Positions 1 through 59,335 of a stretch of DNA of 59,335 nucleotides are shown here, one piece after another. The position numbers were made by a program, and so were the translations under genes. Where the stretch lies: assembly GCA_964643135.1 (NCBI GenBank), contig CAZXPC010000005.1:1-59335 (forward strand). The letters run 5' to 3'. Under the pieces are notes generated by a model that saw only the letters and a program-made list of their open reading frames with translations, ran no database searches and was not told where the DNA came from. This DNA comes from an uncultured Candidatus Saccharibacteria bacterium (GTDB lineage: Bacteria; Patescibacteriota; Minisyncoccia; UBA6257; Colwellbacteraceae). Position 1 is the first letter of the stretch. Each line of letters starts with the position of its first letter.

Positions 1-60
1 TAAGTCGACGACTAAGGTGGCGAGTGGTAAGAGAGATGATATAGCTGGGGGCGCAGAGGG
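1..60. repeat. partial (right-end-like) copy of the ~470-bp noncoding element at 16078-16552
   Basis: 17-nt identity CGAGTGGTAAGAGAGAT at 21-37 = 16486-16502, in a similar purine-rich context, lying at the window edge. Confidence 0.4.
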
Positions 61-182
61 GTGGTGATTTTTGACAAAGGTGACTGAGAAGCGTAAAGTG
101 CGAGTGAGCCTGAGAGAAAACGGGCGAGCTACCCCCTATATGTCCTGACCATTGGGGATTTTTACGTATTTTCTCTAAAACA

Positions 183-2159
183 ATGCCAGATTTTCAAATA
201 ATTTCAAAAAATAAACCCGCAGGTGATCAACCCAAAGCGATTGAGTCGCTGGTTTCGGGTTTGAAAAAGGGCCTCAAAAATCAGACTCTTTTAGGTGTGA
301 CCGGGTCCGGCAAAACTTTTACTGTTGCAAACGTAATCCAAGAGATAAAAAAACCGACGCTCGTTATTGCACACAACAAAACTTTGGCAGCTCAGCTTTG
401 TAACGAGTTTCGAGAGCTTTTTCCGAATAATGCCGTGCATTATTTTGTGTCGTATTACGACTACTACCAGCCAGAGGCATACATACCGACTTCCGACACT
501 TATATCGGTAAAGAGGCGATGATCAACGACGAAATCGACCGGCTTCGCCATGCTGCGACAACCGCGCTTCTAACCCGTAAAGATGTAATTATTGTGGCTT
601 CGGTTTCATGTATCTACGGCTTAGGCTCGCCTGAGGCTTATAAAGCTAACATTTTCCATTTTAAGGTGGGTGACAAGCTCGATCGCAAAGAATTAGTTAA
701 TAAACTAGTAAAGCTGCAATTTAGCCGGACAACCTCTGATCTAACTCGCGGCACTTTCCGTTTGCGCGGCGACAATTGGGAGATCATGCCTACCTCTGAA
801 GAAATTATTTACAACATTACGATCAAAGACGACAAGATCCACGAGATATTCGTGATCGATCCGGTTAAGGGCTTCATTCCCGGCGAAACGCCGAAGGTGC
901 AAGATGTTTATATTTCTCCGGCTAAACACTTTGTGACTATTCAGTCTGATATGGAAACAGCGCTTAAGAATATCAAGAAAGAAATGGAGGACCAGATCAA
1001 GTATTTTGAGTCTAAAAAGTTGGCAATCGAAGCTGAGCGAATTGAGCGTCGAACTAAAGCGGACTTAGCGATGATGCGCGAAATTGGCTATTGCAATGGC
1101 GTCGAAAACTATTCGCGCCAATTGGCTTTTCGCGAACCGGGCGCTCCGCCGGCAACCCTGCTCGACTACTTCCCTGAAGATTACTTGATGGTGATTGATG
1201 AATCGCATGTAACTGTGCCCCAGATTGGCGGCATGTATGGCGGCGACTCGGCTCGTAAAAAGAATTTAATTGACTATGGTTTCAGGTTGCCTTCAGCGGC
1301 AGATAACCGGCCGCTTAAGTTTGAAGAATTCGAAGCACGGATGCCGCAGACAATATTTGTCTCAGCAACGCCGGCTGAATATGAACGCCAAATGAGCCAG
1401 CAGGTTGTGGAGCAGATTATTCGTCCGACTGGCTTGATCGATCCGAAGATTACAATGCTCCCGGCTAGAGGCCAAGTGAATGATTTGATTCCGCGCATTC
1501 AAGAACGTATCGCTAAAAAAGAACGAGTGCTTGTGACAACCTTGACCAAAAAGATGGCGGAAGACTTGAGCGCTTATCTGGAAGAGTTGAAGATCAAAGT
1601 TAATTATCTTCACAGCGATGTTAAAACCTTGGACCGTATAAAAATATTGACCGGTCTTCGCCGTGGAGATTTTGACGTGATCGTCGGCGTGAATTTGCTT
1701 CGAGAAGGTCTCGATTTGCCCGAAGTATCGCTGATAGCGATTCTGGACGCTGATAAGGAAGGGTTTTTGCGCAGCGAAACATCGCTTATTCAGACTATAG
1801 GGAGGGCCGCAAGAAACATTAATGGCGAAGTTTTGATGTATGCCGACCAGATCACCGGTTCAATTGAGCGGGCGGTCCGTGAAACCGAGCGCCGAAGAAA
1901 ACTGCAGATCGCGTACAACAAAGAGCATGGCATTACGCCGACCACGATTATCAGAGAAATCAGGGACATGTTGCCGACGCTGAATATAGAGTTGAAAGCT
2001 TTGCCAAAAGACGATAAGACGATTCAGGTTTTGATTAAGCAGAAAGAGAAGGAAATGAAAGAAGCGGCGAAGAATTTGGACTTCGAGTTCGCGGCGATTT
2101 TACGCGACGAGATCCACGAGCTAAATGAGAAATTGAAAGTTGGTAAAATAAAAAAATAA
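183..2159 (+). CDS. uvrB: excinuclease ABC subunit B
   Basis: 658 aa; Walker A GVTGSGKT, helicase motifs, C-terminal UVR motif ([10 protein letters not shown]). Confidence 0.97.
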
Positions 2160-2160
2160 C

Positions 2161-4680
2161 ATGACCGACAAAATCAAAATAAAAGGAGCGAGAGAGCATA
2201 ACCTCAAAAATATTAATCTTGAGATACCGCGGAACAAGATGACCGTGTTCACGGGTCTTTCGGGATCGGGAAAATCTTCGCTGGCTTTTGATACAATTTT
2301 CGCAGAAGGCCAGCGCCGATATATCGAATCTTTGTCGGCTTACGCTCGCCAGTTCTTAGGCAAATTGGATAAGCCTGACGTCGACGAAATTGAAGGGCTT
2401 TCTCCGGCCATATCGATTGACCAAAAGGCGCACTCTTCCAATCCGCGCTCGACTGTCGCGACCATTACTGAAATTTATGACTACTTGCGCGTGCTTTTTG
2501 CCCGTGTTGGTAAACCATATTGCCCGGAGTGTGGCGCCGAGATCCGCAAAATGACGGCGAGCGAAATTGTGGACCATGTGATTGAACTCTACGCAGAAAA
2601 TAAGGATCGCAAGAACTTGTTGATCTTGGCGCCAGTTGTGCGCGGCCGAAAGGGGGAGTATTACCAAATGCTTTATGATTTCTTGAATGCCGGTTTTACC
2701 GAAGCGCGAATTGACGGCAAAATGGTTTCGCTCCGAGACAAAATTAACTTGGACAGGCACAAACAGCACACAATTGAACTGATTATCGATCGCTTGCCGG
2801 CGGATTTGGATTTTACCGACAAGGATAAGCGACTTCGCCTAGCTGAGGCTGTTGAACACGCGGTGAAATACGGCAATGATGTCGTGACAGTGATTAATGG
2901 CGACAAAGAAGTCTCGTTATCGGCCAAATTCACTTGCCCGCGCGATGGTTTTTCTTTCCCGGAAATTGAGCCGCGTTTATTTTCTTTTAACAGTCCCTAC
3001 GGCGCCTGTCCGCAATGCCATGGCATTGGTACCGAGGACCTGTGGTCTGAAAACATCTGCACGCTTTGCGGGGGTAAGCGTTTAAAGAAAGAATCTCTGA
3101 GTGTGTTGATCGATAACAAAAATATTGTGAGTCTGACACAGATGTCTATTGATGACGCCTATGCTTTTTTTGGAAAATTAGTTGAGAAGGTGAAGCAGCA
3201 GGATCGGGAAATCGCCGAAGTGCCGCTCAAAGAAATTCGAAACAGGTTGAAGTTTATGATCGATGTCGGTTTGGAATACCTAACGCTTGAAAGAAAAGCC
3301 GGGACTTTGTCGGGCGGGGAATCGCAGCGTATCAGGTTGGCATCGCAGATCGGTTCGCGGCTGGTGGGCGCTCTCTACGTTTTGGACGAACCGACTATCG
3401 GCTTACACCAGCGTGATAATGCCAAGCTAATAAAAACTCTTCATGAACTTCGCGATATGGGGAACACCGTTTTGGTTGTGGAACATGATGAAGACACTAT
3501 TAGATCATCTGACTACTTGGTTGATTTTGGCCCGGGTGCGGGAGTGCATGGCGGACGGATCGTTGCTGAAGGCGAGATGCCGGCGCTTTTGACGGACAAG
3601 AAGAAAACGTCAGCGACTTTAAAATTTTTGCGCAAGGAAGAGAAAATCGATGTGCCGGAAAAGAGGCGATCGGTCGACAAGAAAACAGAATACATCCAAT
3701 TGCGAGGCTTGACCGAGAACAATTTGAAAAACATCAACGTCGATATTCCAAAGCGCCGCATGACCGCTATAACAGGTGTTTCCGGTTCCGGCAAATCCAC
3801 GCTTGTGTATGACGTTCTCTACAAACACTTGGCGAACAAATTTAACTTTGCTAATTATAAAGTTGGCGCTCATAAAGCGATTAACGGCTTAGATGGCGTT
3901 AACCGAGTCATTAACATAGACCAGTCGCCGATCGGCCGAACACCGCGATCGAACCCAGCCACTTATATCGGCGCATGGACTCATATCCGCGACTTATTTG
4001 CCGCAACCGAAGGTGCTCGTGTGCGTGGCTACAAAATTGGACGATTTAGCTTTAATGTCAAAGGCGGCCGCTGCGAAAACTGTGAAGGCCACGGCTATAT
4101 TGCAATTGAGATGCATTTCTTGCCGACAGTTTATGTGACTTGTGATATTTGCCACGGCAAGCGCTTTGACCGTGAAACCTTGGAGGTGGAATATAAGAAA
4201 AAGAACATCTACGAAGTTTTGAAGATGACGGTGGAGGAAGCGGTGAAATTCTTTGAGGACATTCCTTGGCTTTATGAGAAACTAAAAATCTTGGAAGAAG
4301 TTGGGTTGGGCTACCTGGAACTTGGCCAATCGGCGACGACATTATCCGGCGGGGAAGCACAGCGAATTAAATTATCGGCTGAATTGGGAAAGCGCGACAC
4401 CCGGAACACGATTTATCTTTTAGACGAGCCGACAACTGGTCTCCACTTTGAAGACATTCGCAAACTTTTAGTTGTTTTGAACCGCTTGGTTGATCGAGGC
4501 AACACAATTGTTGTAATCGAACACAATTTGGATGTCATTAAGACTTGCGATTGGGTAATCGACCTTGGGCCTGAGGGCGGCGAAGGGGGCGGGCAAGTTG
4601 TGGCGAAAGGCACGCCGGAAGAAATTGCTCGCACGGCCGGAAGTGCCACTCGCACCTACTTGAAGGAGGTATTGAAATAG
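2161..4680 (+). CDS. uvrA: excinuclease ABC subunit A (short form, insertion domain apparently missing)
   Basis: 839 aa; two ABC modules ([18 protein letters not shown]; LSGGE signatures), Zn-module Cys pairs. Confidence 0.96.
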
Positions 4681-4683
4681 AAA

Positions 4684-5943
4684 ATGGCCAAGAATTTATA
4701 CGAAAAACTGCCCGATACGCCCGGAGTTTATATTATGAAAGATGTCTCGGGTCGAGTTCTATATGTCGGTAAGGCGATTAACTTGAAACGCCGCGTTTCA
4801 TCTTACTTTCTGCGACCCCACGATAATCGAATTGAGCAACTGGTCCGCGAGATCCGGAAGATTGATCATAAACCAACCGAAAGCGCCTTGGAAGCCCTGA
4901 TCCTGGAGGCCAAGCTGATTAAAGAGATCCAGCCGCCTTATAATATTCGCGAGAAAGATGATACAAGTTTCCTTTGCGTTGAGATCACAGCGGAAAAATT
5001 TCCGCGAGTTGTGCTGGTGCGCGCGAAAAACACCGACCTCAAAAAGAAAAATGTTTTTGGTCCCTTCTTGTCGAGCAAAGCTATTAAAGAAGCCTTGAAA
5101 ATTATTCGCCGAATATTCCCATATAGTACTCACACACCAGAGGAAATTGAAAAATATGCCCGCTTGTCCCGCACCTTTTCGGAGAAACAGGTGCGTGGAT
5201 GTTTTGATTATCAGATCGGCCTTTGTCCGGGCACCTGCGTCGGCTTGATTTCAGAGGCGGATTATAAAAAGAATATCAAGAATATTAGGTTGATTTTTGA
5301 GGGCAAGAAAAAGCGGATTATCTCCAGCCTGGAAAAAGAGATGAAGGCTGCCTCAAGAATGCTTAATTTCGAGAAGGCTGAAAGAATTAAGCGGCAAATA
5401 TTCGGTTTGCAGCATATTAGGGATGTGTCTCTTATCTCGAATGACTTTATTGAACACTCGATTGCCGAACCGGCGATTGAACTCAAGAATCAGCGGATCG
5501 AAGGTTATGATATCTCAAACATTTCCGGCACTTCGGCCGTGGGTTCGATGGTTGTTTTCACGAACGGCCAGCCGGACAAAAAAGAATACAGGAAATTTAA
5601 AATCAAAACTATAATTGGCGCCAATGACGTGGGGATGCTCGAAGAAGTCTTGCGACGGCGTTTCGCGCGCGGTCCGGAAGTCGAAGACTGGGCCTATCCT
5701 GACTTGATCTTGATCGACGGTGGGTTGGCGCAAGTCAATACAGCTGAGGCAGTTCTAAATGAATTGAATATAAATATCCCGATAGTTGGAGTTGCTAAGG
5801 GACCAGAACGCAAGCGCAATGATTTAATCGGCCATTTGCCGGCAGGGTATGATTTAAAAACCCTTGTTAAGGTTCGGGATGAGGCGCATCGCTTTGCAAT
5901 CGGTTATCACAGGAAACTTCGCGGCGGGAATATGTTCAGATAA
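4684..5943 (+). CDS. uvrC: excinuclease ABC subunit C, lacking the C-terminal (HhH)2 domain
   Basis: 419 aa; GIY-YIG N-terminus (GVYIMKD..LYVGKA), UVR motif, RNase H-like endonuclease region; ends right after DEAHRFAIGYHRK. Confidence 0.93.
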   Translation: MAKNLYEKLPDTPGVYIMKDVSGRVLYVGKAINLKRRVSSYFLRPHDNRIEQLVREIRKIDHKPTESALEALILEAKLIKEIQPPYNIREKDDTSFLCVEITAEKFPRVVLVRAKNTDLKKKNVFGPFLSSKAIKEALKIIRRIFPYSTHTPEEIEKYARLSRTFSEKQVRGCFDYQIGLCPGTCVGLISEADYKKNIKNIRLIFEGKKKRIISSLEKEMKAASRMLNFEKAERIKRQIFGLQHIRDVSLISNDFIEHSIAEPAIELKNQRIEGYDISNISGTSAVGSMVVFTNGQPDKKEYRKFKIKTIIGANDVGMLEEVLRRRFARGPEVEDWAYPDLILIDGGLAQVNTAEAVLNELNINIPIVGVAKGPERKRNDLIGHLPAGYDLKTLVKVRDEAHRFAIGYHRKLRGGNMFR

Positions 5944-5946
5944 TGT

Positions 5947-5976
5947 TTGACAAGAGGTGCGGCTTGGCGTTAGTAT
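5947..5976 (+). promoter_or_regulatory. sigma70-type promoter TTGACA-17/18-TAGTAT
   Basis: TTGACA 5947-5952, TAGTAT 5971-5976, directly after the uvrC stop. Confidence 0.6.
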
Positions 5977-5995
5977 CTCGGTCTGGAGCGATCTC

Positions 5996-6208
5996 ATGAC
6001 TCTGACTTTCAAGGTTGAAGGAACCTCTGAGAACGATACTGAAGCTCGAAGGTTCGCTCTTGAGCGGGCCGCTGAGATCGAGGGGAAGGGATTCACAGTT
6101 AGCGAGCTCACTCACACGACTCGCAACGCGGCCCGAGGTCCTGGACGCATCCACGTCTACACTTTCGTCGGCGAAGCCAAGAAGTCCGACGAACCCGAGA
6201 AGCCCTGA
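5996..6208 (+). CDS. hypothetical 70-aa protein (GC-rich block A)
   Basis: The track ORF 5957..6208 starts upstream of the -10 element. The ATG at 5996 is preceded by GGAG. GC-rich coding; terminator follows. Confidence 0.55.
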   Translation: MTLTFKVEGTSENDTEARRFALERAAEIEGKGFTVSELTHTTRNAARGPGRIHVYTFVGEAKKSDEPEKP

Positions 6209-6223
6209 GCCTCCTCTCTGAAC

Positions 6224-6250
6224 GGATCCCACAAGGATCCTCTTTTTATT
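6224..6250 (+). terminator. intrinsic terminator
   Basis: GGATCC-CACAA-GGATCC hairpin followed by TCTTTTTATTTTT. Confidence 0.7.
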
Positions 6251-6251
6251 T

Positions 6252-6279
6252 TTGACTTCATTTAGTTTTCTGATAAACT
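6252..6279 (+). promoter_or_regulatory. promoter TTGACT-16-(TGa)TAAACT
   Basis: TTGACT 6252-6257; extended -10 TGATAAACT 6271-6279. Confidence 0.5.
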
Positions 6280-6288
6280 AGAAAAGTT

Positions 6289-6375
6289 ATGTTAAGGACA
6301 ACAGCATTATCCATGATGATGTCGACCGGCTCTATGATGGGCTTATTTAACATTGTCGGGGATAAAGCTGAGTAA
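6289..6375 (+). CDS. mini-ORF, 28 aa MLRTTALSMMMSTGSMMGLFNIVGDKAE
   Basis: Own promoter and terminator. The 5' end ATGTTAAGGA and the terminator are shared with the mini-ORF at 6716. Below the ORF-track size cutoff. Confidence 0.4.
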   Translation: MLRTTALSMMMSTGSMMGLFNIVGDKAE

Positions 6376-6402
6376 GCAGACTAATAGTATTCTAAAGCTC
6401 AA

Positions 6403-6428
6403 CCTCCCCGGCAACGGGGAGGTTTTTG
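6403..6428 (+). terminator. intrinsic terminator
   Basis: CCTCCCCG-GCAA-CGGGGAGG followed by TTTTTG. Confidence 0.75.
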
Positions 6429-6447
6429 TTCTTTAATGCCTCGACCT

Positions 6448-6484
6448 CAGCTCTTAGTCAGTACGGTGTATTGATTAAGAGCTG
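6448..6484 (+). other. 9-bp perfect hairpin without T-run
   Basis: CAGCTCTTA (6448-6456) pairs with TAAGAGCTG (6476-6484); same position in the module as hairpin 6849-6876. Confidence 0.5.
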
Positions 6485-6511
6485 CGGTTAAGAACATCGC
6501 AGCAGGGTCAG

Positions 6512-6622
6512 ATGGTAGCGATGACGAACACAGTAAACAATGAAGCGTCCATGGCGCCCTCGGCTGAAGCTCCCGTGCGTACGTGCGCTGTCTGCGGACG
6601 GCCACTGCCCTGCGGAGGATAG
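6512..6622 (+). CDS. mini-ORF, 36 aa, Cys-rich C-terminus (..RTCAVCGRPLPCGG)
   Basis: GC-rich ORF ending inside the terminator hairpin. The opposite-strand track ORF 6447..6665 has no signals. Confidence 0.3.
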   Translation: MVAMTNTVNNEASMAPSAEAPVRTCAVCGRPLPCGG

Positions 6623-6660
6623 GGGAGATTGGTTTTCTAAACTTTTCTCCCCATTTTTTA
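6622..6660 (+). terminator. intrinsic terminator
   Basis: GGGGAGA..TCTCCCC stem (6622-6652) followed by ATTTTTTA. Confidence 0.55.
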
Positions 6661-6675
6661 TTCACTTTTACGATA

Positions 6676-6703
6676 TTTACATTTTGTTTATTTTTGCTAT
6701 ACT
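6676..6703 (+). promoter_or_regulatory. promoter TTTACA-16-TATACT
   Basis: TTTACA 6676-6681, TATACT 6698-6703. Confidence 0.5.
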
Positions 6704-6715
6704 AAAAAAGTAAAC

Positions 6716-6787
6716 ATGTTAAGGAATCTATCAAACCTCGTCGCGATTATTTGCCCAATTATTAAGGGCTATTCTTGTCGGGGTTAG
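6716..6787 (+). CDS. mini-ORF, 23 aa MLRNLSNLVAIICPIIKGYSCRG
   Basis: Paralogous cassette to 6289-6428: same ATGTTAAGGA start and the same CTCCCCGGCAAGGGGAG terminator. Confidence 0.4.
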   Translation: MLRNLSNLVAIICPIIKGYSCRG

Positions 6788-6820
6788 ATAATCTGCAGAA
6801 ATATAAGAATTATCTAAGAT

Positions 6821-6848
6821 CTCCCCGGCAAGGGGAGGTTTCTTGTTT
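6821..6848 (+). terminator. intrinsic terminator
   Basis: CTCCCC-GGCAA-GGGGAG followed by GTTTCTTGTTT. Confidence 0.65.
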
Positions 6849-6876
6849 GGGAGATGGATTGAGTGGTCCATCTCCC
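6849..6876 (+). other. 10-bp perfect hairpin without T-run
   Basis: GGGAGATGGA (6849-6858) pairs with TCCATCTCCC (6867-6876). Confidence 0.5.
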
Positions 6877-6987
6877 AGATTGGAAACGATTTGGCGAGAG
6901 TTCGAGAAGGACGCTCGAGCAGCTCCTCACATAGGACGGGATGTATGATGACGCCGAAGAAAGACAGAGGCCGCAAGGAAACCGCAG

Positions 6988-7299
6988 ATGCGGGCGTGGA
7001 CGACGGAACGGGTGTTGACCAGCTCGGGGAGGTCTGAGAACGTGGATTACGACCACGCAGCGACCGAGTTCAGGCTGAAGGGTGACATGGAGACCGGCTA
7101 CTGGGAAGCGCTCAGGTTCTTCCCTGACAGAGTCAATCGCAACGAGGCCGAGCGATGGGCCAAGTCGCTTAGCACCGCGCCTCTTGACCTCATCCCTACT
7201 GAGGACGGGGCAAGGGCTGTCGTGAGGATCACTTCTCCGGAAGCGATCGAACTTGCCAAGAAGACGCTTGGCATCACGATGTCGGTCTCTCGCGCCTAG
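6988..7299 (+). CDS. hypothetical protein, up to 103 aa (GC-rich block B); start uncertain
   Basis: + strand supported by the downstream terminator. Alternative GTG start near 7035 after GGGGAGG. The antisense 175-aa track ORF is judged a shadow. Confidence 0.45.
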   Translation: MRAWTTERVLTSSGRSENVDYDHAATEFRLKGDMETGYWEALRFFPDRVNRNEAERWAKSLSTAPLDLIPTEDGARAVVRITSPEAIELAKKTLGITMSVSRA

Positions 7300-7311
7300 C
7301 CGCAGCCGTAA

Positions 7312-7351
7312 GGGAGTTGGAAGCATGCAAATGCTGCCCACTCCCTCTTTT
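7312..7351 (+). terminator. intrinsic terminator
   Basis: imperfect long hairpin GGGAGTTGGAAGCATG..CAAATGCTGCCCACTCCC followed by TCTTTT. Confidence 0.55.
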
Positions 7352-7390
7352 AATTTGTTTTAATCCTATCTTTAAGTTATCTTATCTCGT

Positions 7391-8398
7391 ATGAAATTAA
7401 GCATCGGAATTGTGGGTTTGCCGAACGTCGGGAAATCGACGCTCTTCAAGCTTATTACCAAGATTCAAGTTAATATTGCTAACTATCCGTTCGCCACCAT
7501 TGACCCCAATATTGGTGTTGTTTCGGTTCCCGACGAACGCTTAAATAAGCTCGCCGAGATGAGTCAGACCCAGAAAATTGTGCCCGCAGTTGTGGAGTTT
7601 TATGATATTGCGGGTTTGGTTAAAGGTGCCAACGCTGGCGAAGGTTTGGGCAACCAATTTTTGTCGACGATTCGCGAAGTTAAAGCAATTGTGCAGGTAT
7701 TGCGTTGTTTCCAATCCAACGAAATTATCCACGTTGAGCAGAATGTGAACCCGGTCCGCGATATGGAAATTATTAACACCGAATTGATGTTAAAAGATTT
7801 AGAGATTGTTCAGAAGCGGTTAGCTAAATTAGAGAGCGAAGCTAAGAGTGGAGATAAGCAGAAGGGGAAAGATCTAACAATCCTGAAAGAGGTAAAAGAA
7901 GGGCTCGAGAAGGGGGTCCTGGTTTTCAACTTGCCTAAAGAAGTAAAAGACGAGGCCATCACCCAGGAATTGAATCTGCTTACGGCCAAAAATCAAATCT
8001 ATTTGTTGAACGGCGTTGAAGAAGACGTTTCGGAAGAATTAAAAAACAAAATCAAGTCACTAAATGCTGATTATGTGATTGCGGACTTGATGCTAGTCGA
8101 TGATATTGATGTTCTAATCAAAAAAGCTTATGAAGTTCTGGGACTCATCAGCTACTTTACGACCGGTGAAATTGAAACGCGAGCTTGGACAATCGAACGG
8201 GGGACAAAGGCGCCGCAGGCCGCAGGCGTAATTCACAGCGATTTTGAAAAGAAATTTATTCGTGCGGAAGTTGTAAGTTATGACAAACTTGTAGAAGCCG
8301 GATCATGGGCAGTGGCGAAACAGAAGGGTTGGTTTAGGTTGGAGGGCAAGGATTATGTGTTTCAGGATGGGGATGTTGTTGAAATTCGCCACGGCTAG
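7391..8398 (+). CDS. ychF: ribosome-binding ATPase YchF
   Basis: 335 aa; G1 GLPNVGKST, C-terminal TGS-like region (SYFTTGE..RAW). Confidence 0.95.
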   Translation: MKLSIGIVGLPNVGKSTLFKLITKIQVNIANYPFATIDPNIGVVSVPDERLNKLAEMSQTQKIVPAVVEFYDIAGLVKGANAGEGLGNQFLSTIREVKAIVQVLRCFQSNEIIHVEQNVNPVRDMEIINTELMLKDLEIVQKRLAKLESEAKSGDKQKGKDLTILKEVKEGLEKGVLVFNLPKEVKDEAITQELNLLTAKNQIYLLNGVEEDVSEELKNKIKSLNADYVIADLMLVDDIDVLIKKAYEVLGLISYFTTGEIETRAWTIERGTKAPQAAGVIHSDFEKKFIRAEVVSYDKLVEAGSWAVAKQKGWFRLEGKDYVFQDGDVVEIRHG

Positions 8399-8429
8399 TT
8401 CAAAAGAATTTACCCAATCTCATCGTTAC

Positions 8430-8490
8430 GGAGCCTCACAAATTTCGTCGAAGTAGTATTTCTACATCTCCTCATTTGTTTCTCCGTGCC
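8430..8490 (+). repeat. 60-nt hairpin element, copy 1 (3' of ychF)
   Basis: GGAGCCTC..TTCGTCGAAGTAGTATTT.CTACATCTCCTCA..TTTCTCC; second copy at 30112-30172 with compensatory changes. Confidence 0.7.
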
Positions 8491-8521
8491 TTGATCTTGG
8501 TTAAATTATTTTGAACTAAGA

Positions 8522-8557
8522 GAAAAAAAGGGGCCCGCCGGACGAATCCTAGCGGGC
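8522..8557 (-). terminator. intrinsic terminator of the block C gene
   Basis: minus strand: GCCCGC..GCGGGC hairpin followed by CCCTTTTTTTC. Confidence 0.65.
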
Positions 8558-8583
8558 AGAGCTTGTGGCGAGACTGGAGGGAT

Positions 8584-9090
8584 CTACTGGACGGGGACTT
8601 CATCCTCCTCATCGAGGGCTGCGGTGGCCGCGGCCTTCTCAGAGTCTTCTGTGATCTTCTCCTGCGCGATCTCACCGAGCTCTTCGCGGATGGCGGCGCA
8701 GTGCGCGATGCATTGCGTAGCGGCCGTGATCGCCTCGGCGGTGATGTTGCGGGTCTGCGGATACTCGGCGTCGGAAGCGAGGAGCTTGGGGACGACCCTC
8801 TTGCTCAATGCCTTCATCGCTTCCGTGATCCGCTCGTGCACCATCACGACGAAATCGTGGGAGACTTCGCCCTTGCAGAATGCCTTCTCGATCTCTGGAG
8901 CAGAGCCCCGGATTTCGTCGAGGTATTCGTCGATGAGCTGGAGGCTCCTTCGCGCTTCACTCATGTAGCGCTGGGGCGTCGCTGCATTGGGCTTGAAGAT
9001 CTTGCCCTCGAGAATGCAGGTGTTGTTGACGACCTTCTCGAGTAGGCCGACAACCTTCTTGGGTGTTGAGATTTCGTCGATCTTCGTCAT
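8584..9090 (-). CDS. hypothetical 168-aa helical protein (GC-rich block C)
   Basis: The track ORF extends to 9180, but the TTGACA-17-CATAAT promoter lies inside that extension, so the start is taken at ATG 9090 (MTKIDEIS..). Confidence 0.55.
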   Translation of the reverse strand: MTKIDEISTPKKVVGLLEKVVNNTCILEGKIFKPNAATPQRYMSEARRSLQLIDEYLDEIRGSAPEIEKAFCKGEVSHDFVVMVHERITEAMKALSKRVVPKLLASDAEYPQTRNITAEAITAATQCIAHCAAIREELGEIAQEKITEDSEKAAATAALDEEDEVPVQ

Positions 9091-9106
9091 CGAATCGCCC
9101 AAGGAT

Positions 9107-9135
9107 ATTATGGGACGATTCTCATGATTTGTCAA
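9107..9135 (-). promoter_or_regulatory. promoter TTGACA-17-CATAAT (minus strand)
   Basis: plus-strand TGTCAA 9130-9135 and ATTATG 9107-9112. Confidence 0.6.
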
Positions 9136-9179
9136 ATACATGATTTTAAGCTGTTCAAGTATACTTAAGCTATCAATCA

Positions 9180-12100
9180 ATGCTCCCGAAAATATTTAAT
9201 AAGCTATATAGCGCCCTTAATATCGAGCAAAAAGAGGCGGTCGATGCGATCGACGGGCCGGTTATGGTGATTGCTGGGCCGGGCACCGGTAAAACGCAGA
9301 TTCTGACGCTACGCATTGCCAATATTTTGAGAGAGACCGATACCAACCCGGATAACATTTTGGCGCTCACTTTTACCGAGTCGGCGGCTTATTCGATGCG
9401 TAAGAGGCTGGTCGACATCATTGGCTCAGCGGCTTATCGCGTTAATATCAGCACCTTTCATGGCTTCTGCAACGAAATCATCAAACGTTTCCCGGAAGAT
9501 TTTCCGAGGATCATTGCGAGCACAAACATTACCGAAGTCGACCAGATCCGCATTGTCGAAGATATTATTGAGAACACGAAGTTGAAGGATTTGAAACCAT
9601 ATGGCGACAAATTTTACTATCTTTATCCCATCATCCGCTCGATCAGCGACCTTAAGCGCGAAAATATTGATACTAAAGAGTTTGAGAAGTTGTTAAGAAT
9701 ACAAGAGAGAAAACTTCACCCAGTTAAATCCGCCAGGGGATCAGCGGTCTTGGAGAAACTTTTCAGCAAAAATAAAGAGCTGGTTAAGGTCTATAAAGCT
9801 TACGAGAAAGAGTTGGCCAAGGCCAAGCTTTATGATTATGACGATATGATTATGGAAGTTTATCGGACATTATCCAAGAACCATGATCTTCTAGCGACGC
9901 TCCAGGAAGAATATCAATACATTTTGGTTGACGAACACCAAGACACCAACAACGCGCAGAACAAAGTGGTAGAGCTGCTGGCTAAATTTCATGATAATCC
10001 GAATATATTCGTGGTGGGGGACGAGAAGCAGGCAATTTTTAGGTTTCAAGGCGCCTCACTCGAAAATTTTCTCTATTTTAAAAAGTTATACAAGAAAGCC
10101 AAGATAATTACGCTCGAAAAGAATTATCGATCCAGCCAGAATATTTTGGACTCGGCTCATTCGCTGATCTCGAAGAGCGTCGATGGTTTTGAAGAGTTCC
10201 GCAAGAATCTGAGGGCTGCAGAAGATGAAGACAGCGATGAGGAGCAGAAAATCAGTGTTTATTCATTTTCTAAGGAGATGTCAGAATACGAATTTATCGC
10301 GCGCGATATCCGCACCAAGGTAAAGGCTGGGGTTCTGCCGGAGGAGATCGCCGTGCTCTATCGTGAGAACAATGATTCACAGGCCATCGCTAAAGTTTTA
10401 GATCGGCACGGAGTGGATTACATAATCGAATCTAACGAGGATATTTTATCTGACAACAATCTCAATAAACTGTTTTTAATTTTGAAGGCAGTTAACAACT
10501 TTGGCAGTAAGGCTGATTTTATCAATATGGCCCATGTTGATTTCTTAACCATCGATTCTCTGGACCTCTATCGCTTAATTAATTCAGATCAGAGAGATTT
10601 CTTTGGGTTGCTGAAGAATAAATTAGCGCTCAAGAGGCTTGGTGTTGAAACCCCGGAAGCTATTTCAAGGATTTATGAAAAATTAGCCGGCTGGTACAAG
10701 ACCGAAAAGAATAAGAACCTCCTGGAATTTTTTGAGATAATTGTTCGTGAATCAGGCTATTTGGATTATATTCTGTTGCTTAATTCTTCGGCCGAGGACT
10801 TGGAGAGGCTCAATAGTTTCTTTGATGAAATAAAGTCGCTTATCGAAGCGCATCGAGACGTCCGGTTAAAGGATCTGATCAAACACTTGGACTTGCTTAA
10901 AGATCATGGAGTATCGGTTAAGGCGGAAATTGGTCAAAGTAAGTCCGGAAAATCAGGCAAGGTCAGATTAATGACGGCGCACCGATCAAAAGGGTTGGAG
11001 TTTGATTACGTTTACATAATAAAAGCCTATGATGGCCACTGGGGGAATAAGCGGAAGCCGAATCCGCTCAAGCTCGCGCTGAATTTAGAGAGCTTAGCTA
11101 ACTCCGACACCTTGGCTGACGAGCGCCGGCTTTTTTACGTCGCTTTAACTCGTGCCAGGATTGGCGTCATGATAACTTACGCGACCGAGGGCAAAAATGG
11201 CATGCAGTTGCCTAGCCAATTTATTGAAGAAATTGATAAAGCTTTAGTTGATTTTAGAGATGGCGCGGCTTATGAAAAGGAATTTGCCGGTAGCCAGAGC
11301 CGACAGAATCATTTTAAAGAAGTTCAGAGCAAAGCAGCGCCGCTTAAAGACAAAGAATATCTGAACGGCTTATTTTTAGATCATGGCTTGTCGGTCACAG
11401 CGCTCAATAATTATCTAGAGTGTCCGTGGCGATATTTCTATAACAATTTGGTGCGGATACCGACGGCGATCGAAAATAGCCAGATGTATGGCATCGCACT
11501 TCACGAGACTTTGAAATATTTTTTTGATAAATATAAAACGAGCGGCGAAGGAAGTAAAAAACTTCTGCTCGAACTCTTAGATAAGAATTTCAAGAAACAG
11601 CCGTTTAGCAAAAAAGATTTTGATGTGTTTTATGAACGCGCTAAGAGGTCCATCTCAGGCTATTATGATGAATATTCAAGGTTCTGGTCTAGGAATATTT
11701 TGAACGAATTTAATATCAAGGGGGTTTTGCTGGAGGATAAGATTCACCCGGTTAAATCCGCCAAGGGCGGTGCGGAGCAATTTAACCGGGTAAAAATCAA
11801 CGGCAAAATCGACAAGATTGAGATTTTGGATTCGAAAAGCGATGCTAATGAAGTAATTGTTTATGACTATAAGACTGCGAAACCAAAGAGCCGCAACGCA
11901 ATTGAGGGCAAAACGAGAAGTTCCAAAAATAACCAACAGGGAAATTACAAGCGCCAGTTGGTTTTCTATAAACTATTACTCAACTTATACGACAACAATA
12001 AATATAGGATGCAGAAAGGCGTGATTGATTTCTTGGAGCCGGACGAACGCGGCCGCTATAAACGTGAGGCTTTTGAAATAACCGATACGGAAGTCGCCGA

Positions 12101-12215
12101 ACTAACTGAGCTGATCAAAAAAGTTTCAGGAGAAATTCTAGATTTATCTTTCTGGAACGAGAAGTGCCACGACAAAAAGTGCGAGTACTGCAAGTTGAGG
12201 GGAATGATGAAGTAA
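9180..12215 (+). CDS. UvrD/PcrA-type helicase fused to a PD-(D/E)xK (RecB/Cas4-like) nuclease with a 4-Cys cluster
   Basis: 1011 aa; GPGTGKT, DEHQDTN, VALTRAR helicase motifs; C-terminal YLECPWRYF .. DYKT .. CHDKKCEYC. Confidence 0.9.
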   Translation: MLPKIFNKLYSALNIEQKEAVDAIDGPVMVIAGPGTGKTQILTLRIANILRETDTNPDNILALTFTESAAYSMRKRLVDIIGSAAYRVNISTFHGFCNEIIKRFPEDFPRIIASTNITEVDQIRIVEDIIENTKLKDLKPYGDKFYYLYPIIRSISDLKRENIDTKEFEKLLRIQERKLHPVKSARGSAVLEKLFSKNKELVKVYKAYEKELAKAKLYDYDDMIMEVYRTLSKNHDLLATLQEEYQYILVDEHQDTNNAQNKVVELLAKFHDNPNIFVVGDEKQAIFRFQGASLENFLYFKKLYKKAKIITLEKNYRSSQNILDSAHSLISKSVDGFEEFRKNLRAAEDEDSDEEQKISVYSFSKEMSEYEFIARDIRTKVKAGVLPEEIAVLYRENNDSQAIAKVLDRHGVDYIIESNEDILSDNNLNKLFLILKAVNNFGSKADFINMAHVDFLTIDSLDLYRLINSDQRDFFGLLKNKLALKRLGVETPEAISRIYEKLAGWYKTEKNKNLLEFFEIIVRESGYLDYILLLNSSAEDLERLNSFFDEIKSLIEAHRDVRLKDLIKHLDLLKDHGVSVKAEIGQSKSGKSGKVRLMTAHRSKGLEFDYVYIIKAYDGHWGNKRKPNPLKLALNLESLANSDTLADERRLFYVALTRARIGVMITYATEGKNGMQLPSQFIEEIDKALVDFRDGAAYEKEFAGSQSRQNHFKEVQSKAAPLKDKEYLNGLFLDHGLSVTALNNYLECPWRYFYNNLVRIPTAIENSQMYGIALHETLKYFFDKYKTSGEGSKKLLLELLDKNFKKQPFSKKDFDVFYERAKRSISGYYDEYSRFWSRNILNEFNIKGVLLEDKIHPVKSAKGGAEQFNRVKINGKIDKIEILDSKSDANEVIVYDYKTAKPKSRNAIEGKTRSSKNNQQGNYKRQLVFYKLLLNLYDNNKYRMQKGVIDFLEPDERGRYKREAFEITDTEVAELTELIKKVSGEILDLSFWNEKCHDKKCEYCKLRGMMK
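9715..9745 (+). repeat. 5' half copy of the in-frame palindromic element
   Basis: TTCACCCAGTTAAATCCGCCAGGGG, same reading frame (LHPVKSARG) as the full copies. Confidence 0.6.
11743..11798 (+). repeat. 56-nt nested-palindromic element inserted in frame (copy in the helicase-nuclease)
   Basis: 54/56 identical to 15296-15351; outer stem ACCCGGTTAAAT/ATTTAACCGGGT, inner CCGCC-AAG-GGCGG. Confidence 0.9.
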
Positions 12216-12222
12216 AAAAAGA

Positions 12223-12242
12223 AGAGGACTTGATTATCCTCT
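12223..12242 (-). terminator. intrinsic terminator of the block D operon
   Basis: minus strand: AGAGGA-8nt-TCCTCT followed by TCTTTTTTT; the stop codon lies in the loop. Confidence 0.6.
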
Positions 12243-12587
12243 CGCGGCTGCCAGGAGTTTGTCCTGAACTTCGCGGACAACGGGGTCGTTGGCGTGGAAC
12301 ACGTGGTCGCATGTTTCGCCGGCATCGAAGAGTGAGCTGGCCGATCGGTTTTCATCCATGAGGAAATCGATCAGCGCTTCACTTTCGGCGTATCCGACGT
12401 CGGTTTGCCTTGCTTTCGACATTACGAAAGCGTGGCTGACCTCGTCTGCGATGTTGGTCAGGATGATTCGTAGCCAAGACCAGTCTGCCCACTTTGGCCG
12501 GTGCTTGATCGAGCATTCTGCGCACTTGCGGCCCTGGTAGTCGTTGCGCTTGATCCGGCGCACGTAATTGAACCATGATTCGGTCAT
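12234..12587 (-). CDS. hypothetical 117-aa protein (GC-rich block D)
   Basis: SD GAGGTG upstream of the ATG; starts 9 nt after the upstream mini-ORF stop. Confidence 0.6.
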   Translation of the reverse strand: MTESWFNYVRRIKRNDYQGRKCAECSIKHRPKWADWSWLRIILTNIADEVSHAFVMSKARQTDVGYAESEALIDFLMDENRSASSLFDAGETCDHVFHANDPVVREVQDKLLAAARG

Positions 12588-12596
12588 CTTTTCACC

Positions 12597-12740
12597 TCAC
12601 AGATTCGACCGAATCATGGCTGACCGCTGGCGCTCCCCGTCTCGCGCTTTCTTGCGACCTTCTTCCTCGCCAACTTTGTAGGTGACGAAGAGGGAGAGAA
12701 GCCAAACGATGCCGAGGATGATCCACCAAAGAACTGTCAT
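12597..12740 (-). CDS. 47-aa single-TM mini-protein MTVLWWIILGIVWLLSLFVTYKV..
   Basis: hydrophobic N-terminus and basic tail; GAGG upstream; not in the ORF track (under 60 aa). Confidence 0.5.
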   Translation of the reverse strand: MTVLWWIILGIVWLLSLFVTYKVGEEEGRKKARDGERQRSAMIRSNL

Positions 12741-12791
12741 TTCTCTAGCCTCAGACAAATCCTATCAAGCTTTTTCGTAAACTGCAAAGAA

Positions 12792-12825
12792 TAAAAAAAG
12801 AGACTAAGAGAGAAATATTAGTCTC
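12792..12825 (-). terminator. intrinsic terminator
   Basis: minus strand: GAGACTAA-10nt-TTAGTCTC followed by TTTTTTT. Confidence 0.75.
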
Positions 12826-12862
12826 AGGGAGGACCCGAGGTGCCTGTCGAGCGCCCCAGAGG

Positions 12863-12982
12863 TCATTCGTCTTCCTCGCCAGGCAGCGCTGATCTGCTGT
12901 TTGCGGCGCAGAGCGACCAGAAGAAGATCACGGCGAGAACTAGGACGACAATGCAGATCGCTCTGATAAGCCAGACGTTCAC
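12863..12982 (-). CDS. 39-aa single-TM mini-protein (GTG start) .NVWLIRAICIVVLVLAVIFFWSLCAA..
   Basis: SD GGTGAGGA 4 nt upstream of the GTG; TTGCAT-17-TTAAAT promoter upstream; terminator downstream. Confidence 0.5.
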   Translation of the reverse strand: MNVWLIRAICIVVLVLAVIFFWSLCAANSRSALPGEEDE

Positions 12983-13047
12983 TTGTTCCTCACCACCCGC
13001 AATTTAAACACAGAACTGTAATTTATGCAATAATGGGAATTGAGCGG

Positions 13048-13545
13048 TTAATTAGATTTTTCGTAAACGGCGAACCTGTAGCCGGGGTGGATTTCTTCGG
13101 CTTTAAGTGTCCAATCCTTGGTCGAGATTTTTGGGAAAAAGACATCGCCTTCGGGTTCTTGGTCGATCCAGGTGATGTAGAGCTTGTCAGCCTTGTCTAA
13201 TGTCTGGTTGTAGATACTTGCGCCGCCGATTATAAATAAGTCTTCGTTTTTGTGTGCCTCAAGCGCCTTATCCAGATCATTGAAGGTTTTAAATTCCTTT
13301 TTGAGCTCAGGCGGGATATTAATGGATTCCTTACTCACCACCACCTTTTTTCTATTAGGCATTTTTCTGCCGAGGTCAACAAATATAGATTCATACGTAT
13401 TTCTGCCCATTAGGACTGTTTTGCCTAGGGTAAGTTCTTGGAAACGCTTTTTGTCGTCGGGCATGTTCCGAATATCTCCCCAGGGAAGCTTGTTGCCGTT
13501 ACCAATCACATTGTTCTTTGCGACAGCAGCGATAATGCTTATCAT
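13048..13545 (-). CDS. folA: dihydrofolate reductase
   Basis: 165 aa; MISIIAAVAKNNVIGNGNKLPW .. GRNTYESI .. FIIGGASIY. Confidence 0.93.
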   Translation of the reverse strand: MISIIAAVAKNNVIGNGNKLPWGDIRNMPDDKKRFQELTLGKTVLMGRNTYESIFVDLGRKMPNRKKVVVSKESINIPPELKKEFKTFNDLDKALEAHKNEDLFIIGGASIYNQTLDKADKLYITWIDQEPEGDVFFPKISTKDWTLKAEEIHPGYRFAVYEKSN

Positions 13546-13574
13546 AGTATTCAGTATACTATATACTTATATAA

Positions 13575-15257
13575 ATGCTTAGAGATGATTTGAAAAGGAT
13601 TGTGAAGGGCGATATTGAGGATGATGCGCCCATTTTGACGCGTTTTAGTCGCGATGCCAGCCTTTTTGAGGTGCGGCCGCAGGTGGTAGTTTCGCCTAAG
13701 TCAGTCGATGACATAAAAAACGTTGTTAAGTTTGTTAGCGAGAATAGGTCCAAGGGGAATCAGGACAAAACTCTATCGATAACGGCACGGTCGGCGGGCA
13801 CTGATATGTCCGGTGGTCCGCTCAATAACTCGATTATTTTGTCGATGACAAAATACTTTAATCACATTAAAGAGGTTAAAGAAACGGGCCAAGATAGTAA
13901 TGCCGGCTACGCCGTGACAGAACCGGGAGTCTACTATCGCGATTTTGAAGCCGAGACGCTAAAGAAAGACTTGCTGATGCCGTCATATCCGGCCTCGCGT
14001 GAAATTTGTACCGTGGGCGGTATGGTCGCGAACAATTCCGGCGGCGAGAAAACTCTGGCCTACGGCAAAACCGAAGATTTCGTTTTGGAGCTGAAAGTTG
14101 TGTTGGCTGACGGCAATGAATACACCATTAAGCCCCTCACTAAAACTGAACTGGTTGAGAAACTGAAGCTTAATAACTTCGAAGGCAAAATTTATAGCGA
14201 GATTTTCCACATGGTTGAGGACAACTATGAGAAGCTGAAAGCGGCCAAGCCAAACGTCACTAAAAATTCGGCTGGTTATTATTTATGGAATGTTTGGGAC
14301 AAAGAAAAATTTGATTTAACACATCTTATCGTCGGTTCGCAGGGGACGCTGGGCCTTGTAACCGAGATCAAGTTCAGGCTGGTTAAGGTAAAGAAACACG
14401 ATCGGTTAGCGGTTATTTTTATGAAGAAGCTGGATGCTTTGCCCGAATTGATCAATGCGGTTCTGAAATACAAGCCGGAGAATTTTGAAAGCTACGACGA
14501 CCAGACTTTGAAGCTGGGGATAAAATATTTCCCCGACATCATTAAGATTTTGAAGCCGAAGCATATGGTTAGCCTTGCGATGGAATTTATACCGGAATTT
14601 TTCGCCGGTTTGTGGGGCGGATTGCCGAAACTTATCTTGCTCGTTGAATTTACGGGCGACGACGAAGGAGAGATCGAGAAGAGATTAAACGATCTGGATG
14701 AGGACTTAGAAAAGTTTCCAGTTAAAGTACGTATTACTAAAAACGACGAAGAGGAAAAGAAATATTGGACTTTCCGCCGCGAGAGCTTCAACCTGCTCCG
14801 CCACCATTTGAACGGCAAGCGGACGGCGCCATTTATAGATGACATTGTGGTGCGGCCCGAATTTTTGCCCGAATTTTTGCCAAAGTTGAATGCGATTTTA
14901 AAGCAATATCCGATCTTCTACACTGTGGCTGGCCACATGGGCGATGGCAATTTCCACATTATTCCCCTGATGGACATGGCTGATCAGCGTTCCAAGACTA
15001 TCATTATCGAACTCTCCGAAAAAGTTTATGACTTAGTTATTCAATATAAGGGTTCGATCACGGGCGAGCACAATGACGGCATTATCCGCACGCCGTTTTT
15101 GGAAAAAATGTATGGACCGGAAATTTGCGACATGTTTAAAAAAGTGAAAAATATTTTCGACCCGCAAGGTATTTTTAACCCCGGCAAAAAGGTGCCGGAC
15201 GGGACGGGCGGCGGCACGATGCAATTTTTGAAAGACCATATTATTAACGTTAATTAG
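13575..15257 (+). CDS. FAD-binding (PCMH-type) oxidoreductase, GlcD/D-lactate dehydrogenase-like
   Basis: 560 aa; ARSAGTDMSGG, VGGMVANNSGG, C-terminal GSITGEHNDG. Confidence 0.85.
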   Translation: MLRDDLKRIVKGDIEDDAPILTRFSRDASLFEVRPQVVVSPKSVDDIKNVVKFVSENRSKGNQDKTLSITARSAGTDMSGGPLNNSIILSMTKYFNHIKEVKETGQDSNAGYAVTEPGVYYRDFEAETLKKDLLMPSYPASREICTVGGMVANNSGGEKTLAYGKTEDFVLELKVVLADGNEYTIKPLTKTELVEKLKLNNFEGKIYSEIFHMVEDNYEKLKAAKPNVTKNSAGYYLWNVWDKEKFDLTHLIVGSQGTLGLVTEIKFRLVKVKKHDRLAVIFMKKLDALPELINAVLKYKPENFESYDDQTLKLGIKYFPDIIKILKPKHMVSLAMEFIPEFFAGLWGGLPKLILLVEFTGDDEGEIEKRLNDLDEDLEKFPVKVRITKNDEEEKKYWTFRRESFNLLRHHLNGKRTAPFIDDIVVRPEFLPEFLPKLNAILKQYPIFYTVAGHMGDGNFHIIPLMDMADQRSKTIIIELSEKVYDLVIQYKGSITGEHNDGIIRTPFLEKMYGPEICDMFKKVKNIFDPQGIFNPGKKVPDGTGGGTMQFLKDHIINVN

Positions 15258-15258
15258 C

Positions 15259-16077
15259 ATGAACACCAAATCGCCAACACTTTTTGAGGCGAAAGTTCAC
15301 CCGGTTAAATCCGCCAAAGGCGGTGCGAAGCAATTTAACCGGGTAAAAATCGCTTTTTTCGACATCGATGGCACGATTTTCCGCTCGAGCCTTTTAATCG
15401 AACTTATTAACGGCCTGGTTGAAAGCGGAATTTTCCCCAAGAAGGCGGCTCATGAAATTATCGGCAAGAAGATAGCCTGGCTCGACCGCACCGGCCGGTA
15501 TGACGAATATCTATATCAAGTTGTGCTGGTTCACCTCAAATATATCAAGGGTTGCCGCTGGGAAGATGTGAAGCGAGTGGTTGAGATCGTGATCAAAGAA
15601 GAAGGCGACATGGTTTATCGCTACACTCGCGATTTGATTAAGAAACTTAAGAGCGAGGGTTATTACATGGTCACGATTTCGGGTTCGCCGATTTATATGG
15701 TGCAGGAATTTGCCAAACACATGGGTTTCAACAGCGCTTTTGGCCAGATTTTGGGGATAGAGAATGGAATTTTTACAGGTGAGATTGTTAACAAGAATTT
15801 TCGGGATAAAGAAAGCATCATCAAAGAATTCCTGGCGACCTCCGGCATTGATGCAGACATGGAAAATTCGATTGCTGTCGGCGACACTGACAATGATATC
15901 CCGATGCTTAAGATGGTCGGTCGCCCGATCGCGTTTAACCCCAACCGCGAACTGGCTCTTTATGCCAGAAAAGAAAATTGGGAGATTGTGGTTGAGAGGA
16001 AAGATTCGATCTACCAAGTTAAAGATTTTGAGTTGCTGGATTATGAGGGAGTGGACGAAAAGAAGCGCGAGTTCTAA
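15259..16077 (+). CDS. HAD-IB family hydrolase (SerB-like) with a repeat-derived N-terminal extension
   Basis: FFDIDGTIF motif I follows the repeat copy directly; GDTDNDIPM motif IV. Confidence 0.85.
   Translation: MNTKSPTLFEAKVHPVKSAKGGAKQFNRVKIAFFDIDGTIFRSSLLIELINGLVESGIFPKKAAHEIIGKKIAWLDRTGRYDEYLYQVVLVHLKYIKGCRWEDVKRVVEIVIKEEGDMVYRYTRDLIKKLKSEGYYMVTISGSPIYMVQEFAKHMGFNSAFGQILGIENGIFTGEIVNKNFRDKESIIKEFLATSGIDADMENSIAVGDTDNDIPMLKMVGRPIAFNPNRELALYARKENWEIVVERKDSIYQVKDFELLDYEGVDEKKREF
15296..15351 (+). repeat. 56-nt nested-palindromic element inserted in frame (copy in the HAD hydrolase)
   Basis: 54/56 identical to 11743-11798; same frame (VHPVKSAKGGAKQFNRVKI). Confidence 0.9.
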
Positions 16078-16552
16078 ATTTGCCCGCCCTCCGAGAAACC
16101 CAAATCTCCTCCTCGCTTAGCCCTCTCCTCGCGACCTAAATCTTCCCCGCCTCCGAACTCGCTTCCGCCCCTCGGAACCAGGATATTTTTAGTACTCTAA
16201 AAATTCCCTACCGCTCGGCTGCCCGCCTCCGCAGTTTCCTCAGAACGAAACCGAGTTCTCGGCTCTGTAGAGCTTCTAGGCAAGCCCCCAATCCTCCCAC
16301 AGCAAGCATCGCGGAAGAATAGTCATAAATAGCCGTATCGAGCGAGGAAAGGATACTGGAACTGGAGCCGAGAATGAATTAGTAAATGAATTCCGGGCGG
16401 AATTCCAGAGGTTCCCCGAGCGAGACTAGGACTATTTATCTATTCTGTAGCGCCGCTTGCGAGGAGAGGGTGGGGGTGAGCTGGGACGAGTGGTAAGAGA
16501 GATACAGGCGAGGAGCGCGACACTGATGACGAGGCTGAGGTTTTGTGCGATA
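16078..16552. repeat. ~470-bp noncoding element with pyrimidine-rich left arm and purine-rich right arm
   Basis: No ORF over 60 aa in 16120-16432. 12-bp inverted repeat CCCTCTCCTCGC (16121-16132) / GCGAGGAGAGGG (16458-16469). Its ends match both window termini. Confidence 0.6.
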
Positions 16553-16783
16553 ATGGACTTTATGGACAACCAACGTGAAATTTTGCAGACAATCCAAAAG
16601 CGCCGGGAAGGCGGACTGACCGATGAGCAGATCCGGGCGATTTTTATCAACCAGGGTTACACTGACGAGCAATTGAATGGCCTTATTGAGGAATCATATA
16701 AAGAATTGCCCGCCGCAAGCGCAGAGCCGGCTGTAATGGCGACGCTGAAGAAAAAGGGGTGGTGGCCGTTCGGGCGCAAATAA
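16553..16783 (+). CDS. hypothetical 76-aa protein
   Basis: low-GC part of track ORF 16457..16783, taken from the internal ATG (MDFMDNQREIL..). Confidence 0.5.
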   Translation: MDFMDNQREILQTIQKRREGGLTDEQIRAIFINQGYTDEQLNGLIEESYKELPAASAEPAVMATLKKKGWWPFGRK

Positions 16784-16788
16784 TTTTT

Positions 16789-17583
16789 ATGACTACAAAA
16801 AAAGATACATCTTGGGGCGGCGTCGCCAAGTGGTATGACAATTTGGTTGAGAAAGAGGCGAGTAACTATCAGAAAGATGTTATTTTGCCGAATCTGATGC
16901 GGTTGGTTTCGCCGAAAAAAGGTGAGGTGATTTTGGACTTAGCGTCCGGCCAAGGATTTTTCTCGCGCGAGTTTGCTAACGCCGGAGCGAGTGTATTCGC
17001 CGCTGATATTGCGCCGGAGTTAATTAAAATTGCTAAAGACTTGTCTGCCAAGGCTGGTTTGAAGATTGATTATCATGTCGCGCCGGCGGATAAGATTGAT
17101 TTTGTCAAAAATAACTCGGTTGATAAGATCACGATTGTGCTCGCGATTCAGAATATTGAAAACCTCGCTGGTACGCTCGGCGAGTGCGCGAGGGTTTTGA
17201 AACCGAGTGGGAAATTGTTTTTGATAATGAACCACCCGACATTCAGAATTCCTAAAGCTAGCTCTTGGGGTTGGGACCCCGCATCGGCAAGCGATCGCGG
17301 GGCAGGGGCAACTGCGCAATATAGGCGTGTAGATGAATATATGTCTGAGTCAAAAACAGAAATCGAAATGCACCCTGGCCGAAAACCGTCTCAAAAAACA
17401 GTTTCTTTCCACCGGCCGCTTCAAGTGTATTTTAAAGCGTTTAAAAAAGCCGGTTTGGCTGTGACTGGTCTCGAGGAATGGATCTCAAACAAAAAAAGCG
17501 AGGCGGGGCCGCGCGCTAAGGCCGAGGATAAGGCTAGGAAAGAGATTCCATTATTTATGATGATGGAACTAACCAAGATTTAA
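16789..17583 (+). CDS. class I SAM-dependent methyltransferase
   Basis: motif I VLDLASGQG; start taken at the internal ATG (MTTKKDTSWGG). Confidence 0.85.
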   Translation: MTTKKDTSWGGVAKWYDNLVEKEASNYQKDVILPNLMRLVSPKKGEVILDLASGQGFFSREFANAGASVFAADIAPELIKIAKDLSAKAGLKIDYHVAPADKIDFVKNNSVDKITIVLAIQNIENLAGTLGECARVLKPSGKLFLIMNHPTFRIPKASSWGWDPASASDRGAGATAQYRRVDEYMSESKTEIEMHPGRKPSQKTVSFHRPLQVYFKAFKKAGLAVTGLEEWISNKKSEAGPRAKAEDKARKEIPLFMMMELTKI

Positions 17584-18291
17584 ATGCGTCTGCACAGATT
17601 TATCGGACAATTTAATTTAACTAATGATATTGTCGAAATTTCTGACGTCGATTTAGTAAATCAGATCAAAAATGTTTTTAGGTTTTCCGCAGGCGACCAG
17701 ATTATCTTATGCGACGGCGCCTCGAACGAAGCTACGGCAGAAATTGTTTCGATTGATAAGAAAAAGGTTGAGGCCAGGATCATCGAAAGATCGGTTAATA
17801 AAAATAAGCCCAAGAACGAAACGGTTCTGTATTGCGCCATGCTGAAGAAAGAAAATTTTGAGTTGGTAGTTCAAAAAGCGGTGGAGTGCGGGATCTCTGA
17901 GATTGTGCCGGTTATAACCGAACGCACGGTTAAGTTAAACTTAAATGAGGATAGGTTGGCGAAAATTGCGCGCGAAGCGGCGGAACAATCGGGGCGGGGG
18001 ACAGTGCCCAAAATAAAAAAGCCAATCAAGCTGGAAGAAGCGATCAAGGATACCGCTAAGAATTCTCTAAATCTTTTCTTTGATGAAACTGGTGAAGATA
18101 AGGTTATAAGCATTTTAGAGAGCAATAAACAGCCGCGAATAAATGCCTGGGTCGGCCCCGAAGGCGGTTGGAGCGAAAAAGAAATAGAATTAGCCAATCA
18201 AGCCGGCTTTAAAGCGGTCAGCCTCGGCAAATTAACTTTGCGCGGCGAGACCGCAGCGATTGTCGCGGCCTATTTTGTTGCCAATCTTTAG
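17584..18291 (+). CDS. rsmE: 16S rRNA (uracil1498-N3)-methyltransferase
   Basis: 235 aa; RsmE-type PUA plus SPOUT layout (MRLHRF.., GPEGGWSEKE). Confidence 0.88.
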   Translation: MRLHRFIGQFNLTNDIVEISDVDLVNQIKNVFRFSAGDQIILCDGASNEATAEIVSIDKKKVEARIIERSVNKNKPKNETVLYCAMLKKENFELVVQKAVECGISEIVPVITERTVKLNLNEDRLAKIAREAAEQSGRGTVPKIKKPIKLEEAIKDTAKNSLNLFFDETGEDKVISILESNKQPRINAWVGPEGGWSEKEIELANQAGFKAVSLGKLTLRGETAAIVAAYFVANL

Positions 18292-18379
18292 TCGGGCGAT
18301 TTTGCTATAATATACATGATATGTCAAAAAGGTCGGCTTTTAGTGTTTCTATTTTATAAATTTATATTATTTTCTATAA

Positions 18380-18784
18380 ATGAATCCAAAACAGTTTCTT
18401 ATGTGGGGCGGAATCGCGCTGGTTCTTCTAGGTATTTTAGGCATGGTGAATGTCTTGGGCCCGACGGCCGAATCGAGTATCTTCGGTTCAGCTTGGTGGT
18501 TTGACGGCGCCGAAAACTGGGCGCACTTGGTGCTTGGCATAGTAGCTCTGGTTGCCGCTTATGCTTTGTCGGCATCAATGCAGAAACCCCTTGTTATGGT
18601 CTTGGGCGTGATCGGAGTTCTGGTCGGCTTATACAGCCTATTTATTAGTCCGAGTTTCCTTGGCGCTAATTTAGAAAACCCGGCTGACTCTCTATTGCAC
18701 TTGGCTGTCGGCGCGTGGGCGCTCTGGGCTTCGATGGGTGGAATGATGATGAAAAAATCGATGCCGCAGAACCCTGGAATGTAA
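18380..18784 (+). CDS. small multi-TM membrane protein
   Basis: 134 aa, four hydrophobic segments. Confidence 0.6.
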   Translation: MNPKQFLMWGGIALVLLGILGMVNVLGPTAESSIFGSAWWFDGAENWAHLVLGIVALVAAYALSASMQKPLVMVLGVIGVLVGLYSLFISPSFLGANLENPADSLLHLAVGAWALWASMGGMMMKKSMPQNPGM

Positions 18785-18911
18785 ATAGTCCGATACGAAA
18801 CCACAAAAGTCCGCTCTCGGGACATGCTCCGGGCCGCTCAGGCCAAGTCTTACGTTCCCTTAAGCGGACTTTTTGGTTTCTAAAAATCTAGCTTCGGCTT
18901 ATAATAGTTTT

Positions 18912-19475
18912 ATGGGACTTTATTTCACTCGAAAAGGCGACGGCGGCGAGAGTATCGTGGGTCAAAAAAAGATCGACAAGACTTCGCCCGAGATCCAGGC
19001 GGTGGGCGAGCTCGATGAACTGAATAGCTTGGTTGGCCTTATTAGAACTAAAAAAGATCTAAGCGAAGAATTTAAGAAGCTTCTCAGCGAAATTCAGGAG
19101 AACCTTTTTATCATCCAGGCTAATTGCGCTGAATTTATGTTCCACGACGAAAACGGCAAGCCGAAATATCCGGCGCCGGAATTTAAGGCGGTTAAAGTTT
19201 GGGATATTGAAAAAATAATCGAGGCGTACGAAAAAGAAGTCGACCCGGCTAAAAAGTTTGTCATTGCCGGTAGTAATAAAGTTTCGGCTTGGCTCGATTA
19301 TGCGCGGGCTGTTTCGCGCCGTGCTGAACGCGCCGTGCTCGGCTTCAACAAACTGCATCCGCTCGCGCCAGAAATACTTTCATATATGAACCGGCTTTCA
19401 AGTTTGCTTTATGCCATGGCGAGAGTAAACTCAAAGAGGGAAGATATTAAAGAATCTAATCCAACCTACAAATAA
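18912..19475 (+). CDS. PduO-type ATP:cob(I)alamin adenosyltransferase
   Basis: YFTRKGDGGES..G.LDELNSLVG motif; start at the internal ATG. Confidence 0.85.
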   Translation: MGLYFTRKGDGGESIVGQKKIDKTSPEIQAVGELDELNSLVGLIRTKKDLSEEFKKLLSEIQENLFIIQANCAEFMFHDENGKPKYPAPEFKAVKVWDIEKIIEAYEKEVDPAKKFVIAGSNKVSAWLDYARAVSRRAERAVLGFNKLHPLAPEILSYMNRLSSLLYAMARVNSKREDIKESNPTYK

Positions 19476-19688
19476 ATGGAACAAGATATTTTAAATAAAT
19501 TGGCGGCGCAGGATGCGAAGCTCGATGAGATTCAGAAAACGATGAAGAAATTGCAGAATTATTTTAAGTGGACGCTGATTGTGTCGGTCGCAGTAATTAT
19601 ACTTCCGATGATTGGTTTGGCTTTTGCAATTCCGTCTTTCTTGAGCTCCTTTAGCAGCACATATAGTGGCCTCAAGAATTTACAGTAA
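19476..19688 (+). CDS. 70-aa protein with C-terminal TM segment
   Basis: ATG directly after the upstream stop; hydrophobic stretch LIVSVAVIILPMIGLAFAIP. Confidence 0.55.
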   Translation: MEQDILNKLAAQDAKLDEIQKTMKKLQNYFKWTLIVSVAVIILPMIGLAFAIPSFLSSFSSTYSGLKNLQ

Positions 19689-19733
19689 AAAAAGGACCGC
19701 TTTGGTTTGGATTTGTGGTCCGCACCTCAGCGG

Positions 19734-20282
19734 TCAGATTGGGATTCTTTTCAACGGGTCAAAGTTGCCAGATTTGACCTCGACGATCCAAAACCCAGCG
19801 TAGATTACTCCTCCGGCTAGCGCGATCCACATGACTGGGCCGCGCAGGTCACCTGAGAAGAGGTTCCATGCACACATGACGGCTGCTCCGACTCCAGCAC
19901 CAAAGTAGATAAGGTGCAGGATGCCGGCCAAGCTCATTTTGCCGGGTGCGGGGAAGCCGTAGTCCGGTCGGTGGTTTGCGCCCATGCAGATCCATGCGAA
20001 GACTGCTGCAAGGACTATGCCGATTCCGAGCGCCCACCAGATGTTGGAGGGCTTATCCCTCGCCAGGTGCACAAAGGCAGTGACGATGAGGGGTACTCCC
20101 ATCAAGTCTGCCCAGGTCATGGTCCAGAAATCCTGAATGTACAGGAATTTCTGGTTCGTGCCCGGGATGATGGAGCCGCGCGGCGGCAAGTTTCTGTCCG
20201 TCGACTGTGCCAGGAGCATTGCCCCGAAGCAGACGAGGTTCGCGAGGATCACCGAAACGAGAATGGTTGTGGAGAACTGCAA
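19734..20282 (-). CDS. hypothetical multi-TM membrane protein (GC-rich block E)
   Basis: 182 aa, about five hydrophobic segments; TTG start in the track, start uncertain. Confidence 0.55.
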   Translation of the reverse strand: MQFSTTILVSVILANLVCFGAMLLAQSTDRNLPPRGSIIPGTNQKFLYIQDFWTMTWADLMGVPLIVTAFVHLARDKPSNIWWALGIGIVLAAVFAWICMGANHRPDYGFPAPGKMSLAGILHLIYFGAGVGAAVMCAWNLFSGDLRGPVMWIALAGGVIYAGFWIVEVKSGNFDPLKRIPI

Positions 20283-20370
20283 TCAACTCACGAGGACTAG
20301 GATACATTATATAGTGGTTGTTGTCAAGTCTAAAAACTCAGTATTTATGCTATATTTAAGTTAATTAGTT

Positions 20371-21915
20371 ATGGATTCTCTGAGTGAAAAACTGCGTAAC
20401 TGGCGGGGGAGGCGGGCGATGCTCGATAGTGTCGAAGTTTTTCGCGTGCTCGGTAATGAGACTTTACACGAGATAGCTGCTAGACAACCGAAAACGAAGG
20501 AGGAACTCTTAGAAATTAAAGGTTTTAAAGATAAGAAATTTGCGAAGTACGGGGCAGAAATATTGAACATAATTAATGGCGGTGACGGTATGGCGGTTGA
20601 AGGCATGGGCAGTCTTTTTGAGATGGGCGGCACAGCAGAGGCAGCTCCCAAAGTTAAACGCGTAAGAAAATCGGTTACAGCCGAGATTATGAATCTGAAA
20701 GGCGGCGTTGAAGAGCTCGTGAAAGTTACCGAGGAACGGATTTTTACCGTGAGCGACTATTTGGATTTGATCAACGTTGCGCTGACCGATTTCCAAGCTA
20801 AGGTGGTGGGTGAAATTTCAAGTCTCGACATCCGTGGCAACTATTTATTTTTTGGATTGAAGGACAAAAAAGACGGCAGCACCATGAGTTGTTTTATGTG
20901 GCAGTCGAACTACCGCATGTGCGGGGTTAAACTCGAAGAAGGTTTGGAGATCATCGTCTACGGCCACCCGAATATTTATAAAGCGGCGGGGAAGATCAGC
21001 ATGCAGGTTGAGACGATTGAGCACGTCGGCGAAGGGGCCCTCAAAAAGGCCTATGACGAATTGAAGCTAAAACTCACCAAAGAGGGAGTTTTCGCCGAAG
21101 AAAAGAAGCGAGCGATCCCGGAATATCCGGAACGTATTGGCCTTATTACTTCAAAAACCGGTGCGGTTATCCACGACTTTTTAAATAATATCGGCAAATT
21201 CGGTTACAATATAAAATTTGTTGATTCGCGCGTCGAAGGCCAGTTGGCCGTGAAAGATTTGATCAGCGCGGTTCGCCATTTTAGGAATGAAGAAATCGAC
21301 GTGCTGGTTATGATTCGCGGCGGGGGATCGCTCGAGTCGCTCCAAGCATTTAACAACGAAGCGCTGATTCGCGAGATTTCAACCTTCCCGAAGCCGGTTA
21401 TTTGCGGTATCGGGCACGATAAAGATGTGCCGCTCGCTTCACTTGCCGCTGATATGCAGGTTTCAACGCCGACGGCTGTAACCAAAGTTCTGAATGCCTC
21501 GTGGGAGCGCGCGCTCCAGAAGGTTGAGATCTACAAACGCGACATGATGAATATTTATGGAAATGCGCTCATAGAACGGTTTCATTCGCTTGACCGAGCC
21601 GCTCATGTCATAACTCAAGGTTTGGTTGATATTTTTACGCACTTCCATGAGCTGGAAGCCAAGCTAAAGTTAAGTTTTGCGAAGATCGGCTTCAGAATCA
21701 AAGAGATTGCCGCCCAGGTAGCCAATCAGGCGGCGATGATTGAAGTCAATAATCCCGAGCGGCAGCTTAAACTTGGTTATGGCATTGTGAGATCGGGCGG
21801 AAAAATCATCAAAAGCGTTGGAGCGGTAAAAATTGACGACATAGTTGATATTAAACTTTCAGATGGTAGTATAAAGTCTAAAGTAATTGATAAAAAACAT
21901 GGCTTCCAAGACTAA
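20371..21915 (+). CDS. xseA: exodeoxyribonuclease VII large subunit with N-terminal HRDC-like domain
   Basis: OB-fold region (VVGEISSL..YLFFGLKD) and catalytic region; the first ~70 aa resemble HRDC. Confidence 0.9.
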   Translation: MDSLSEKLRNWRGRRAMLDSVEVFRVLGNETLHEIAARQPKTKEELLEIKGFKDKKFAKYGAEILNIINGGDGMAVEGMGSLFEMGGTAEAAPKVKRVRKSVTAEIMNLKGGVEELVKVTEERIFTVSDYLDLINVALTDFQAKVVGEISSLDIRGNYLFFGLKDKKDGSTMSCFMWQSNYRMCGVKLEEGLEIIVYGHPNIYKAAGKISMQVETIEHVGEGALKKAYDELKLKLTKEGVFAEEKKRAIPEYPERIGLITSKTGAVIHDFLNNIGKFGYNIKFVDSRVEGQLAVKDLISAVRHFRNEEIDVLVMIRGGGSLESLQAFNNEALIREISTFPKPVICGIGHDKDVPLASLAADMQVSTPTAVTKVLNASWERALQKVEIYKRDMMNIYGNALIERFHSLDRAAHVITQGLVDIFTHFHELEAKLKLSFAKIGFRIKEIAAQVANQAAMIEVNNPERQLKLGYGIVRSGGKIIKSVGAVKIDDIVDIKLSDGSIKSKVIDKKHGFQD

Positions 21916-22105
21916 CCTGAATGCCTCGCTAAAGAAGCTGGCTGAAATCGTCGAGTGGTTTGAAAAGCAAGAAGAGATCGATGTCGAAGCCGGTCTGGAG
22001 AAAGTTAAGGAGGGTGCGGCATTAATCAAATCAAGCCGCGAGCGCCTGAAAGAAGTCGAGAACGAGTTCGAAGAAATTAAGAAAAACCTCGATGAAGAGA
22101 AATAA
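21899..22105 (+). CDS. xseB: exodeoxyribonuclease VII small subunit
   Basis: 68 aa from the internal ATG; LEKVKEGAALIKSSRERL. Confidence 0.85.
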   Translation: MASKTNLNASLKKLAEIVEWFEKQEEIDVEAGLEKVKEGAALIKSSRERLKEVENEFEEIKKNLDEEK

Positions 22106-22520
22106 TATTTTGGCAGTTTTGGCGATTGCGGCAGTTTTGATCGGCGGATATTTTATATTCTTCCCGTCCAAGACTCAGGCGCCGGTTGTGAGTTCTGGTT
22201 TCACTTCGGCCAATGTTGTCGTCGATAATGTTGCGCCTAATTCGCAAATAATCAGCGGCATGGTAGTAACCGGCGAAGCTAAGGGATATTATTTTGAAGC
22301 GTCTTTCCCGGTAAAGCTGGTTGATGCCAACGGCAAAGTAGTTTTGCAAACACACGCCGAGGCGCAGAGCGATTGGATGACCGCTGACTTTGTTCCATTC
22401 AAAGTTACTTTAATTTTCGATAAGCCGGCTACTGCAACGGGTAAGCTAATCTTGTCGAAAGATAATCCATCCGGCTTGCCGCAGAACGATGAGTCGGTGG
22501 AAATACCAATTAAATTCTAG
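22092..22520 (+). CDS. secreted Gmad2-like Ig-fold protein
   Basis: N-terminal TM/signal; GEAKGYYFEASFPVKLVDANG pattern. Confidence 0.6.
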   Translation: MKRNNILAVLAIAAVLIGGYFIFFPSKTQAPVVSSGFTSANVVVDNVAPNSQIISGMVVTGEAKGYYFEASFPVKLVDANGKVVLQTHAEAQSDWMTADFVPFKVTLIFDKPATATGKLILSKDNPSGLPQNDESVEIPIKF

Positions 22521-22522
22521 AT

Positions 22523-22936
22523 ATGTTTTGGTCTAAGAAAGATAAGCCGGTAGAAAATAAGACTGCTCTAAAAGCAGAGATAAAAGTTATTCCAGAAGAA
22601 CCTGTCAAAGGGGGTGTCATAAATTTTGAAGATTTTGCCAAAGTTGATTTAAGGCTCGGGAAAATCTTAGAAGCTTCTCGGGTTGAAGGTTCGGAAAAAC
22701 TTTTAAAGCTTAAAGTAGATTTTGGTTCAGAAGACCGCCAGATTTTGGCCGGTATCGGCAAGGTTTATGCTCCGGAGTTCCTCATTGGCAGGAGTGCTTC
22801 TTTTGTTTTTAATTTGGCTCCCAGAAAAATGATGGGCTTGGAGAGTCAGGGCATGATTCTGGCGGTTTCAGATGAGAATGGTTTGTCGATTTTGTCGCCG
22901 GACAAAGAAATTAAGCCAGGATCTAAATTATCATGA
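22523..22936 (+). CDS. tRNA-binding domain protein (CsaA/EMAP-like)
   Basis: FAKVDLRLGKI..GSEKLLKLKVDFG..QILAGI. Confidence 0.85.
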   Translation: MFWSKKDKPVENKTALKAEIKVIPEEPVKGGVINFEDFAKVDLRLGKILEASRVEGSEKLLKLKVDFGSEDRQILAGIGKVYAPEFLIGRSASFVFNLAPRKMMGLESQGMILAVSDENGLSILSPDKEIKPGSKLS

Positions 22937-24432
22937 GAATATTGCTAAACGAAACAACCAAGAAATTTGATGGCGCGGCGATTGTGCCCGTCTATTCAGA
23001 CAATAAAAATAATGCAAAGCTAGATTTTATTTTGGATAAGAAGAATCTAACCTACATAGAATCTGTTATCGATAAGTTCGAAGCCGGCGAGCGATCAGCG
23101 AAACTGGTTTATCTGCCCGAGCCGGAGAAATACGGCAAGTTTTCGATTGCGCTTTTGGGTTTAGGCGACAAATCTAAATTTAATTCGAAAAAATTTGCTC
23201 TGGCGATTCGGCGAGTGGTTGGTTTCGCTAAAGCTGAGAAGATCAAAGATTTTATTATTTCTCTACCTGATTTTAATTTTGGCCACGATGAAAACGAGCT
23301 GTTAAAGACGGCCGCAACCAACTTGCTGATAGCTGATTTCGAATTTAATAAATATAAAGAGATACCCAGGCATGGCTGGCCGAAGATCGATACTGTTTAT
23401 GTCTTTACAAAAGATATGAAGATGTCGAAGGATGCGCAAAAAGCTTTGGAGACGGGAATCATTATCGGTGAAGAGATCAACAATTGCCGCGATTTAGCCA
23501 ACACTCCCGGTGGGGACATGACGCCTAAAACGCTCGCGGAAAGCGCGGTTAAGACAGGAAAGCGCGCTGGTTTTAGCGTCAAAGTGCTGGATGAGTCGGA
23601 GATCAAAAAGTTGGGCATGGGCGGAGTAATCGGCGTCTCCCGAGGCTCAAGCGAGAAGCCGAAGTTTGTGATTGCCGAATATTGGGGCGGCAAGAAAAGC
23701 GATAAGCCACTGATTTTAGTTGGTAAGGGTGTGACGTTTGATTCCGGCGGGCTGAATTTGAAACCGTCGGCCTATATTTACGAAATGCATATGGATATGT
23801 CGGGCGGCGCGGCGGTCATCCACGCGCTCGCAGCCATAGTGCGCGCCAACTTAAAGATCAATGTCGTTGCGCTTGTTCCGGCGGTTGAAAACATGCCGTC
23901 GGGGTCGTCATACAGGCCAGGCGATGTTTTGAAATCTATTACTGGCAAGACGATCGAGATTATGAACACTGATGCCGAGGGCCGGGTGATTTTGGCTGAC
24001 GCTTTGGGTTATGCACAGAAATATGAGCCGAAATTGATAGTTGATGTCGCGACCTTAACCGGGGCGGCGATGGCGGCTTTGGGCCAGCGGGTGATTGCGC
24101 TTTTCACAAACGATGAAAAAACGGGCAGCCTGATTCAAAAATTGGGTAACGAAGTAGCCGAACCGGTTTGGCCGCTGCCGGCTTGGGATGAATATTTCGA
24201 AGACATTAAAGGTGTGTTTGGCGATGTGGCCAACGACGGTAAAACCAGGTATGGCGGGGCGATCCAGGGCGCGGTTTTCTTAAAGCAATTTATTGGCGAC
24301 TATCCGTGGGTTCATTTAGATATCGCACCCACCATGACAACGATTGACGGGCAGTATTTGGCTAAAGGCGCTTCCGGCACCAGCGTTGGATTATTGTTCG
24401 CGCTGGCTGAACACTTGGCCGAGAAAAAATAA
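22933..24432 (+). CDS. pepA: leucyl aminopeptidase (M17)
   Basis: 499 aa; VGKGVTFDSGG, NTDAEGR. Confidence 0.93.
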   Translation: MRILLNETTKKFDGAAIVPVYSDNKNNAKLDFILDKKNLTYIESVIDKFEAGERSAKLVYLPEPEKYGKFSIALLGLGDKSKFNSKKFALAIRRVVGFAKAEKIKDFIISLPDFNFGHDENELLKTAATNLLIADFEFNKYKEIPRHGWPKIDTVYVFTKDMKMSKDAQKALETGIIIGEEINNCRDLANTPGGDMTPKTLAESAVKTGKRAGFSVKVLDESEIKKLGMGGVIGVSRGSSEKPKFVIAEYWGGKKSDKPLILVGKGVTFDSGGLNLKPSAYIYEMHMDMSGGAAVIHALAAIVRANLKINVVALVPAVENMPSGSSYRPGDVLKSITGKTIEIMNTDAEGRVILADALGYAQKYEPKLIVDVATLTGAAMAALGQRVIALFTNDEKTGSLIQKLGNEVAEPVWPLPAWDEYFEDIKGVFGDVANDGKTRYGGAIQGAVFLKQFIGDYPWVHLDIAPTMTTIDGQYLAKGASGTSVGLLFALAEHLAEKK

Positions 24433-24650
24433 TGCGGATTTTTGTAAAAGTTAAAGCGAACGCAAAAATAGAGAAGGTTGAAAAGATTGACGAGACCCAC
24501 TACAAAGTTTCAGTGAAGGAACCGGCGCAAGAGGGCCGGGCGAATTGGGGAGTGACCCGCGCGCTTGCCAAATATTTCAATGTTTCGCCAACGCAAGTTG
24601 AAATAGTTTCCGGACTGACTTCCCGGGACAAAGTTGTGATATTGAGTTGA
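24432..24650 (+). CDS. DUF167 (YggU-like) protein
   Basis: 72 aa; ..EGRANWGVTRALAKYF..V.IVSGLTSRDKVV. Confidence 0.75.
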   Translation: MRIFVKVKANAKIEKVEKIDETHYKVSVKEPAQEGRANWGVTRALAKYFNVSPTQVEIVSGLTSRDKVVILS

Positions 24651-24802
24651 TTGTTGTATACTCATCGTCAGTAGGTAATTCTTTTAGGTGTTCGAGACTA
24701 GAGCCTTTTCCTTGAGAAATAGAGTTCGAAAGTTCCCAGAGCCATAATAAGAAGTAATGTCGTCCTACAGCAAATCAATTTGCTAACATTTTTAAGCATA
24801 TT

Positions 24803-25108
24803 ATGGCAAAAAGACTTTACGTTGGAGGCCTCGCATGGGGAACCAACGACGAGACTCTTCGCTCTGGTTTTTCAAAAGCCGGCACCGTAACATCAGCTAA
24901 CGTCATCATGGATAAGATGACCGGCCGATCAAAAGGTTTCGGATTCGTTGAAATGTCTACAGACGAGGAAGCTATGAGCGCTATCTCAATGTTCGATGGC
25001 AAGGATTTCGATGGCAGGAAAATTACTGTCAACGAAGCTAAGCCGATGACTGAGAGGACCGACCGCGGCCCACGAAGGGATTTCGGCGGCAGTCGCGGAG
25101 GATTCTAG
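24803..25108 (+). CDS. RRM-type RNA-binding protein
   Basis: RNP2 LYVGGL, RNP1 KGFGFVEM, RGG tail. Confidence 0.92.
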   Translation: MAKRLYVGGLAWGTNDETLRSGFSKAGTVTSANVIMDKMTGRSKGFGFVEMSTDEEAMSAISMFDGKDFDGRKITVNEAKPMTERTDRGPRRDFGGSRGGF

Positions 25109-25191
25109 TCAACTTATACAAGTAAGTTCACTTAGCAAAGGCCGTCTTCACTTTCGAAGGCGGTTTTTGTGTTCGATGTATAATTAGAACG

Positions 25192-26466
25192 ATGATGAAA
25201 TCCAAACCTATTTTCCAGCGAGTCCGAGTTGGCGAGCATGCTGTCGTAAAGATAGTAAAGCTGGGCCAAGCGGCCACGAGCGCTATCTTGAGACAGCGTG
25301 CGAGTACGGTCACGAGGATGAGCGGCGGGGTTCTGATTTTGTTTATACTTGGAGTTCTATTCACATCATCTAACTTTGCCGAGGCGCAAACGGCGAGCGA
25401 GTTGCAGGCGCAGATTCAGGCTCTCCAGCAGCAGATTGCGCAACTCAATGGTTCGGCAACGGCACAACCATTCAATCAAAATTTATATTTCGGGCTTCGC
25501 AATAATGCTGATGTCCGTAGGCTTCAGGATTTTTTGATCGGCAAGGGTTTGCTTGCAGCATCATTGAACACGGGCAACTATTTTTCGGCGACTCAGGCGG
25601 CGGTAAGGCTCTATCAGAGTTCGCATGGCTTGCCCGCGACCGGGTATTTCGGTCCGCTCACCCGCGCTAGGGTTAATGCCGAGATCGCGCTAACTAATCA
25701 GATTGGCCAGGTACAAGGGGAGTTGAATTTGGCTTTGAAGCAGCAGGCGACGCCCGTCGTTATGCCGACGCCTCCTCCGCCTTCTCCGCCCGCCAGCGCG
25801 CCCCCGGCTAATTCGGCGCTTACGCAAGCCAGATATGATTTAGTTAATATTGCGAATCTGATTCATGCCGACGTTAATCAGCAGAGGATAAACAATGGCC
25901 TGCCGGCGCTAATCTGGGACGACACGCTCTCCGACATGGCGCGACTGCACAGCGAAGATCAAGCGCAGGACAATATTGAAATAACCAACCCGAACATTCT
26001 TTGTCAATATCCGGAAATTCGCCATGAAGGAATCCGCGGCGGGTATTCGGTGACTGACCGTTTGGCGGCGGAAAATATTAATAATTATCGAGCGGCGGGA
26101 GAGAATATTGTGATGTTTAGCGGCGCGACCAACCTTTATTATTCATACGATCCGAACAATCCGCCGCCGCCATGTCCGACGATTATGGATTATCCTTCAG
26201 AAACCGGCCCGGCATCTGAAAAAATACCACTGTGGAATGAAGTCATAAGCGAAGCGCGCGCCGCAGTGCAGGGTATGCAGACAGTCACGTGGGTGAGGAA
26301 AGATTATTTAACCGAAGATCAAATTGCGGCGAAGGCAGTTGAGCTCTGGATGAATTCGCCCGGCCACCGCGAGAATATTTTGCGCTCGGCCTTTAATTAT
26401 GGCGGCATCGGCATCGCGCCCGTCAACGAATATTTGATCATAACGCAGGATTTCTTGGGAAGGTAG
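25192..26466 (+). CDS. secreted protein with peptidoglycan-binding domain and CAP/SCP domain
   Basis: PG_binding_1-like LQDFLIGKGLL..GLPATGYFGPLT; CAP-like WMNSPGHRENIL; start may be the internal M (MSGGVLILF). Confidence 0.8.
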   Translation: MMKSKPIFQRVRVGEHAVVKIVKLGQAATSAILRQRASTVTRMSGGVLILFILGVLFTSSNFAEAQTASELQAQIQALQQQIAQLNGSATAQPFNQNLYFGLRNNADVRRLQDFLIGKGLLAASLNTGNYFSATQAAVRLYQSSHGLPATGYFGPLTRARVNAEIALTNQIGQVQGELNLALKQQATPVVMPTPPPPSPPASAPPANSALTQARYDLVNIANLIHADVNQQRINNGLPALIWDDTLSDMARLHSEDQAQDNIEITNPNILCQYPEIRHEGIRGGYSVTDRLAAENINNYRAAGENIVMFSGATNLYYSYDPNNPPPPCPTIMDYPSETGPASEKIPLWNEVISEARAAVQGMQTVTWVRKDYLTEDQIAAKAVELWMNSPGHRENILRSAFNYGGIGIAPVNEYLIITQDFLGR

Positions 26467-26483
26467 GGTATAATTAGCTCGTT

Positions 26484-27167
26484 ATGCAGTTAAAAATTCT
26501 TTCCTACAATATTTGGTGCGATGGATACTTTGACCAGATTTGTGAATTCATTAAAAACTCCAATGCTGACATAATCGGCCTTCAGGAGGTGATGAGTGAT
26601 GATAAGAGCCGCGATATTATAAGTTACCTTAAGAATTTGGGTTATGAGTGTGTTTTCTCCCCATTTCTAAAGATGCCTGACGGCAGGGAGATGAGCAATG
26701 CTATTTTTAGCAAGTATAAAATACTAAAAACAGAGACATATGCTTTATCGCCGACGCATAGTCGGAACGCCGTTAAAGCGGACGTTGAGGTCGGCGGGAA
26801 AGTTTTGCATTTTTTTAGCACTCATTTGAGGCACGAACACCAGAGGCCTTCGGCGGTTCAAGAACTACAAGCTGAAACTCTGGTTAAGAATCTGCCGCCA
26901 ACCGGCACGGTTGTAGTGGGTGATTTTAATGCAACTCCGGAAAGTAATGCGATACAGACGATGGGAAAGGTCTTAGTTAATACTGATCCAGAATCGAAAC
27001 CAACTTGGAGCAATTACCCGGCCGGTTGTCCAGAATGTAATCCTCAAGCCATCGATACAAAGCTGGATTATATTTTTGTAAGCAAGGATATTAAATATAG
27101 TAATTTTACCGTTTACAACGCAAAAGGTTCTGATCATTTGCCAATTTCCGTAAATATCGAAATCTAA
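26484..27167 (+). CDS. endonuclease/exonuclease/phosphatase family protein
   Basis: YNIW..ADIIGLQEV..GDFN..SDHLP. Confidence 0.85.
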   Translation: MQLKILSYNIWCDGYFDQICEFIKNSNADIIGLQEVMSDDKSRDIISYLKNLGYECVFSPFLKMPDGREMSNAIFSKYKILKTETYALSPTHSRNAVKADVEVGGKVLHFFSTHLRHEHQRPSAVQELQAETLVKNLPPTGTVVVGDFNATPESNAIQTMGKVLVNTDPESKPTWSNYPAGCPECNPQAIDTKLDYIFVSKDIKYSNFTVYNAKGSDHLPISVNIEI

Positions 27168-27168
27168 T

Positions 27169-27720
27169 ATGCCAAAAAATTTACATCGCATCTTTGTGGC
27201 GCTGGAAGTTAAGAAGGTGATTGCTAATGCCTTAGTGCGCGAAGAAGAGTGGATTGATAAAGAACTGGGCACGCTTATCAATTGGATTCAGCCGGAAGAT
27301 ATGCACATTACGTTAGTGCCGCCGTGGTATGCCGATGACAACCAGGTGGCTCAAACGATACAGCATTTAAAGGCGGCCGAATATATCGCTTTTGGAGTTG
27401 ATTTAAAGCGAATTACCTTTGGCCCGAACGAAAAAAAGCCGAATGTTGTTTGGGTCGAGATCGCGCCGAATGAGGCTCTGACACAGCTCAAGAACAAAGT
27501 TGAGAAGTTATTGAACGTAAAAGTTGATGAGAGAGAATTTCGCCCTCACATCACGTTGGCTTGGCTTTCTGATGACGACAAATCAAAATTAAAAGGCGTT
27601 GGGCTGGATAGGAAATTGAAATTGGCTTACGAGGCCGAAGCGGTTTTGGTAATGGAGTCAGTTAAGGAGGGGTCGCATCGCTATGACGTCTTACAGAAGA
27701 TCGGATTTGAATATGACTAA
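27169..27720 (+). CDS. 2H phosphoesterase (2'-5' RNA ligase / ThpR-like)
   Basis: two HxT motifs: MHITLVPP and PHITLAW. Confidence 0.8.
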   Translation: MPKNLHRIFVALEVKKVIANALVREEEWIDKELGTLINWIQPEDMHITLVPPWYADDNQVAQTIQHLKAAEYIAFGVDLKRITFGPNEKKPNVVWVEIAPNEALTQLKNKVEKLLNVKVDEREFRPHITLAWLSDDDKSKLKGVGLDRKLKLAYEAEAVLVMESVKEGSHRYDVLQKIGFEYD

Positions 27721-27784
27721 AGTACTCGCGCAGGCGGAATTGGTGAGTTTGTATAGCCGACAAAAATAGATATATAATAATGAC

Positions 27785-28009
27785 ATGGATTCAGAACTTA
27801 TTCATGGTGTAAATGTAAAATATGAGAATCAAGCCGAGGATGGTTTGTGGTACCTAAGAGCACTTTCGTGCAAATACGCCGAAGACTTATTCCAGAAAGC
27901 TCGCAGTATCGATGAAGCCGGATTTGTTGCCGAGGACAAAAGCTACTTCCTAAGCTACCAGAAAGACGGGAATTTTTATTTGCTAACAAAAGCGCCTGAT
28001 TTAAAATAA
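27785..28009 (+). CDS. hypothetical 74-aa protein (low GC), paralog of the next ORF
   Basis: shares the ..V.YE...E......YL......A..LF..A pattern with 28033..28272. Confidence 0.5.
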   Translation: MDSELIHGVNVKYENQAEDGLWYLRALSCKYAEDLFQKARSIDEAGFVAEDKSYFLSYQKDGNFYLLTKAPDLK

Positions 28010-28032
28010 TTAATCATTTCTGATAATAAATT

Positions 28033-28272
28033 ATGAATGAGACTTGGGTAGGGCAGAGGAGGGTTAAATATGAGAGCGAGGAGCGCGATTCCGGAGGCGT
28101 CGATTACCTGAACGATATCGGCTCCGCGAAGGCTCAGAAACTATTTGACGACGCTTATAAAAATAAAGTGACTCATTTTGTTGACACTTATGATCGCAGT
28201 TATTCCCTGATTTTCGAATACAACGACGGGGAGTACTACTATATAGTCATGCGCGGCCACGACTATCAATAA
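28033..28272 (+). CDS. hypothetical 79-aa protein (low GC), paralog of the previous ORF
   Basis: tandem with 27785..28009. Confidence 0.5.
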   Translation: MNETWVGQRRVKYESEERDSGGVDYLNDIGSAKAQKLFDDAYKNKVTHFVDTYDRSYSLIFEYNDGEYYYIVMRGHDYQ

Positions 28273-28320
28273 ATTGGACAAGTACATAACTCTGTGGTAG
28301 AGTAGCTGTGAGGATGCACG

Positions 28321-28581
28321 TTGAACGACAAGCAGGCAAGCGATCGGTTGGTCGAGCTCATGGAGCAGAACATCAAGCTGATCGGCGGATGGATCAACGA
28401 GGTTGATGACGTAAAGCGTCAGGCAGCCAGGGCTAAGGAACTGCCCCTCGTGGAGGCGAACATCGCGGAGATGGAAAGGCTCCTTTTCTCGTCTCATTAT
28501 GCTCCGCCTCAGCAGGTGTTGGACAACTTCTTCGAGCTGGTTCGCTCCCTCAATGTGGCGAAGTCCCGCTCCGGCCTGTAG
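28321..28581 (+). CDS. hypothetical 86-aa protein (GC-rich block F, copy 1)
   Basis: TTG start after GAGGA; C-terminal EMERLLFSS..P.QQVLDNF motif shared with copy 2. Confidence 0.5.
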   Translation: MNDKQASDRLVELMEQNIKLIGGWINEVDDVKRQAARAKELPLVEANIAEMERLLFSSHYAPPQQVLDNFFELVRSLNVAKSRSGL

Positions 28582-28632
28582 TTAGCGACCAGCGCCACAA
28601 ACGCTCGCCGCGACCTACGGGTCTTTTTCTTT

Positions 28633-28661
28633 TTGACAAAGTAATATGCCTGCCGTAGTAT
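28633..28661 (+). promoter_or_regulatory. promoter TTGACA-17-TAGTAT
   Basis: TTGACA 28633-28638, TAGTAT 28656-28661, fused to the preceding terminator T-run. Confidence 0.65.
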
Positions 28662-28680
28662 CGCTATGAAGGGGAGTAAG

Positions 28681-28995
28681 ATGATCTTCGGATACCTCAT
28701 CGCTCCTTGGAGTGGATCCCAAGTGGCTACTGCAGAAGAGATCAACGAGAGGCTAGATGAGCTTTTCGAGTCAAGCCTGGCTACGATCGAAGGATGCCTG
28801 CCTCAGGTTGAGGAAGAGAACGTACCGGAGTCCGTCAAAGGAGACATCCTGACTGTCGACAAGGACGTGCGGGAGATGGACAAGCTGCTCTTCAGCTCCC
28901 GAAACTTTCTTCCATCCCAGAGCCAGATCGACAAGTTCGCCCACATCTCGCGCGCGTTCAACTCGCTTCGGGATGCGGCTCGGCTCGTAGGTTAG
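28681..28995 (+). CDS. hypothetical 104-aa protein (GC-rich block F, copy 2)
   Basis: ATG 28681 preceded by AAGGGGAG; the track start at 28666 is too close to the -10; EMDKLLFSS..PSQSQIDKF motif. Confidence 0.55.
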   Translation: MIFGYLIAPWSGSQVATAEEINERLDELFESSLATIEGCLPQVEEENVPESVKGDILTVDKDVREMDKLLFSSRNFLPSQSQIDKFAHISRAFNSLRDAARLVG

Positions 28996-29037
28996 CGCGA
29001 GTACACTTCAGTCCGCGCGGCCTACGGGTCTTTTTCT

Positions 29038-29066
29038 TTGACAAAAGATCTTATTTTAATTAGTAT
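29038..29066 (+). promoter_or_regulatory. rplJ promoter TTGACA-17-TAGTAT
   Basis: TTGACA 29038-29043, TAGTAT 29061-29066; same terminator-promoter junction sequence as 28621-28661. Confidence 0.65.
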
Positions 29067-29185
29067 ATTCCCAATATCCGTAGACAGCGGGCAGCCGGAC
29101 ACAAGGCATAGGCCCCGCCGAGGAAAACTAACTTACGATTAGTTTTGGTCGACTGCGAGATATGCAGTTATTTTTTTACAAAAAA
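29067..29185 (+). promoter_or_regulatory. probable L10 (rplJ) leader
   Basis: ~120-nt structured GC-richer 5' UTR (CCGTAGACAGCGGGCAGCCGG..GGCCCCGCCG) at the position of the known L10 leader autoregulatory RNA. Confidence 0.4.
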
Positions 29186-29686
29186 ATGGCAAAAACAAAA
29201 GCACAGAAGCATGAAGCGGTTAAGGCCGGCGAAAAGGAATTAAAAGATTCTAAATTTTTGGTATTCGCAGATTTTTCTGCCACCTCGAACGAAGATCTTA
29301 AGAAATTCCGCCGCGCCATTCGACCGATCAACGCTAAGTTCGTTGTCTTGAAGAAGAGGCTCTTAGGAGTGGCTCTTAAAAATGCCGGCATTGAATATAA
29401 CCCGAAGCAATTCACTGGCCAGGCGGGAACTATTTTCGCCAAGGGCGACATTTCTGAAATCGCGCAAGTGGCTTACAATTTCTCGAAAGGGAAGCAGACT
29501 TTTAAGCTCTTAGGCGGTTTAGATTTGACCAAGAAAGAATCTTTAAGCGGAGCAGCCGTGATCGCTATCGGTAAACTTCCGTCGCGCGAAGTATTGCTGG
29601 CTCAGGTTTTGGGCGGCATTACCGGCCCGATGAGGAAATTGCTTATCGGTTTGAACGAAGTTGGGAAAAAGAAAGCAACCGCATAA
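29186..29686 (+). CDS. rplJ: 50S ribosomal protein L10
   Basis: start at the internal ATG ([12 protein letters not shown]..); 166 aa. Confidence 0.93.
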
Positions 29687-29711
29687 AGTCGAAACTAAAT
29701 TAAATAAACAC

Positions 29712-30077
29712 ATGACAAAAGATCAATTTATCGCAGAGTTAGAAAAGATGACCGTTGTCGAGATCAACGATCTCGTGAAGGAAATGGAAACCAAGTGGGG
29801 AATTAGCGCAGCTGTAGCTGCTGCCCCAGCCGCCGGTGGCGCAGGCGCCGCTGACGCTGGTGAAAAGACCGCTTGGAACGTAATCTTGAAGGCCGCTGGT
29901 GATCAGAAGATTAACGTCATTAAGGCCGTTAAGGAAGCCACTGGTTTGGGCTTGAAGGAGGCTAAAGACATGGTTGACGGCGCCCCGAAGGTTGTGAAGG
30001 AAGGCTTGAAGAAAGAAGACGCCGAAGAGTTGAAGAAGAAATTGGAGGCTGTAGGCGCTACTGTGGAACTTCAGTAG
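29712..30077 (+). CDS. rplL: 50S ribosomal protein L7/L12
   Basis: start at the internal ATG ([13 protein letters not shown]); Ala-rich hinge; C-terminal [20 protein letters not shown]. Confidence 0.95.
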
Positions 30078-30111
30078 TAAATTTACAAATTTTGTTTAAT
30101 TGCGTTGTTAT

Positions 30112-30172
30112 GGAGCCTCTCGAGTTCGTCGAAGTAGTATTTACTACATCTCCTCACTCGTTTCTCCATGCC
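30112..30172 (+). repeat. 60-nt hairpin element, copy 2 (3' of rplL)
   Basis: same core as 8430-8490; helix segment CGAGT/ACTCG here versus ACAAAT/ATTTGT in copy 1. Confidence 0.7.
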
Positions 30173-30210
30173 TAGCATTTAAAGCAAAATTGATAAATTT
30201 GTCATAAGAT

Positions 30211-30236
30211 GCCCCGCGAGAGCGGGGCGTTTTTGG
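30211..30236 (+). terminator. intrinsic terminator
   Basis: GCCCCGC-GAGA-GCGGGGC followed by GTTTTTGG. Confidence 0.8.
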
Positions 30237-30323
30237 TTTAAAAATATCGAGAAATAATCATCTACATGATAGTTTTTCTGATTTTGTTCTAAATTTGACA
30301 AATTGATAGTAAAAGGTTATTAT

Positions 30324-31931
30324 ATGGCTATGCTTAAAAAAATGACCTTGTCTTTGTCGGCGGTATTATTAATAGTCGGCATATTATTTGTTTCTAGTAT
30401 TTCAGCTCAAGCTCAGTCGAATAGCGACGAGCAGGCTATTAGCACATGCCTGACCTTTTCTCATACGCTCGGTTATCATTCAACTGACGCGAATACTGAA
30501 GGCCAGGTGACTGACCTTCAAGATTTCTTGATCGCTAATAATTATCTGGATGGCTCAACCAGCGGATTTTTCGGCCTCAAAACTGTCGCCGCGGTTAAAA
30601 AATTCCAAATTGCTAACGGCATTAACCAGACAGGCGCGGTTGGTTCAATAACTGGAGCTAAGATTAAAGCGATTACTTGTGTAGCTGCCGAGTCTTCACT
30701 GCCGAATACTTCGTCGTCGAGCTCCGACCTTAGCGCTCTTCAGGCGCAAATTGTCGCGCTTACCAAAATCATCGCTTCTTTAAAGACTAACCAATCATTA
30801 GACAATCTTAATTCTAGTTCAGCGGCGTTTGAAATAAGTTCACCGAAAGGCAGCGAGACATGGTTGGCCGGCAATACCTATGTTATTACGTGGAGAGGCC
30901 AGGCAACGGGGAACGTTAGTCTTTATTTTGACCAGAAAGGCGGCAATCGTTGTGCTATCGTAAGTACTCCAGTTTCAACAGAGAGCTATTCCTTATATTT
31001 GCAAAAGGACTATCCGTGTTTTAATTCAGTTTCGACGAGCAAGGGAGACACCAATGGATATTTGAATGATGGTGAGTATGGAATTTACGCCTATACTGAC
31101 TCTGGTCCGAGTGATAGCGTCGGACCGATTATGATCAGCGGTGTTCACACTGGAAGTTCTACCGGCGGATCGCCATCATTTATCTGGGCATTACCGCAAG
31201 TTCCAGCAAAATGGACTGCTGGTAACACATATTCAGCCGCCTGGCGGTCTACTGGCTATACAGGTAATGTGAGCTTAATTCTGTTGAGTAGTGGGAAAGA
31301 TATTCTTAGCTCTTGTACTATTGGCAGGGTGCCAGTTTCTTCTGGACAGTTCAGTTTCGCTCTGACAGCAGATTCTCCTTGCTACGATTCAAGTGGGAAT
31401 ATAATTAGCCGACTAAGCGCGGGAAGCTACGAGCTTCGTGCCTCTTTAGATAATTATCCAGGTTCAGCTTGGGGAATAGGACCAATTACAATTGATCTAA
31501 ATTCATCAACCTTGCCTCCGACAGTTACCATTACTTCACCAAACGGCGGAGAGAGCTGGGTTGGCGGAAATAATTATACAATCACCTGGACCAAGACCGG
31601 AGAGACAAGCAACGTTCTCCTGGAACTCGTAGCAGTTAATTCAGATGGGAGCTTCGCTTCCGGAACAACTTCATGGGGCGGACCTCTTTACTCCTGCTCC
31701 TTAGGATCTACAACAGCATCTACAGGAAGTTTCGTATTTGCGCTCAAGAAAGATACTTACCTCTGCCATCGCAATGAAGGAGGTAGCAACAGTCATCCTT
31801 ATATAACCGATGGCAAGTATCGGGTTATGGCAACTCTTTATAACACAACAGCCACTGATGCTAATCATATTTTCGATCTAAGCGATCATTTAATCACGAT
31901 TGCTGGAGTTAACTCTACGTATCCGAATTAA
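30324..31931 (+). CDS. secreted protein: PG-binding domain plus three repeats of a GNxY(x)ITW-type beta domain
   Basis: signal peptide; LQDFLIANNYL..; repeats WLAGNTYVITW / WTAGNTYSAAW / WVGGNNYTITW. Confidence 0.8.
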   Translation: MAMLKKMTLSLSAVLLIVGILFVSSISAQAQSNSDEQAISTCLTFSHTLGYHSTDANTEGQVTDLQDFLIANNYLDGSTSGFFGLKTVAAVKKFQIANGINQTGAVGSITGAKIKAITCVAAESSLPNTSSSSSDLSALQAQIVALTKIIASLKTNQSLDNLNSSSAAFEISSPKGSETWLAGNTYVITWRGQATGNVSLYFDQKGGNRCAIVSTPVSTESYSLYLQKDYPCFNSVSTSKGDTNGYLNDGEYGIYAYTDSGPSDSVGPIMISGVHTGSSTGGSPSFIWALPQVPAKWTAGNTYSAAWRSTGYTGNVSLILLSSGKDILSSCTIGRVPVSSGQFSFALTADSPCYDSSGNIISRLSAGSYELRASLDNYPGSAWGIGPITIDLNSSTLPPTVTITSPNGGESWVGGNNYTITWTKTGETSNVLLELVAVNSDGSFASGTTSWGGPLYSCSLGSTTASTGSFVFALKKDTYLCHRNEGGSNSHPYITDGKYRVMATLYNTTATDANHIFDLSDHLITIAGVNSTYPN

Positions 31932-32009
31932 TCGGCTACTAGCTTAGAAGCGAACATCCCGACATGATCGGGGTGTTTTTGTTTAATAGCGGTGATATAA
32001 TGGCCCAAC

Positions 32010-32264
32010 ATGAACAATATAACTATTTTGGGATTTATAGCCTCAGCTTTAACTATTTTTGCTTTCGTGCCGCAAGTTATTCAAACTTTTCGGACTAAAA
32101 ATACGACAGGCATCTCACTGCCGACGTTTTCTCTTCTGGCTTTAGTTTCTATTCTCTGGTCGGTTTATGGATTTCTAACCGGCGACATGCCGCTTCTTAT
32201 GACCAACGTGCCGATTTTCGGCATGCAGACATATATTCTTTACATGAAAGTAAAGAATGGATAA
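32010..32264 (+). CDS. SemiSWEET (PQ-loop) transporter
   Basis: 84 aa, 3 TM, FVPQVIQTFRTK motif. Confidence 0.85.
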   Translation: MNNITILGFIASALTIFAFVPQVIQTFRTKNTTGISLPTFSLLALVSILWSVYGFLTGDMPLLMTNVPIFGMQTYILYMKVKNG

Positions 32265-32311
32265 TTTATCGCAAAAATAAAACCGCGTGGTTAGCGGTGG
32301 AGGAAAGACGT

Positions 32312-32542
32312 TTAGCGTCTCTCGATCAGACGGAGTTGGCTGGCAAGCGCCCTGAACTCGAGCGGTGGGTTGGCCGGAGTCTGGATGCCGCCAATTTTTT
32401 GGCTCGATCCGAATCCGGTTATCAATCCGTTCGCAACTCGCACGAAGGTGTGCCATTTGCCGCGCTCGTCGTCTGTTGTGAAGAGCAGATATTCTCCGTC
32501 GGCCATCGGCATTTTTGTATTGATAGGAGACCCAACAGTCAT
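32312..32542 (-). CDS. hypothetical 76-aa protein (GC-rich block G)
   Basis: minus-strand terminator ACCGC-7nt-GCGGT followed by TTTTATTTTT lies downstream; competing frames on both strands, so uncertain. Confidence 0.35.
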   Translation of the reverse strand: MTVGSPINTKMPMADGEYLLFTTDDERGKWHTFVRVANGLITGFGSSQKIGGIQTPANPPLEFRALASQLRLIERR

Positions 32543-32642
32543 GAAGATCAGTATTTATATTGGCGGGAATTGTTTGATAAGTCAAAAAAATAACCCACAG
32601 AGGACTTTTTAAGAGTCACACATGCGGGGTTGAACACTTGGT

Positions 32643-33713
32643 TCAGGCTGCGGAGCGCATCTGCCAGCTGCCGCCGACTTTCTTGACCCAGGCGTCCGGG
32701 CCATCGAAGTCGTAGAGCGTGCCGAGGAGCTTGGCGGGCATGCCGTCCTTCACAAGGAGCGGCACGGCGAACGTCAGTCCGTCGATCTCGCTGAGATCAG
32801 TGAACTTTTCATCCACCAGATCGGCGACCGGCATCACGCTGCGGACGAAGCGCTTCGTCGCATCGGGAGAGGCGTCCTTCTTCGTGACCACCTTGCTGAT
32901 GCTCTCGAAGGCAGTCGTCGTTCGTTCGTCGTTTGCCTCGGCGAGGAAGTCGTGGAGCAGGGCCGCGGCGATAGTGCCGGCAGCCCGTCCGCCGAAGTTG
33001 ATCACGACCCAAGGGCCGTCAGGGCCGAAGGGCTTTTCGACACTCACGACTGCCAGGTCGAAGCCGACTCCGAAGCCGTTCACGTTCTTGCCGCCTTCGA
33101 AGGTCGAACCGACCCAAGTGCCGCGAGCGAGCTCGCGGAGCTTCTGGTCCTCTTGATAGGAGAGGATCCAGTCGAGGACAGGCGCGTCCTTGCTCGGGCC
33201 GATGCCTCGGAGTTCGTCGATCGTGACGTTCTCGAGGTCTGCCCAGGTGAAGGTCGCCGGGTCCTTGCCAAGCGCGTTCGCGATGCGCGCGAGCCCGACG
33301 GATCGGGCGGCGTGCAAGAGAGCGGCTTGGTAGGAGAACCGCGGCGGCTGACCGTACTGGAGCGCGCAGGCTTCGAGTTCGCCAACTGTCCACTGGTTCG
33401 ACGGCTTCTCGCGAAGCGTCGGGTGCCGGTGAACGCCGTGGATCACGCCGATCGTGAACGGGTTGCTGACCCCGCCCAACGAGATGCCGTTTTCCAGACC
33501 GTTCTCTTGGCAGCCCTGCATCATCTGGAGCGCCGTCATCTCGCCGTAGAAGCGAGGACAGCCTCCCAGCGCTTCCGGGGCGAGTGCGCTGACGATCGCG
33601 TTCTCAGCGGGCGCCATGTTGGGCGGACCGCCGGGATTGCTTGCGTAGCGTTCGCCGTTGAAGTACTGGCTGTTCTTGTTCCGGTAGCTCGGAAAGAGCG
33701 GGTTTTGTATCAC
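32643..33713 (-). CDS. hypothetical 356-aa protein (GC-rich block G)
   Basis: long ORF with non-repetitive composition; GTG start; own TTGACA promoter ~100 nt upstream. Confidence 0.65.
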   Translation of the reverse strand: MIQNPLFPSYRNKNSQYFNGERYASNPGGPPNMAPAENAIVSALAPEALGGCPRFYGEMTALQMMQGCQENGLENGISLGGVSNPFTIGVIHGVHRHPTLREKPSNQWTVGELEACALQYGQPPRFSYQAALLHAARSVGLARIANALGKDPATFTWADLENVTIDELRGIGPSKDAPVLDWILSYQEDQKLRELARGTWVGSTFEGGKNVNGFGVGFDLAVVSVEKPFGPDGPWVVINFGGRAAGTIAAALLHDFLAEANDERTTTAFESISKVVTKKDASPDATKRFVRSVMPVADLVDEKFTDLSEIDGLTFAVPLLVKDGMPAKLLGTLYDFDGPDAWVKKVGGSWQMRSAA

Positions 33714-33807
33714 AGGTTCACATCCCTTGTTAGAAGATGCTACTCAGAGTGCCCAATGTTCATTCAGGCGCTCTATAAGCAACGTGTGAATCTCCGTCGC
33801 CGCGTTT

Positions 33808-33836
33808 ATTTAACCCTTTTTCATGTATTTTGTCAA
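33808..33836 (-). promoter_or_regulatory. promoter TTGACA-17-TTAAAT (minus strand)
   Basis: plus-strand TGTCAA 33831-33836 and ATTTAA 33808-33813. Confidence 0.55.
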
Positions 33837-33866
33837 AGGAGGCTCGAGTGGGGAACATAGGCCTAC

Positions 33867-34058
33867 TTATCCACAGAGGCGGCTATGTTGACCCCGCACC
33901 TTTTGCGAGGTCTTTTTGGATAGATCCTCCCTATGCTGGCATTACTAAGTTATCCACAAAAGGTGCGGGGTTGACCCGTGGGGGCGGGGAGCGTATAATG
34001 ATTGGAAAGTGGGGAACTGTGGATAACTATGTGGAAAACCCATAATATCTGTGGATAA
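33867..34058. promoter_or_regulatory. DnaA-box cluster (4 perfect, 1 one-mismatch)
   Basis: TTATCCACA at 33867-33875 and 33950-33958; TGTGGATAA at 34018-34026 and 34050-34058; TGTGGAAAA at 34030-34038. Confidence 0.8.
33971..33999 (+). promoter_or_regulatory. mraZ/dcw promoter TTGACC-17-TATAAT
   Basis: TTGACC 33971-33976, TATAAT 33994-33999. Confidence 0.65.
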
Positions 34059-34077
34059 CCCCTCTAAATCAAGACCC

Positions 34078-34509
34078 ATGTTTATCGGCGAATTTCAACA
34101 TAATCTGGATACTAAAGGCCGCATTGCGCTCCCGGCCAAATTCCGCTCAAAGATCACGGGCGGGGCGATTATTACTCGCGGCATTGATAAGTGTCTATTC
34201 GTTTTTACCGGCAAAGAATGGGAAACATTGGCGGCTAAATTAATGGCATTGCCTTTGTCGCAATCGAACTCGCGAGCGTTTGTTCGCTTGATGCTTTCCG
34301 GCGCGGCCGATGTTGAACTCGATTCGCAAGGCCGAATTTTGATTCCTGACTATTTACGCAAATATGCTGGACTAACCAAGGAAGCCAAGGTTACGGGTGT
34401 GTATAACCGAATGGAAATCTGGGACACCGCGACCTGGGACGAATATAAATCGAAGACGGAAGGACAATCGGAAGAAATTGCTGAAAAGCTGGGTGAGCTG
34501 GGAATCTAA
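34078..34509 (+). CDS. mraZ: transcriptional regulator MraZ
   Basis: canonical N-terminus MFIGEFQHNLDTKGRIALP at the internal ATG; the track GTG start at 34051 lies inside a DnaA box. Confidence 0.92.
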   Translation: MFIGEFQHNLDTKGRIALPAKFRSKITGGAIITRGIDKCLFVFTGKEWETLAAKLMALPLSQSNSRAFVRLMLSGAADVELDSQGRILIPDYLRKYAGLTKEAKVTGVYNRMEIWDTATWDEYKSKTEGQSEEIAEKLGELGI

Positions 34510-34617
34510 CAAATAACAAATAACAAATAACTTATAACTTATAACTAATGACTAATAACAAAATCAGGAATTCAGGATTCAGTTATGGGTTATCAGTTAT
34601 CCGTTATTAGTTATGAG
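34507..34617. repeat. AT-rich palindromic element, copy 1 (mraZ-rsmH spacer)
   Basis: left arm ..ATAACAAATAAC..ACTAATGACTAATAAC, right arm GTTATCCGTTATTAGTTATGAG; ACTAATAAC (34551-34559) pairs with GTTATTAGT (34603-34611), which sits 1 nt upstream of the rsmH ATG. Confidence 0.75.
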
Positions 34618-35521
34618 CCATATTCCAGTTCTTTTAAATGAAACGTTAGAGAGTCTCGATCCCAAGCCTGGCGAGTTGATTATAGACGGTACAACGAACG
34701 GCGGCGGGCATCTCGAAGCGATAATAGAGCGAATGAAGGAAGGCACGGTAATGGCAGTTGAGTGGGATGCGGACATTATTAGAAAGACACAGGAAAGAAT
34801 TGATGCTGAGCTAAAAGCTAAAAGCTCCAAGCTAAAAGCTATCTGGATAAATGACAACTACGCGAACATTCCGGAAATCTTGGTCCGAGAGAAATTAGGG
34901 AAAGCTGACGGATTGCTCTTGGACCTGGGTTTCTCGACTGAACAGCTCGAGAGTCAGAGAGGATTTAGCTTCGCCGAAAAGGATATTGATGAACCGCTGG
35001 ATATGAGATACGACCGCACTGGCAGTGAGCCCACCGCCGCAGAAGTTTTGAACAGCTTACGCGAGGAAGATCTGGCCGCAATCATTTACCGATATGGCGA
35101 AGAGAGATTCTCAAGATTTATTGCGAAGGGGATAGTCGAAGCGAGGAAGAAGGAGCGAATTATCACGGTTAAGCAGCTGGTGGAGGTGGTCAAGAAATCA
35201 GTGCCGAAGTTCTTCAAAAAAGGAGAGATGGATGTAGTAGCGCGGACATTCCAAGCCATACGCATTTACGTCAATCACGAGTTTGAGAATATCGAAAGCA
35301 TTTTGAAAAGTTTACCGAGCATTATGAACAAAGGCGGCCGGGTCGCGATCATCTCTTTTCACTCGCTGGAAGACCGGATGGTCAAGAATCACTTCAACGA
35401 GATGGTGAAGGAGGGGAAGGCGGAACTGATTACCAAAAAACCGATTGCGCCAACCGAAACAGAAATAAAAAATAACCCAAAAAGTCGATCAGCCAAGCTA
35501 AGAGCCATCATTATCAACTAA
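34613..35521 (+). CDS. rsmH: 16S rRNA (cytosine1402-N4)-methyltransferase
   Basis: 302 aa; HIPVLLNE, DGTTNGGGH, ISFHSLEDR. Confidence 0.95.
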   Translation: MSHIPVLLNETLESLDPKPGELIIDGTTNGGGHLEAIIERMKEGTVMAVEWDADIIRKTQERIDAELKAKSSKLKAIWINDNYANIPEILVREKLGKADGLLLDLGFSTEQLESQRGFSFAEKDIDEPLDMRYDRTGSEPTAAEVLNSLREEDLAAIIYRYGEERFSRFIAKGIVEARKKERIITVKQLVEVVKKSVPKFFKKGEMDVVARTFQAIRIYVNHEFENIESILKSLPSIMNKGGRVAIISFHSLEDRMVKNHFNEMVKEGKAELITKKPIAPTETEIKNNPKSRSAKLRAIIIN

Positions 35522-35614
35522 TAACAAATAACTAATGACTAATAACACAAAAACAAAATCAGAAAACAGATTCTATGTCGAGTTATCTGTTATAAGTAAT
35601 CAGTTATAAGTTAA
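35519..35614. repeat. AT-rich palindromic element, copy 2 (rsmH-ftsL spacer)
   Basis: TAATAACAAATAACTAATGACTAATAACA.. / ..GAGTTATCTGTTATAAGTAATCAGTTATAAG. Confidence 0.75.
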
Positions 35615-35615
35615 T

Positions 35616-35912
35616 ATGACATATATCAAGACGAATAAAAATAATTTCAGGCTGGCCTCGCCGCTTTTACTCTTGGGCTTGGGGATTTTGAGCGCAATTT
35701 CTCTGGAGGTTTATATTTATTCACAAACAGTGAATTTGAAGCATGATATAATAACGCTCAGCCGCAACATTGAAAGCGTGCGGCTCGAGAACGCTGATCT
35801 AAAAAATCAGTTTTACAGCCTGACCGACAAAACTAACTTAGAGAAGGTTGCCGCTAGGAACGGATTTGTCCAAGACAATAATCCAAAATGGGTTTTCGCA
35901 TCACAGTTTTAA
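35616..35912 (+). CDS. ftsL: cell division protein FtsL-like
   Basis: 98 aa, one TM plus coiled coil, dcw position. Confidence 0.7.
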   Translation: MTYIKTNKNNFRLASPLLLLGLGILSAISLEVYIYSQTVNLKHDIITLSRNIESVRLENADLKNQFYSLTDKTNLEKVAARNGFVQDNNPKWVFASQF

Positions 35913-37519
35913 TTATTTTTGTAATCTCCGCTTATTTTGGCCTGATAGGCAATCTTTATAACCTCCAAATTCACAAAGGGGCTTATTATACTTTGAAAGC
36001 CCAGTCGCTCTACTCGGCCGGCGCCGCGGAAATTCAGCGCGGGCAAATTTACCTAACCGACAAAGACAACGGCCTGATTCCGGCTTCGATCAACAAGCAA
36101 TATCCGACCATTTTTGCCGACAACCGCAAGATCAAAGACGCGGAATCAGCTGCCGCGGCGCTCGCTCCGATAATTGGAACATCTAAAGCCGAGCTCATTG
36201 GCTTGCTCGACAAAGCCGGCGTAGCCTACGTGCCTCTTAAAAAGCGGGCGACCGACGAAGAGGTGGCTCAGGTTAAGAACGCTGGCATTCCGGGCATCTA
36301 CACCGAGTACGAACTCTCGCGCTATTACCCTTTCGGCGAACTGGCTTCGCAGGTTCTTGGTTTCGTTTCCCAAGATGTTTCAAATATTAACAAGCCCCTT
36401 TATGGAACTGAGCTTTATTATGACGCCAAGCTCACCACGACCGGTGAGTCGGATCCTAATAATGATGTGGGGAGTTTAAGCGGCCAGGACCTGCCGCTCA
36501 CGATCGACCGGAATATTCAGTCAGAGGCGGAAAAGATATTGAAGGACTTGGTGGAGCAGTATCGCGGGACTGGAGGGTCGGTGATAGTCGAAGACCCAAA
36601 AACAGGGAAAATCTTGACTATGGCGAATTATCCGTCCTACGACCCGAATAATTACAGCGCCTCGCCGATTAAAGATTTTTTGAATCCGGCGGTGCAGTCT
36701 GTTTATGAGCCAGGGTCGGTTATGAAGCTTATTACCATGTCGGCCGGCATTGAGACCGGCGCCATTACGCCCGAGACGAGTTATTTCGACACCGGCTCGG
36801 CGACTTTTAACAAAAAAACAGTTCACAACGCGGATATGAAAGCCTACGGTCGGCTCACGATGACTAACGTGATTGAACACTCGGTTAACACCGGCGCGGT
36901 TTTTGCCGAGCGGGCGATGGGCAACGCGACATTGCTAAATTATTTGCAGAAATTCGGCTTTGATAACAAGACGGGGATTGATCTGCCGGGCGAGATTATC
37001 GGTGGGCTGAACAACTTGGAGAAGAAAAGCGCGCGCGACATCAATTTTGCCACCGCGAGTTTCGGCCAGGGTATTTCTGTTACCCCGATTACTCTCATCA
37101 ACGCCATTTCGACTATCGCGAATGGCGGCGTCATGATGAAGCCATATCTGAACGCCGACAAGAACCCGCAGGTGATCGGCCAAGTTATTTCGCCGGAGAC
37201 CAGCAAAAAGGTGGTGGGCATGATGGTTTCGGCGGTCAACACTAATATTATCGCTAAGATCGACGGCTATAATGTGGCCGGCAAAACCGGCACGGCGCAG
37301 GTGCCCGACTTTGTCCACGGCGGCTACACGGCCGATGTCGAGAACACATACGTCGGTTTTGCCCCGGCCTATGACCCGCGATTTATAATTTTAATGAAGC
37401 TCGACAAGCCCGCCGGCGCGCCACAAGCGGGCAATACTATTGTTCCAGCCTGGCGGAGCTTGGCTCAATATATTTTGAACTACTACAACGTCCCGCCGGA
37501 TAATTTGCCGAAGAAATAA
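35888..37519 (+). CDS. ftsI: class B penicillin-binding protein (FtsI-like transpeptidase)
   Basis: SVMK (SxxK), SVN (SxN), KTGT motifs. Confidence 0.92.
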   Translation: MGFRITVLIIFVISAYFGLIGNLYNLQIHKGAYYTLKAQSLYSAGAAEIQRGQIYLTDKDNGLIPASINKQYPTIFADNRKIKDAESAAAALAPIIGTSKAELIGLLDKAGVAYVPLKKRATDEEVAQVKNAGIPGIYTEYELSRYYPFGELASQVLGFVSQDVSNINKPLYGTELYYDAKLTTTGESDPNNDVGSLSGQDLPLTIDRNIQSEAEKILKDLVEQYRGTGGSVIVEDPKTGKILTMANYPSYDPNNYSASPIKDFLNPAVQSVYEPGSVMKLITMSAGIETGAITPETSYFDTGSATFNKKTVHNADMKAYGRLTMTNVIEHSVNTGAVFAERAMGNATLLNYLQKFGFDNKTGIDLPGEIIGGLNNLEKKSARDINFATASFGQGISVTPITLINAISTIANGGVMMKPYLNADKNPQVIGQVISPETSKKVVGMMVSAVNTNIIAKIDGYNVAGKTGTAQVPDFVHGGYTADVENTYVGFAPAYDPRFIILMKLDKPAGAPQAGNTIVPAWRSLAQYILNYYNVPPDNLPKK

Positions 37520-37545
37520 TTTTCGATTAAGATAGGGTTCTGCTT

Positions 37546-37617
37546 GGTCCCATCGTCTAGCGGCTAGGACATTGCCTTCTCAAGGCAGTAACCGGGGTTC
37601 GATTCCCCGTGGGACTA
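37546..37617 (+). tRNA. tRNA-Glu (anticodon CUC)
   Basis: hand-folded cloverleaf: acceptor GGTCCCA/TGGGACT, anticodon loop TTCTCAA, T-arm CGGGG-TTCGATT-CCCCG, discriminator A, no encoded CCA. Confidence 0.9.
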
Positions 37618-37629
37618 CTAACAAAAAAT

Positions 37630-37653
37630 CGGCACCTTGCGTGCCGGTTTTGT
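37630..37653 (+). terminator. intrinsic terminator after tRNA-Glu
   Basis: CGGCAC-CTTGC-GTGCCG followed by GTTTTGT. Confidence 0.7.
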
Positions 37654-37660
37654 GTTAGCT

Positions 37661-37775
37661 CTCACGGCGGGAATCGAACGGGAAAGGGGTCGGGAAACCG
37701 CGATCGGTTTCCCGTGAAGGAGAGGTGTAGAGAACCGTGGGTTCTCTAGGCGCAGGCTGAAAGCCGAGCAGTGAG
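37661..37775 (+). ncRNA. candidate structured RNA / tRNA-derived remnant
   Basis: perfect hairpins GGGAAACCG-CGAT-CGGTTTCCC (37692-37713) and TAGAGAAC-CGTGG-GTTCTCTA (37728-37748), bracketed by TCTCAC/GTGAGA; GGGAATCGAAC (37669-37679) is a reverse-complement T-loop-like motif. Confidence 0.35.
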
Positions 37776-37784
37776 ATAGCGAAG

Positions 37785-37803
37785 CTTCCCTCTGGGACTA
37801 CTA
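37785..37803 (+). repeat. duplicated 3' end of tRNA-Glu (att-like)
   Basis: TTCCCTCTGGGACTACTA versus tRNA 3' end TTCCCCGTGGGACTACTA (37603-37620); 11-nt exact TGGGACTACTA. Confidence 0.6.
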
Positions 37804-37804
37804 T

Positions 37805-37833
37805 TTGACAGCTAATAAGATATAGGTCATTCT
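37805..37833 (+). promoter_or_regulatory. promoter TTGACA-17-CATTCT
   Basis: TTGACA 37805-37810 abuts the tRNA-fragment repeat. Confidence 0.45.
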
Positions 37834-37869
37834 AAGGGTCTAGGAGAAATCCTGAGAGAGTGGTTCAGA

Positions 37870-38136
37870 ATGCCAAAAGCACAAGTTCCCGAATTGGGTG
37901 CAACAGTTGCGATCCGTGACAGTAGCGAAAGAGACATCATCGCCAAGGCAGTCGTACGGCGCAGCGGCAACACGGAGATCGAGATCGAAGATCTCCAGAC
38001 CCACCAGAAAACCGAGTTCGCACTCTTCGAAGGTGGATGGAAGATGCTCTTCCGCGGCATGGGCGGTGAACGCTGCTTCAGCCAACGGGCGCCTTTCTAC
38101 ACGATCGATACGCTCGCAGTCACCACACAGACCTAA
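37870..38136 (+). CDS. hypothetical 88-aa protein (GC-rich block H)
   Basis: ORF with upstream promoter; an antisense ORF of similar size exists, so moderate confidence. Confidence 0.45.
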   Translation: MPKAQVPELGATVAIRDSSERDIIAKAVVRRSGNTEIEIEDLQTHQKTEFALFEGGWKMLFRGMGGERCFSQRAPFYTIDTLAVTTQT

Positions 38137-38302
38137 GCATGTCTGAAGGATAATCGAAAGATCTTTCCCAAAAACAACTGCTTCTTTTTTTATCTCAAAA
38201 TCTTCACTATTCCGATTTTCCACTTCCTCAACTTAGGTTTTTTAAAAAAAAGCCGCCCGGGTCGTGAGTCCGTGCGGGGTTCTGGCGAACTTGAGGGCCT
38301 TT

Positions 38303-38773
38303 TTACCGATGCGGCACCGTTCTATTCGGAGGAGCCGTTTCCGAGAGGATCGCGATCGGGATCTCTGCCGGCGTTGTACTGGCTTCTTGCTTCTCTCTCA
38401 GGATCTCGGCTACTCGATACATGTCGAGTGCGAATTTCCCGCGGAGTTCGATCTCGGCTGGATCGCCTGGGTAGGCGAGACGCAGAGCTCGAATGATGTC
38501 AGGTTCGACATCCCTCCAGTCGAAGGCATCGCCCTTCATCACGAACACGGCGTATCGGTTGATCCAGATGTCGATGCCGGACACTGCGAGCAGGGCTCCG
38601 ACGACCAACGAGCCGGCTTGCGTGAAAGGCAATGACTTGTCGATGGCGGTCCAATTGCGTATCGACGCATCAGGGACGATCTCGGCAGTCAGAGAGTAGA
38701 CGCGAGTGTCTTCGTCGCCATGCACTGCTTCAATGGCGTCGATCCTTTTGGGGACTTTGGAGATAGGGCTCAA
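38303..38773 (-). CDS. hypothetical ~156-aa protein (GC-rich block H)
   Basis: the TTGACA-17-CATCAT promoter lies inside the track ORF extension; start taken at the TTG after GAGGT; minus-strand terminator with T8 downstream. Confidence 0.5.
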   Translation of the reverse strand: MSPISKVPKRIDAIEAVHGDEDTRVYSLTAEIVPDASIRNWTAIDKSLPFTQAGSLVVGALLAVSGIDIWINRYAVFVMKGDAFDWRDVEPDIIRALRLAYPGDPAEIELRGKFALDMYRVAEILREKQEASTTPAEIPIAILSETAPPNRTVPHR

Positions 38774-38791
38774 GGCTTTACCTCGTGTAAG

Positions 38792-38820
38792 ATGATGCAA
38801 GAAACATATATATTTGTCAA
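38792..38820 (-). promoter_or_regulatory. promoter TTGACA-17-CATCAT (minus strand)
   Basis: plus-strand TGTCAA 38815-38820, ATGATG 38792-38797. Confidence 0.5.
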
Positions 38821-38965
38821 TTTGGTGATGCCCAGACACACCGTATGGTTCGACCAGCGGCCTATTTTTTATATCAAAATTTCAGATATCTCAATCCCTT
38901 AACTCCGCATTGACCCAATCTATTACCGTGCTAGCCTTAGATTAGCAGAAGGAGAAAAGAAGAAA

Positions 38966-39220
38966 ATGGTGTACGTTATCGGGAGCGCTTGTGTCGGAGT
39001 GAAGAGTCACGATTGCGTGGACGTATGTCCGGTTGACTGCATCCACCCCAAGAAGGGAGACCCAAAGTTCTCGGAGGCTCCGCAACTCTACATCAACCCT
39101 GTTGAATGCATCAGTTGTGGACACTGCGAGGCGGTTTGCCCCGTCGAAGCCATTACCCACGAGAAGAAGGCCTCGCCTGAAGATATCAAGAACAACGAGG
39201 ACTACTTCAAGGAGCGCTGA
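38966..39220 (+). CDS. 7Fe-type ferredoxin ([3Fe-4S] plus [4Fe-4S])
   Basis: 84 aa; Cx7Cx3CP (CVGVKSHDCVDVCP) and CxxCxxCx3CP (CISCGHCEAVCP). Confidence 0.85.
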   Translation: MVYVIGSACVGVKSHDCVDVCPVDCIHPKKGDPKFSEAPQLYINPVECISCGHCEAVCPVEAITHEKKASPEDIKNNEDYFKER

Positions 39221-39229
39221 GGTCTTGCG

Positions 39230-39514
39230 ATGGCTCATATCAAACTCGATCCTGACGTGAAGGGGATGGATGCTTCTCCGGAAGCCAAGCAGACGATCAT
39301 GAGGTTGCGAAGAGGCATCAGGAAGCATCGCGACAAGGATGAGAACGCCCGTTGCTGGCATGCCGACTTGGAGCTCTACGCTCTGTTGCCGGAGGAAAAG
39401 CCGGCCGGCAGAATGGATCAACCGAAAGAGACTCTTCTCGGTAACTGTGAGCGGTACATTGATCGGCAAAAGTGCGGTGGATGCCCGATCGCCGATCGGC
39501 TCGGCCTCACATGA
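39230..39514 (+). CDS. hypothetical 94-aa protein co-transcribed with the ferredoxin
   Basis: starts 10 nt after the ferredoxin stop, GAGG upstream; strong terminator follows. Confidence 0.55.
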   Translation: MAHIKLDPDVKGMDASPEAKQTIMRLRRGIRKHRDKDENARCWHADLELYALLPEEKPAGRMDQPKETLLGNCERYIDRQKCGGCPIADRLGLT

Positions 39515-39531
39515 TTGAAGACCGAACGCCT

Positions 39532-39557
39532 GGTCGCAGAAATGCGGCCTCTTTTTT
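39532..39557 (+). terminator. intrinsic terminator
   Basis: GGTCGCA-GAAA-TGCGGCC followed by TCTTTTTT. Confidence 0.8.
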
Positions 39558-39632
39558 ATCTCAAAATTCCACACTTGAAACTATTTCTCGGTTGGAGCGT
39601 CTTATTTTTGTCAGATAAAATTTAAATAAAAT

Positions 39633-39905
39633 ATGCCGCTTATTGCACTGCTCGTTGCGTTGGCATTCCCCAGGCTCATCATCTTCTTGCTCTGGCTTTT
39701 GACCGGTTGGTTTGCTTCCATTGATTTGATCGTGGGAGTATTGGGATTTTTCTTTATGCCTTATACGCTGCTTTGGGTCAGCGTCGTTTTAAATTGGTAT
39801 GGCGGAGTTTGGGGCATGCTCCAAATGATATTTTTAGTCGTTGCGGTCGCGGTTGATTTCTCTCATCTTTTTGCCGGCTGGCGGTTTACAACTGTTGAGG
39901 AATAA
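39633..39905 (+). CDS. 90-aa membrane protein (backbone-like GC)
   Basis: three hydrophobic segments. Confidence 0.6.
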   Translation: MPLIALLVALAFPRLIIFLLWLLTGWFASIDLIVGVLGFFFMPYTLLWVSVVLNWYGGVWGMLQMIFLVVAVAVDFSHLFAGWRFTTVEE

Positions 39906-39911
39906 CTCCGA

Positions 39912-39942
39912 TTGACAATGGTGTGATTTTGAGGGATGATAT
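39912..39942 (+). promoter_or_regulatory. promoter TTGACA with weak -10 (GATGAT/TGATAT)
   Basis: TTGACA 39912-39917 directly after the stop of 39633..39905. Confidence 0.4.
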
Positions 39943-39972
39943 GAGGCTTTCGAGCAAAATGGGGAACTCGAT

Positions 39973-40350
39973 ATGAGAGAACAGACGTTTACCAAGGCTC
40001 GGTTGGAGCAAGTCGCTCAGAAGTTGGAGAGCGGCACTCTCCACATGAGCAAAGAAGACGCCATGGAGTACGCGAGGCTGGTCCAGGAGACTTTTGCCGG
40101 ACAGGCCGAAGTCCCGGACGACTCTCTCGATGCCGATAAGCGGAGCGTTTTCTACGCGCTGGAGGGTCAGGGGATCTTGACCTATCGCAGGGAAGAGCGC
40201 AACATCGAGTCGGGCGAGAAGCGTCGGTTCTTTTACTGGCGCGTCAACTGGGCGGGCATCGGCGAAGCTCATCAGAGCCAGAGTCGCCCGGATCCGGACT
40301 CAGATGTCTACGCCGACCTGCCACAGAGCGCCTGGCGTCACGGCGTCTAG
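39973..40350 (+). CDS. hypothetical 125-aa protein (GC-rich block I)
   Basis: GGGGA upstream of the ATG; terminator CTAGC..GCTAG followed by TCTTTTTT downstream. Confidence 0.55.
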   Translation: MREQTFTKARLEQVAQKLESGTLHMSKEDAMEYARLVQETFAGQAEVPDDSLDADKRSVFYALEGQGILTYRREERNIESGEKRRFFYWRVNWAGIGEAHQSQSRPDPDSDVYADLPQSAWRHGV

Positions 40351-40456
40351 GCCGAAAGCGCCAGCGGCTAGCGGTTGATCTGCTAGTCTTTTTTATTGAG
40401 GGGAATCAATTAATCCACAGCCCGATTTTTTTAGATATATGTTATAATCATTCGAA

Positions 40457-40624
40457 ATGAAAGTAATACATGAAATTGGCAAGGCATTTGTGGCCCAACC
40501 GCCCGAATATTATCGGGTGAAGATCGGCAAACACGTGGCATCCGGCGCCTCCGCTTTTGTCGCCGGGATGGCCGTGGCCAGCATACTTTGGTTCGCCGCT
40601 TACTACATCAGATACTGGCTCTAG
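40457..40624 (+). CDS. 55-aa membrane-anchored mini-protein
   Basis: MKVIHEIGKAF..ASAFVAGMAVASILWFAAYYIRYWL; abuts the next ORF; replaces antisense track ORF 40448..40639. Confidence 0.4.
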   Translation: MKVIHEIGKAFVAQPPEYYRVKIGKHVASGASAFVAGMAVASILWFAAYYIRYWL

Positions 40625-40625
40625 G

Positions 40626-40949
40626 ATGACGAGAGACAAGCTAATTATTATTCCGTTTACGCTAACTGTTGCGATCTTGATCGTCAGTATTTTTTTGAGC
40701 CTTAACTTTGCTAATTATACCGGGAAGCTGATTGTTAATTACGATGCGGCTGATAACCCGGTTTTGGGCGGATATTCGACAATTTTGTCGGTGTTGGCGA
40801 TTTTTGCCGTGATCGCATGTATAAATTACTTACTCACCTTGGTTCTTTACAACCGTGAAAAATTCCTAGCTCATATCTTATCTTGCGCCACTCCGGTCAT
40901 TGGTATTCTGCTCTTTTTTGTCCTGGGCGCAATAAAGTCTCTTAATTAA
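40626..40949 (+). CDS. 107-aa multi-TM membrane protein
   Basis: start at the internal ATG (MTRDKLIIIPF..). Confidence 0.55.
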   Translation: MTRDKLIIIPFTLTVAILIVSIFLSLNFANYTGKLIVNYDAADNPVLGGYSTILSVLAIFAVIACINYLLTLVLYNREKFLAHILSCATPVIGILLFFVLGAIKSLN

Positions 40950-41006
40950 TTTTGGCGCTCTTCTAGGCGCTTGACTTCGCCAGGCCATTACGCTTTAATA
41001 TATCCC

Positions 41007-41324
41007 ATGTTTGCGATCATCGAGACCGGTTCGAAGCAATACAAAGTTTCGGCCGGCGACAAAATCAAAGTTGAGAAATTGGAATTGAAAGGGGAAACCG
41101 CTTCTTTCGACAAAGTCCTTTTAGTTGGTTCCAATGAGCACGATGTTAAAATCGGCGCGCCATTTGTAAGCGGCGCCAAGGTTGAAGCTAAGGTTGTGAA
41201 GCAAGGCAAGCACGACAAGATTATCGTCTTCAAATTTCATCACAAGAGCCGATACCGAAAGAAGAGCGGCCACCGCCAGCCTTTCACCGAACTGGAAATC
41301 ACCAGTATCGTACTGCCGAAATAA
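41007..41324 (+). CDS. rplU: 50S ribosomal protein L21
   Basis: MFAIIETGSKQYKV..; start at the internal ATG. Confidence 0.95.
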   Translation: MFAIIETGSKQYKVSAGDKIKVEKLELKGETASFDKVLLVGSNEHDVKIGAPFVSGAKVEAKVVKQGKHDKIIVFKFHHKSRYRKKSGHRQPFTELEITSIVLPK

Positions 41325-41579
41325 CTTATTATGGCAGCTAGAACTTTTCGACTAGCTCCAAGGCGCGATGAGCGATTCGTACCTGAAAGGTACGTGAGCG
41401 AAGAGCAACACAGGAGATAGTAAAAAGTTCAGCTGTCCCGGAGGGAAAAGACTATTTTTGGCAATCTTCATCGTCACTCCTCCTCATTGTAGTGCTTCGA
41501 CTACACCTTCGTCGTCCTTCCTCGAATCTTGCTCAAAAATCCTCTTTCCATAGCAAGCTATTTCGGTAGTACGATACTA
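41303..41579. repeat. 24-bp inverted repeat bracketing a ~230-nt noncoding region after rplU
   Basis: CAGTATCGTACTGCCGAAATAACT (41303-41326) versus the reverse complement of 41556-41579 (21/24 match). Confidence 0.55.
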
Positions 41580-41619
41580 TCACCGCATAAAAGCAGTGAT
41601 TTTTAGTTTAGCTGTGCTC

Positions 41620-41647
41620 TTGACAAACATATCTGTTATGGTATGCT
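41620..41647 (+). promoter_or_regulatory. promoter TTGACA-16-TATGCT
   Basis: TTGACA 41620-41625, TATGCT 41642-41647. Confidence 0.55.
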
Positions 41648-41656
41648 CATTTACAG

Positions 41657-41785
41657 ATGGCAGATGTACGTTCCATTCAGGTCCGCTTGCCGGGCTCCCC
41701 GCCGGAGAAAGACGAGTTCGTTCCGTACGGCGTCGCGCGTTCCGAGACGATCGTTCCGAAGCCGACCTTCGACGGTGACGAATGA
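41657..41785 (+). CDS. 42-aa mini-ORF (GC-rich block J)
   Basis: MADVRSIQVRLPGSPPEKDEFVPYGVARSETIVPKPTFDGDE; the + strand is supported by promoter and terminator. Confidence 0.35.
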   Translation: MADVRSIQVRLPGSPPEKDEFVPYGVARSETIVPKPTFDGDE

Positions 41786-41904
41786 TGGCATTCCTCCCGG
41801 GCGACATGCCGCACCCGGGCGACCCTCCTGACCATGTTCCGAACGGGCCGCCGCAGGACCCCGGTCAAGGGACCGATGAAGAAGACGACGATGACGACGA
41901 ATAA
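41782..41904 (+). CDS. 40-aa mini-ORF with poly-acidic tail, ATGA-overlapped with the previous ORF
   Basis: MMAFLPGDMPHPGDPPDHVPNGPPQDPGQGTDEEDDDDDE. Confidence 0.35.
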   Translation: MMAFLPGDMPHPGDPPDHVPNGPPQDPGQGTDEEDDDDDE

Positions 41905-41961
41905 GGCAGAGTGTCCCAGTAGCTCCCGCGAGCTCATCGGACCCTCTGCCCCATTTTTTTT
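41905..41961 (+). terminator. strong intrinsic terminator
   Basis: GGCAGAGTGTCC..GGACCCTCTGCC followed by CCATTTTTTTT. Confidence 0.8.
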
Positions 41962-41989
41962 ATGCTAAAAAGACTCTATACTAATATGG

Positions 41990-43399
41990 ATGTTTTTATA
42001 TAACACCTTATCCGGCGAGAAGGAGGAATTGGTTAAGACGAAAAGGCGGCTCAATATTTTTGTCTGCGGCCCGACGGTTTATGACTATCAGCATATCGGC
42101 AACGGCAAGACTCAATTAGCTTTTGACCTTTTTGTCCGGTACCTGCGCTCGGAAGGATATGAGGTTTTTTATTTGCAGAACGTAACCGACATTGATGACA
42201 AGATCATCAAGCGGGCGAATGATAAAAATATACCTTGGGCCAAGCTGGCCGATCGGTTCTTCAAAATTTATCGGGAAGATATTAAATCGCTGGGAATTAC
42301 GAGCATTGATAAATACGCCCGAGCCACCAAATTTATCAAACAAATCGTCGCCCAGGTTAAGACTTTGCAGGAAAAGGGTTACGCTTACAAAATTGAAGGA
42401 GATGGATATTATTTTAATATTGCGAAATTCGGTGAATATGGCAAGCTGTCTCACCGCACGACCGAGCAGGCGGAAGACGGAGTTTCGAGGATCGATGATA
42501 GCTCGCAGAAAATAAACAAGGGAGATTTTTGTTTGTGGAAGTTTCATAATGAATCAGCGGGCGGCCAGGCTGAGCCATATTGGGATACGAGTTTGGGCCA
42601 AGGCCGGCCAGGCTGGCACATCGAAGACACGGCTATTACCGAAAAGTTTTTTGGGCCGCAGTATGATATCCACGGCGGCGGGCTCGACCTCAAGTTTCCG
42701 CACCATGAAGCCGAGCTGGCGCAGCAGGAGGCGGCGTCCGGTAAAAAACCTTTTGTGAGGTTCTGGATGCATTCCGGTTTGGTCTACATAAACGGCGAAA
42801 AGATGTCGAAGAGCCTGGGGAATTTTTTGACGATCCGGGACTTTCTTAAAAAGTGCGAGGCCCAGGTTTTTCGTTACATGGTTTTGATGCATCACTACCG
42901 TTCGCCGATGAACTACACCGCTGATTTGCAGCATCAAGCCGAACAATCGCTCCAGGGCCTTAGAGAATTTGTCGCCAAGTTAATTTTTACCGCCGAAAAG
43001 AATTCACGCAAGAAAATAGAGAGCAATGAGAGCCTCAAAAAATTTGTGGGCGAGGCCGACAGCAAATGGCGGAAAGCGCTGGCAGATGATTTCAACACGC
43101 CGAGCTCATTGGCGGCGATCTTTGACCTCGTAGCTTTTGTTCAGCCTAAGATGTGGACGCTCAACGCCCAAGATGCGCGGATGATTGCTAATTTTATTAT
43201 CGATAAGATGGGCGTGTGGGGCATAGCCATGAAACCCGGCAAGATTGATAACAAGGTTCAGGGGCTAATAAGCGAGCGGGAACAATCCAGAGTTAATCAA
43301 CAGTTTACTAAGAGCGACGCATTGAGAAAAGAAATAGAAGGTCTAGGATATAAAGTAGAGGATACGCCTTTGGGGCAGTTTGTTCTGAAGAGTTCCTAA
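41990..43399 (+). CDS. cysS: cysteine--tRNA ligase
   Basis: HIGNG (HIGH), KMSKS, Zn-binding Cys pattern. Confidence 0.95.
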   Translation: MFLYNTLSGEKEELVKTKRRLNIFVCGPTVYDYQHIGNGKTQLAFDLFVRYLRSEGYEVFYLQNVTDIDDKIIKRANDKNIPWAKLADRFFKIYREDIKSLGITSIDKYARATKFIKQIVAQVKTLQEKGYAYKIEGDGYYFNIAKFGEYGKLSHRTTEQAEDGVSRIDDSSQKINKGDFCLWKFHNESAGGQAEPYWDTSLGQGRPGWHIEDTAITEKFFGPQYDIHGGGLDLKFPHHEAELAQQEAASGKKPFVRFWMHSGLVYINGEKMSKSLGNFLTIRDFLKKCEAQVFRYMVLMHHYRSPMNYTADLQHQAEQSLQGLREFVAKLIFTAEKNSRKKIESNESLKKFVGEADSKWRKALADDFNTPSSLAAIFDLVAFVQPKMWTLNAQDARMIANFIIDKMGVWGIAMKPGKIDNKVQGLISEREQSRVNQQFTKSDALRKEIEGLGYKVEDTPLGQFVLKSS

Positions 43400-43405
43400 C
43401 TTCGT

Positions 43406-44782
43406 ATGGCAGATTCAAAAGATTTAAAAGTTCCGCCGCAGGACTTGGAGGCCGAGCAATCGGTTTTGGGTTCCTTGATGATCGATAAAGAAGCGATTTT
43501 TGCGGTGGGCGATTTACTAACGCCGGCTGAGTTCTATAAAAAAGCGCACGCGATTATCTACGAAGCGATTTTGAAGCTGTGGGGCCGGCACGAACCGATC
43601 GATATTTTGAGCGTCACAGCCGAACTTAAAAAAGCGGATGCCCTGCAGAGCGTCGGCGGCTCAAGCTACCTCGCGGAGCTGATCAATTCGGTGCCGACCT
43701 CGTCCCACGTGGCTCACTACGCTAAGATTGTTAAAGAGAAAAGAATTTTGCGTGAGCTGATCAACGCTTCGGCTGAAATAACCGAGAGCGCTTTTAGCGC
43801 CCGTGAAGACTTGGAGGATATGCTCGACAATATCGAACGCCGCGTCTTTTCGATCTCGCAAAAATCGATCGCCAAGAATTTCGTGCCGGTCAAAGATGAG
43901 CTGAAGCTGGCCTATGAAAGAATCGAGAAGCTGCAGCAAGGCGAAGGCGGCCGGCTGCGGGGCATTGCGACCGGTTTCCACGCGCTCGATAATATTTTGT
44001 CCGGCCTTCAGAAGTCAGACCTCATAATTATCGGCGCTCGGCCTTCATACGGCAAAACGACGTTCGCGCTTGATATCGCCCGCAATGCGGCGGTGCATTT
44101 AAAAGAACCAGTTGGTTTTTTCTCGCTTGAAATGAGCCGTGAACAAGTCGTCGACAGGCTGATTGCGTCGGAGGCGCAGGTTGATTTATGGAAACTCCGC
44201 ACGGGCCGGCTGAAGGACGAAAATGAGTTTAATATGATCCAATCGACTTTTGACAGGCTAAATATCGCGCCGTTTTTTATTGACGATACGGCTTCGCCCA
44301 ATATTGTGCAGATGCGTTCGATGGCGAGGCGTTTGCAAGCCGAGCAAGGCAGATTGGGGCTGATTGTCGTCGACTATTTGCAGTTGATCCAGCCCCGAAC
44401 CGGCTCGGACAACACGGTAACGCAGGTTACAGAAATTTCCAGGGGGTTGAAAGGAATAGCGAGGGAACTTAATGTACCGATCATCGCCTTGTCGCAGCTC
44501 TCCCGAGGAGTTGAGCAGAGAGATAATAAGACGCCGAGACTTTCGGACTTGCGAGAATCAGGCTCGATCGAGCAAGACGCCGATGTGGTTATATTCATTC
44601 ACCCGAAGAACCGCGAGAATCAACATTTGCCGCCGGAAGAGCAGAACCAGGTTGATATTATTGTAGCTAAGCACCGCAACGGCCCGCTCGGCACGGTTAC
44701 GCTCTACTTCAATAAAGAAAAAGTTAATTTCCAAAATATCGACCGGTCACGCATGAATTCGAATGATATTCAGTCCGGCTAA
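43406..44782 (+). CDS. dnaB: replicative DNA helicase
   Basis: PPQDLEAEQSVLGS, Walker A GARPSYGKT, LSQLSR. Confidence 0.96.
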   Translation: MADSKDLKVPPQDLEAEQSVLGSLMIDKEAIFAVGDLLTPAEFYKKAHAIIYEAILKLWGRHEPIDILSVTAELKKADALQSVGGSSYLAELINSVPTSSHVAHYAKIVKEKRILRELINASAEITESAFSAREDLEDMLDNIERRVFSISQKSIAKNFVPVKDELKLAYERIEKLQQGEGGRLRGIATGFHALDNILSGLQKSDLIIIGARPSYGKTTFALDIARNAAVHLKEPVGFFSLEMSREQVVDRLIASEAQVDLWKLRTGRLKDENEFNMIQSTFDRLNIAPFFIDDTASPNIVQMRSMARRLQAEQGRLGLIVVDYLQLIQPRTGSDNTVTQVTEISRGLKGIARELNVPIIALSQLSRGVEQRDNKTPRLSDLRESGSIEQDADVVIFIHPKNRENQHLPPEEQNQVDIIVAKHRNGPLGTVTLYFNKEKVNFQNIDRSRMNSNDIQSG

Positions 44783-44795
44783 AAACTTAGTTCCT

Positions 44796-45410
44796 ATGAA
44801 AATTCCAGAACATATTAGGAAATTCGCCGATATTTTTTCGAAGTTGCCCGGTGTCGGGCCGCGGCAGGCGATTCGGCTGGCTTTTTACTATGTCTATAAA
44901 GGCGGCGGCTTGGCGGATGAAACGATTCGGGCCCTGGAAGATATCAAAAAAATAAAGATCTGCAAGAATTGTTTCTATATCTATGATTCTTCTTTGAAAA
45001 ATTCTGACGGCCTCTGCGATATTTGCCGTGATTCGAAACGCAATATGAAACTGATCGCGATTGTGGAAAAGGAGACTGATTTAATCTCGATTGAGAATAC
45101 CCGGAAATATAACGGGCGATATTTGATTTTGGGCGACTTGCGCAAAAAGGGAGTCCTGGAGCCGGATCAAAAACTGAAATTAGAAAATTTAAAAGATTTT
45201 ATTAAACGGTTGGACGGAGGCAAGGCGGAAGAAATAATAATCGCAGTCAATCCGACTTCTGTGGGTCTCATCAACGCCAAAGTCATTGCTGACGAGATGA
45301 AATCATACGCCAACAAAATTACCAGGCTTGGGATCGGCATTCCATCGGGGGGCGAAATAGAATTTGCCGACGAAGATACCCTAGGAGAAGCCTTGGAAGG
45401 AAGAAAGTAA
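44796..45410 (+). CDS. recR: recombination protein RecR
   Basis: LPGVGPRQA HhH, C4 zinc finger, Toprim; start at the internal ATG. Confidence 0.93.
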   Translation: MKIPEHIRKFADIFSKLPGVGPRQAIRLAFYYVYKGGGLADETIRALEDIKKIKICKNCFYIYDSSLKNSDGLCDICRDSKRNMKLIAIVEKETDLISIENTRKYNGRYLILGDLRKKGVLEPDQKLKLENLKDFIKRLDGGKAEEIIIAVNPTSVGLINAKVIADEMKSYANKITRLGIGIPSGGEIEFADEDTLGEALEGRK

Positions 45411-45470
45411 GGAAGAAAGTAGATAAAAAGACCGCCTTGGTCAATAGACATGGGGCGGGAGATAGCGGCT

Positions 45471-45878
45471 TCAGCTTGGCGGCCCGACGGTGGTCTCCGG
45501 CGGCCAATCCAGTTCACCGCGAGCCAGACTCTCGAGAAGCTCTTTGCGAGGTTCAGCGAGCTTTTTCCGGAGCTCGTCGAGTCTCTCCTGTTTGGCCCTA
45601 CAGATGTGTTCCGTGGGGTTCGTGCCGAATCCCGGTTTGGCAAGGAGATACTTGAGACACTCGGGGCATTGCTTCGCTTTCCTGGCTTGAATGCTCTTCA
45701 CTGCTCCGCAATCCTCCATGGCGCAGATCGCGAGCGTGATCACGTTGCCGTCGGCCTGGCGAATGACGTGCACTGAGTGAGGGCTGAGGCCCGGGCATTT
45801 CCCGACGCATTCGAAGAGGTTCTGAAGGTCCTCCGGCAGTTCGCTCACGAGTTCGTCGAGCTGTTCGTCATCGGGCAT
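45471..45878 (-). CDS. hypothetical 135-aa Cys-containing protein (GC-rich block K)
   Basis: ATG 45878 preceded by AGGAGA and TTGACG-17-TATAAA; the track ORF extension upstream crosses the promoter. Confidence 0.55.
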   Translation of the reverse strand: MPDDEQLDELVSELPEDLQNLFECVGKCPGLSPHSVHVIRQADGNVITLAICAMEDCGAVKSIQARKAKQCPECLKYLLAKPGFGTNPTEHICRAKQERLDELRKKLAEPRKELLESLARGELDWPPETTVGPPS

Positions 45879-45891
45879 AGGTCTCCTGGTC

Positions 45892-45932
45892 TTTATATAG
45901 TAGCGATTAGACTTCGTCAAATTTGGTATAAT
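45892..45932. promoter_or_regulatory. back-to-back divergent promoters
   Basis: minus strand: TTGACG (45915-45920) and TATAAA (45892-45897); plus strand: extended -10 TGGTATAAT (45924-45932). Confidence 0.6.
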
Positions 45933-45948
45933 TGGCAGGAGGTGACAA

Positions 45949-46152
45949 ATGCACGGCAAAGGAATTAGCAGCGTAATCGCCAGTCTTGGCGAAGAGTTTG
46001 ACGCAGGAGCTCGAGAATCAGTCCAGATCGAGATCGTCAGCAACGAGCCTAAGGCCTTGCCCACATGCCTCGAATGCGGGCGTGACCTTGTCCTTCTAGG
46101 CGGGCGGCTGGCCTGTCTCCGGAGAAAAGGAGGCTGCGGCTTCCGCGGCTAG
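45949..46152 (+). CDS. 67-aa zinc-ribbon-like protein (GC-rich block K)
   Basis: perfect SD AGGAGG 6 nt upstream of the ATG; CLEC..x15..C..x7..C pattern. Confidence 0.6.
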   Translation: MHGKGISSVIASLGEEFDAGARESVQIEIVSNEPKALPTCLECGRDLVLLGGRLACLRRKGGCGFRG

Positions 46153-46194
46153 CGGCGTCTGTCGGCACTTTGGTCCGGACGCCGCCTTTTATTT
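46152..46194 (+). terminator. intrinsic terminator
   Basis: GCGGCGTC..GACGCCGC followed by CTTTTATTT. Confidence 0.8.
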
Positions 46195-46278
46195 AAGGGG
46201 CCAGATCGATTATAATTGTAAGTCCTATTGACAGTTGCTCATGGATCAATTATTTTAATCGCGGAAAAACACAAAAGC

Positions 46279-46782
46279 ATGGAAGACAATATTAAAAAAG
46301 ACGACAACACAATCGCATCCGAGCCGACCGAGCTCGAGAAGCTCAAGGCCGAACGAGATGAATACCTGAACGGCTGGAAACGCGCCAAGGCCGATTTGCT
46401 GAATTATCAGAAAGACGAGTCGAAACGGTTCGAAGAGATGGCTAAGTTCGCGACCGAAGATATTTTGAAAGAGATAATTTCGGTTATTGATCACCTGACT
46501 CTGGCTTTCGGTTCGATCGAGAAGTCAGGCGGCCAAGTTGATCAAGGATTGCTCTTGATAAAAAATCAGCTTTTCGACGTCATAAAGAAGCGCGGTATTA
46601 GGAAAATTGAAATACGGCCGGGCGAAGAATATAATCCGATGTACCACGAAGCGATCGAAATGGTAGAACCGGGCAGCGGCCAGCCGAATCTGAAATCGGG
46701 CACGATCGCCGAAGAAGTTGAGCCGGGCTATGCACTGCATAATTATGTGTTGAAGCCGGCCCGAGTTAAGGTAGTAGCTTAA
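46279..46782 (+). CDS. grpE: nucleotide exchange factor GrpE
   Basis: start at the internal ATG; RAKADLLNYQKD, GYALHNYVLKPARV. Confidence 0.93.
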   Translation: MEDNIKKDDNTIASEPTELEKLKAERDEYLNGWKRAKADLLNYQKDESKRFEEMAKFATEDILKEIISVIDHLTLAFGSIEKSGGQVDQGLLLIKNQLFDVIKKRGIRKIEIRPGEEYNPMYHEAIEMVEPGSGQPNLKSGTIAEEVEPGYALHNYVLKPARVKVVA

Positions 46783-46816
46783 AGTCGTTCAATAAGTAAA
46801 AATCAATAACAAAACT

Positions 46817-48709
46817 ATGGCAAAAATAATTGGAATCGATTTGGGTACGACAAACTCAGCGGTCGCAATCGTTGAGGGCGGGGCGCCGAAGATATTGGAG
46901 AACGCCGAAGGCAACCGCACGACTCCTTCAATCGTTTCGGTTTCAAAGACCAACGAGCGGCTGGTCGGCTTGCTGGCCAAACGCCAGGGCGTGACCAATC
47001 CTAAAAATACTATTTTCTCGGTTAAGCGCTTGATCGGACGAAAGTTTTCCGACGCGACCGTTCAGAACGACAAAAAATATGTGCCTTACGAAATCAAGGA
47101 GTCTTCCGACGGCGGCGTTGAAGTCAAAATGGGCGACGGCTGGTACAAGCCGGAGCAGATTTCAGCCATGGTTTTGGGCAAGCTTAAAGCCGACGCCGAG
47201 GCCAGAGTCGGAGAAAAGATTAGCGATGTCGTGATTACCGTCCCGGCTTATTTTGACGACTCCCAAAGGCAGGCCACCAAGAACGCCGGCGAGATTGCCG
47301 GGTTTAATGTACGCCGAATTATTAACGAACCGACCGCGGCCGCTTTGGCTTACGGATTGAACCGGCAGAAAAACGAGAAGATTGTGGTTTATGACTTCGG
47401 CGGCGGAACTTTTGATATTTCTGTTTTGGAAATTGCCGAAGACACGATCGAAGTGCGCGCGACCGGCGGCGATACCCATCTGGGCGGCGATGATTTCGAT
47501 AAAAAGATAATTGAATACCTTCTAGTTGAGTACAAGAAGCAGGAGGGAATTGATATTTCGAAAGACGCGCTGGCGATTCAGAGGCTTAAGGAAGCGGCTG
47601 AGCGCGTTAAGCACGAGCTCTCGACTTCGCTCGAATCAGAAGTTAATTTGCCGTACATTACTTCGACTGCCGAAGGTCCGAAACACTTTGTGATGAAGAT
47701 GACGCGCGCCAAGTTGGAAGAGCTGGTCCGTGAATATATTGACCGCTCGATCAAGCTCGTCAACGAAACTGTTACCGCTCCGGCTCCGAAGGGCGCGGGC
47801 ATGAAGATATCCGACATCAATGAGATTGTTATGGTCGGCGGGCAGACCAGAATGCCGGCAATGCAGGAAGCGGTCAAGAAACTCTTCGGCAAAGAACCGC
47901 ACTTGGGAATCAACCCCGACGAAGTAGTAGCCGTGGGAGCCGCGATTCAAGGCGAAATTTTAGCTGCCAAAGACGAAGGCCGCCGCCCGTCGGGCGAAGT
48001 GAAGGATATTTTGCTCCTGGACGTTACGCCGCTTTCGGTTGGTATCGAAACATTGGGCGGGGTATTTACGCGCCTCATCGATAAGAACACGACTGTTCCG
48101 ACTTCGAAGAGCCAAGTTTTTTCGACTGCGGCCGACAACCAAACTTCGGTTGAAATACATATTTTGCAGGGCGAACGCGAGATGGCCTCCGGCAATAAAA
48201 CGCTGGGCAAGTTTATCTTGGACGGAATTCCGCCGTCTCCGCGCGGCATGCCGCAGGTAGAAGTAACTTTTGATATCGACGCCAACGGAATTTTGAATGT
48301 GAAAGCGCTGGATAAGGCGAGCGGTAAAACGCAATCGGTCCGCATTGAGGCTTCAACCTCCTTAAGTAAAGAGGAAGTGGAGCGTCTTAAGAATGAGGCG
48401 GCTAAGTATGCCGAGGAAGATAAGACTAAGAAAGATTTGATTGAAGCCAAGAATAAAGCGGAAAATTTGATCTATACTTCGGAGAAGGCCTTGAAAGATG
48501 CCGGGGACAAAGTCCCGGTCGAGATTAAAACCGAGATAAATGGTAAAATTGAGGAGTTGAAAAAAGCGATCGCGTCTGACGTAAAGTCGGCGATCGAAGG
48601 AGCCACCGACGCGCTTTCCGCGGCCATCCAGAAAATAGGAGAAGCCATGAGCAAGGGCGCCGAGAATAAGACCGAAGAGGGCAATACTGAAGAGCCGGAG
48701 AATAAATAA
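46817..48709 (+). CDS. dnaK: molecular chaperone DnaK
   Basis: 630 aa; [18 protein letters not shown], full Hsp70 layout. Confidence 0.98.
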
Positions 48710-48716
48710 CATTTAA

Positions 48717-49661
48717 ATGGCAGACAATAATATATTGCTTAATAGAACTGAGGCGGTCTCGGATGTCGATGTTTCAATTGTTAAATTGTTTTCTTTTGTC
48801 GCGGTGTCGGCTTTGTCTGCGCTCGCGGCCGGCTATTATATCGCCACAGCTGTAACCCCATCGGGCATACTTATGGGGTTGATCACGATTTCTTTGTTCT
48901 GCGTTTTATTTGCTCTGCAGTCTTTTTTCATAAAAAGCCGGTGGCGGGGGTTAGTTGCGACAGCGATTGAATCTTTGGCGATGATGATGCCGATACTGGC
49001 TATATTTAAGGACAATCTTTCTCTATATTTCTTGCTGGCCTATGCCGTCCTCGTCATCATACTTTTTTACGGTTATGACTCCGGACGCCACGTGCTTCAA
49101 GAATCGCTTAAGATCCCTTTCTGGAGAACTTGTCACCACGTTCTGGCTAAAGCGATACCGGCTGTGCTTATCTTTGTGTTTATTGTTTACGCCTTTATCG
49201 CCAACAAGACCGTTGCCGCGGAGAACGCCAACCTCCTCTACGAGCACACCATTGTCCCGATAGCCAGAACGAGCATTTCTGATTTCAATTCTGGCATGTC
49301 GGCTGATGATGCGTTGGGCAGAATCGCTGATAAGCAGGGCATTACCGAGCCCCAGAAAAGCGCCTCGGTTGCTAACGTCGATAAATTGATCAGTTCATAT
49401 GACTTTAAAACCAACGAGCCTATTGGAACGGCCATCTATGATTTCTTTGTTGTGAAATTGCAGAGTCCTAACTTTTTGGTCAAGTTCTATTTCGCGTTTA
49501 TTTTGATCGCCCTAATCTGGTTCGTGGTAAAATCCATCGCCTTAATCCTTTATATTCCTCTCGAAGCTTTCGCATTAATACTTTATGAGATCTTGATCGC
49601 TACGAATTTTATTGCCATTCAGTACGAATCAAGGAGCAAGGAGATCATCCTCCTTAAATAG
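48717..49661 (+). CDS. 314-aa multi-TM membrane protein between dnaK and dnaJ
   Basis: at least 6 hydrophobic segments; backbone-like GC. Confidence 0.65.
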   Translation: MADNNILLNRTEAVSDVDVSIVKLFSFVAVSALSALAAGYYIATAVTPSGILMGLITISLFCVLFALQSFFIKSRWRGLVATAIESLAMMMPILAIFKDNLSLYFLLAYAVLVIILFYGYDSGRHVLQESLKIPFWRTCHHVLAKAIPAVLIFVFIVYAFIANKTVAAENANLLYEHTIVPIARTSISDFNSGMSADDALGRIADKQGITEPQKSASVANVDKLISSYDFKTNEPIGTAIYDFFVVKLQSPNFLVKFYFAFILIALIWFVVKSIALILYIPLEAFALILYEILIATNFIAIQYESRSKEIILLK

Positions 49662-49687
49662 GAGTCGAGACAATCAAAAATTAGAAG

Positions 49688-50803
49688 ATGAGCGAAGATT
49701 TTTACAAGGTTTTGGGCGTCGGCAAGTCAGCTTCGGCTGATGAGATTAAGGCGGCTTATCGAAAGCTGGCGCACAAATATCACCCGGACAAATCGGGCGG
49801 CGACGAAAAGAAGTTTAAAGAAATAAATGAGGCCTATCAGGTTCTTTCTAATACTGAAAAGCGCGCTCAATATGATCGGTTCGGCAAGAATTTTGCCGGC
49901 TTCAACGCCGGGGCGGGAGCGAACGCCGGGCAAGGCTTCGGCGGTTTTGGCGGATTCGACCAGTCTGGTTTCGGCGGCGATTGGAATATGAATTTTGGCG
50001 GCCAAGACATGGGAGACCTGCAGGACATTCTGGAATCAATGTTTGGTATGAGCGGCGGGGGCGCGGGCCGGACTCGCCGGCGCACGTATAAACGAGGCGG
50101 CGATTTGGAGATGAAAGTTGATGTCACTCTTGAGGAGGCTAAGTCAGGCAAAAAGATAGAGACCAAGTTCGAAACATTTATCCAATGCGGCGTCTGTCAC
50201 GGCGTAGGTTATGACGAGAAAGCGGGCATGGATGAGTGTTCACAATGCAACGGCCGAGGGGAAATCAAGGAGGAACGCCGGAGCTTCTTCGGAAATTTTT
50301 CGCAGATTGTAACCTGCAAGAAATGCAACGGTGTCGGCAAGATCCCCAGAAAACAATGCGCAACCTGCAAAGGCGCAGGCCGAGTCCACGGGGAGCGCGG
50401 CATTGTAATTGAAGTCCGCCCGGGCGTGGAAGACGGGCAGATAATCAAAATTAAGGGCATGGGAGAGGCGGGCGAACACGCTATGGAGGCGGGGGATTTA
50501 TATGTGCGAGTCCACGTGAAGCCGAATTCGCACTTTGAAAGAAAGGGCAGTGATATTTACATTAATGTGCCGGTCAGCTTAACTGACGCGGCCTTAGGTC
50601 GCCGCAAAGAAGTTAAAAATCTTGGCGGTAAAATAATCCATTTTGAAATTCCACCCGGCTTTGATCTGCGCGACGACTTGCGCATCAAGGGCGAAGGCAT
50701 GACTAGCTCGGGCGATCTAGTCTTGCGATTCGAAATCAAGACGCCTAAAAACCTGAGCGCCAAAGCCAAGCACCTGCTTGAGGATTTGGAGAAAGAGTTG
50801 TAA
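49688..50803 (+). CDS. dnaJ: molecular chaperone DnaJ
   Basis: J domain HPD, G/F region, four CxxCxGxG repeats. Confidence 0.97.
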   Translation: MSEDFYKVLGVGKSASADEIKAAYRKLAHKYHPDKSGGDEKKFKEINEAYQVLSNTEKRAQYDRFGKNFAGFNAGAGANAGQGFGGFGGFDQSGFGGDWNMNFGGQDMGDLQDILESMFGMSGGGAGRTRRRTYKRGGDLEMKVDVTLEEAKSGKKIETKFETFIQCGVCHGVGYDEKAGMDECSQCNGRGEIKEERRSFFGNFSQIVTCKKCNGVGKIPRKQCATCKGAGRVHGERGIVIEVRPGVEDGQIIKIKGMGEAGEHAMEAGDLYVRVHVKPNSHFERKGSDIYINVPVSLTDAALGRRKEVKNLGGKIIHFEIPPGFDLRDDLRIKGEGMTSSGDLVLRFEIKTPKNLSAKAKHLLEDLEKEL

Positions 50804-50807
50804 CTTG

Positions 50808-50878
50808 TGCCTTCACATGGAATCGAACCATGGTCAAGTGCTTAAAAGGCACCTGCTCTACCATTGAGCTATGAAGGC
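50808..50878 (-). tRNA. tRNA-Lys (anticodon UUU)
   Basis: hand-folded: acceptor GCCTTCA/TGAAGGC, anticodon loop CTTTTAA, T-arm CATGG-TTCGATT-CCATG, no encoded CCA. Confidence 0.9.
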
Positions 50879-50936
50879 GATAGACACTTATTTAACAATA
50901 TTTCGAAAAAATAATCTACCCCTCGTCATTTTTAGA

Positions 50937-50975
50937 ATAAAAAAAGAGGGCGGGTCCTTTTGATTGGACCTGCCC
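50937..50975 (-). terminator. intrinsic terminator of the block L gene
   Basis: minus strand: GGGCAGGTCC..GGACCCGCCC followed by TCTTTTTT. Confidence 0.75.
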
Positions 50976-51006
50976 AGATCTCGAGGTCGGACCTCGAGGG
51001 ATCGCT

Positions 51007-51969
51007 TCAGGTTCGAGAAGCGATGAACTCGCGATGCCTCTTGTCCGATTCGCTGGCCGCGTTGATGAGGCCAAGCGCCGAGTTCAGAAGCTTGAGGGTT
51101 TCCAGAGTGCTATCCCGGCTCCCTCCGTTCTTGGCCTTGGCTTCATTGAATTTTCCACGAGCTTCGGAAAGCAGCTTCTCGGCCCGTTGCGACGGGTGCG
51201 GCGATGCTCTGACGGTCTCTTCGCCCTTTTCGAGCAATTCGGGGATCGTGTCGAGATCCTCGGCGATCTTCTTTTTCGCCTCAGCTACTTCATGGATGTC
51301 CGATTGAGCCTTCTTCTCGACTGAGTCCAGCCAATCGTTCACGCCCTTCAAGCTGGCCGCGACTTCGATCCAATCCACGTTGGACGGTTCATCCTGAAGA
51401 CGGCCTTCCACTTGGATGTAGAACTCCGTCTGTTCAGCGAATCGGCGCTTAACATCGTAGGAGACGTCCGCATGATTCACCGTTTCCCGAAGGGCGGTGA
51501 TCCGCACGGCGGTTGTCCCGAAGAGCTTGGGAGCATTGGTCCGAGCTTCTCGGAATCTCGTCGGCAAACTCAAGCTTTCACTGAGGCGGGTCAGCACTGT
51601 GAAAGCATGGCCATAGCTCCTATCAATGTTGCGTTGCAGATCGTAGAGCTCGCGCCGGTGGATTGCTCTTTCATATCTTTCGATCGATTCTTCCCAGGCC
51701 TTGTAGCTAGGGCAGGCGCTCGAGAGGATACGGTGTTCTATTTCGTACCAGCGGTATTGGGAGAGTTCGGGCCTCAACGTTTCCAGGATGTCTTTTGCCT
51801 GTGGGTAGAGCGCCCTGATCTCGGCGACCGTGGCTTTGAACGGTTGGAGCCAGGATCGGGCAGCGGCCCGCTCCTTTCTTGCCGCACGAACGTTCAGCGT
51901 GATCTTGATCGCGATCATCGCCGCGATGACAGTCGCGATGCCTGCAATGATGAATCCGAGTAGGTCCAT
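51007..51969 (-). CDS. hypothetical 320-aa protein, N-terminal TM plus long helical/coiled-coil region (GC-rich block L)
   Basis: start at the internal ATG (MDLLGFIIAGIATVIAAMIAI..) preceded by AAGGAAG. Confidence 0.6.
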   Translation of the reverse strand: MDLLGFIIAGIATVIAAMIAIKITLNVRAARKERAAARSWLQPFKATVAEIRALYPQAKDILETLRPELSQYRWYEIEHRILSSACPSYKAWEESIERYERAIHRRELYDLQRNIDRSYGHAFTVLTRLSESLSLPTRFREARTNAPKLFGTTAVRITALRETVNHADVSYDVKRRFAEQTEFYIQVEGRLQDEPSNVDWIEVAASLKGVNDWLDSVEKKAQSDIHEVAEAKKKIAEDLDTIPELLEKGEETVRASPHPSQRAEKLLSEARGKFNEAKAKNGGSRDSTLETLKLLNSALGLINAASESDKRHREFIASRT

Positions 51970-52082
51970 TTTGACACTTCCTTGTGGGGTACTGCTACAG
52001 ATGAAATACAAGCATAGGATAAGCCGAGCGTCAACTTTGATTTTTATAGGACATAGTGTAAACTTTCTTCCATATTGTTTTT

Positions 52083-53399
52083 ATGAAACATTTCCGGACC
52101 AACCTGCTTATTTTTATCCTTATTGCTCTCGCGGCTCTGACCTCCGCTTTTTTCGTGGTACCGAAGAATGTAGCCGATAAATATCTTCCAATAATTCCGG
52201 AGCAGTCGACGATTGGCGATGTTTCCCCGTGGAAACTTGGTCTTGACCTCGTTGGCGGCACAGCGTTGACCTACCAAATTGACCTATCGGGCACTAACCC
52301 TGCCGACTATGAAGATATTGTCTCCAGCTTGGCTAAGGTGGTTGAAAAAAGAGTTAATCCGTTGGGAGTTTTGGAGCCAAAGGTTACGACGGCGAAGAAC
52401 GGCGATAAATATGAGCTCTTGGTTGAATTGCCAGGCATCAAAGAACTTAAAGACGCGGTTCAGTACATTGGAGAGACCCCGACTTTGGATTTCCGCGAGT
52501 TTGTAACGGGTGCAGACGGAAAGATTTCGCCGATTCCAGTTGCGACTAAATTGACTGGCCGCTACATTACGAACGCGAGCTTGGCTTTCGACCAGAATTC
52601 CGCGGTTCCTAAAGTTGATTTTGAATTGAACGATGAGGGCGCGAAGCTATTTGAGCAGATTACTGAACGCAATGCTGGCAAGCCTCTCTGTATCTTTGTG
52701 GACGGCAAGCCGATCTTCGCGGACCCCAAAACCGGAGTGGATACCGGCGGCAGCTGTCCGATCGTAAGCGGCAAGATCTCCGGCGGACGCGCCCAGATCT
52801 CCGGCAACTCAATTACCCTCGACACGGCGAAGCAGTTGATCGGCCGGTTTAAAGACGGCGCTTTAGCCGCGCCTTTGACTTTGATTAACCAGCGCACGGT
52901 GAGCGCGACAATCGCCGCCGATTCTTTGAACCAGATCGTCTTTGCCGGGCTTATCGGAACCGCGGCGGTGATGGTATTTATGATTCTCTACTACGGAGTT
53001 TTCGGAATTTTTGCCGACATTGCGCTTATAATCTACACGCTTCTGGCGCTCGGCATATTTAAGCTCTTCGGCATTACGATGACTTTGGCGGGTATCGCCG
53101 GCTTTGTTCTCTCGATCGGTATGGCGGTCGACGCAAATATTCTTATCTTTGAACGGACCCGTGAAGAGCTGAAAAAAGGCTTGAGCAAGGCTTCCGCGAT
53201 TGAAGAAGGTTTCAAGCGCGCCTGGCTCTCTATCCGCGACTCTAACATGTCGACAATGCTGACCGCGCTAATTCTTTTTTACTTTACATCCAGCTTTATC
53301 AAAGGATTCGCACTGACACTCCTGATCGGAGTCCTGATCAGCATGTTCTCGGCCATATTCGTAACCAGAATTTTACTCAGATTGTTTATGCGGAAATAA
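52083..53399 (+). CDS. secD: protein translocase subunit SecD
   Basis: 438 aa; LGLDLVGG, C-terminal 6-TM RND-like region. Confidence 0.93.
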   Translation: MKHFRTNLLIFILIALAALTSAFFVVPKNVADKYLPIIPEQSTIGDVSPWKLGLDLVGGTALTYQIDLSGTNPADYEDIVSSLAKVVEKRVNPLGVLEPKVTTAKNGDKYELLVELPGIKELKDAVQYIGETPTLDFREFVTGADGKISPIPVATKLTGRYITNASLAFDQNSAVPKVDFELNDEGAKLFEQITERNAGKPLCIFVDGKPIFADPKTGVDTGGSCPIVSGKISGGRAQISGNSITLDTAKQLIGRFKDGALAAPLTLINQRTVSATIAADSLNQIVFAGLIGTAAVMVFMILYYGVFGIFADIALIIYTLLALGIFKLFGITMTLAGIAGFVLSIGMAVDANILIFERTREELKKGLSKASAIEEGFKRAWLSIRDSNMSTMLTALILFYFTSSFIKGFALTLLIGVLISMFSAIFVTRILLRLFMRK

Positions 53400-53403
53400 A
53401 AAC

Positions 53404-54303
53404 ATGATTAACGTTATAAAAAACAAAAATATATTTCTAGGCATCTCCGCATTGCTCGTTATCGCTTCAATCTTTGCTGTTTTTAACTTCGGTTTCAAAT
53501 TGGGCATTGATTTTACCGGCGGATCTCTTTGGCAATTAAAGATCGATAATACAACCGCGGCTGACGTTAAAACTTTCTTCGAGACCGATCTTAAAACCGA
53601 AGTCTCGACTATTTCCTACGATGCGCCGAGCGGAATTTACTCTATTACTTTCGCCCAGATTACAGACGCCGTCCGCCAAAGCGATCTTGCGGCTTTGAAG
53701 GCAAAATTTGGCACTGATAAGGTTATCGACGAAGACTTCTCGGCGATCAGCCCTTCGGTTTCTGACGAAATCAAAACCAAAGCGATTGAGGCGATTGCAT
53801 TCGTAATTCTCGGCATTTCTCTCTATATCGCATTTGTTTTCCGCAAGGTTTCGCGGCCGATCGCATCTTGGAAATACGGCATTATCACGCTTTTGACTCT
53901 TCTTCACGACGTCGTGATACCGGCCGGTGTTTTCGCAGTGCTGAGCAAATACATGGGCATCGCGGTTGATACTAATTTTATCGTGGCGCTTTTGGTTGTG
54001 ATGGGCTTCTCGGTTCACGATACGATCGTAGTTTTTGACCGAATCCGCGAAAACTTGCTCAGGTCTAAATCCAAACACTTTGGAGAAATTGTAAACACGA
54101 GCATCAACGAAACCATGAGGCGATCGATCAACACTTCATTAACGCTGGTTTTGGTTTTGATCTCACTCTTTTTCTTCGGCCCAGTTAGTTTGAAATATTT
54201 CGTGCTGACCATGCTCATCGGTACTTTGGTTGGAACTTATTCGTCTATCTTTGTGGCGAGCCCGCTTTTGGTAGTTTGGGAAAAATTTTCGAAGAAGAAA
54301 TAA
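53404..54303 (+). CDS. secF: protein translocase subunit SecF
   Basis: 299 aa; GIDFTGG, 6-TM region. Confidence 0.93.
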   Translation: MINVIKNKNIFLGISALLVIASIFAVFNFGFKLGIDFTGGSLWQLKIDNTTAADVKTFFETDLKTEVSTISYDAPSGIYSITFAQITDAVRQSDLAALKAKFGTDKVIDEDFSAISPSVSDEIKTKAIEAIAFVILGISLYIAFVFRKVSRPIASWKYGIITLLTLLHDVVIPAGVFAVLSKYMGIAVDTNFIVALLVVMGFSVHDTIVVFDRIRENLLRSKSKHFGEIVNTSINETMRRSINTSLTLVLVLISLFFFGPVSLKYFVLTMLIGTLVGTYSSIFVASPLLVVWEKFSKKK

Positions 54304-54366
54304 CGCGCAGACATCGATGGAATTGAAGTAATTCGCTCGTTTATTTTTATATGGTAAAATTCTACT

Positions 54367-55575
54367 GTGAAGTTTAAATACAAGGCGCGAAATAAAGATG
54401 GCGAGTTGCAGGCGGGCTTTATCGAGGCCGATGACAAAAGCCGCGCCGTGAGCGTTTTAACCGGCCACGAACTTTTTATACTTTCGCTCGAACCCGCAGG
54501 CGCCAAGCATTGGTACGATTTTTACCTGGGCTTTATCAATCGGGTCAAGATGAAGGACTTGATGATTTTTACCCGCCAGTTTGCGACCGTTCTGGCCGCT
54601 AAATTGCCCTTAAGCGATGCCCTTGAGACCCTCCGCAAGCAGACCCGCAATGCCTTGCTTAAAGATACCATCGTGGAAATCGAGCAAGATATCGACGCGG
54701 GTCTTTCCCTTTCCCAGTCGCTCGAAAAGTACGGCAACATATTTTCCGTTTTCTACATCAACATGATTCGTTCGGCGGAGCTGACCGGCCGCGTTGAAGA
54801 GGCGGTCAACTTTTTGGCCGAATATTTGGAAAAAGAAGAAGCGCTGATATCCAAAGTCCGGAACGCCTTGATCTATCCTGCGATCATGGTGGTTATTTTT
54901 ATCGTCGTCGGAGTTTTTATGGCGACTTCAATTTTGCCCAAGATCGAGCCGATCTTTACCGAATCTCAGGTGGCCCTGCCGCTTTTTACGCGGATCTTGA
55001 TCGACGGATCAAAGTTCATCGCGGTCTGGTGGTGGGCGGTCCTTTTGGGCTTGACGGCGGCTATAGCTTTAATCATCGACTACTTCCGCACGCCCGAGGG
55101 CCGGAACACGCTCGATGAGATTTTGCTTCGTCTGCCAGTTTTTGGAGGTCTTTTAAGAAGCGTCTATGTCGCGCGCTTAGGCGAATCGGTCAGTATTTTA
55201 ATTAAAGGCGGCATTGCCATTCCTCAAGCGATCGAAGTTACGGGCTACACCATGGGCAGTGCAACTTACCGGGACCTTCTCCACGAAGCGGCCGAGGGCA
55301 TTCGAAGAGGCGAATTACTTTCAGCCGCTCTGGCCAAGAATCAGGATTATTTTCCGCCGCTCCTGGTGCAGATGACGGCGATTGGGGAATCGACCGGCCG
55401 GTTGGAAGACATGCTGGAGCGCGCGGCGACTTTCTACACCCGGGAGGTCAACGACTTGGTCGGCAACTTGGTGGAATTAATTCAGCCGGCCCTGATGGTC
55501 GTAATCGGCCTTTCGGTCGGGGTGCTTTTCGCATCGATACTGATACCCATCTTCCAACTCGCCCAGAAGATTTAG
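54367..55575 (+). CDS. pilC: type IV pilus platform protein (GspF/PilC family)
   Basis: 402 aa; two GspF-type repeats, 3 TM. Confidence 0.9.
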   Translation: MKFKYKARNKDGELQAGFIEADDKSRAVSVLTGHELFILSLEPAGAKHWYDFYLGFINRVKMKDLMIFTRQFATVLAAKLPLSDALETLRKQTRNALLKDTIVEIEQDIDAGLSLSQSLEKYGNIFSVFYINMIRSAELTGRVEEAVNFLAEYLEKEEALISKVRNALIYPAIMVVIFIVVGVFMATSILPKIEPIFTESQVALPLFTRILIDGSKFIAVWWWAVLLGLTAAIALIIDYFRTPEGRNTLDEILLRLPVFGGLLRSVYVARLGESVSILIKGGIAIPQAIEVTGYTMGSATYRDLLHEAAEGIRRGELLSAALAKNQDYFPPLLVQMTAIGESTGRLEDMLERAATFYTREVNDLVGNLVELIQPALMVVIGLSVGVLFASILIPIFQLAQKI

Positions 55576-55636
55576 TTTGTGGATTGTATTGGTTTTGGAT
55601 TATGATATAATAATCGTATTATAAAATTATAAACAA

Positions 55637-56182
55637 ATGAGAAACAACATTCTTAAAAAAGGTTTTACGTTGATCGAAATGCTCGTCGTTATCGCGATCA
55701 TTTCCATCTTAGCCGGAGTTGTGCTGACCGGTGTCGGAGGCTTCCAAGCCGGCGCCAGGGACTCTAAGAGAATTGCCGACTTGCAGGTTGTTCAGAACTA
55801 TCTGGAAACCTATAACAATGTTTACGGCCACTATCCCGGCACTTGTACGGGTACCACCGGTAACCCGGGCGTCTGGAAGAAAGTTAACGCTCCGGCTTCC
55901 TGCAGCGACACTAGCTTAACCGATATTCTATACAAGACCGGATCCACTGTGCCCGACGACCCCTTAGCTTCGAGCAGCAACACCAATCACTATGTGTACG
56001 CGGTCAATTCAACATATACCGCGTATGTGCTTGGAACAGTGTTGGAAAAAGACAACAACCAACTTAAGGCAGCCCAAAATATAATAACCGGAATACCGTC
56101 CGGCTATACTAAAACAACTGACGGAGCATCGGATTGCAAGTATGTTGCCGGGTCTGATCTTGCTTACTGTATTTCTTCGTAA
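55637..56182 (+). CDS. type IV pilin
   Basis: class III signal KKG/FTLIEMLVVIAIISILA. Confidence 0.9.
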   Translation: MRNNILKKGFTLIEMLVVIAIISILAGVVLTGVGGFQAGARDSKRIADLQVVQNYLETYNNVYGHYPGTCTGTTGNPGVWKKVNAPASCSDTSLTDILYKTGSTVPDDPLASSSNTNHYVYAVNSTYTAYVLGTVLEKDNNQLKAAQNIITGIPSGYTKTTDGASDCKYVAGSDLAYCISS

Positions 56183-56194
56183 GAACCGAGGTGA

Positions 56195-57118
56195 ATGAAT
56201 GGTCTGGATTACTTTATTTTGTTCGTCTTTGGAACGGCTGTCGGCAGTTTCTTAAACGTAGTTATTCTGAGGTTCGACCCTGAGGCCGACCCGAATCAAA
56301 AACTTTTTACTCATATAACCGGCCGGTCGCATTGCATGGCCTGCGGAAAAATACTTAACTGGTACGAGCTTATTCCCGTACTCAGTTTTATGGTCCAGTT
56401 CGGCCGCTGCCGGGGCTGCCGGTCGCGCCTCAAGATTCAATATCCTGTTGTCGAGATGCTGGCCGGACTCGTTTTTGTGGCCGTGCCCTACGTATTGATA
56501 CCGCTCAAAGCGCCAATTCCATACTTAGAGATCGGCCTTTGGCTTATCGCTATGCTGACCTTGCTTTTGATTTCGGTGATCGACCTGCGGCTCTACATTA
56601 TTCCTGATGGGCTCAATATTACGCTAGGAATTCTCGCGGTTGTAAACTTTGCTCAACTTTATTTGGCCAAGAACTTCGGCGAGATGAACGGCCTTTATCA
56701 TTCTTTGTTGGGCGGCACATCTACCATGGTCGCCGGAACTTTTTTGGGCGCCAGTGCCAGCTTCCTCTTCTTTATGAGCGGCAATATCTGGCTCAATTTT
56801 ATTCTGGGCGGAGTTTTTGGCGGGCTATTTTTCGGAGCTATCTACTTTTTATCCCAAGGCCGGGCGATGGGTTTCGGCGACGTCAAAATGGCTTTGGCGG
56901 CTGGTTTTCTGCTGGGCCTGCCCGACATGATTCTCGCGACCATGCTCGCCTTTATTACCGGCGCGGCTTACGGATTAGTCTTGATGATGCTGAAAATTAA
57001 AGGCATTAAATCGCACGTGCCGTTCGGACCATTCATCGCTTTGGGCATTACATTAGTCGTCTTTTTCGGCTATGATATTATATATGCCTATTTCAAGTTT
57101 TTCAGCTTCCTCGGGTAA
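56195..57118 (+). CDS. pilD: prepilin peptidase (A24)
   Basis: CMACG..CRGC N-terminal domain; GFGDVK catalytic Asp motif. Confidence 0.92.
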   Translation: MNGLDYFILFVFGTAVGSFLNVVILRFDPEADPNQKLFTHITGRSHCMACGKILNWYELIPVLSFMVQFGRCRGCRSRLKIQYPVVEMLAGLVFVAVPYVLIPLKAPIPYLEIGLWLIAMLTLLLISVIDLRLYIIPDGLNITLGILAVVNFAQLYLAKNFGEMNGLYHSLLGGTSTMVAGTFLGASASFLFFMSGNIWLNFILGGVFGGLFFGAIYFLSQGRAMGFGDVKMALAAGFLLGLPDMILATMLAFITGAAYGLVLMMLKIKGIKSHVPFGPFIALGITLVVFFGYDIIYAYFKFFSFLG

Positions 57119-57728
57119 AAATCGGTCTGGCTTTACGCTCCTTGAAATGCTCATCGCCGTCAGCATTCTCTTAATATTATCCGGCATCATGATCAGCTAC
57201 GGCCGCAACGCTGTTAAGAGTCTGGCCTTGGCCAATCAGCAAGCGTCTATTCTGAACATTATGTTCCACGCCAAATCTTTAAGCCAGACTTTTGGCACGA
57301 GCGATGTGCCATTCGGGGAACAGGTGTGTTCCTACGGCGTCCAGATCGATAAAAACTCCATCACGGTGAACGGCACTACTTATAGCGGCCAGGTTTTTGC
57401 TTTCCGGGACCTGGTTCCGACCTTGTCTGATTGTGATACCGTGGCCAACAACCAGTATGCCCCTTCGGATAATGCGGGTGAGCGGCTCCCCGGCGCAACG
57501 AATAATTTTTACCTCGATAACGCGTTTAATTTTACGGCCGCAACCGATTTTAAATATGTAGCCTTTATTCCGCCTGACCCCAAAACAATTATCAATAATT
57601 CTCCGACCGATCCTTTGGACCCATCCGCCGGCACCAAGATTGCTTCGATCGTAGTCCAAAGCACAATCGACTCGAATATAAAATTCACAATTCAGATCAA
57701 TAACTATGGAGAAATTTCTGTTAAATAG
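57072..57728 (+). CDS. pilin-like (minor pilin) protein
   Basis: ..RSG/FTLLEMLIAVSILL; start may be ATG 57084; overlaps the pilD 3' end. Confidence 0.75.
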   Translation: MILYMPISSFSASSGKNRSGFTLLEMLIAVSILLILSGIMISYGRNAVKSLALANQQASILNIMFHAKSLSQTFGTSDVPFGEQVCSYGVQIDKNSITVNGTTYSGQVFAFRDLVPTLSDCDTVANNQYAPSDNAGERLPGATNNFYLDNAFNFTAATDFKYVAFIPPDPKTIINNSPTDPLDPSAGTKIASIVVQSTIDSNIKFTIQINNYGEISVK

Positions 57729-58221
57729 GTCGGGGCAGGTGATGGTTGAAGCGGTGGTGGCCTTGACCGTGTTGGCTTTCGGCATTTCCGGAATTTTTGT
57801 GCTTTTTTCCAACTCGCTCGGCCTGAACCGCCTTTCGACCGACGAATATATCGCTTCGGGCCTGGCTTCCGAAGGCATCGAAGTCGTCAAGAATATTTTA
57901 GATTCTAACTATATGCTCAATAAAAGTGGAACCGCCACAGCTTGGAATAACGGACTCGCCAACTGCACTCTCGGCTGTAGCGTCCAATATGACAGCACGG
58001 CGGTCGGGTCGCTGGAAGCCACGCCGTTAAGCTTCCACAGCAGTACCGGAACATATGATTATGGTGCCTCCGGCACTTCAACTAAATTTACCCGCACGAT
58101 CACGATTAGCGGCGTTGTGAATAATGAAATCACTATTATTTCGCGCATCGATTGGACTGGTTTGAAGGGGCTCTCTTACAATTTAGTTTTAGAGGATCAC
58201 GTATTTAATTGGAGACCCTAG
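57706..58221 (+). CDS. pilin-like protein with atypical N-terminus
   Basis: ..RSGQVMVEAVVALTVLAFGISGIF hydrophobic N-terminal helix. Confidence 0.6.
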   Translation: MEKFLLNRSGQVMVEAVVALTVLAFGISGIFVLFSNSLGLNRLSTDEYIASGLASEGIEVVKNILDSNYMLNKSGTATAWNNGLANCTLGCSVQYDSTAVGSLEATPLSFHSSTGTYDYGASGTSTKFTRTITISGVVNNEITIISRIDWTGLKGLSYNLVLEDHVFNWRP

Positions 58222-58225
58222 CTAA

Positions 58226-58312
58226 ACTGATAACAAATAACTAATGACTCATAACAAATACAAAAAATTAAACTCTCTTGCGTGTTATCGGTTATTAGTT
58301 ATGAGTTATAAG
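58226..58312. repeat. AT-rich palindromic element, copy 3
   Basis: ATGACTCATAAC (58244-58255) pairs with GTTATGAGTTAT (58298-58309): 11 Watson-Crick pairs plus 1 G-U. Both arms contain an ATG. Confidence 0.8.
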
Positions 58313-58837
58313 TCGCGTGAAGCATTCACGCTGATGGAACTTTTGGTTGCTACATCGCTTTTTATTATCATCGCTACCATTACGACCGGCGCCTTTGTGC
58401 AATCTTTGAGGACCGAGAGGACCATTGTGGTTTTTACCACAGCTCTTAACAACGTAACTCAGTCGATCGAACAGATGTCCCGAGAAATCCGCACCGGCAG
58501 CGATTTTAGCAATTCCGATGCGGATAACCTTAACTTCATAAATTATAAAGGCCACCCCGTGAGCTACCGCCTTTTGTCAGCCGCTAAAGTTATCGGCCGG
58601 TGCGAAGGGTCTCTTTGTATCAACGCCCTGGACAGCCAATACCAGCCCATCACTTCGGACAAGATTAAGATCGATACTATGAAGTTCTATTATCTGGGGA
58701 CGGGCGAAACGGGGAGTATCACTAACCCAGCCGATAACTTGCCGCCGCGGATCACTATCACAATCGCTGTCGAAGGCATTCAGGGAGCGGTCATCAATTT
58801 GCAAACATCGGTTAGTCCATATGCCATCGGAAGCTAG
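58301..58837 (+). CDS. pilin-like protein
   Basis: MSYKSREA/FTLMELLVATSLFII; the alternative upstream ATG at 58244 lies in the left repeat arm. Confidence 0.75.
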   Translation: MSYKSREAFTLMELLVATSLFIIIATITTGAFVQSLRTERTIVVFTTALNNVTQSIEQMSREIRTGSDFSNSDADNLNFINYKGHPVSYRLLSAAKVIGRCEGSLCINALDSQYQPITSDKIKIDTMKFYYLGTGETGSITNPADNLPPRITITIAVEGIQGAVINLQTSVSPYAIGS

Positions 58838-58841
58838 GGGA

Positions 58842-58886
58842 ACTAATAACAAATAACTAATGACTCATAACAAATACAAAAAATTT
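58842..58886. repeat. AT-rich palindromic element, left-arm-only copy 4
   Basis: AACTAATAACAAATAACTAATGACTCATAACAAATACAAAAAATT, near-identical to 58229-58269. Confidence 0.75.
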
Positions 58887-59270
58887 CGCGAGGGCCAAGC
58901 CATGCTCCTCATGGTCATCATATTGTCGGCGGCAATTCTGGGTACAACCTCAATCGTCGCCCTCATGACGCTTTATGAAGTTCGCCATACAACCGGCATC
59001 TTAAACTCGGCGCGGGCTTTGGCCGCGGCCGATAGCGGCATCCAGTGTGCGCTCATGAAGAATACAAAAGATGCTCAACCTTCAACCCGGAATTGCGGTG
59101 AAAAAATCAACCTGCTTTGCCCCCTAATAATAGGCAATAGCCCAGTTGTTTTAAGCAACGGGGCCTCTTTCACTGTAACAGATATAGTTGATATAACTTG
59201 CAAAATTACAGGAGTGGTTTCAACCGGAGTTTCTCACGATGTCGCGAGATCATTCGCCACCACGTTCTAG
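58860..59270 (+). CDS. PilX-like / pilin-like protein
   Basis: ..REGQAMLLMVIILSAAILG; the first 8 codons (MTHNKYKK) are repeat-derived. Confidence 0.6.
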   Translation: MTHNKYKKFREGQAMLLMVIILSAAILGTTSIVALMTLYEVRHTTGILNSARALAAADSGIQCALMKNTKDAQPSTRNCGEKINLLCPLIIGNSPVVLSNGASFTVTDIVDITCKITGVVSTGVSHDVARSFATTF

Positions 59271-59335
59271 TCTCTCACGCCAGAACCCCAAACCTGCCTC
59301 ACTCCAGAAACCCCCTGTACCCTCGGAACCAGGAT
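59271..59335. repeat. partial (left-end-like) copy of the ~470-bp element
   Basis: CCCTCGGAACCAGGAT at 59320-59335 = 16169-16184, preceded by a similar C-rich tract (CCAGAAACCCC versus CCGAGAAACCC). Confidence 0.45.

Follow-up and report, generated by a model that had tools for sequence, protein, structure and literature searches.

GC-rich orphan gene cassettes between conserved genes in a small-genome bacterium and its relatives

The window, a 59,335 nt stretch of a Paceibacteria/Parcubacteria chromosome (candidate phyla radiation, small genome), has a GC content of 0.478. Twelve blocks, A to L, together spanning 10,084 bp or 17% of the window, have a pooled GC content of 0.553 (0.519–0.588 individually) compared to 0.462 for the remainder. 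A sequence-only reading had described twelve GC-rich blocks of about 10 kb, one sixth of the window, in a low-GC backbone, and computed GC bears this out; its spot counts (36/60, 38/60 and 23/60) were exact on recount. Windows of 300 bp lying fully within blocks have a mean GC of 0.558, against 0.464 outside (s.d. 0.044), while ordinary backbone genes also contain local peaks of 0.55–0.58. Two details of the block list require amendment: block B contains one GC-rich ORF but also two AT-rich mini-cassettes and is thus heterogeneous, and a thirteenth GC-rich stretch was overlooked (16078–16552). All blocks do lie, as stated, between housekeeping genes, namely uvrC, ychF, a UvrD/PD-(D/E)XK helicase gene, folA, xseA, rplJ and mraZ, and further along tRNA-Glu, the L21 gene, cysS, recR, grpE, dnaJ and secD. 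Blocks H and L adjoin tRNA genes. The individual features are as follows.

5947–5976, plus: promoter-like site of A (TTGACA-18-TAGTAT), beginning 4 nt past the uvrC stop
5996–6208, plus: ORF A, 70 aa, GC-rich, GGAG motif upstream
6224–6240, plus: terminator-like hairpin of A, its T-run continuing into the following -35 box (TTGACT at 6252)
6988–7299, plus: ORF B, 103 aa, GC3 0.77, a gene call in public assemblies
8584–9090, minus: ORF C, about 168 aa, GC3 about 0.74
9135–9107, minus: promoter match just upstream of C (TTGACA-17-CATAAT), the best in its region
12243–12222, minus: terminator-like hairpin of D1
12234–12587, minus: ORF D1, 117 aa, GAGG motif upstream
12597–12740, minus: ORF D2, 47 aa, small membrane-like peptide
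16078–16552, strand not applicable: extra GC-rich stretch, GC 0.53, without a convincing ORF
19734–20282, minus: ORF E, 182 aa, multi-helix membrane-like, GC3 0.73
20334–20299, minus: promoter-like sites of E
28321–28581, plus: ORF F1, 86 aa, paralog of F2 (29% identity, E = 3e-9)
28609–28661, plus: F1 terminator hairpin fused to F2 promoter (TTGACA-17-TAGTAT)
28681–28995, plus: ORF F2, 104 aa from a start with a Shine-Dalgarno-like motif (109 aa in the public call)
29016–29066, plus: F2 terminator fused to rplJ promoter, a copy of the 28609–28661 module
32643–33713, minus: ORF G, 356 aa, GC 0.64, GC3 0.82, divergent from mraZ
37786–37803, plus: direct repeat of the tRNA-Glu 3' end (16/18 bases), left edge of block H
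37870–38136, plus: ORF H1, 88 aa
38303–38773, minus: ORF H2, about 156 aa, promoter-like site at 38820–38792
38966–39220, plus: ORF H3, 84 aa, 7Fe-type ferredoxin, the sole block product of known family
39230–39514, plus: ORF H4, 94 aa, terminator-like hairpin at 39532–39549
39912–40388, plus: cassette I, promoter-like site at 39912–39940, terminator-like hairpin at 40366–40388
39973–40350, plus: ORF of cassette I, 125 aa, GC3 0.75
41677–41937, minus: ORF J, 86 aa, GC3 0.82, hydrophobic helix at the N-terminus
45471–45878, minus: ORF K1, about 135 aa, Cys pairs (CxxC-like), AGGAG motif upstream
45949–46152, plus: ORF K2, 67 aa, Zn-ribbon-like, GGAGG motif upstream
51007–51969, minus: ORF L, 320 aa, membrane helix at the N-terminus, then a long helical region, adjoining tRNA-Lys

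The blocks include some 18 plausible ORFs with GC 0.54–0.64, compared to 0.39–0.52 among 52 backbone genes; C, D1, D2, E, G, H2, J, K1 and L are on the minus strand. The best block ORFs average 0.574 ± 0.030 GC and the 52 backbone genes 0.459 ± 0.033 (Mann-Whitney p = 2e-10). GC is raised at all three codon positions (GC1 0.58 vs 0.49, GC2 0.435 vs 0.358, GC3 0.70 vs 0.53), the GC3 contrast being partly circular because frames were partly picked by GC3, while the contrast in total GC is free of this circularity.

Within the regions scanned, the best sigma-70-like matches lie upstream of A, C, E, F2, H2 and I, with weaker matches at F1 and at the J site (plus strand) and none for D, G, K or L. 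Hairpins with T-runs lie 3' of A, D1, F1, F2, H4 and I, and most refined start codons have a Shine-Dalgarno-like motif upstream. Many blocks therefore carry signals of their own, but the wording that most have their own promoter and terminator was somewhat generous, given the four without a promoter match. The cassette promoters share the form of the native rplJ promoter. F1 and F2 are a tandem duplication of ORF, terminator and promoter, and a weak match to the L10 leader (29060–29185) follows the module joining the F2 terminator to the rplJ promoter.

The predicted products are small helical, Cys-rich or Zn-ribbon-like, and membrane proteins, plus the block H ferredoxin, which was confirmed to be of the 7Fe type; all others match no known family, in agreement with their earlier description as ORFans. 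Eight are called genes in public assemblies, and all tested products (8/8) form singleton clusters among ~15 billion proteins. ORF G has just two homologs among 1.84 billion representatives, neither from a GC-rich genome.

Structured RNAs classically show up in lower-GC genomes as GC-rich intergenic islands, and the blocks might be such non-coding RNAs or contain only chance ORFs in GC-rich spacers. Several ORFs are indeed short enough to arise by chance at GC 0.57, and the ORF-less stretch at 16078–16552, C-rich in its first half and G-rich in its second, folds somewhat better than shuffled sequence (z = -3.2 and -2.9). We nevertheless consider this explanation very improbable: no block matches an Rfam family even at E <= 1, the codon-position pattern is strong (GC3 0.63–0.82, exceeding GC2), ORF lengths reach 168–356 aa, Shine-Dalgarno-like motifs are present, A, B and G are conserved at the protein level (G over its full length), and a genuine ferredoxin is among the products. 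GC-rich stretches lacking ORFs (16078–16552, 6440–6660 and 37621–37785) do however favour a cause at the DNA level over pure codon selection.

Since the contig is metagenomic and its composition switches sharply at gene boundaries, assembly or binning chimeras joining a low-GC genome to GC-richer DNA of other organisms were also considered. This can be dismissed with near certainty. Blocks F and G reappear with the same junctions in a Logan assembly made independently from SRR8931234, on a 10-kb contig identical over both blocks and their flanks; further Logan contigs carry other block products; relatives from six or more other runs share the architecture, site for site; and terminator and promoter signals run unbroken across the junctions. 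The earlier rejection of chimeras is thus supported by both an independent assembly and relatives from other samples.

Relatives with YchF 82–88% identical retain the backbone gene order, and GC-rich orphan ORFs occur in the corresponding spacers of L082, L084 and L085 and at other places in L088, L090 and L092. These have GC 0.52–0.64, compared to 0.38–0.46 for the relatives' backbone, and in high-GC outlier windows the loci of this clade rank top among ~90 loci. The relative loci span part of the window, with block E outside all of them; for the F and H sites coverage comes from a single relative, L092, in which the blocks are missing or the region has been rearranged, and cassette I was not found in L090 or L092, in which coverage is partial and rearranged.

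Three fates of individual sites would account for these comparisons. The first is persistence, represented by A, B and G, which are very fast-diverging positional orthologs, GC-rich in both genomes compared. The orthologs of A (L082 8503–8694, 48% identity, E = 4e-14) and B (L082 9657–9914, 35% identity, E = 8e-8) were seen in the closest relative alone and not in L085. The G homolog (P0242, 26–28% identity, E = 3e-26) is likewise divergent from mraZ in a relative and is conserved over its full length (356 vs 354 aa). The genes neighbouring A, B and G are 59–90% identical to their orthologs. The second is refilling with unrelated sequence: the C, D and J sites hold GC-rich ORFs unrelated to those of the window, and the relatives' spacer corresponding to that of ORF C contains no homolog of it. 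In the third, sites are empty or differently filled: more distant relatives have the flanking genes of J, K and L but not the blocks themselves. The J site is empty in L088 and L098 (28–37 bp) and filled with unrelated GC-rich DNA in L090, the recR–grpE spacer (K site) of both L088 and L091 measures just about 90 bp, and at the L site relatives carry an unrelated, low-GC ORF of 735 aa. The stretch at 16078–16552 is missing in L082, whose spacer is 12 bp. A more recent difference is a 900-bp cassette in L088 (GC 0.60, a 222-aa ORF, its own -10 box, a terminator and a new -35 box), in place of which L098 has 30 bp within a segment 97–99% identical. None of these indels could be polarised, and each presence/absence difference is read as either gain or loss. 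As relatives have similar cassettes at the same sites, the blocks probably represent a fast-changing, lineage-wide accessory layer rather than a one-off import.

Fourfold-site identity between flanking orthologs is 0.27–0.49, compared to 0.25–0.27 expected at saturation, and fourfold-site GC of G is 0.86 in one genome and 0.72 in the other. A, B and G have thus been GC-rich across near-saturated synonymous divergence, and a recent import does not account for their GC content; judging from these sequences, it is a DNA-level property kept over long divergence, although repeated replacement at the same site from an external GC-rich pool could imitate such maintenance. Among twofold C-/T-ending codons, C/(C+T) is 0.74 in window orphans and 0.77 in those of relatives, against 0.45 and 0.41 in the respective backbones, so that the relatives' GC-rich orphans share the codon regime of the window's regardless of backbone GC. 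Of the two explanations offered by the sequence-only reading, a lineage-specific gene class under a different compositional regime is therefore the better description. Repeated acquisition suits only part of the data, namely the absence of J, K and L in relatives and the 900-bp indel; for A, B and G it fails, because their same-site homologs are equally GC-rich.

It is nevertheless conceivable, if unlikely, that all blocks are moron-like foreign cassettes drawn from a pool of GC-richer donors (phage, plasmid or host organism), with same-site homologs reflecting repeated import or replacement rather than vertical descent. In its favour, the orphans of different genomes share one codon regime, as such a pool would yield, and block composition stands apart at each of the codon positions as well as in amino-acid usage. 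J, K and L are missing from relatives that have the same flanking genes, a recent indel separates L088 and L098, the tested products are all singletons, tRNA genes adjoin H and L, and the tRNA-Glu 3' end is repeated at the left edge of H. However, searches turned up no donor, phage homolog or mobile-element gene; no integrase, transposase or phage gene is present in the window, as noted earlier; block products gave no match in PHROGs, PADLOC or IMG/VR; and a comparison of 128 GC-rich ORFs from the clade showed no cassette family shared between different loci. The native form of the promoters, the origin of G's two distant homologs and the persistence of A, B and G also speak against import. 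Orphan genes of phage origin are usually GC-poorer than their hosts (PMC11293555), opposite to the direction seen here.

Alternatively, the cassettes may be the least constrained DNA, drifted to a GC-rich neutral equilibrium below which conserved genes are held by constraints on protein sequence and codons. Changes at fourfold sites in cysS, dnaB, recR and grpE of L088 and L098, polarised with outgroup L091, comprise 53 AT-to-GC and 29 GC-to-AT, counts in which parsimony error is likely because the outgroup is distant. They imply an equilibrium fourfold-site GC of about 0.65 (currently 0.50), near the 0.67–0.70 of orphans, and backbone GC3 varies in the clade, from 0.43–0.45 in relatives through 0.53 in the window to as much as 0.68 in L097. 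Yet backbone synonymous sites ought then to have arrived at that equilibrium as well, GC is just 0.41 in non-coding DNA beyond the blocks, and in 31 backbone genes divergence from relatives is uncorrelated with GC (rho = 0.26, p = 0.15) or GC3 (rho = 0.004). Fast-evolving LigT (26% identity) keeps GC 0.45, and two backbone membrane-protein ORFs of 314 aa (48717–49661) and 130 aa (40557–40949), 37–40% identical, have GC 0.43–0.44. We therefore regard this explanation as improbable. As the source of the GC richness we tentatively prefer a recombination-linked GC-biased process over codon selection. A recombination-linked bias of the size needed would be unusually large for bacteria.

On balance, these comparisons suggest that the blocks are probably accessory transcription units of the chromosome, members of a class found across the clade, whose genes are short, GC-rich, taxonomically restricted and very fast-evolving and sit in gaps between conserved operons. 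Along 10 kb, L088 and L098 show a mosaic of identity from 62% to 99%, a pattern typical of homologous recombination, and genes for type IV pilus components (PilC, pilins, a prepilin peptidase) lie in the window, so that the route of acquisition, previously called unknown, is plausibly an ordinary one. The inter-operon sites may thus be fixed hotspots with contents that turn over, change occurring by the entire cassette from promoter to terminator. The main route of gain and loss would be DNA uptake followed by homologous recombination in the conserved flanks, as in the "minimal mobile elements" of Neisseria, while illegitimate recombination between the short terminator/promoter modules bounding cassettes probably adds duplications and deletions.

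All twelve of the blocks A–L, the stretches between housekeeping genes that a sequence-only reading had singled out as GC-rich cassettes, are richer in GC than the window as a whole (0.519–0.588 per block compared to 0.478), and pooled over 10,084 bp they reach 0.553 against 0.462 for the remainder; the three spot counts of G+C offered in that reading were reproduced exactly. In each block one frame holds a protein-like open reading frame (ORF) with GC3 well above GC2, most of these ORFs being preceded by a Shine-Dalgarno-like motif after refinement of the start codon, and eight have gene calls in public assemblies. Total GC content is 0.574 ± 0.030 for the 18 block ORFs compared to 0.459 ± 0.033 for 52 genes of the lower-GC backbone around them (p = 2e-10), with GC raised at codon positions 1, 2 and 3, and with C, W, R, H, P, A and E enriched and K, N, Y, I and F depleted among the encoded amino acids. 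The contrast in GC3 is partly circular because GC3 helped to pick the frames, while the contrast in total GC is not. With regard to composition, ORFs and signals, the observation of GC-rich cassettes therefore stands with small corrections only: block B is of mixed content, including AT-rich mini-cassettes, and the list of twelve overlooked a thirteenth GC-rich stretch. This stretch (16078–16552; 475 bp, GC 0.53) has no convincing ORF; it is C-rich in the first half and G-rich in the second, with long-range pairing between the halves and fold z-scores of -3.2 (+ strand) and -2.9 (- strand). L082, a contig of a related genome, lacks this stretch, and there the HAD gene and a conserved gene of 73–76 aa lie 12 bp apart.

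The pattern is not an assembly artefact, as the same reading had argued, since the Logan assembly (an independent public assembly of sequencing run SRR8931234) contains a 10-kb contig identical to the window over F, G and their flanks; further Logan contigs carry other block proteins.

In a consensus scan the top sigma-70-like matches precede ORFs A, C, E, F2, H2 and I, and a pattern scan placed hairpins followed by T-runs 3' of A, D1, F1, F2, H4 and I. Judged by these pattern matches only, A, C, E, F1, F2, H2/H4 and I have a predicted promoter and factor-independent terminator of their own, and consensus scans gave no promoter match at D, G, K or L. A single module is repeated at the F1/F2 and F2/rplJ junctions, with the T-run of the terminator passing straight into TTGACA-17-TAGTAT. 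Between the promoter fused to the F2 terminator and the start of rplJ lies a sub-threshold match to the L10 leader (29060–29185; 34 bits compared to a gathering score of 44, E = 0.08). The two mini-cassettes of block B have near-identical terminator hairpins (CTCCCCGGCAAxGGGGAGGTT) and look like paralogous small-peptide genes:

6252–6430, AT-rich mini-cassette with a promoter-like site; ORF at 6290–6376 (28 aa, beginning MLR)
6676–6847, AT-rich mini-cassette with a promoter-like site; ORF at 6717–6788 (23 aa, beginning MLR)

The backbone consists of plain housekeeping genes, plus PilC, pilins and a prepilin peptidase, and the blocks are flanked by uvrC, ychF, rplJ, mraZ, cysS, grpE, secD and similar genes. 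No integrase, transposase or phage gene was found in the window, in agreement with the earlier reading. The sole block product with a known family is H3, a 7Fe-type ferredoxin (Fer4 families, E = 2e-9) with the cysteine pattern Cx7Cx3CP + CxxCxxCx3CP and full-length matches to 1BC6, 1BQX, 2V2K and 1H98. Searches of Pfam, PHROGs and PADLOC with all 18 block ORFs returned nothing beyond this ferredoxin, the only PHROGs match being a generic ferredoxin one; sub-threshold matches to DUF6015, TBCC_N, Exonuc_VII_S and DUF3974 were set aside. The remaining GC-rich ORFs are referred to here as orphans. ORF G (356 aa) matched only itself among 5.8 billion clusters; a search of 1.84 billion representatives gave two distant homologs, of which one is a positional ortholog in a relative. 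Eight other block products each form a cluster of one at 90% identity among ~15 billion proteins, which rules out near-identical copies only. Distant homologs of A–F and H–L were sought in the Pfam, PHROGs and PADLOC profiles and, by BLAST, tblastn and HMM, in the loci of relatives; none of these searches gave a closer homolog in an unrelated donor lineage than in the relatives, and IMG/VR scans with G and L gave no match. There is no functional lead for ORF G because its AlphaFold2 model, built on a three-sequence alignment, is poor (pLDDT 52) and a Foldseek search of the PDB with it gave no match below E = 1.

Neither Rfam (gathering thresholds; E <= 1) nor ARAGORN identified RNA genes in the blocks. 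A curated RNA family was accordingly rejected as an explanation of the blocks, the only candidates being the weak L10-leader match and two tRNAs, all outside the ORFs:

37546–37618, tRNA-Glu (Rfam/ARAGORN)
50807–50878, tRNA-Lys (Rfam/ARAGORN)

We also rejected block J as a cysS leader or T-box, as it has no Rfam match and does not align with the corresponding spacer of the related locus L090.

Relatives were found by searching a large protein collection with YchF and CysS and fetching the contigs. GTDB representatives, whose CysS is at best 48–53% identical, are too distant and contained no block homologs, and a JGI metagenome scan with RplJ gave a single, uninformative 1-kb contig. Three loci, L082, L084 and L085, are close to the window (YchF 82–88%, UvrA ~90% identical) and keep the order uvrA-uvrC-[gap]-ychF-[gap]-helicase-[gap]-folA-FAD oxidase-HAD. 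The gaps contain small ORFs without Pfam matches, with GC 0.52–0.63 and GC3 0.6–0.8, in a backbone of GC 0.38–0.46. Loci L088, L090 and L092 also contain GC-rich orphans, among them three ORFs (222, 294 and 265 aa) whose GC is 0.62–0.64. Among ~90 loci compared, the window and its clade hold the largest share of 300-bp windows exceeding the median GC by more than 0.10, with a positively skewed GC distribution; the phenomenon is therefore that of the lineage and not of one contig. An apparent strain difference between L082 and the Logan contig L083 was discarded, as their DNA is identical and only the gene calls differ. At 11001–11570 of L082, 3' of ychF, L083 has a called DedA/VTT-like ORF, with a homolog in L084, and the NCBI record of the identical DNA has two short minus-strand ORFs annotated instead.

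Comparison of the same intervals shows both retained and replaced genes. In L082, the ORF directly after uvrC shares 48% identity with ORF A (UvrC 76% identical) and the ORF directly before ychF shares 35% with ORF B (YchF 88% identical), and an HMM search with the A and B families yielded no ortholog in L085 (E = 5–7). ORF G and its homolog P0242, encoded on L092, are 26–28% identical, of nearly equal length (356 vs 354 aa) and aligned from residue 1. P0242 is divergent from mraZ, the same arrangement as in the window, next to MraZ, RsmH and PBP that are 88%, 64% and 59% identical to those of the window, and has GC 0.59 and GC3 0.73 in a backbone of 0.43–0.45. The second homolog of G belongs to an unrelated low-GC organism (L095) and has that organism's own composition.

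At other sites the contents differ. No homologs of C or D were detectable in the same gaps of L082, L084 and L085, which hold other GC-rich ORFs, and the ychF-helicase, helicase-folA and L21-cysS spacers contain unrelated ORFs across the window, L082, L084, L085 and L090. At the site of J, the L21-cysS gap is only 28–37 bp in L088, L089, L091 and L098, and that of L090 contains GC-rich DNA unrelated to J. The recR-grpE gap, site of K, is ~90 bp, except in L098 where it is 307 bp with a 55-aa Zn-ribbon ORF; in the relatives used for J and K, dnaJ is followed by a low-GC 735-aa ORF in place of tRNA-Lys and L. F and H are absent or rearranged in L092, the only locus covering them, block I did not turn up in L090 or L092, whose coverage is partial and rearranged, and block E lies outside the coverage of the relatives' loci. 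Within a set of 128 GC-rich ORFs from the clade, the only related pairs are the positional orthologs of A, B and G and the pair F1/F2. A multi-copy mobile family was therefore rejected, since no family recurs at different loci in this set. L090 also carries, at 671–3380, a KNTase_C nucleotidyltransferase gene with GC 0.30 lying between GC-rich orphans (0.58 and 0.62) in a backbone of 0.41–0.46, so that high- and low-GC outliers occur in one variable region.

A more recent change is visible between L088 and L098, which at murC-PPDK are 97–99% identical over ~4.5 kb apart from one clean indel, 900 bp with GC 0.60 in L088 compared to 30 bp in L098. The L088 cassette encodes a 222-aa ORF (GC3 0.79) and brings a -10 box of its own, together with a terminator and a new -35 box; its left junction lies inside the -35 box of a promoter, and there is no target duplication. 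Over 790–11360 of L088, identity to L098 alternates between 97–99% and 62–86% in stretches of a few hundred bases to kilobases (e.g. NUDIX 75%, L21 98%). Such a mosaic is what frequent homologous recombination would be expected to produce, and it suggests that cassettes may be transferred between strains by recombination in their flanks.

Residence of the cassettes can be judged against the divergence of their neighbours. At conserved residues of the flanking orthologs, fourfold sites are 27–49% identical compared to 25–27% expected at saturation, and A, B and G are GC-rich in both genomes despite this near-saturated synonymous divergence. Recent import therefore does not explain the composition of these three, barring their re-import into an unchanged position. 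Re-import aside, the sequence comparison identifies at least three cassettes as old, fast-diverging residents. The proposal that foreign, moron-like cassettes had been acquired repeatedly, or else that these are a lineage-specific gene class, is supported in part: the cassettes are real, autonomous-looking and variable, at least three are old residents rather than recent imports, and no foreign donor is visible.

Codon usage gives a consistent picture across genomes. In pyrimidine-ending twofold codons C/(C+T) is 0.74 for the orphans of the window and 0.77 for those of its relatives, compared to 0.45 and 0.41 for the respective backbones, and in purine-ending twofold codons G/(A+G) is 0.64 and 0.67 compared to 0.50 and 0.39. 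The orphans of the window and its relatives share one common codon regime, from which the backbones differ, as they do from each other. Evolutionary rate was rejected as the cause of the high GC, as divergence did not correlate with GC or GC3 among 31 backbone genes; LigT, only 26% identical to its relatives, still has GC 0.45. The existence of GC-rich stretches without ORFs speaks against pure codon selection. Parsimony-polarised fourfold changes in cysS-dnaB-recR-grpE of L088 and L098 comprise 53 AT-to-GC and 29 GC-to-AT changes over equal numbers of sites, implying an equilibrium fourfold GC of 0.65 compared to the current 0.50, which is a lead only because the outgroup, L091, is distant.

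Two options remain: either a DNA-level cause tied to the sites or an unsampled GC-rich gene pool may account for the composition. It is conceivable, if rather improbable, that the clade maintains a distinct compartment of its genome, made up of single-gene cassettes at fixed inter-operon sites, whose DNA would be kept GC-rich by an active site-linked process of a strength not yet described in bacteria. Such a process might be repair or conversion with a strong GC bias, linked to frequent recombination or uptake at the hotspots; it would also drive very fast protein divergence, the hotspots then serving as gene-innovation or host-interaction loci of an episymbiont.

One block edge may retain a trace of integration. 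The 3' end of tRNA-Glu is repeated at 37786–37803, beside block H (16/18 bases, 0.01 expected by chance), and may have been left behind by an integration that once targeted the tRNA; the repeat bounds only ~165 bp, with no integrase in the window, and tRNA-Lys has no equivalent 3'-end repeat. An inverted copy of a tRNA T-arm-like sequence lies 3' of tRNA-Glu at 37660–37679 (region 37597–37803). Other repeats are dispersed in the window. A 66-nt palindromic repeat with the core CCCGGTTAAAT...ATTTAACCGGG occurs at 11733–11798 and 15286–15351 (copies 91% identical), with a partial copy at 9715–9739. The helicase ORF and the FAD-oxidase/HAD junction each contain the repeat in frame, where it encodes HPVKSAKGGAxQFNRVK; it resembles a small MITE/REP-like element that the coding sequence tolerates. 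AT-rich repeats (AACAAATAACTAATGACTAATAAC and GTTATCxGTTATTAGTTATG) recur at 34501–34622, 35509–35608, 58218–58310 and 58834–58885. They lie upstream of rsmH, of ftsL and of two pilin-like genes, which may have these sites in common for regulation or binding.

The closest known analogue in function and dynamics would appear to be the minimal mobile elements reportedly found in Neisseria. These occupy fixed sites between conserved gene pairs, with unrelated cassettes in different strains; they lack integrase, transposase and terminal repeats, and are thought to be exchanged via transformation and homologous recombination in the conserved flanks. The blocks described here likewise have conserved sites, differing contents, mosaic relatives and pilus genes in the window, and have no transposase, integrase or terminal repeats, the tRNA-Glu repeat beside H excepted. 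They differ in comprising a compositionally uniform class of GC-rich orphans, several of which persist as fast-diverging orthologs, in that exchange between strains is suggested by mosaic identity only, and in that the host is an uncultured candidate-phyla-radiation bacterium. By this analogy we class the sites with accessory-gene hotspots of the minimal-mobile-element type, here occupied by orphans of an unusual GC-rich composition.

Phage morons offer another parallel: they are described as single genes inserted between conserved ones, each equipped with a promoter and a factor-independent terminator, deviant in composition and patchy among relatives. The label "moron-like" fits the anatomy of the blocks, with promoters and terminators of their own (in part of them), a composition unlike that of their neighbours and presence or absence between relatives, but not their context, which is a housekeeping backbone with no phage genes and no phage-specific PHROGs match. 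Chromosomal integration hotspots and genomic islets reportedly concentrate accessory genes at few core-gene intervals, many without recognisable mobile-element genes. The blocks resemble these in position and in the absence of mobile-element genes, but are tiny (0.3–1.8 kb, one to four genes), dense (12–13 in 59 kb) and filled almost wholly with orphans of one deviant composition. Integron cassettes are small, mostly single-gene and of unknown function, arrayed and highly variable, promoterless and bounded by attC, and depend on a tyrosine-recombinase integrase with attI. While the blocks are also small, mostly single-gene units of variable content, they have promoters of their own and are scattered among core genes rather than in one array; no recurring inverted repeat was found at cassette ends, and no attI/attC-like repeats. 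Integrons are thus excluded because there is no integrase and no attC and the cassettes carry promoters.

Our literature search found no description of dense, GC-rich single-gene cassettes, and no paper citing the accessions of the run or the assembly. Patescibacteria are reported to have genomic islands, to undergo horizontal transfer and to possess competence pili (PMC12455944). Species-specific bacterial orphans are short, taxonomically restricted, domain-less and rare in the pangenome, with a GC content that follows that of the genome almost exactly (rho = 0.96), although orphans that are phage-like or arose de novo are poorer in GC (Vakirlis et al. 2024, PMC11293555). The orphans described here are similarly short, taxonomically restricted, rare and without known domains, but lie 11–12 points above their backbone in GC and, in the partly circular measure of GC3, ~18 points.

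The genomes of candidate-phyla-radiation bacteria are tiny and generally regarded as streamlined, but about one sixth of this housekeeping region is given to fast-changing orphans with their own expression signals. A lineage-wide orphan class so far above its backbone in GC contradicts the orphan-GC rule of PMC11293555, and three of its members hold this composition over near-saturated synonymous divergence. Should this composition be actively maintained, the clade would provide a natural test of GC-biased conversion versus selection in bacteria; should the genes be imports, these symbionts would be drawing on a GC-rich gene pool that has so far escaped sampling. Under either reading, the conserved sites with variable content may serve as practical markers for strain typing, and the cassette genes are candidates for roles in interaction with hosts or phages.

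Follow-up and report, generated by a model that had tools for sequence, protein, structure and literature searches.

Miniature palindromic elements within Patescibacteria genes and a GIY-YIG nuclease cassette with the same terminal repeats

The window, which denotes the whole stretch of 59,335 nucleotides that was analysed, carries a short palindromic repeat within two unrelated genes of the forward strand, one encoding a UvrD-type helicase fused to a PD-(D/E)XK nuclease domain and the other a HAD-family phosphatase. A 56-mer at 11743-11798 (+) recurs at 15296-15351 (+) with two mismatches (54/56), exactly as the preliminary description of this DNA had reported, and is matched in none of 100 dinucleotide shuffles. 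The likeness of the two copies, here called A and B, reaches 66 nt (11733-11798 against 15286-15351, 91%). Further upstream in the helicase gene lies a 5' fragment that is identical to the full copies at 23/25 and 22/25 positions; it had been described as a half copy at 9715-9745, and a fragment is indeed present, but the matching stretch is 25 nt long and ends at 9739. Copy A scores 55.3 bits (E 2e-12) with a covariance model of the element, R1. A further diverged copy at 13823-13894 was rejected, being merely a weak AT-rich hairpin (E 0.17). The window holds two full copies, a low copy number that counts against the explanation favoured below. The features are as follows.

9180-12215, forward strand: host gene 1, a 1011-aa UvrD-type helicase fused to a PD-(D/E)XK nuclease domain (Pfam PF00580, PF13361, PF12705; homologs)
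9715-9739, forward strand: truncated 5' copy, consisting of the left arm and the 5' half of hairpin 1, which cannot fold (sequence match)
11745-11792, forward strand: copy A, a 48-nt, 16-codon insertion (HPVKSAKGGAEQFNRV) in the helicase-nuclease gene (empty sites in L137, P0242 and P0243; boundaries +/- ~2 nt)
11746-11757, forward strand: copy A, left arm of the outer stem or terminal inverted repeat, ACCCGGTTAAAT (predicted fold; arm also present in at least 133 related loci)
11758-11770, forward strand: copy A, inner hairpin 1, CCGCC-AAG-GGCGG (predicted fold; the equivalent hairpin co-varies across the family)
11771-11779, forward strand: copy A, inner hairpin 2, only 3 bp, TGC-GGA-GCA (DNA fold and covariance model)
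11780-11791, forward strand: copy A, right arm of the outer stem, ATTTAACCGGGT (the identical sequence codes Y-L-T-G-stop in nuclease cassettes)
15259-16077, forward strand: host gene 2, a 272-aa HAD-family phosphatase (ORF, Pfam, homologs)
15298-15345, forward strand: copy B (HPVKSAKGGAKQFNRV), in the N-terminal linker of the HAD hydrolase (covariance model R1, 58 bits, E 4e-13)
15299-15310 and 15333-15344, forward strand: copy B, arms of the outer stem
15311-15323, forward strand: copy B, hairpin 1
15324-15332, forward strand: copy B, hairpin 2

In the family to which these copies are assigned below, a 15-bp terminal inverted repeat or outer stem (TTYACCCGGTTAAAT ... ATTTAACCGGGTRAA) surrounds two short hairpins, so that a single strand of the element is predicted to form a perfect three-way junction. 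The family consensus of the left arm, TTYA-CCCGGTTAAAT, is longer than the arm of copy A, and hairpin 2 of copy A appears as a 12-nt deletion in the covariance-model alignment, the corresponding hairpin of relatives having 6-9 bp (for example TGTTTCGCC-AGA-GGCGAAACA in L084). Folded as RNA, the 56-nt element reaches -25.7 kcal/mol (z -3.3), a strong fold; folded as DNA it reaches -18.5 kcal/mol (z -6 to -7.8) and gains the second hairpin of 3 bp, TGC-GRA-GCA. Both strands of the element fold equally well, and the fragment at 9715-9739 has no fold (z +0.4). The nested palindrome proposed earlier is thus correct in its 12-bp outer stem and its CCGCC-AAR-GGCGG hairpin, but two hairpins rather than a single nested one lie inside that stem.

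Comparison with orthologs reveals a presence/absence polymorphism. The insert is absent from the nearest helicase homologs (P0242 and P0243), from about 57 others and from the HAD orthologs; the empty helicase site of the syntenic relative L137 reads ...GAGTTC up to the insertion point and AAAATAAACGGC after it. No copy was found by the covariance model over 50 kb of the relatives L134, L135 and L137, and a putative decayed copy in the HAD linker of L134 was discarded since 90 of 1000 shuffles reached the score of its local alignment. An ancestral peptide motif is rejected on two counts, namely orthologs without the insert and near-identical nucleotides in unrelated genes; the repeat is one at the level of DNA. 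Each of the three sites had been credited with 18 additional codons. The insertion in fact comprises 16 codons, and a clean net gain (48 nt) relative to orthologs exists only for copy A, which lies in the PD-(D/E)XK domain at a beta-hairpin loop that is hypervariable. Copy B and the half copy bring no net gain in length over the nearest homologs, the latter occupying the place of a lost segment, DLYHEKGxxKGKMKGKY, that is conserved in orthologs; the truncation of this copy suggests that elements can suffer deletion. An AF2 model (pLDDT 91) renders the insert of copy A as coil of low confidence (pLDDT ~60) between strands 110-122 and 140-154. The model thus places copy A on a surface loop at the tip of a beta-hairpin, away from the catalytic core, where an insertion would be tolerated. 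The length of this loop is hypervariable among helicase orthologs, and copy B sits in a variable N-terminal linker; the HAD gene offers no alternative start codon between the element and the DxDxT motif.

All three copies are read in one frame, within the open reading frames 9180-12215 and 15259-16077, as had been noted previously. The element leaves no choice in this respect, as two of the three frames on each of its strands contain stop codons; the agreement hence says nothing about mechanism, and the frame and orientation bias of the elements likewise follows from their stop codons. Splicing or translational bypass of the insert is an unnecessary assumption, given that every CPR-type copy within an ORF, checked by hand, keeps the frame open (interior length 1 mod 3). 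A minority of other copies use a second entry frame, with an interior length of 2 mod 3.

The repeats of the window are, by sequence and predicted fold, miniature, ORF-less members ('minis') of a widespread palindromic family found in Patescibacteria and some other bacteria. Scanning with the stem alone retrieved 13 loci from GTDB genomes, with labels including Paceibacterota, Nealsonbacteria and Staskawiczbacteria among others, and at least 120 loci from metagenomes, mostly Patescibacteria-like. Among the matches listed, approximately 70 non-redundant members have two abutting perfect inner hairpins whose sequences differ and co-vary, and about 40% of elements lie inside open reading frames. 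Members are 48-70 bp long, occur in both orientations, within and between genes, and are found in frame in genes for helicase-nuclease, HAD phosphatase, RNase J and TruB; diverged additional copies raise the number in some loci to 2-3 per 8-13 kb. Neither the loops nor the inner stems have a conserved sequence, and the residues flanked by HPVK and FNRV are free to vary. Among 16 elements with a 34-nt interior, which were picked partly because they fit the structure, both sides change in 4/5 pairs of hairpin 1 and 9/9 pairs of hairpin 2; 94% of cells are paired, compared with at most 48% when partners are slid, and none of 500 shuffles reaches the observed values. Furthermore, the stems of orthologous insertions in TruB (L030 and L055) differ by one compensatory pair only. 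This pattern of substitution indicates that hairpin pairing is under selection in the family. Rfam 15 returned no match to the elements, either at gathering thresholds or at E up to 1, and a self-cleaving ribozyme or other Rfam family was rejected on this ground, the junction and loops having no conserved unpaired nucleotides. An integron attC site was dismissed on inspection: the GTTAAAT/ATTTAAC boxes resemble R' and R'' by eye, yet stand in the wrong order within the stem. Viral contigs gave no match to the element that would suggest phage carriage. Our literature searches found no description of such a family in CPR/Patescibacteria, in agreement with the earlier belief that the class was uncharacterised there.

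In related loci, the same 15-bp inverted repeats bracket a gene for an 85-aa single-domain GIY-YIG nuclease. The order of this cassette is left repeat, a leader of 22-30 nt, the GIY-YIG ORF and a right repeat that extends over the stop codon, a layout present in 11 loci (L087, L068, L075, L118, L015, L046, L060, L140, L148, L152 and L163). The right repeat codes the last four codons and the stop of the nuclease, Y-L-T-G-stop, and the two repeats co-vary, CCCTG on the left being answered by CAGGG on the right. A second co-varying stem pairs the 5' leader with the (N/D)LKL codons of the full cassette; a derivation of mini hairpin 2 from this leader stem was considered, and the orientation of the mini in L163 gives it no support. 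Minis directly adjoin the right repeat in three lineages (L087, L118 and L163). Apart from a weak match to T5orf172, the nuclease ORF matches PF01541 only, and its best 120 homologs are nearly all 85 aa long and at least 75% identical in protein sequence. Its identity with the SsnA-type ORF of a gonococcal locus flanked by NTS repeats (L162) amounts to 29-37%; its best PDB match, the UPF0213 protein 1zg2, shows a comparable likeness. In sequence, the cassette protein is similar to the Ssn nucleases, a family specific for ssDNA that recognises hairpins. The preliminary description had proposed a selfish or domesticated element. The in-frame, mobile-type character of the repeat holds, but it is no orphan, because the same terminal repeats bracket a GIY-YIG gene and so place the element beside the Ssn/NTS systems. 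UvrC is the only GIY-YIG gene in the 59-kb contig, so that the link between mini and nuclease consists in shared ends and not in co-occurrence in this genome.

Evidence of mobility comes from the cassettes as well as from the minis. Among its best 120 matches, the cassette sits at different loci in different lineages despite protein identity of at least 75%. Nested insertions are also observed: a cassette and a mini lie inside a Y1 transposase gene (L118/L075) that is uninterrupted at the same site in L043, one mini lies inside the GIY-YIG ORF itself, and minis and cassettes are nested in other genes. No duplication of at least 3 nt is present in two pairs of filled and empty sites (the window against L137, and L118/L075 against L043); because the empty sites have diverged strongly, they fix the element boundaries no better than to about 2 nt.

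The closest known system is Ssn/NTS. Ssn nucleases are small GIY-YIG enzymes that bind and cut ssDNA beside cognate hairpins flanking their own gene; the mobility of such repeat-nuclease-repeat units and the multiplication of the repeats were left open (Chenal et al. 2025, Nat Commun, PMC11893778). In both systems the GIY-YIG protein consists of one domain, measures about 85-94 aa and has no extra DNA-binding domain; its gene is bracketed by its own hairpin-forming repeat ('IS-like'), which is also dispersed in the genome, and the hairpins have stems of 8-9 bp and 3-nt loops. The repeat sequences themselves are unrelated: the SRM pattern HGTCWYN(0-2)YYVSBRHN(0-5)WNVSBRGN(0-2)RNCYNB (PMC11893778) matches 0/56 elements and nothing in the window, compared with 8 matches in the gonococcal ssnA locus used as a control. 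Here, moreover, a single long inverted repeat is split by the gene, each side having a half-site instead of a full hairpin and the right half being coding, and the dispersed copies are predicted three-way junctions whereas those of Ssn are single tagged hairpins. About 40% of copies are in open reading frames (among the matches listed) compared with 2% for NTS, and the hosts are Patescibacteria, which are absent from the main text of PMC11893778.

Other comparisons are less close. The elements recall the Rickettsia palindromic elements (RPEs), as was suggested at the outset, in being small palindromes in frame within unrelated genes, absent from orthologs and placed in a surface loop or terminal linker. 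RPEs measure 100-150 bp and are known from Rickettsia only, whereas the present elements measure 48-70 bp, form a predicted three-way junction, share a 15-bp terminal repeat with a nuclease gene and have another host; since size and host differ, we take the resemblance as analogy. For Rickettsia, more than 300 SRM copies are also reported (PMC11893778). REP/REPIN sequences with their RAYT enzymes are likewise short palindromes kept by compensatory change, with a single-copy enzyme gene and folded ssDNA as the presumed substrate. REPs are extragenic by definition, and the partner here is a GIY-YIG hydrolase, not an HUH/Y1 enzyme, Y1 genes being insertion victims in the related loci analysed. 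MITEs such as Correia/NEMIS have in common with the elements terminal inverted repeats, small size and a non-coding nature; both also show nested insertion and have a longer relative that ends in the same repeats. They differ in that the interior here consists of two structured hairpins instead of transposase-gene remnants and that the larger relative, in place of a transposase, codes a GIY-YIG hydrolase. The two diverged filled/empty pairs contain no duplicated target site of at least 3 nt, and the length of the elements equals or falls short of that usual for MITEs. Free-standing GIY-YIG homing endonuclease genes are also small, selfish and found at different loci in related genomes. Homing endonucleases possess a DNA-binding domain and their spread is limited to homologous empty alleles; by contrast, the cassette codes a protein of one domain, is bounded by inverted repeats and is represented in unrelated genes by derivatives that lack the ORF.

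On balance, we think it probable that the elements are RPE-like minis, tolerated in frame, that serve as non-autonomous partners or recognition sites of the Ssn-like GIY-YIG cassette. Spread would take place via the single-stranded DNA that arises in replication, repair or natural transformation. The folded junction would be cut by the nuclease, and host repair or recombination would copy the element into new A/T-rich sites with no recognisable target duplication. A genic copy would persist only where it has entered in the orientation and frame free of stop codons and at a site that can accommodate it, for instance a terminal linker or a surface loop; the HPVK...FNRV peptide would be the result. 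Action of the nuclease on the elements, a ssDNA substrate and the route from cut to new copy are all parts that we infer. GIY-YIG enzymes are hydrolases of DNA with no known joining activity, which leaves this model without a complete transposition chemistry. A bolder proposal, which we advance only tentatively, is that the family represents a new hydrolase-only, ssDNA-based class of transposable or self-copying element. It would consist of inverted-repeat ends and of an 85-aa nuclease without DNA-binding or joining domain that recognises a folded three-way junction; its ORF-less derivatives would have settled within and between the genes of Patescibacteria and have reached other phyla as well.

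Movement by an IS200-type Y1 (HUH) transposase, with the elements being REP/REPIN-like and the GIY-YIG cassette simply another carrier or target, seems unlikely to us. A 334-aa Y1_Tnp protein (PF01797) is coded in 13 of 120 metagenome loci retrieved by the stem (among the matches listed), and on the CPR-like contig L025 a 239-aa Y1_Tnp protein lies 1.7 kb from an element within RNase J. Y1 transposases recognise folded hairpins and REPs stay palindromic by compensatory change (PMC11893778). In the metagenome loci, however, the Y1 gene behaves as a target: at several positions it carries an element or an entire cassette, either in frame or as an interruption, in contrast to REPs, which flank the RAYT gene. 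The covariance model finds no second copy around the Y1 gene of L025. No GTAG or CGTC tag is visible by eye in the listed elements, no Y1 gene occurs in the 59-kb window, and it is the GIY-YIG gene that an exact repeat pair brackets, overlapping its stop codon. A role in RNA or protein, whether selection acts on a structured RNA (small or cis-regulatory) or on a conserved peptide module, would account for the strong fold and the significant covariation, and the stem between cassette leader and (N/D)LKL codons could act in mRNA. We nevertheless consider it very improbable, given that both strands fold equally, that both orientations and both genic and intergenic positions are used, that Rfam gave no match even at permissive thresholds, and that loops, inner stems and the HPVK-FNRV interval are free to vary while orthologs exist without the insert.

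A domesticated recognition site is a different alternative, in which the host controls recombination or ssDNA uptake via the nuclease-site pair, as proposed for NTS/SsnA in Neisseria, and genic copies are incidental. Patescibacteria are generally held to rely on DNA uptake. Several species carry one copy of the cassette, at a syntenic position that stays the same across many samples, pairing has been kept in the old orthologous TruB insertion (L030/L055), and SsnA/NTS modulates natural transformation (PMC11893778). Yet the repeats of these fixed cassettes are decayed, with no minis nearby in those species (a pattern that also speaks against the preferred reading), nested insertions that destroy the nuclease ORF and the transposase ORF look parasitic, and the window shows nothing that ties its two copies to a regulated function. 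We therefore hold domestication to be improbable as the principal account, although it and the preferred reading, minis as partners or recognition sites of the cassette, are mutually compatible.

Patescibacteria have tiny genomes and are thought to be poor in mobile elements. The present family is an abundant repeat of this group that is written into proteins, among them a helicase-nuclease, a HAD phosphatase, RNase J and TruB. Its sites with and without an element, its nested insertions and the varying positions of its cassettes supply concrete substrates and predictions for the question of Ssn mobility; if true, the hydrolase-only element would also answer how Ssn-associated repeats multiply. 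The junction and the 85-aa protein constitute a compact candidate pair for structure-specific cutting of ssDNA. Finally, the HPVK...FNRV peptide and the YLTG-stop end provide simple annotation flags for insertions in metagenomic proteins.

Two full copies of a short palindromic element and one truncated copy occur in the window, all within protein-coding genes (forward-strand positions):

9180-12215: host gene 1, open reading frame for a UvrD-type helicase fused to a PD-(D/E)XK nuclease (1011 aa)
9715-9739: truncated copy (25 nt), in the helicase-nuclease gene
11743-11798: first full copy (copy A, 56 nt), in the helicase-nuclease gene
15259-16077: host gene 2, open reading frame for a HAD phosphatase (272 aa)
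15296-15351: second full copy (copy B), in the HAD phosphatase gene, with two substitutions

The full copies were recovered just as the preliminary description had reported them, and dinucleotide shuffles gave no matches; their likeness amounts to 66 nt at 91%. The truncated copy is present in the helicase gene as described, but ends at 9739 and not at 9745. The full copies fold well, both as RNA (-25.7 kcal/mol, z -3.3) and as DNA of either strand (-18.5 kcal/mol, z -6 to -7.8), whereas folding of the truncated copy found no structure. All copies do share a reading frame, but since only one of three frames per strand of the window element is free of stops, this reflects a survival filter and offers no clue to mechanism. 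The flanks of the full copies are also alike, with GAGGNNAANNTTC on the left (11733-11745 and 15286-15298) and AAAAATC on the right (11792-11798 and 15345-15351), and genic copies elsewhere often have ...AAR-RTT 5' of the element and AAA-R 3' of it; such similarity could reflect preferred targets or flanks transferred together with the element.

As judged from aligned homologs, the element is an insertion and not a peptide motif. A motif of ancestral origin should be present in orthologs, yet the syntenic contig of a relative with ~70% amino-acid identity (L137, NCBI GCA_040384205.1) has ...LLDNEF-KINGKIDK where the window has ...LLEDKI-[HPVKSAKGGAEQFNRV]-KINGKIDK, a clean 48-nt difference, and among 60 homologs compared the insert is absent from the two nearest helicases (71% and 68% identity). 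The in-frame addition to the helicase proposed earlier is therefore an insertion, although by comparison with L137 it comprises 48 nt and not 18 codons. Its site is a loop of 0 to ~20 residues across the 60 homologs, and in an AlphaFold2 model of the nuclease domain (mean pLDDT 91) copy A is low-confidence coil (pLDDT ~60) at the tip of a hairpin between strands 110-122 and 140-154, a placement of the kind that had been envisaged. The added codons expected at the other two sites did not survive comparison. Copy B lies in an N-terminal linker shared only with the closest relatives, where unrelated sequence has similar length, so that there is no net gain; a candidate decayed copy in the linker of one relative was rejected as not significant. 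The truncated copy, likewise without net gain, occupies the place of a lost segment conserved in most orthologs (DLYHEKGxxKGKMKGKY), which would fit a deletion that took part of the element together with host sequence. Filled and empty sites compared (window against L137, L118/L075 against L043) showed no duplicated target of 3 nt or more and place the element boundaries to within about 2 nt. The helicase gene of L137 is split into two called genes only by a run of N (a scaffold gap) at 6770-6786, and not by an insertion.

The window elements almost certainly belong to a widespread family of three-way-junction repeats. GTDB species genomes scanned with the outer stem alone, allowing a gap of 10-40 nt, contained 13 loci, whose labels include Paceibacterota, Nealsonbacteria and Staskawiczbacteria besides a few others; a slightly looser stem pattern matched at least 120 metagenome loci, and no viral contig carried the pattern. 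The architecture in most matches is not the single nested palindrome first proposed: the interior consists of two abutting perfect hairpins with 3-nt loops, and a single strand of such an element forms a three-way junction without unpaired junction bases. Most commonly a 5-bp hairpin is followed by a 9-bp hairpin, AATTTCGCC-NNN-GGCGAAATT, in an interior of 34 nt (28, 22 and 40 nt also occur). In the window copies hairpin 2 is reduced to TGC-GRA-GCA, a form found identically in comparison locus L021. The outer stem reaches 15 bp (TTYA...TRAA), its outermost-but-one position being usually C.A on one strand and U.G on the other.

Pairing within the hairpins is under selection. The inner stems had been left free in the stem searches. 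Among 16 elements, with the caveat that they are those of 20 with a 34-nt interior that fit the layout, both partners have changed in 13 of 14 inner pairs; pairing holds in 94% of cells, compared with at most 48% when partners are slid, and none of 500 shuffles reached this level of covariation. A covariance model built from the 16 elements finds both window copies (E about 1e-12) and extra diverged copies in other Patescibacteria loci, at up to 3 per 13 kb; it gave no other convincing match in the window and no copy in 50 kb from three relatives. Rfam contains no matching family. On several GC-richer contigs (L024, L026, L032, L040, L069, L083, L108, L109, L130) a junction element lies within a conserved non-coding stretch of ~250 nt, with CGCAGAG-type direct repeats and a terminator-like hairpin (e.g., L026 3380-3620, downstream of a chemotaxis receptor gene), which could be a non-coding RNA locus.

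Among the matches listed, ~70 elements are of the junction type; 29 of them fall within open frames of 120 codons or more and 41 fall outside such frames. Because coding density is high in these genomes, this share represents depletion from genes, which would follow if insertions into genes were mostly lost. The copies in the window genes sit in tolerant parts of their proteins. Genic copies beyond the window occur in the N-terminus of RNase J (L025), TruB (L030 and L055) and three long ORFs of one Nealsonbacteria MAG; the two TruB insertions are orthologous, with DNA ~85% identical, and their sole stem difference is a compensatory change from T:A to C:G. Every genic copy of the Patescibacteria type has an interior length of 1 mod 3, which joins the open entry frame HPVK to the sole open exit frame FNRV; a second entry frame, TRLN, serves some of the copies in other bacteria, whose interiors are 2 mod 3. 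The single orientation of genic copies is explained by the common hairpin 2, which produces TAA (AAAT followed by AATTT) when read in reverse.

At related loci the same 15-bp repeats stand ~290 nt apart with a small gene between them, and there is a strong probability that the ORF-less elements (minis) share their ends with this GIY-YIG nuclease cassette by descent. The cassette consists of a left terminal repeat (TIR-L), a leader of 22-30 nt, an 85-aa ORF and a right repeat (TIR-R) that encodes its last codons, Y-L-T-G and stop (L087, L068, L140, L148, L152, L163). In Pfam the protein matches GIY-YIG only, and its best solved relative is UPF0213 protein BH0048; its metagenomic homologs number in the thousands, and of the best 120, all with 75% identity or more, nearly every one has exactly 85 aa and one is labelled Patescibacteria. 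Some cassette proteins have 97-98 aa, in L087 and L163 because the ORF reads through a mini directly abutting TIR-R, and L118 has the same tandem arrangement. Changes in the two repeats go together: where the left one has CCCTG the right one has CAGGG, which gives a synonymous Thr codon. In a second stem the leader pairs with the (N/D)LKL codons, as AATTTTAAATTTTT/AAAAATTTAAAATT where the cassette is AT-rich and AGCTTGAGGT/ACCTCAAGCT where it is GC-richer, with compensatory differences between the two versions; the leader beside TIR-L pairs ~90 nt downstream and the start codon falls in the enclosed loop (L087 1219-1330, L140, L148, L152, L068, L075). Within one species the cassette is single-copy and fixed, at a locus that differs among lineages (between two pilin genes, between an HhH protein gene and def, or elsewhere); in such fixed copies the repeats are usually decayed and minis are usually missing from the surroundings. 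Upstream of one fixed cassette, gyrA contains an intein (Intein_splicing Pfam match; L139, L140, L142, L145). No gene of the cassette type is present within the 59-kb window contig.

Insertion polymorphism and nesting are both observed around a 334-aa IS200-type Y1 transposase gene (PF01797), found in 13 of the 120 metagenome loci listed, on GC-richer, non-Patescibacteria contigs (L043 865-1869; family also in L075, L118, L015, L020, L092). This gene is a target of the elements and not their partner: cassette and mini are inserted just 5' of its HUH motif in L075, L118, L015 and L046, the L043 gene is uninterrupted at that site, and minis occur in frame at other positions. One in-frame copy, ...AVDAG[PVKCREAALPEAGFNRAG]KG..., is retained in orthologs whose flanks have diverged to ~75%. 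The GIY-YIG ORF is itself broken by a mini after DLKLR (L075 313-375, L118, L015, L046, L060). Such nesting is the behaviour of mobile DNA. DLKLR is the catalytic-Arg motif, and the same break point carries different mini hairpins in two diverged lineages, which a hot spot could explain, as could an old insertion. In an independent study, a GIY-YIG protein is listed among the genes that subsurface Patescibacteria apparently donated to other bacteria (PMC12455944).

Enzymes of the Ssn family are single-domain GIY-YIG proteins of 94 aa that cut only ssDNA, beside a cognate hairpin (NTS/SRM); hundreds of copies of this hairpin are dispersed, and it also flanks the gene of the enzyme itself; an IS-like architecture was noted and mobility left as a hypothesis (Chenal et al. 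2025, PMC11893778). A gonococcal chromosome (L162) has a 94-aa GIY-YIG ORF between NTS repeat arrays, taken by length and context to be an SsnA homolog, to which the cassette protein is 29-37% identical. The cassette architecture is the same in kind. It differs in that the degenerate SRM pattern of that study, which has 8 matches in the gonococcal control, has none among 56 elements; the dispersed copies of the present family are three-way junctions, its gene is enclosed by the two halves of a single inverted repeat, open frames hold ~40% of its copies compared with 2% for NTS, and its hosts are Patescibacteria, absent from the main text of that study. Rickettsia palindromic elements serve as the best analogy for the in-frame behaviour; for REP/RAYT and for classical MITEs a defining feature is either missing or undecided. 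Full-text literature searches returned no paper on the element sequence or on palindromic elements in Patescibacteria.

The nuclease would recognise the folded junction in ssDNA, and new copies would arise when host repair or recombination acts after a cut. Weak points of this reading are that GIY-YIG enzymes are not known to join DNA and that the window contig has no such nuclease gene. Taken as one statement, family membership, shared ends and a nuclease acting on ssDNA junctions seem to us somewhat more probable than not.

A second repeat family in the window (34501-34622, 35509-35613, 58218-58310, 58834-58885) consists of arrays of ~7-nt units (TAACAAA/TAACTTA/TGACTAA) facing their complement GTTATCN, which form long imperfect palindromes in spacers; two of these flank rsmH in an mraZ-rsmH-ftsL-PBP cluster. 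At 37597-37679, a 39-nt inverted repeat (77% complementary) begins within the 3' end of the tRNA at 37546-37617, and its second arm resembles the T-arm of a fragmentary tRNA on the opposite strand.
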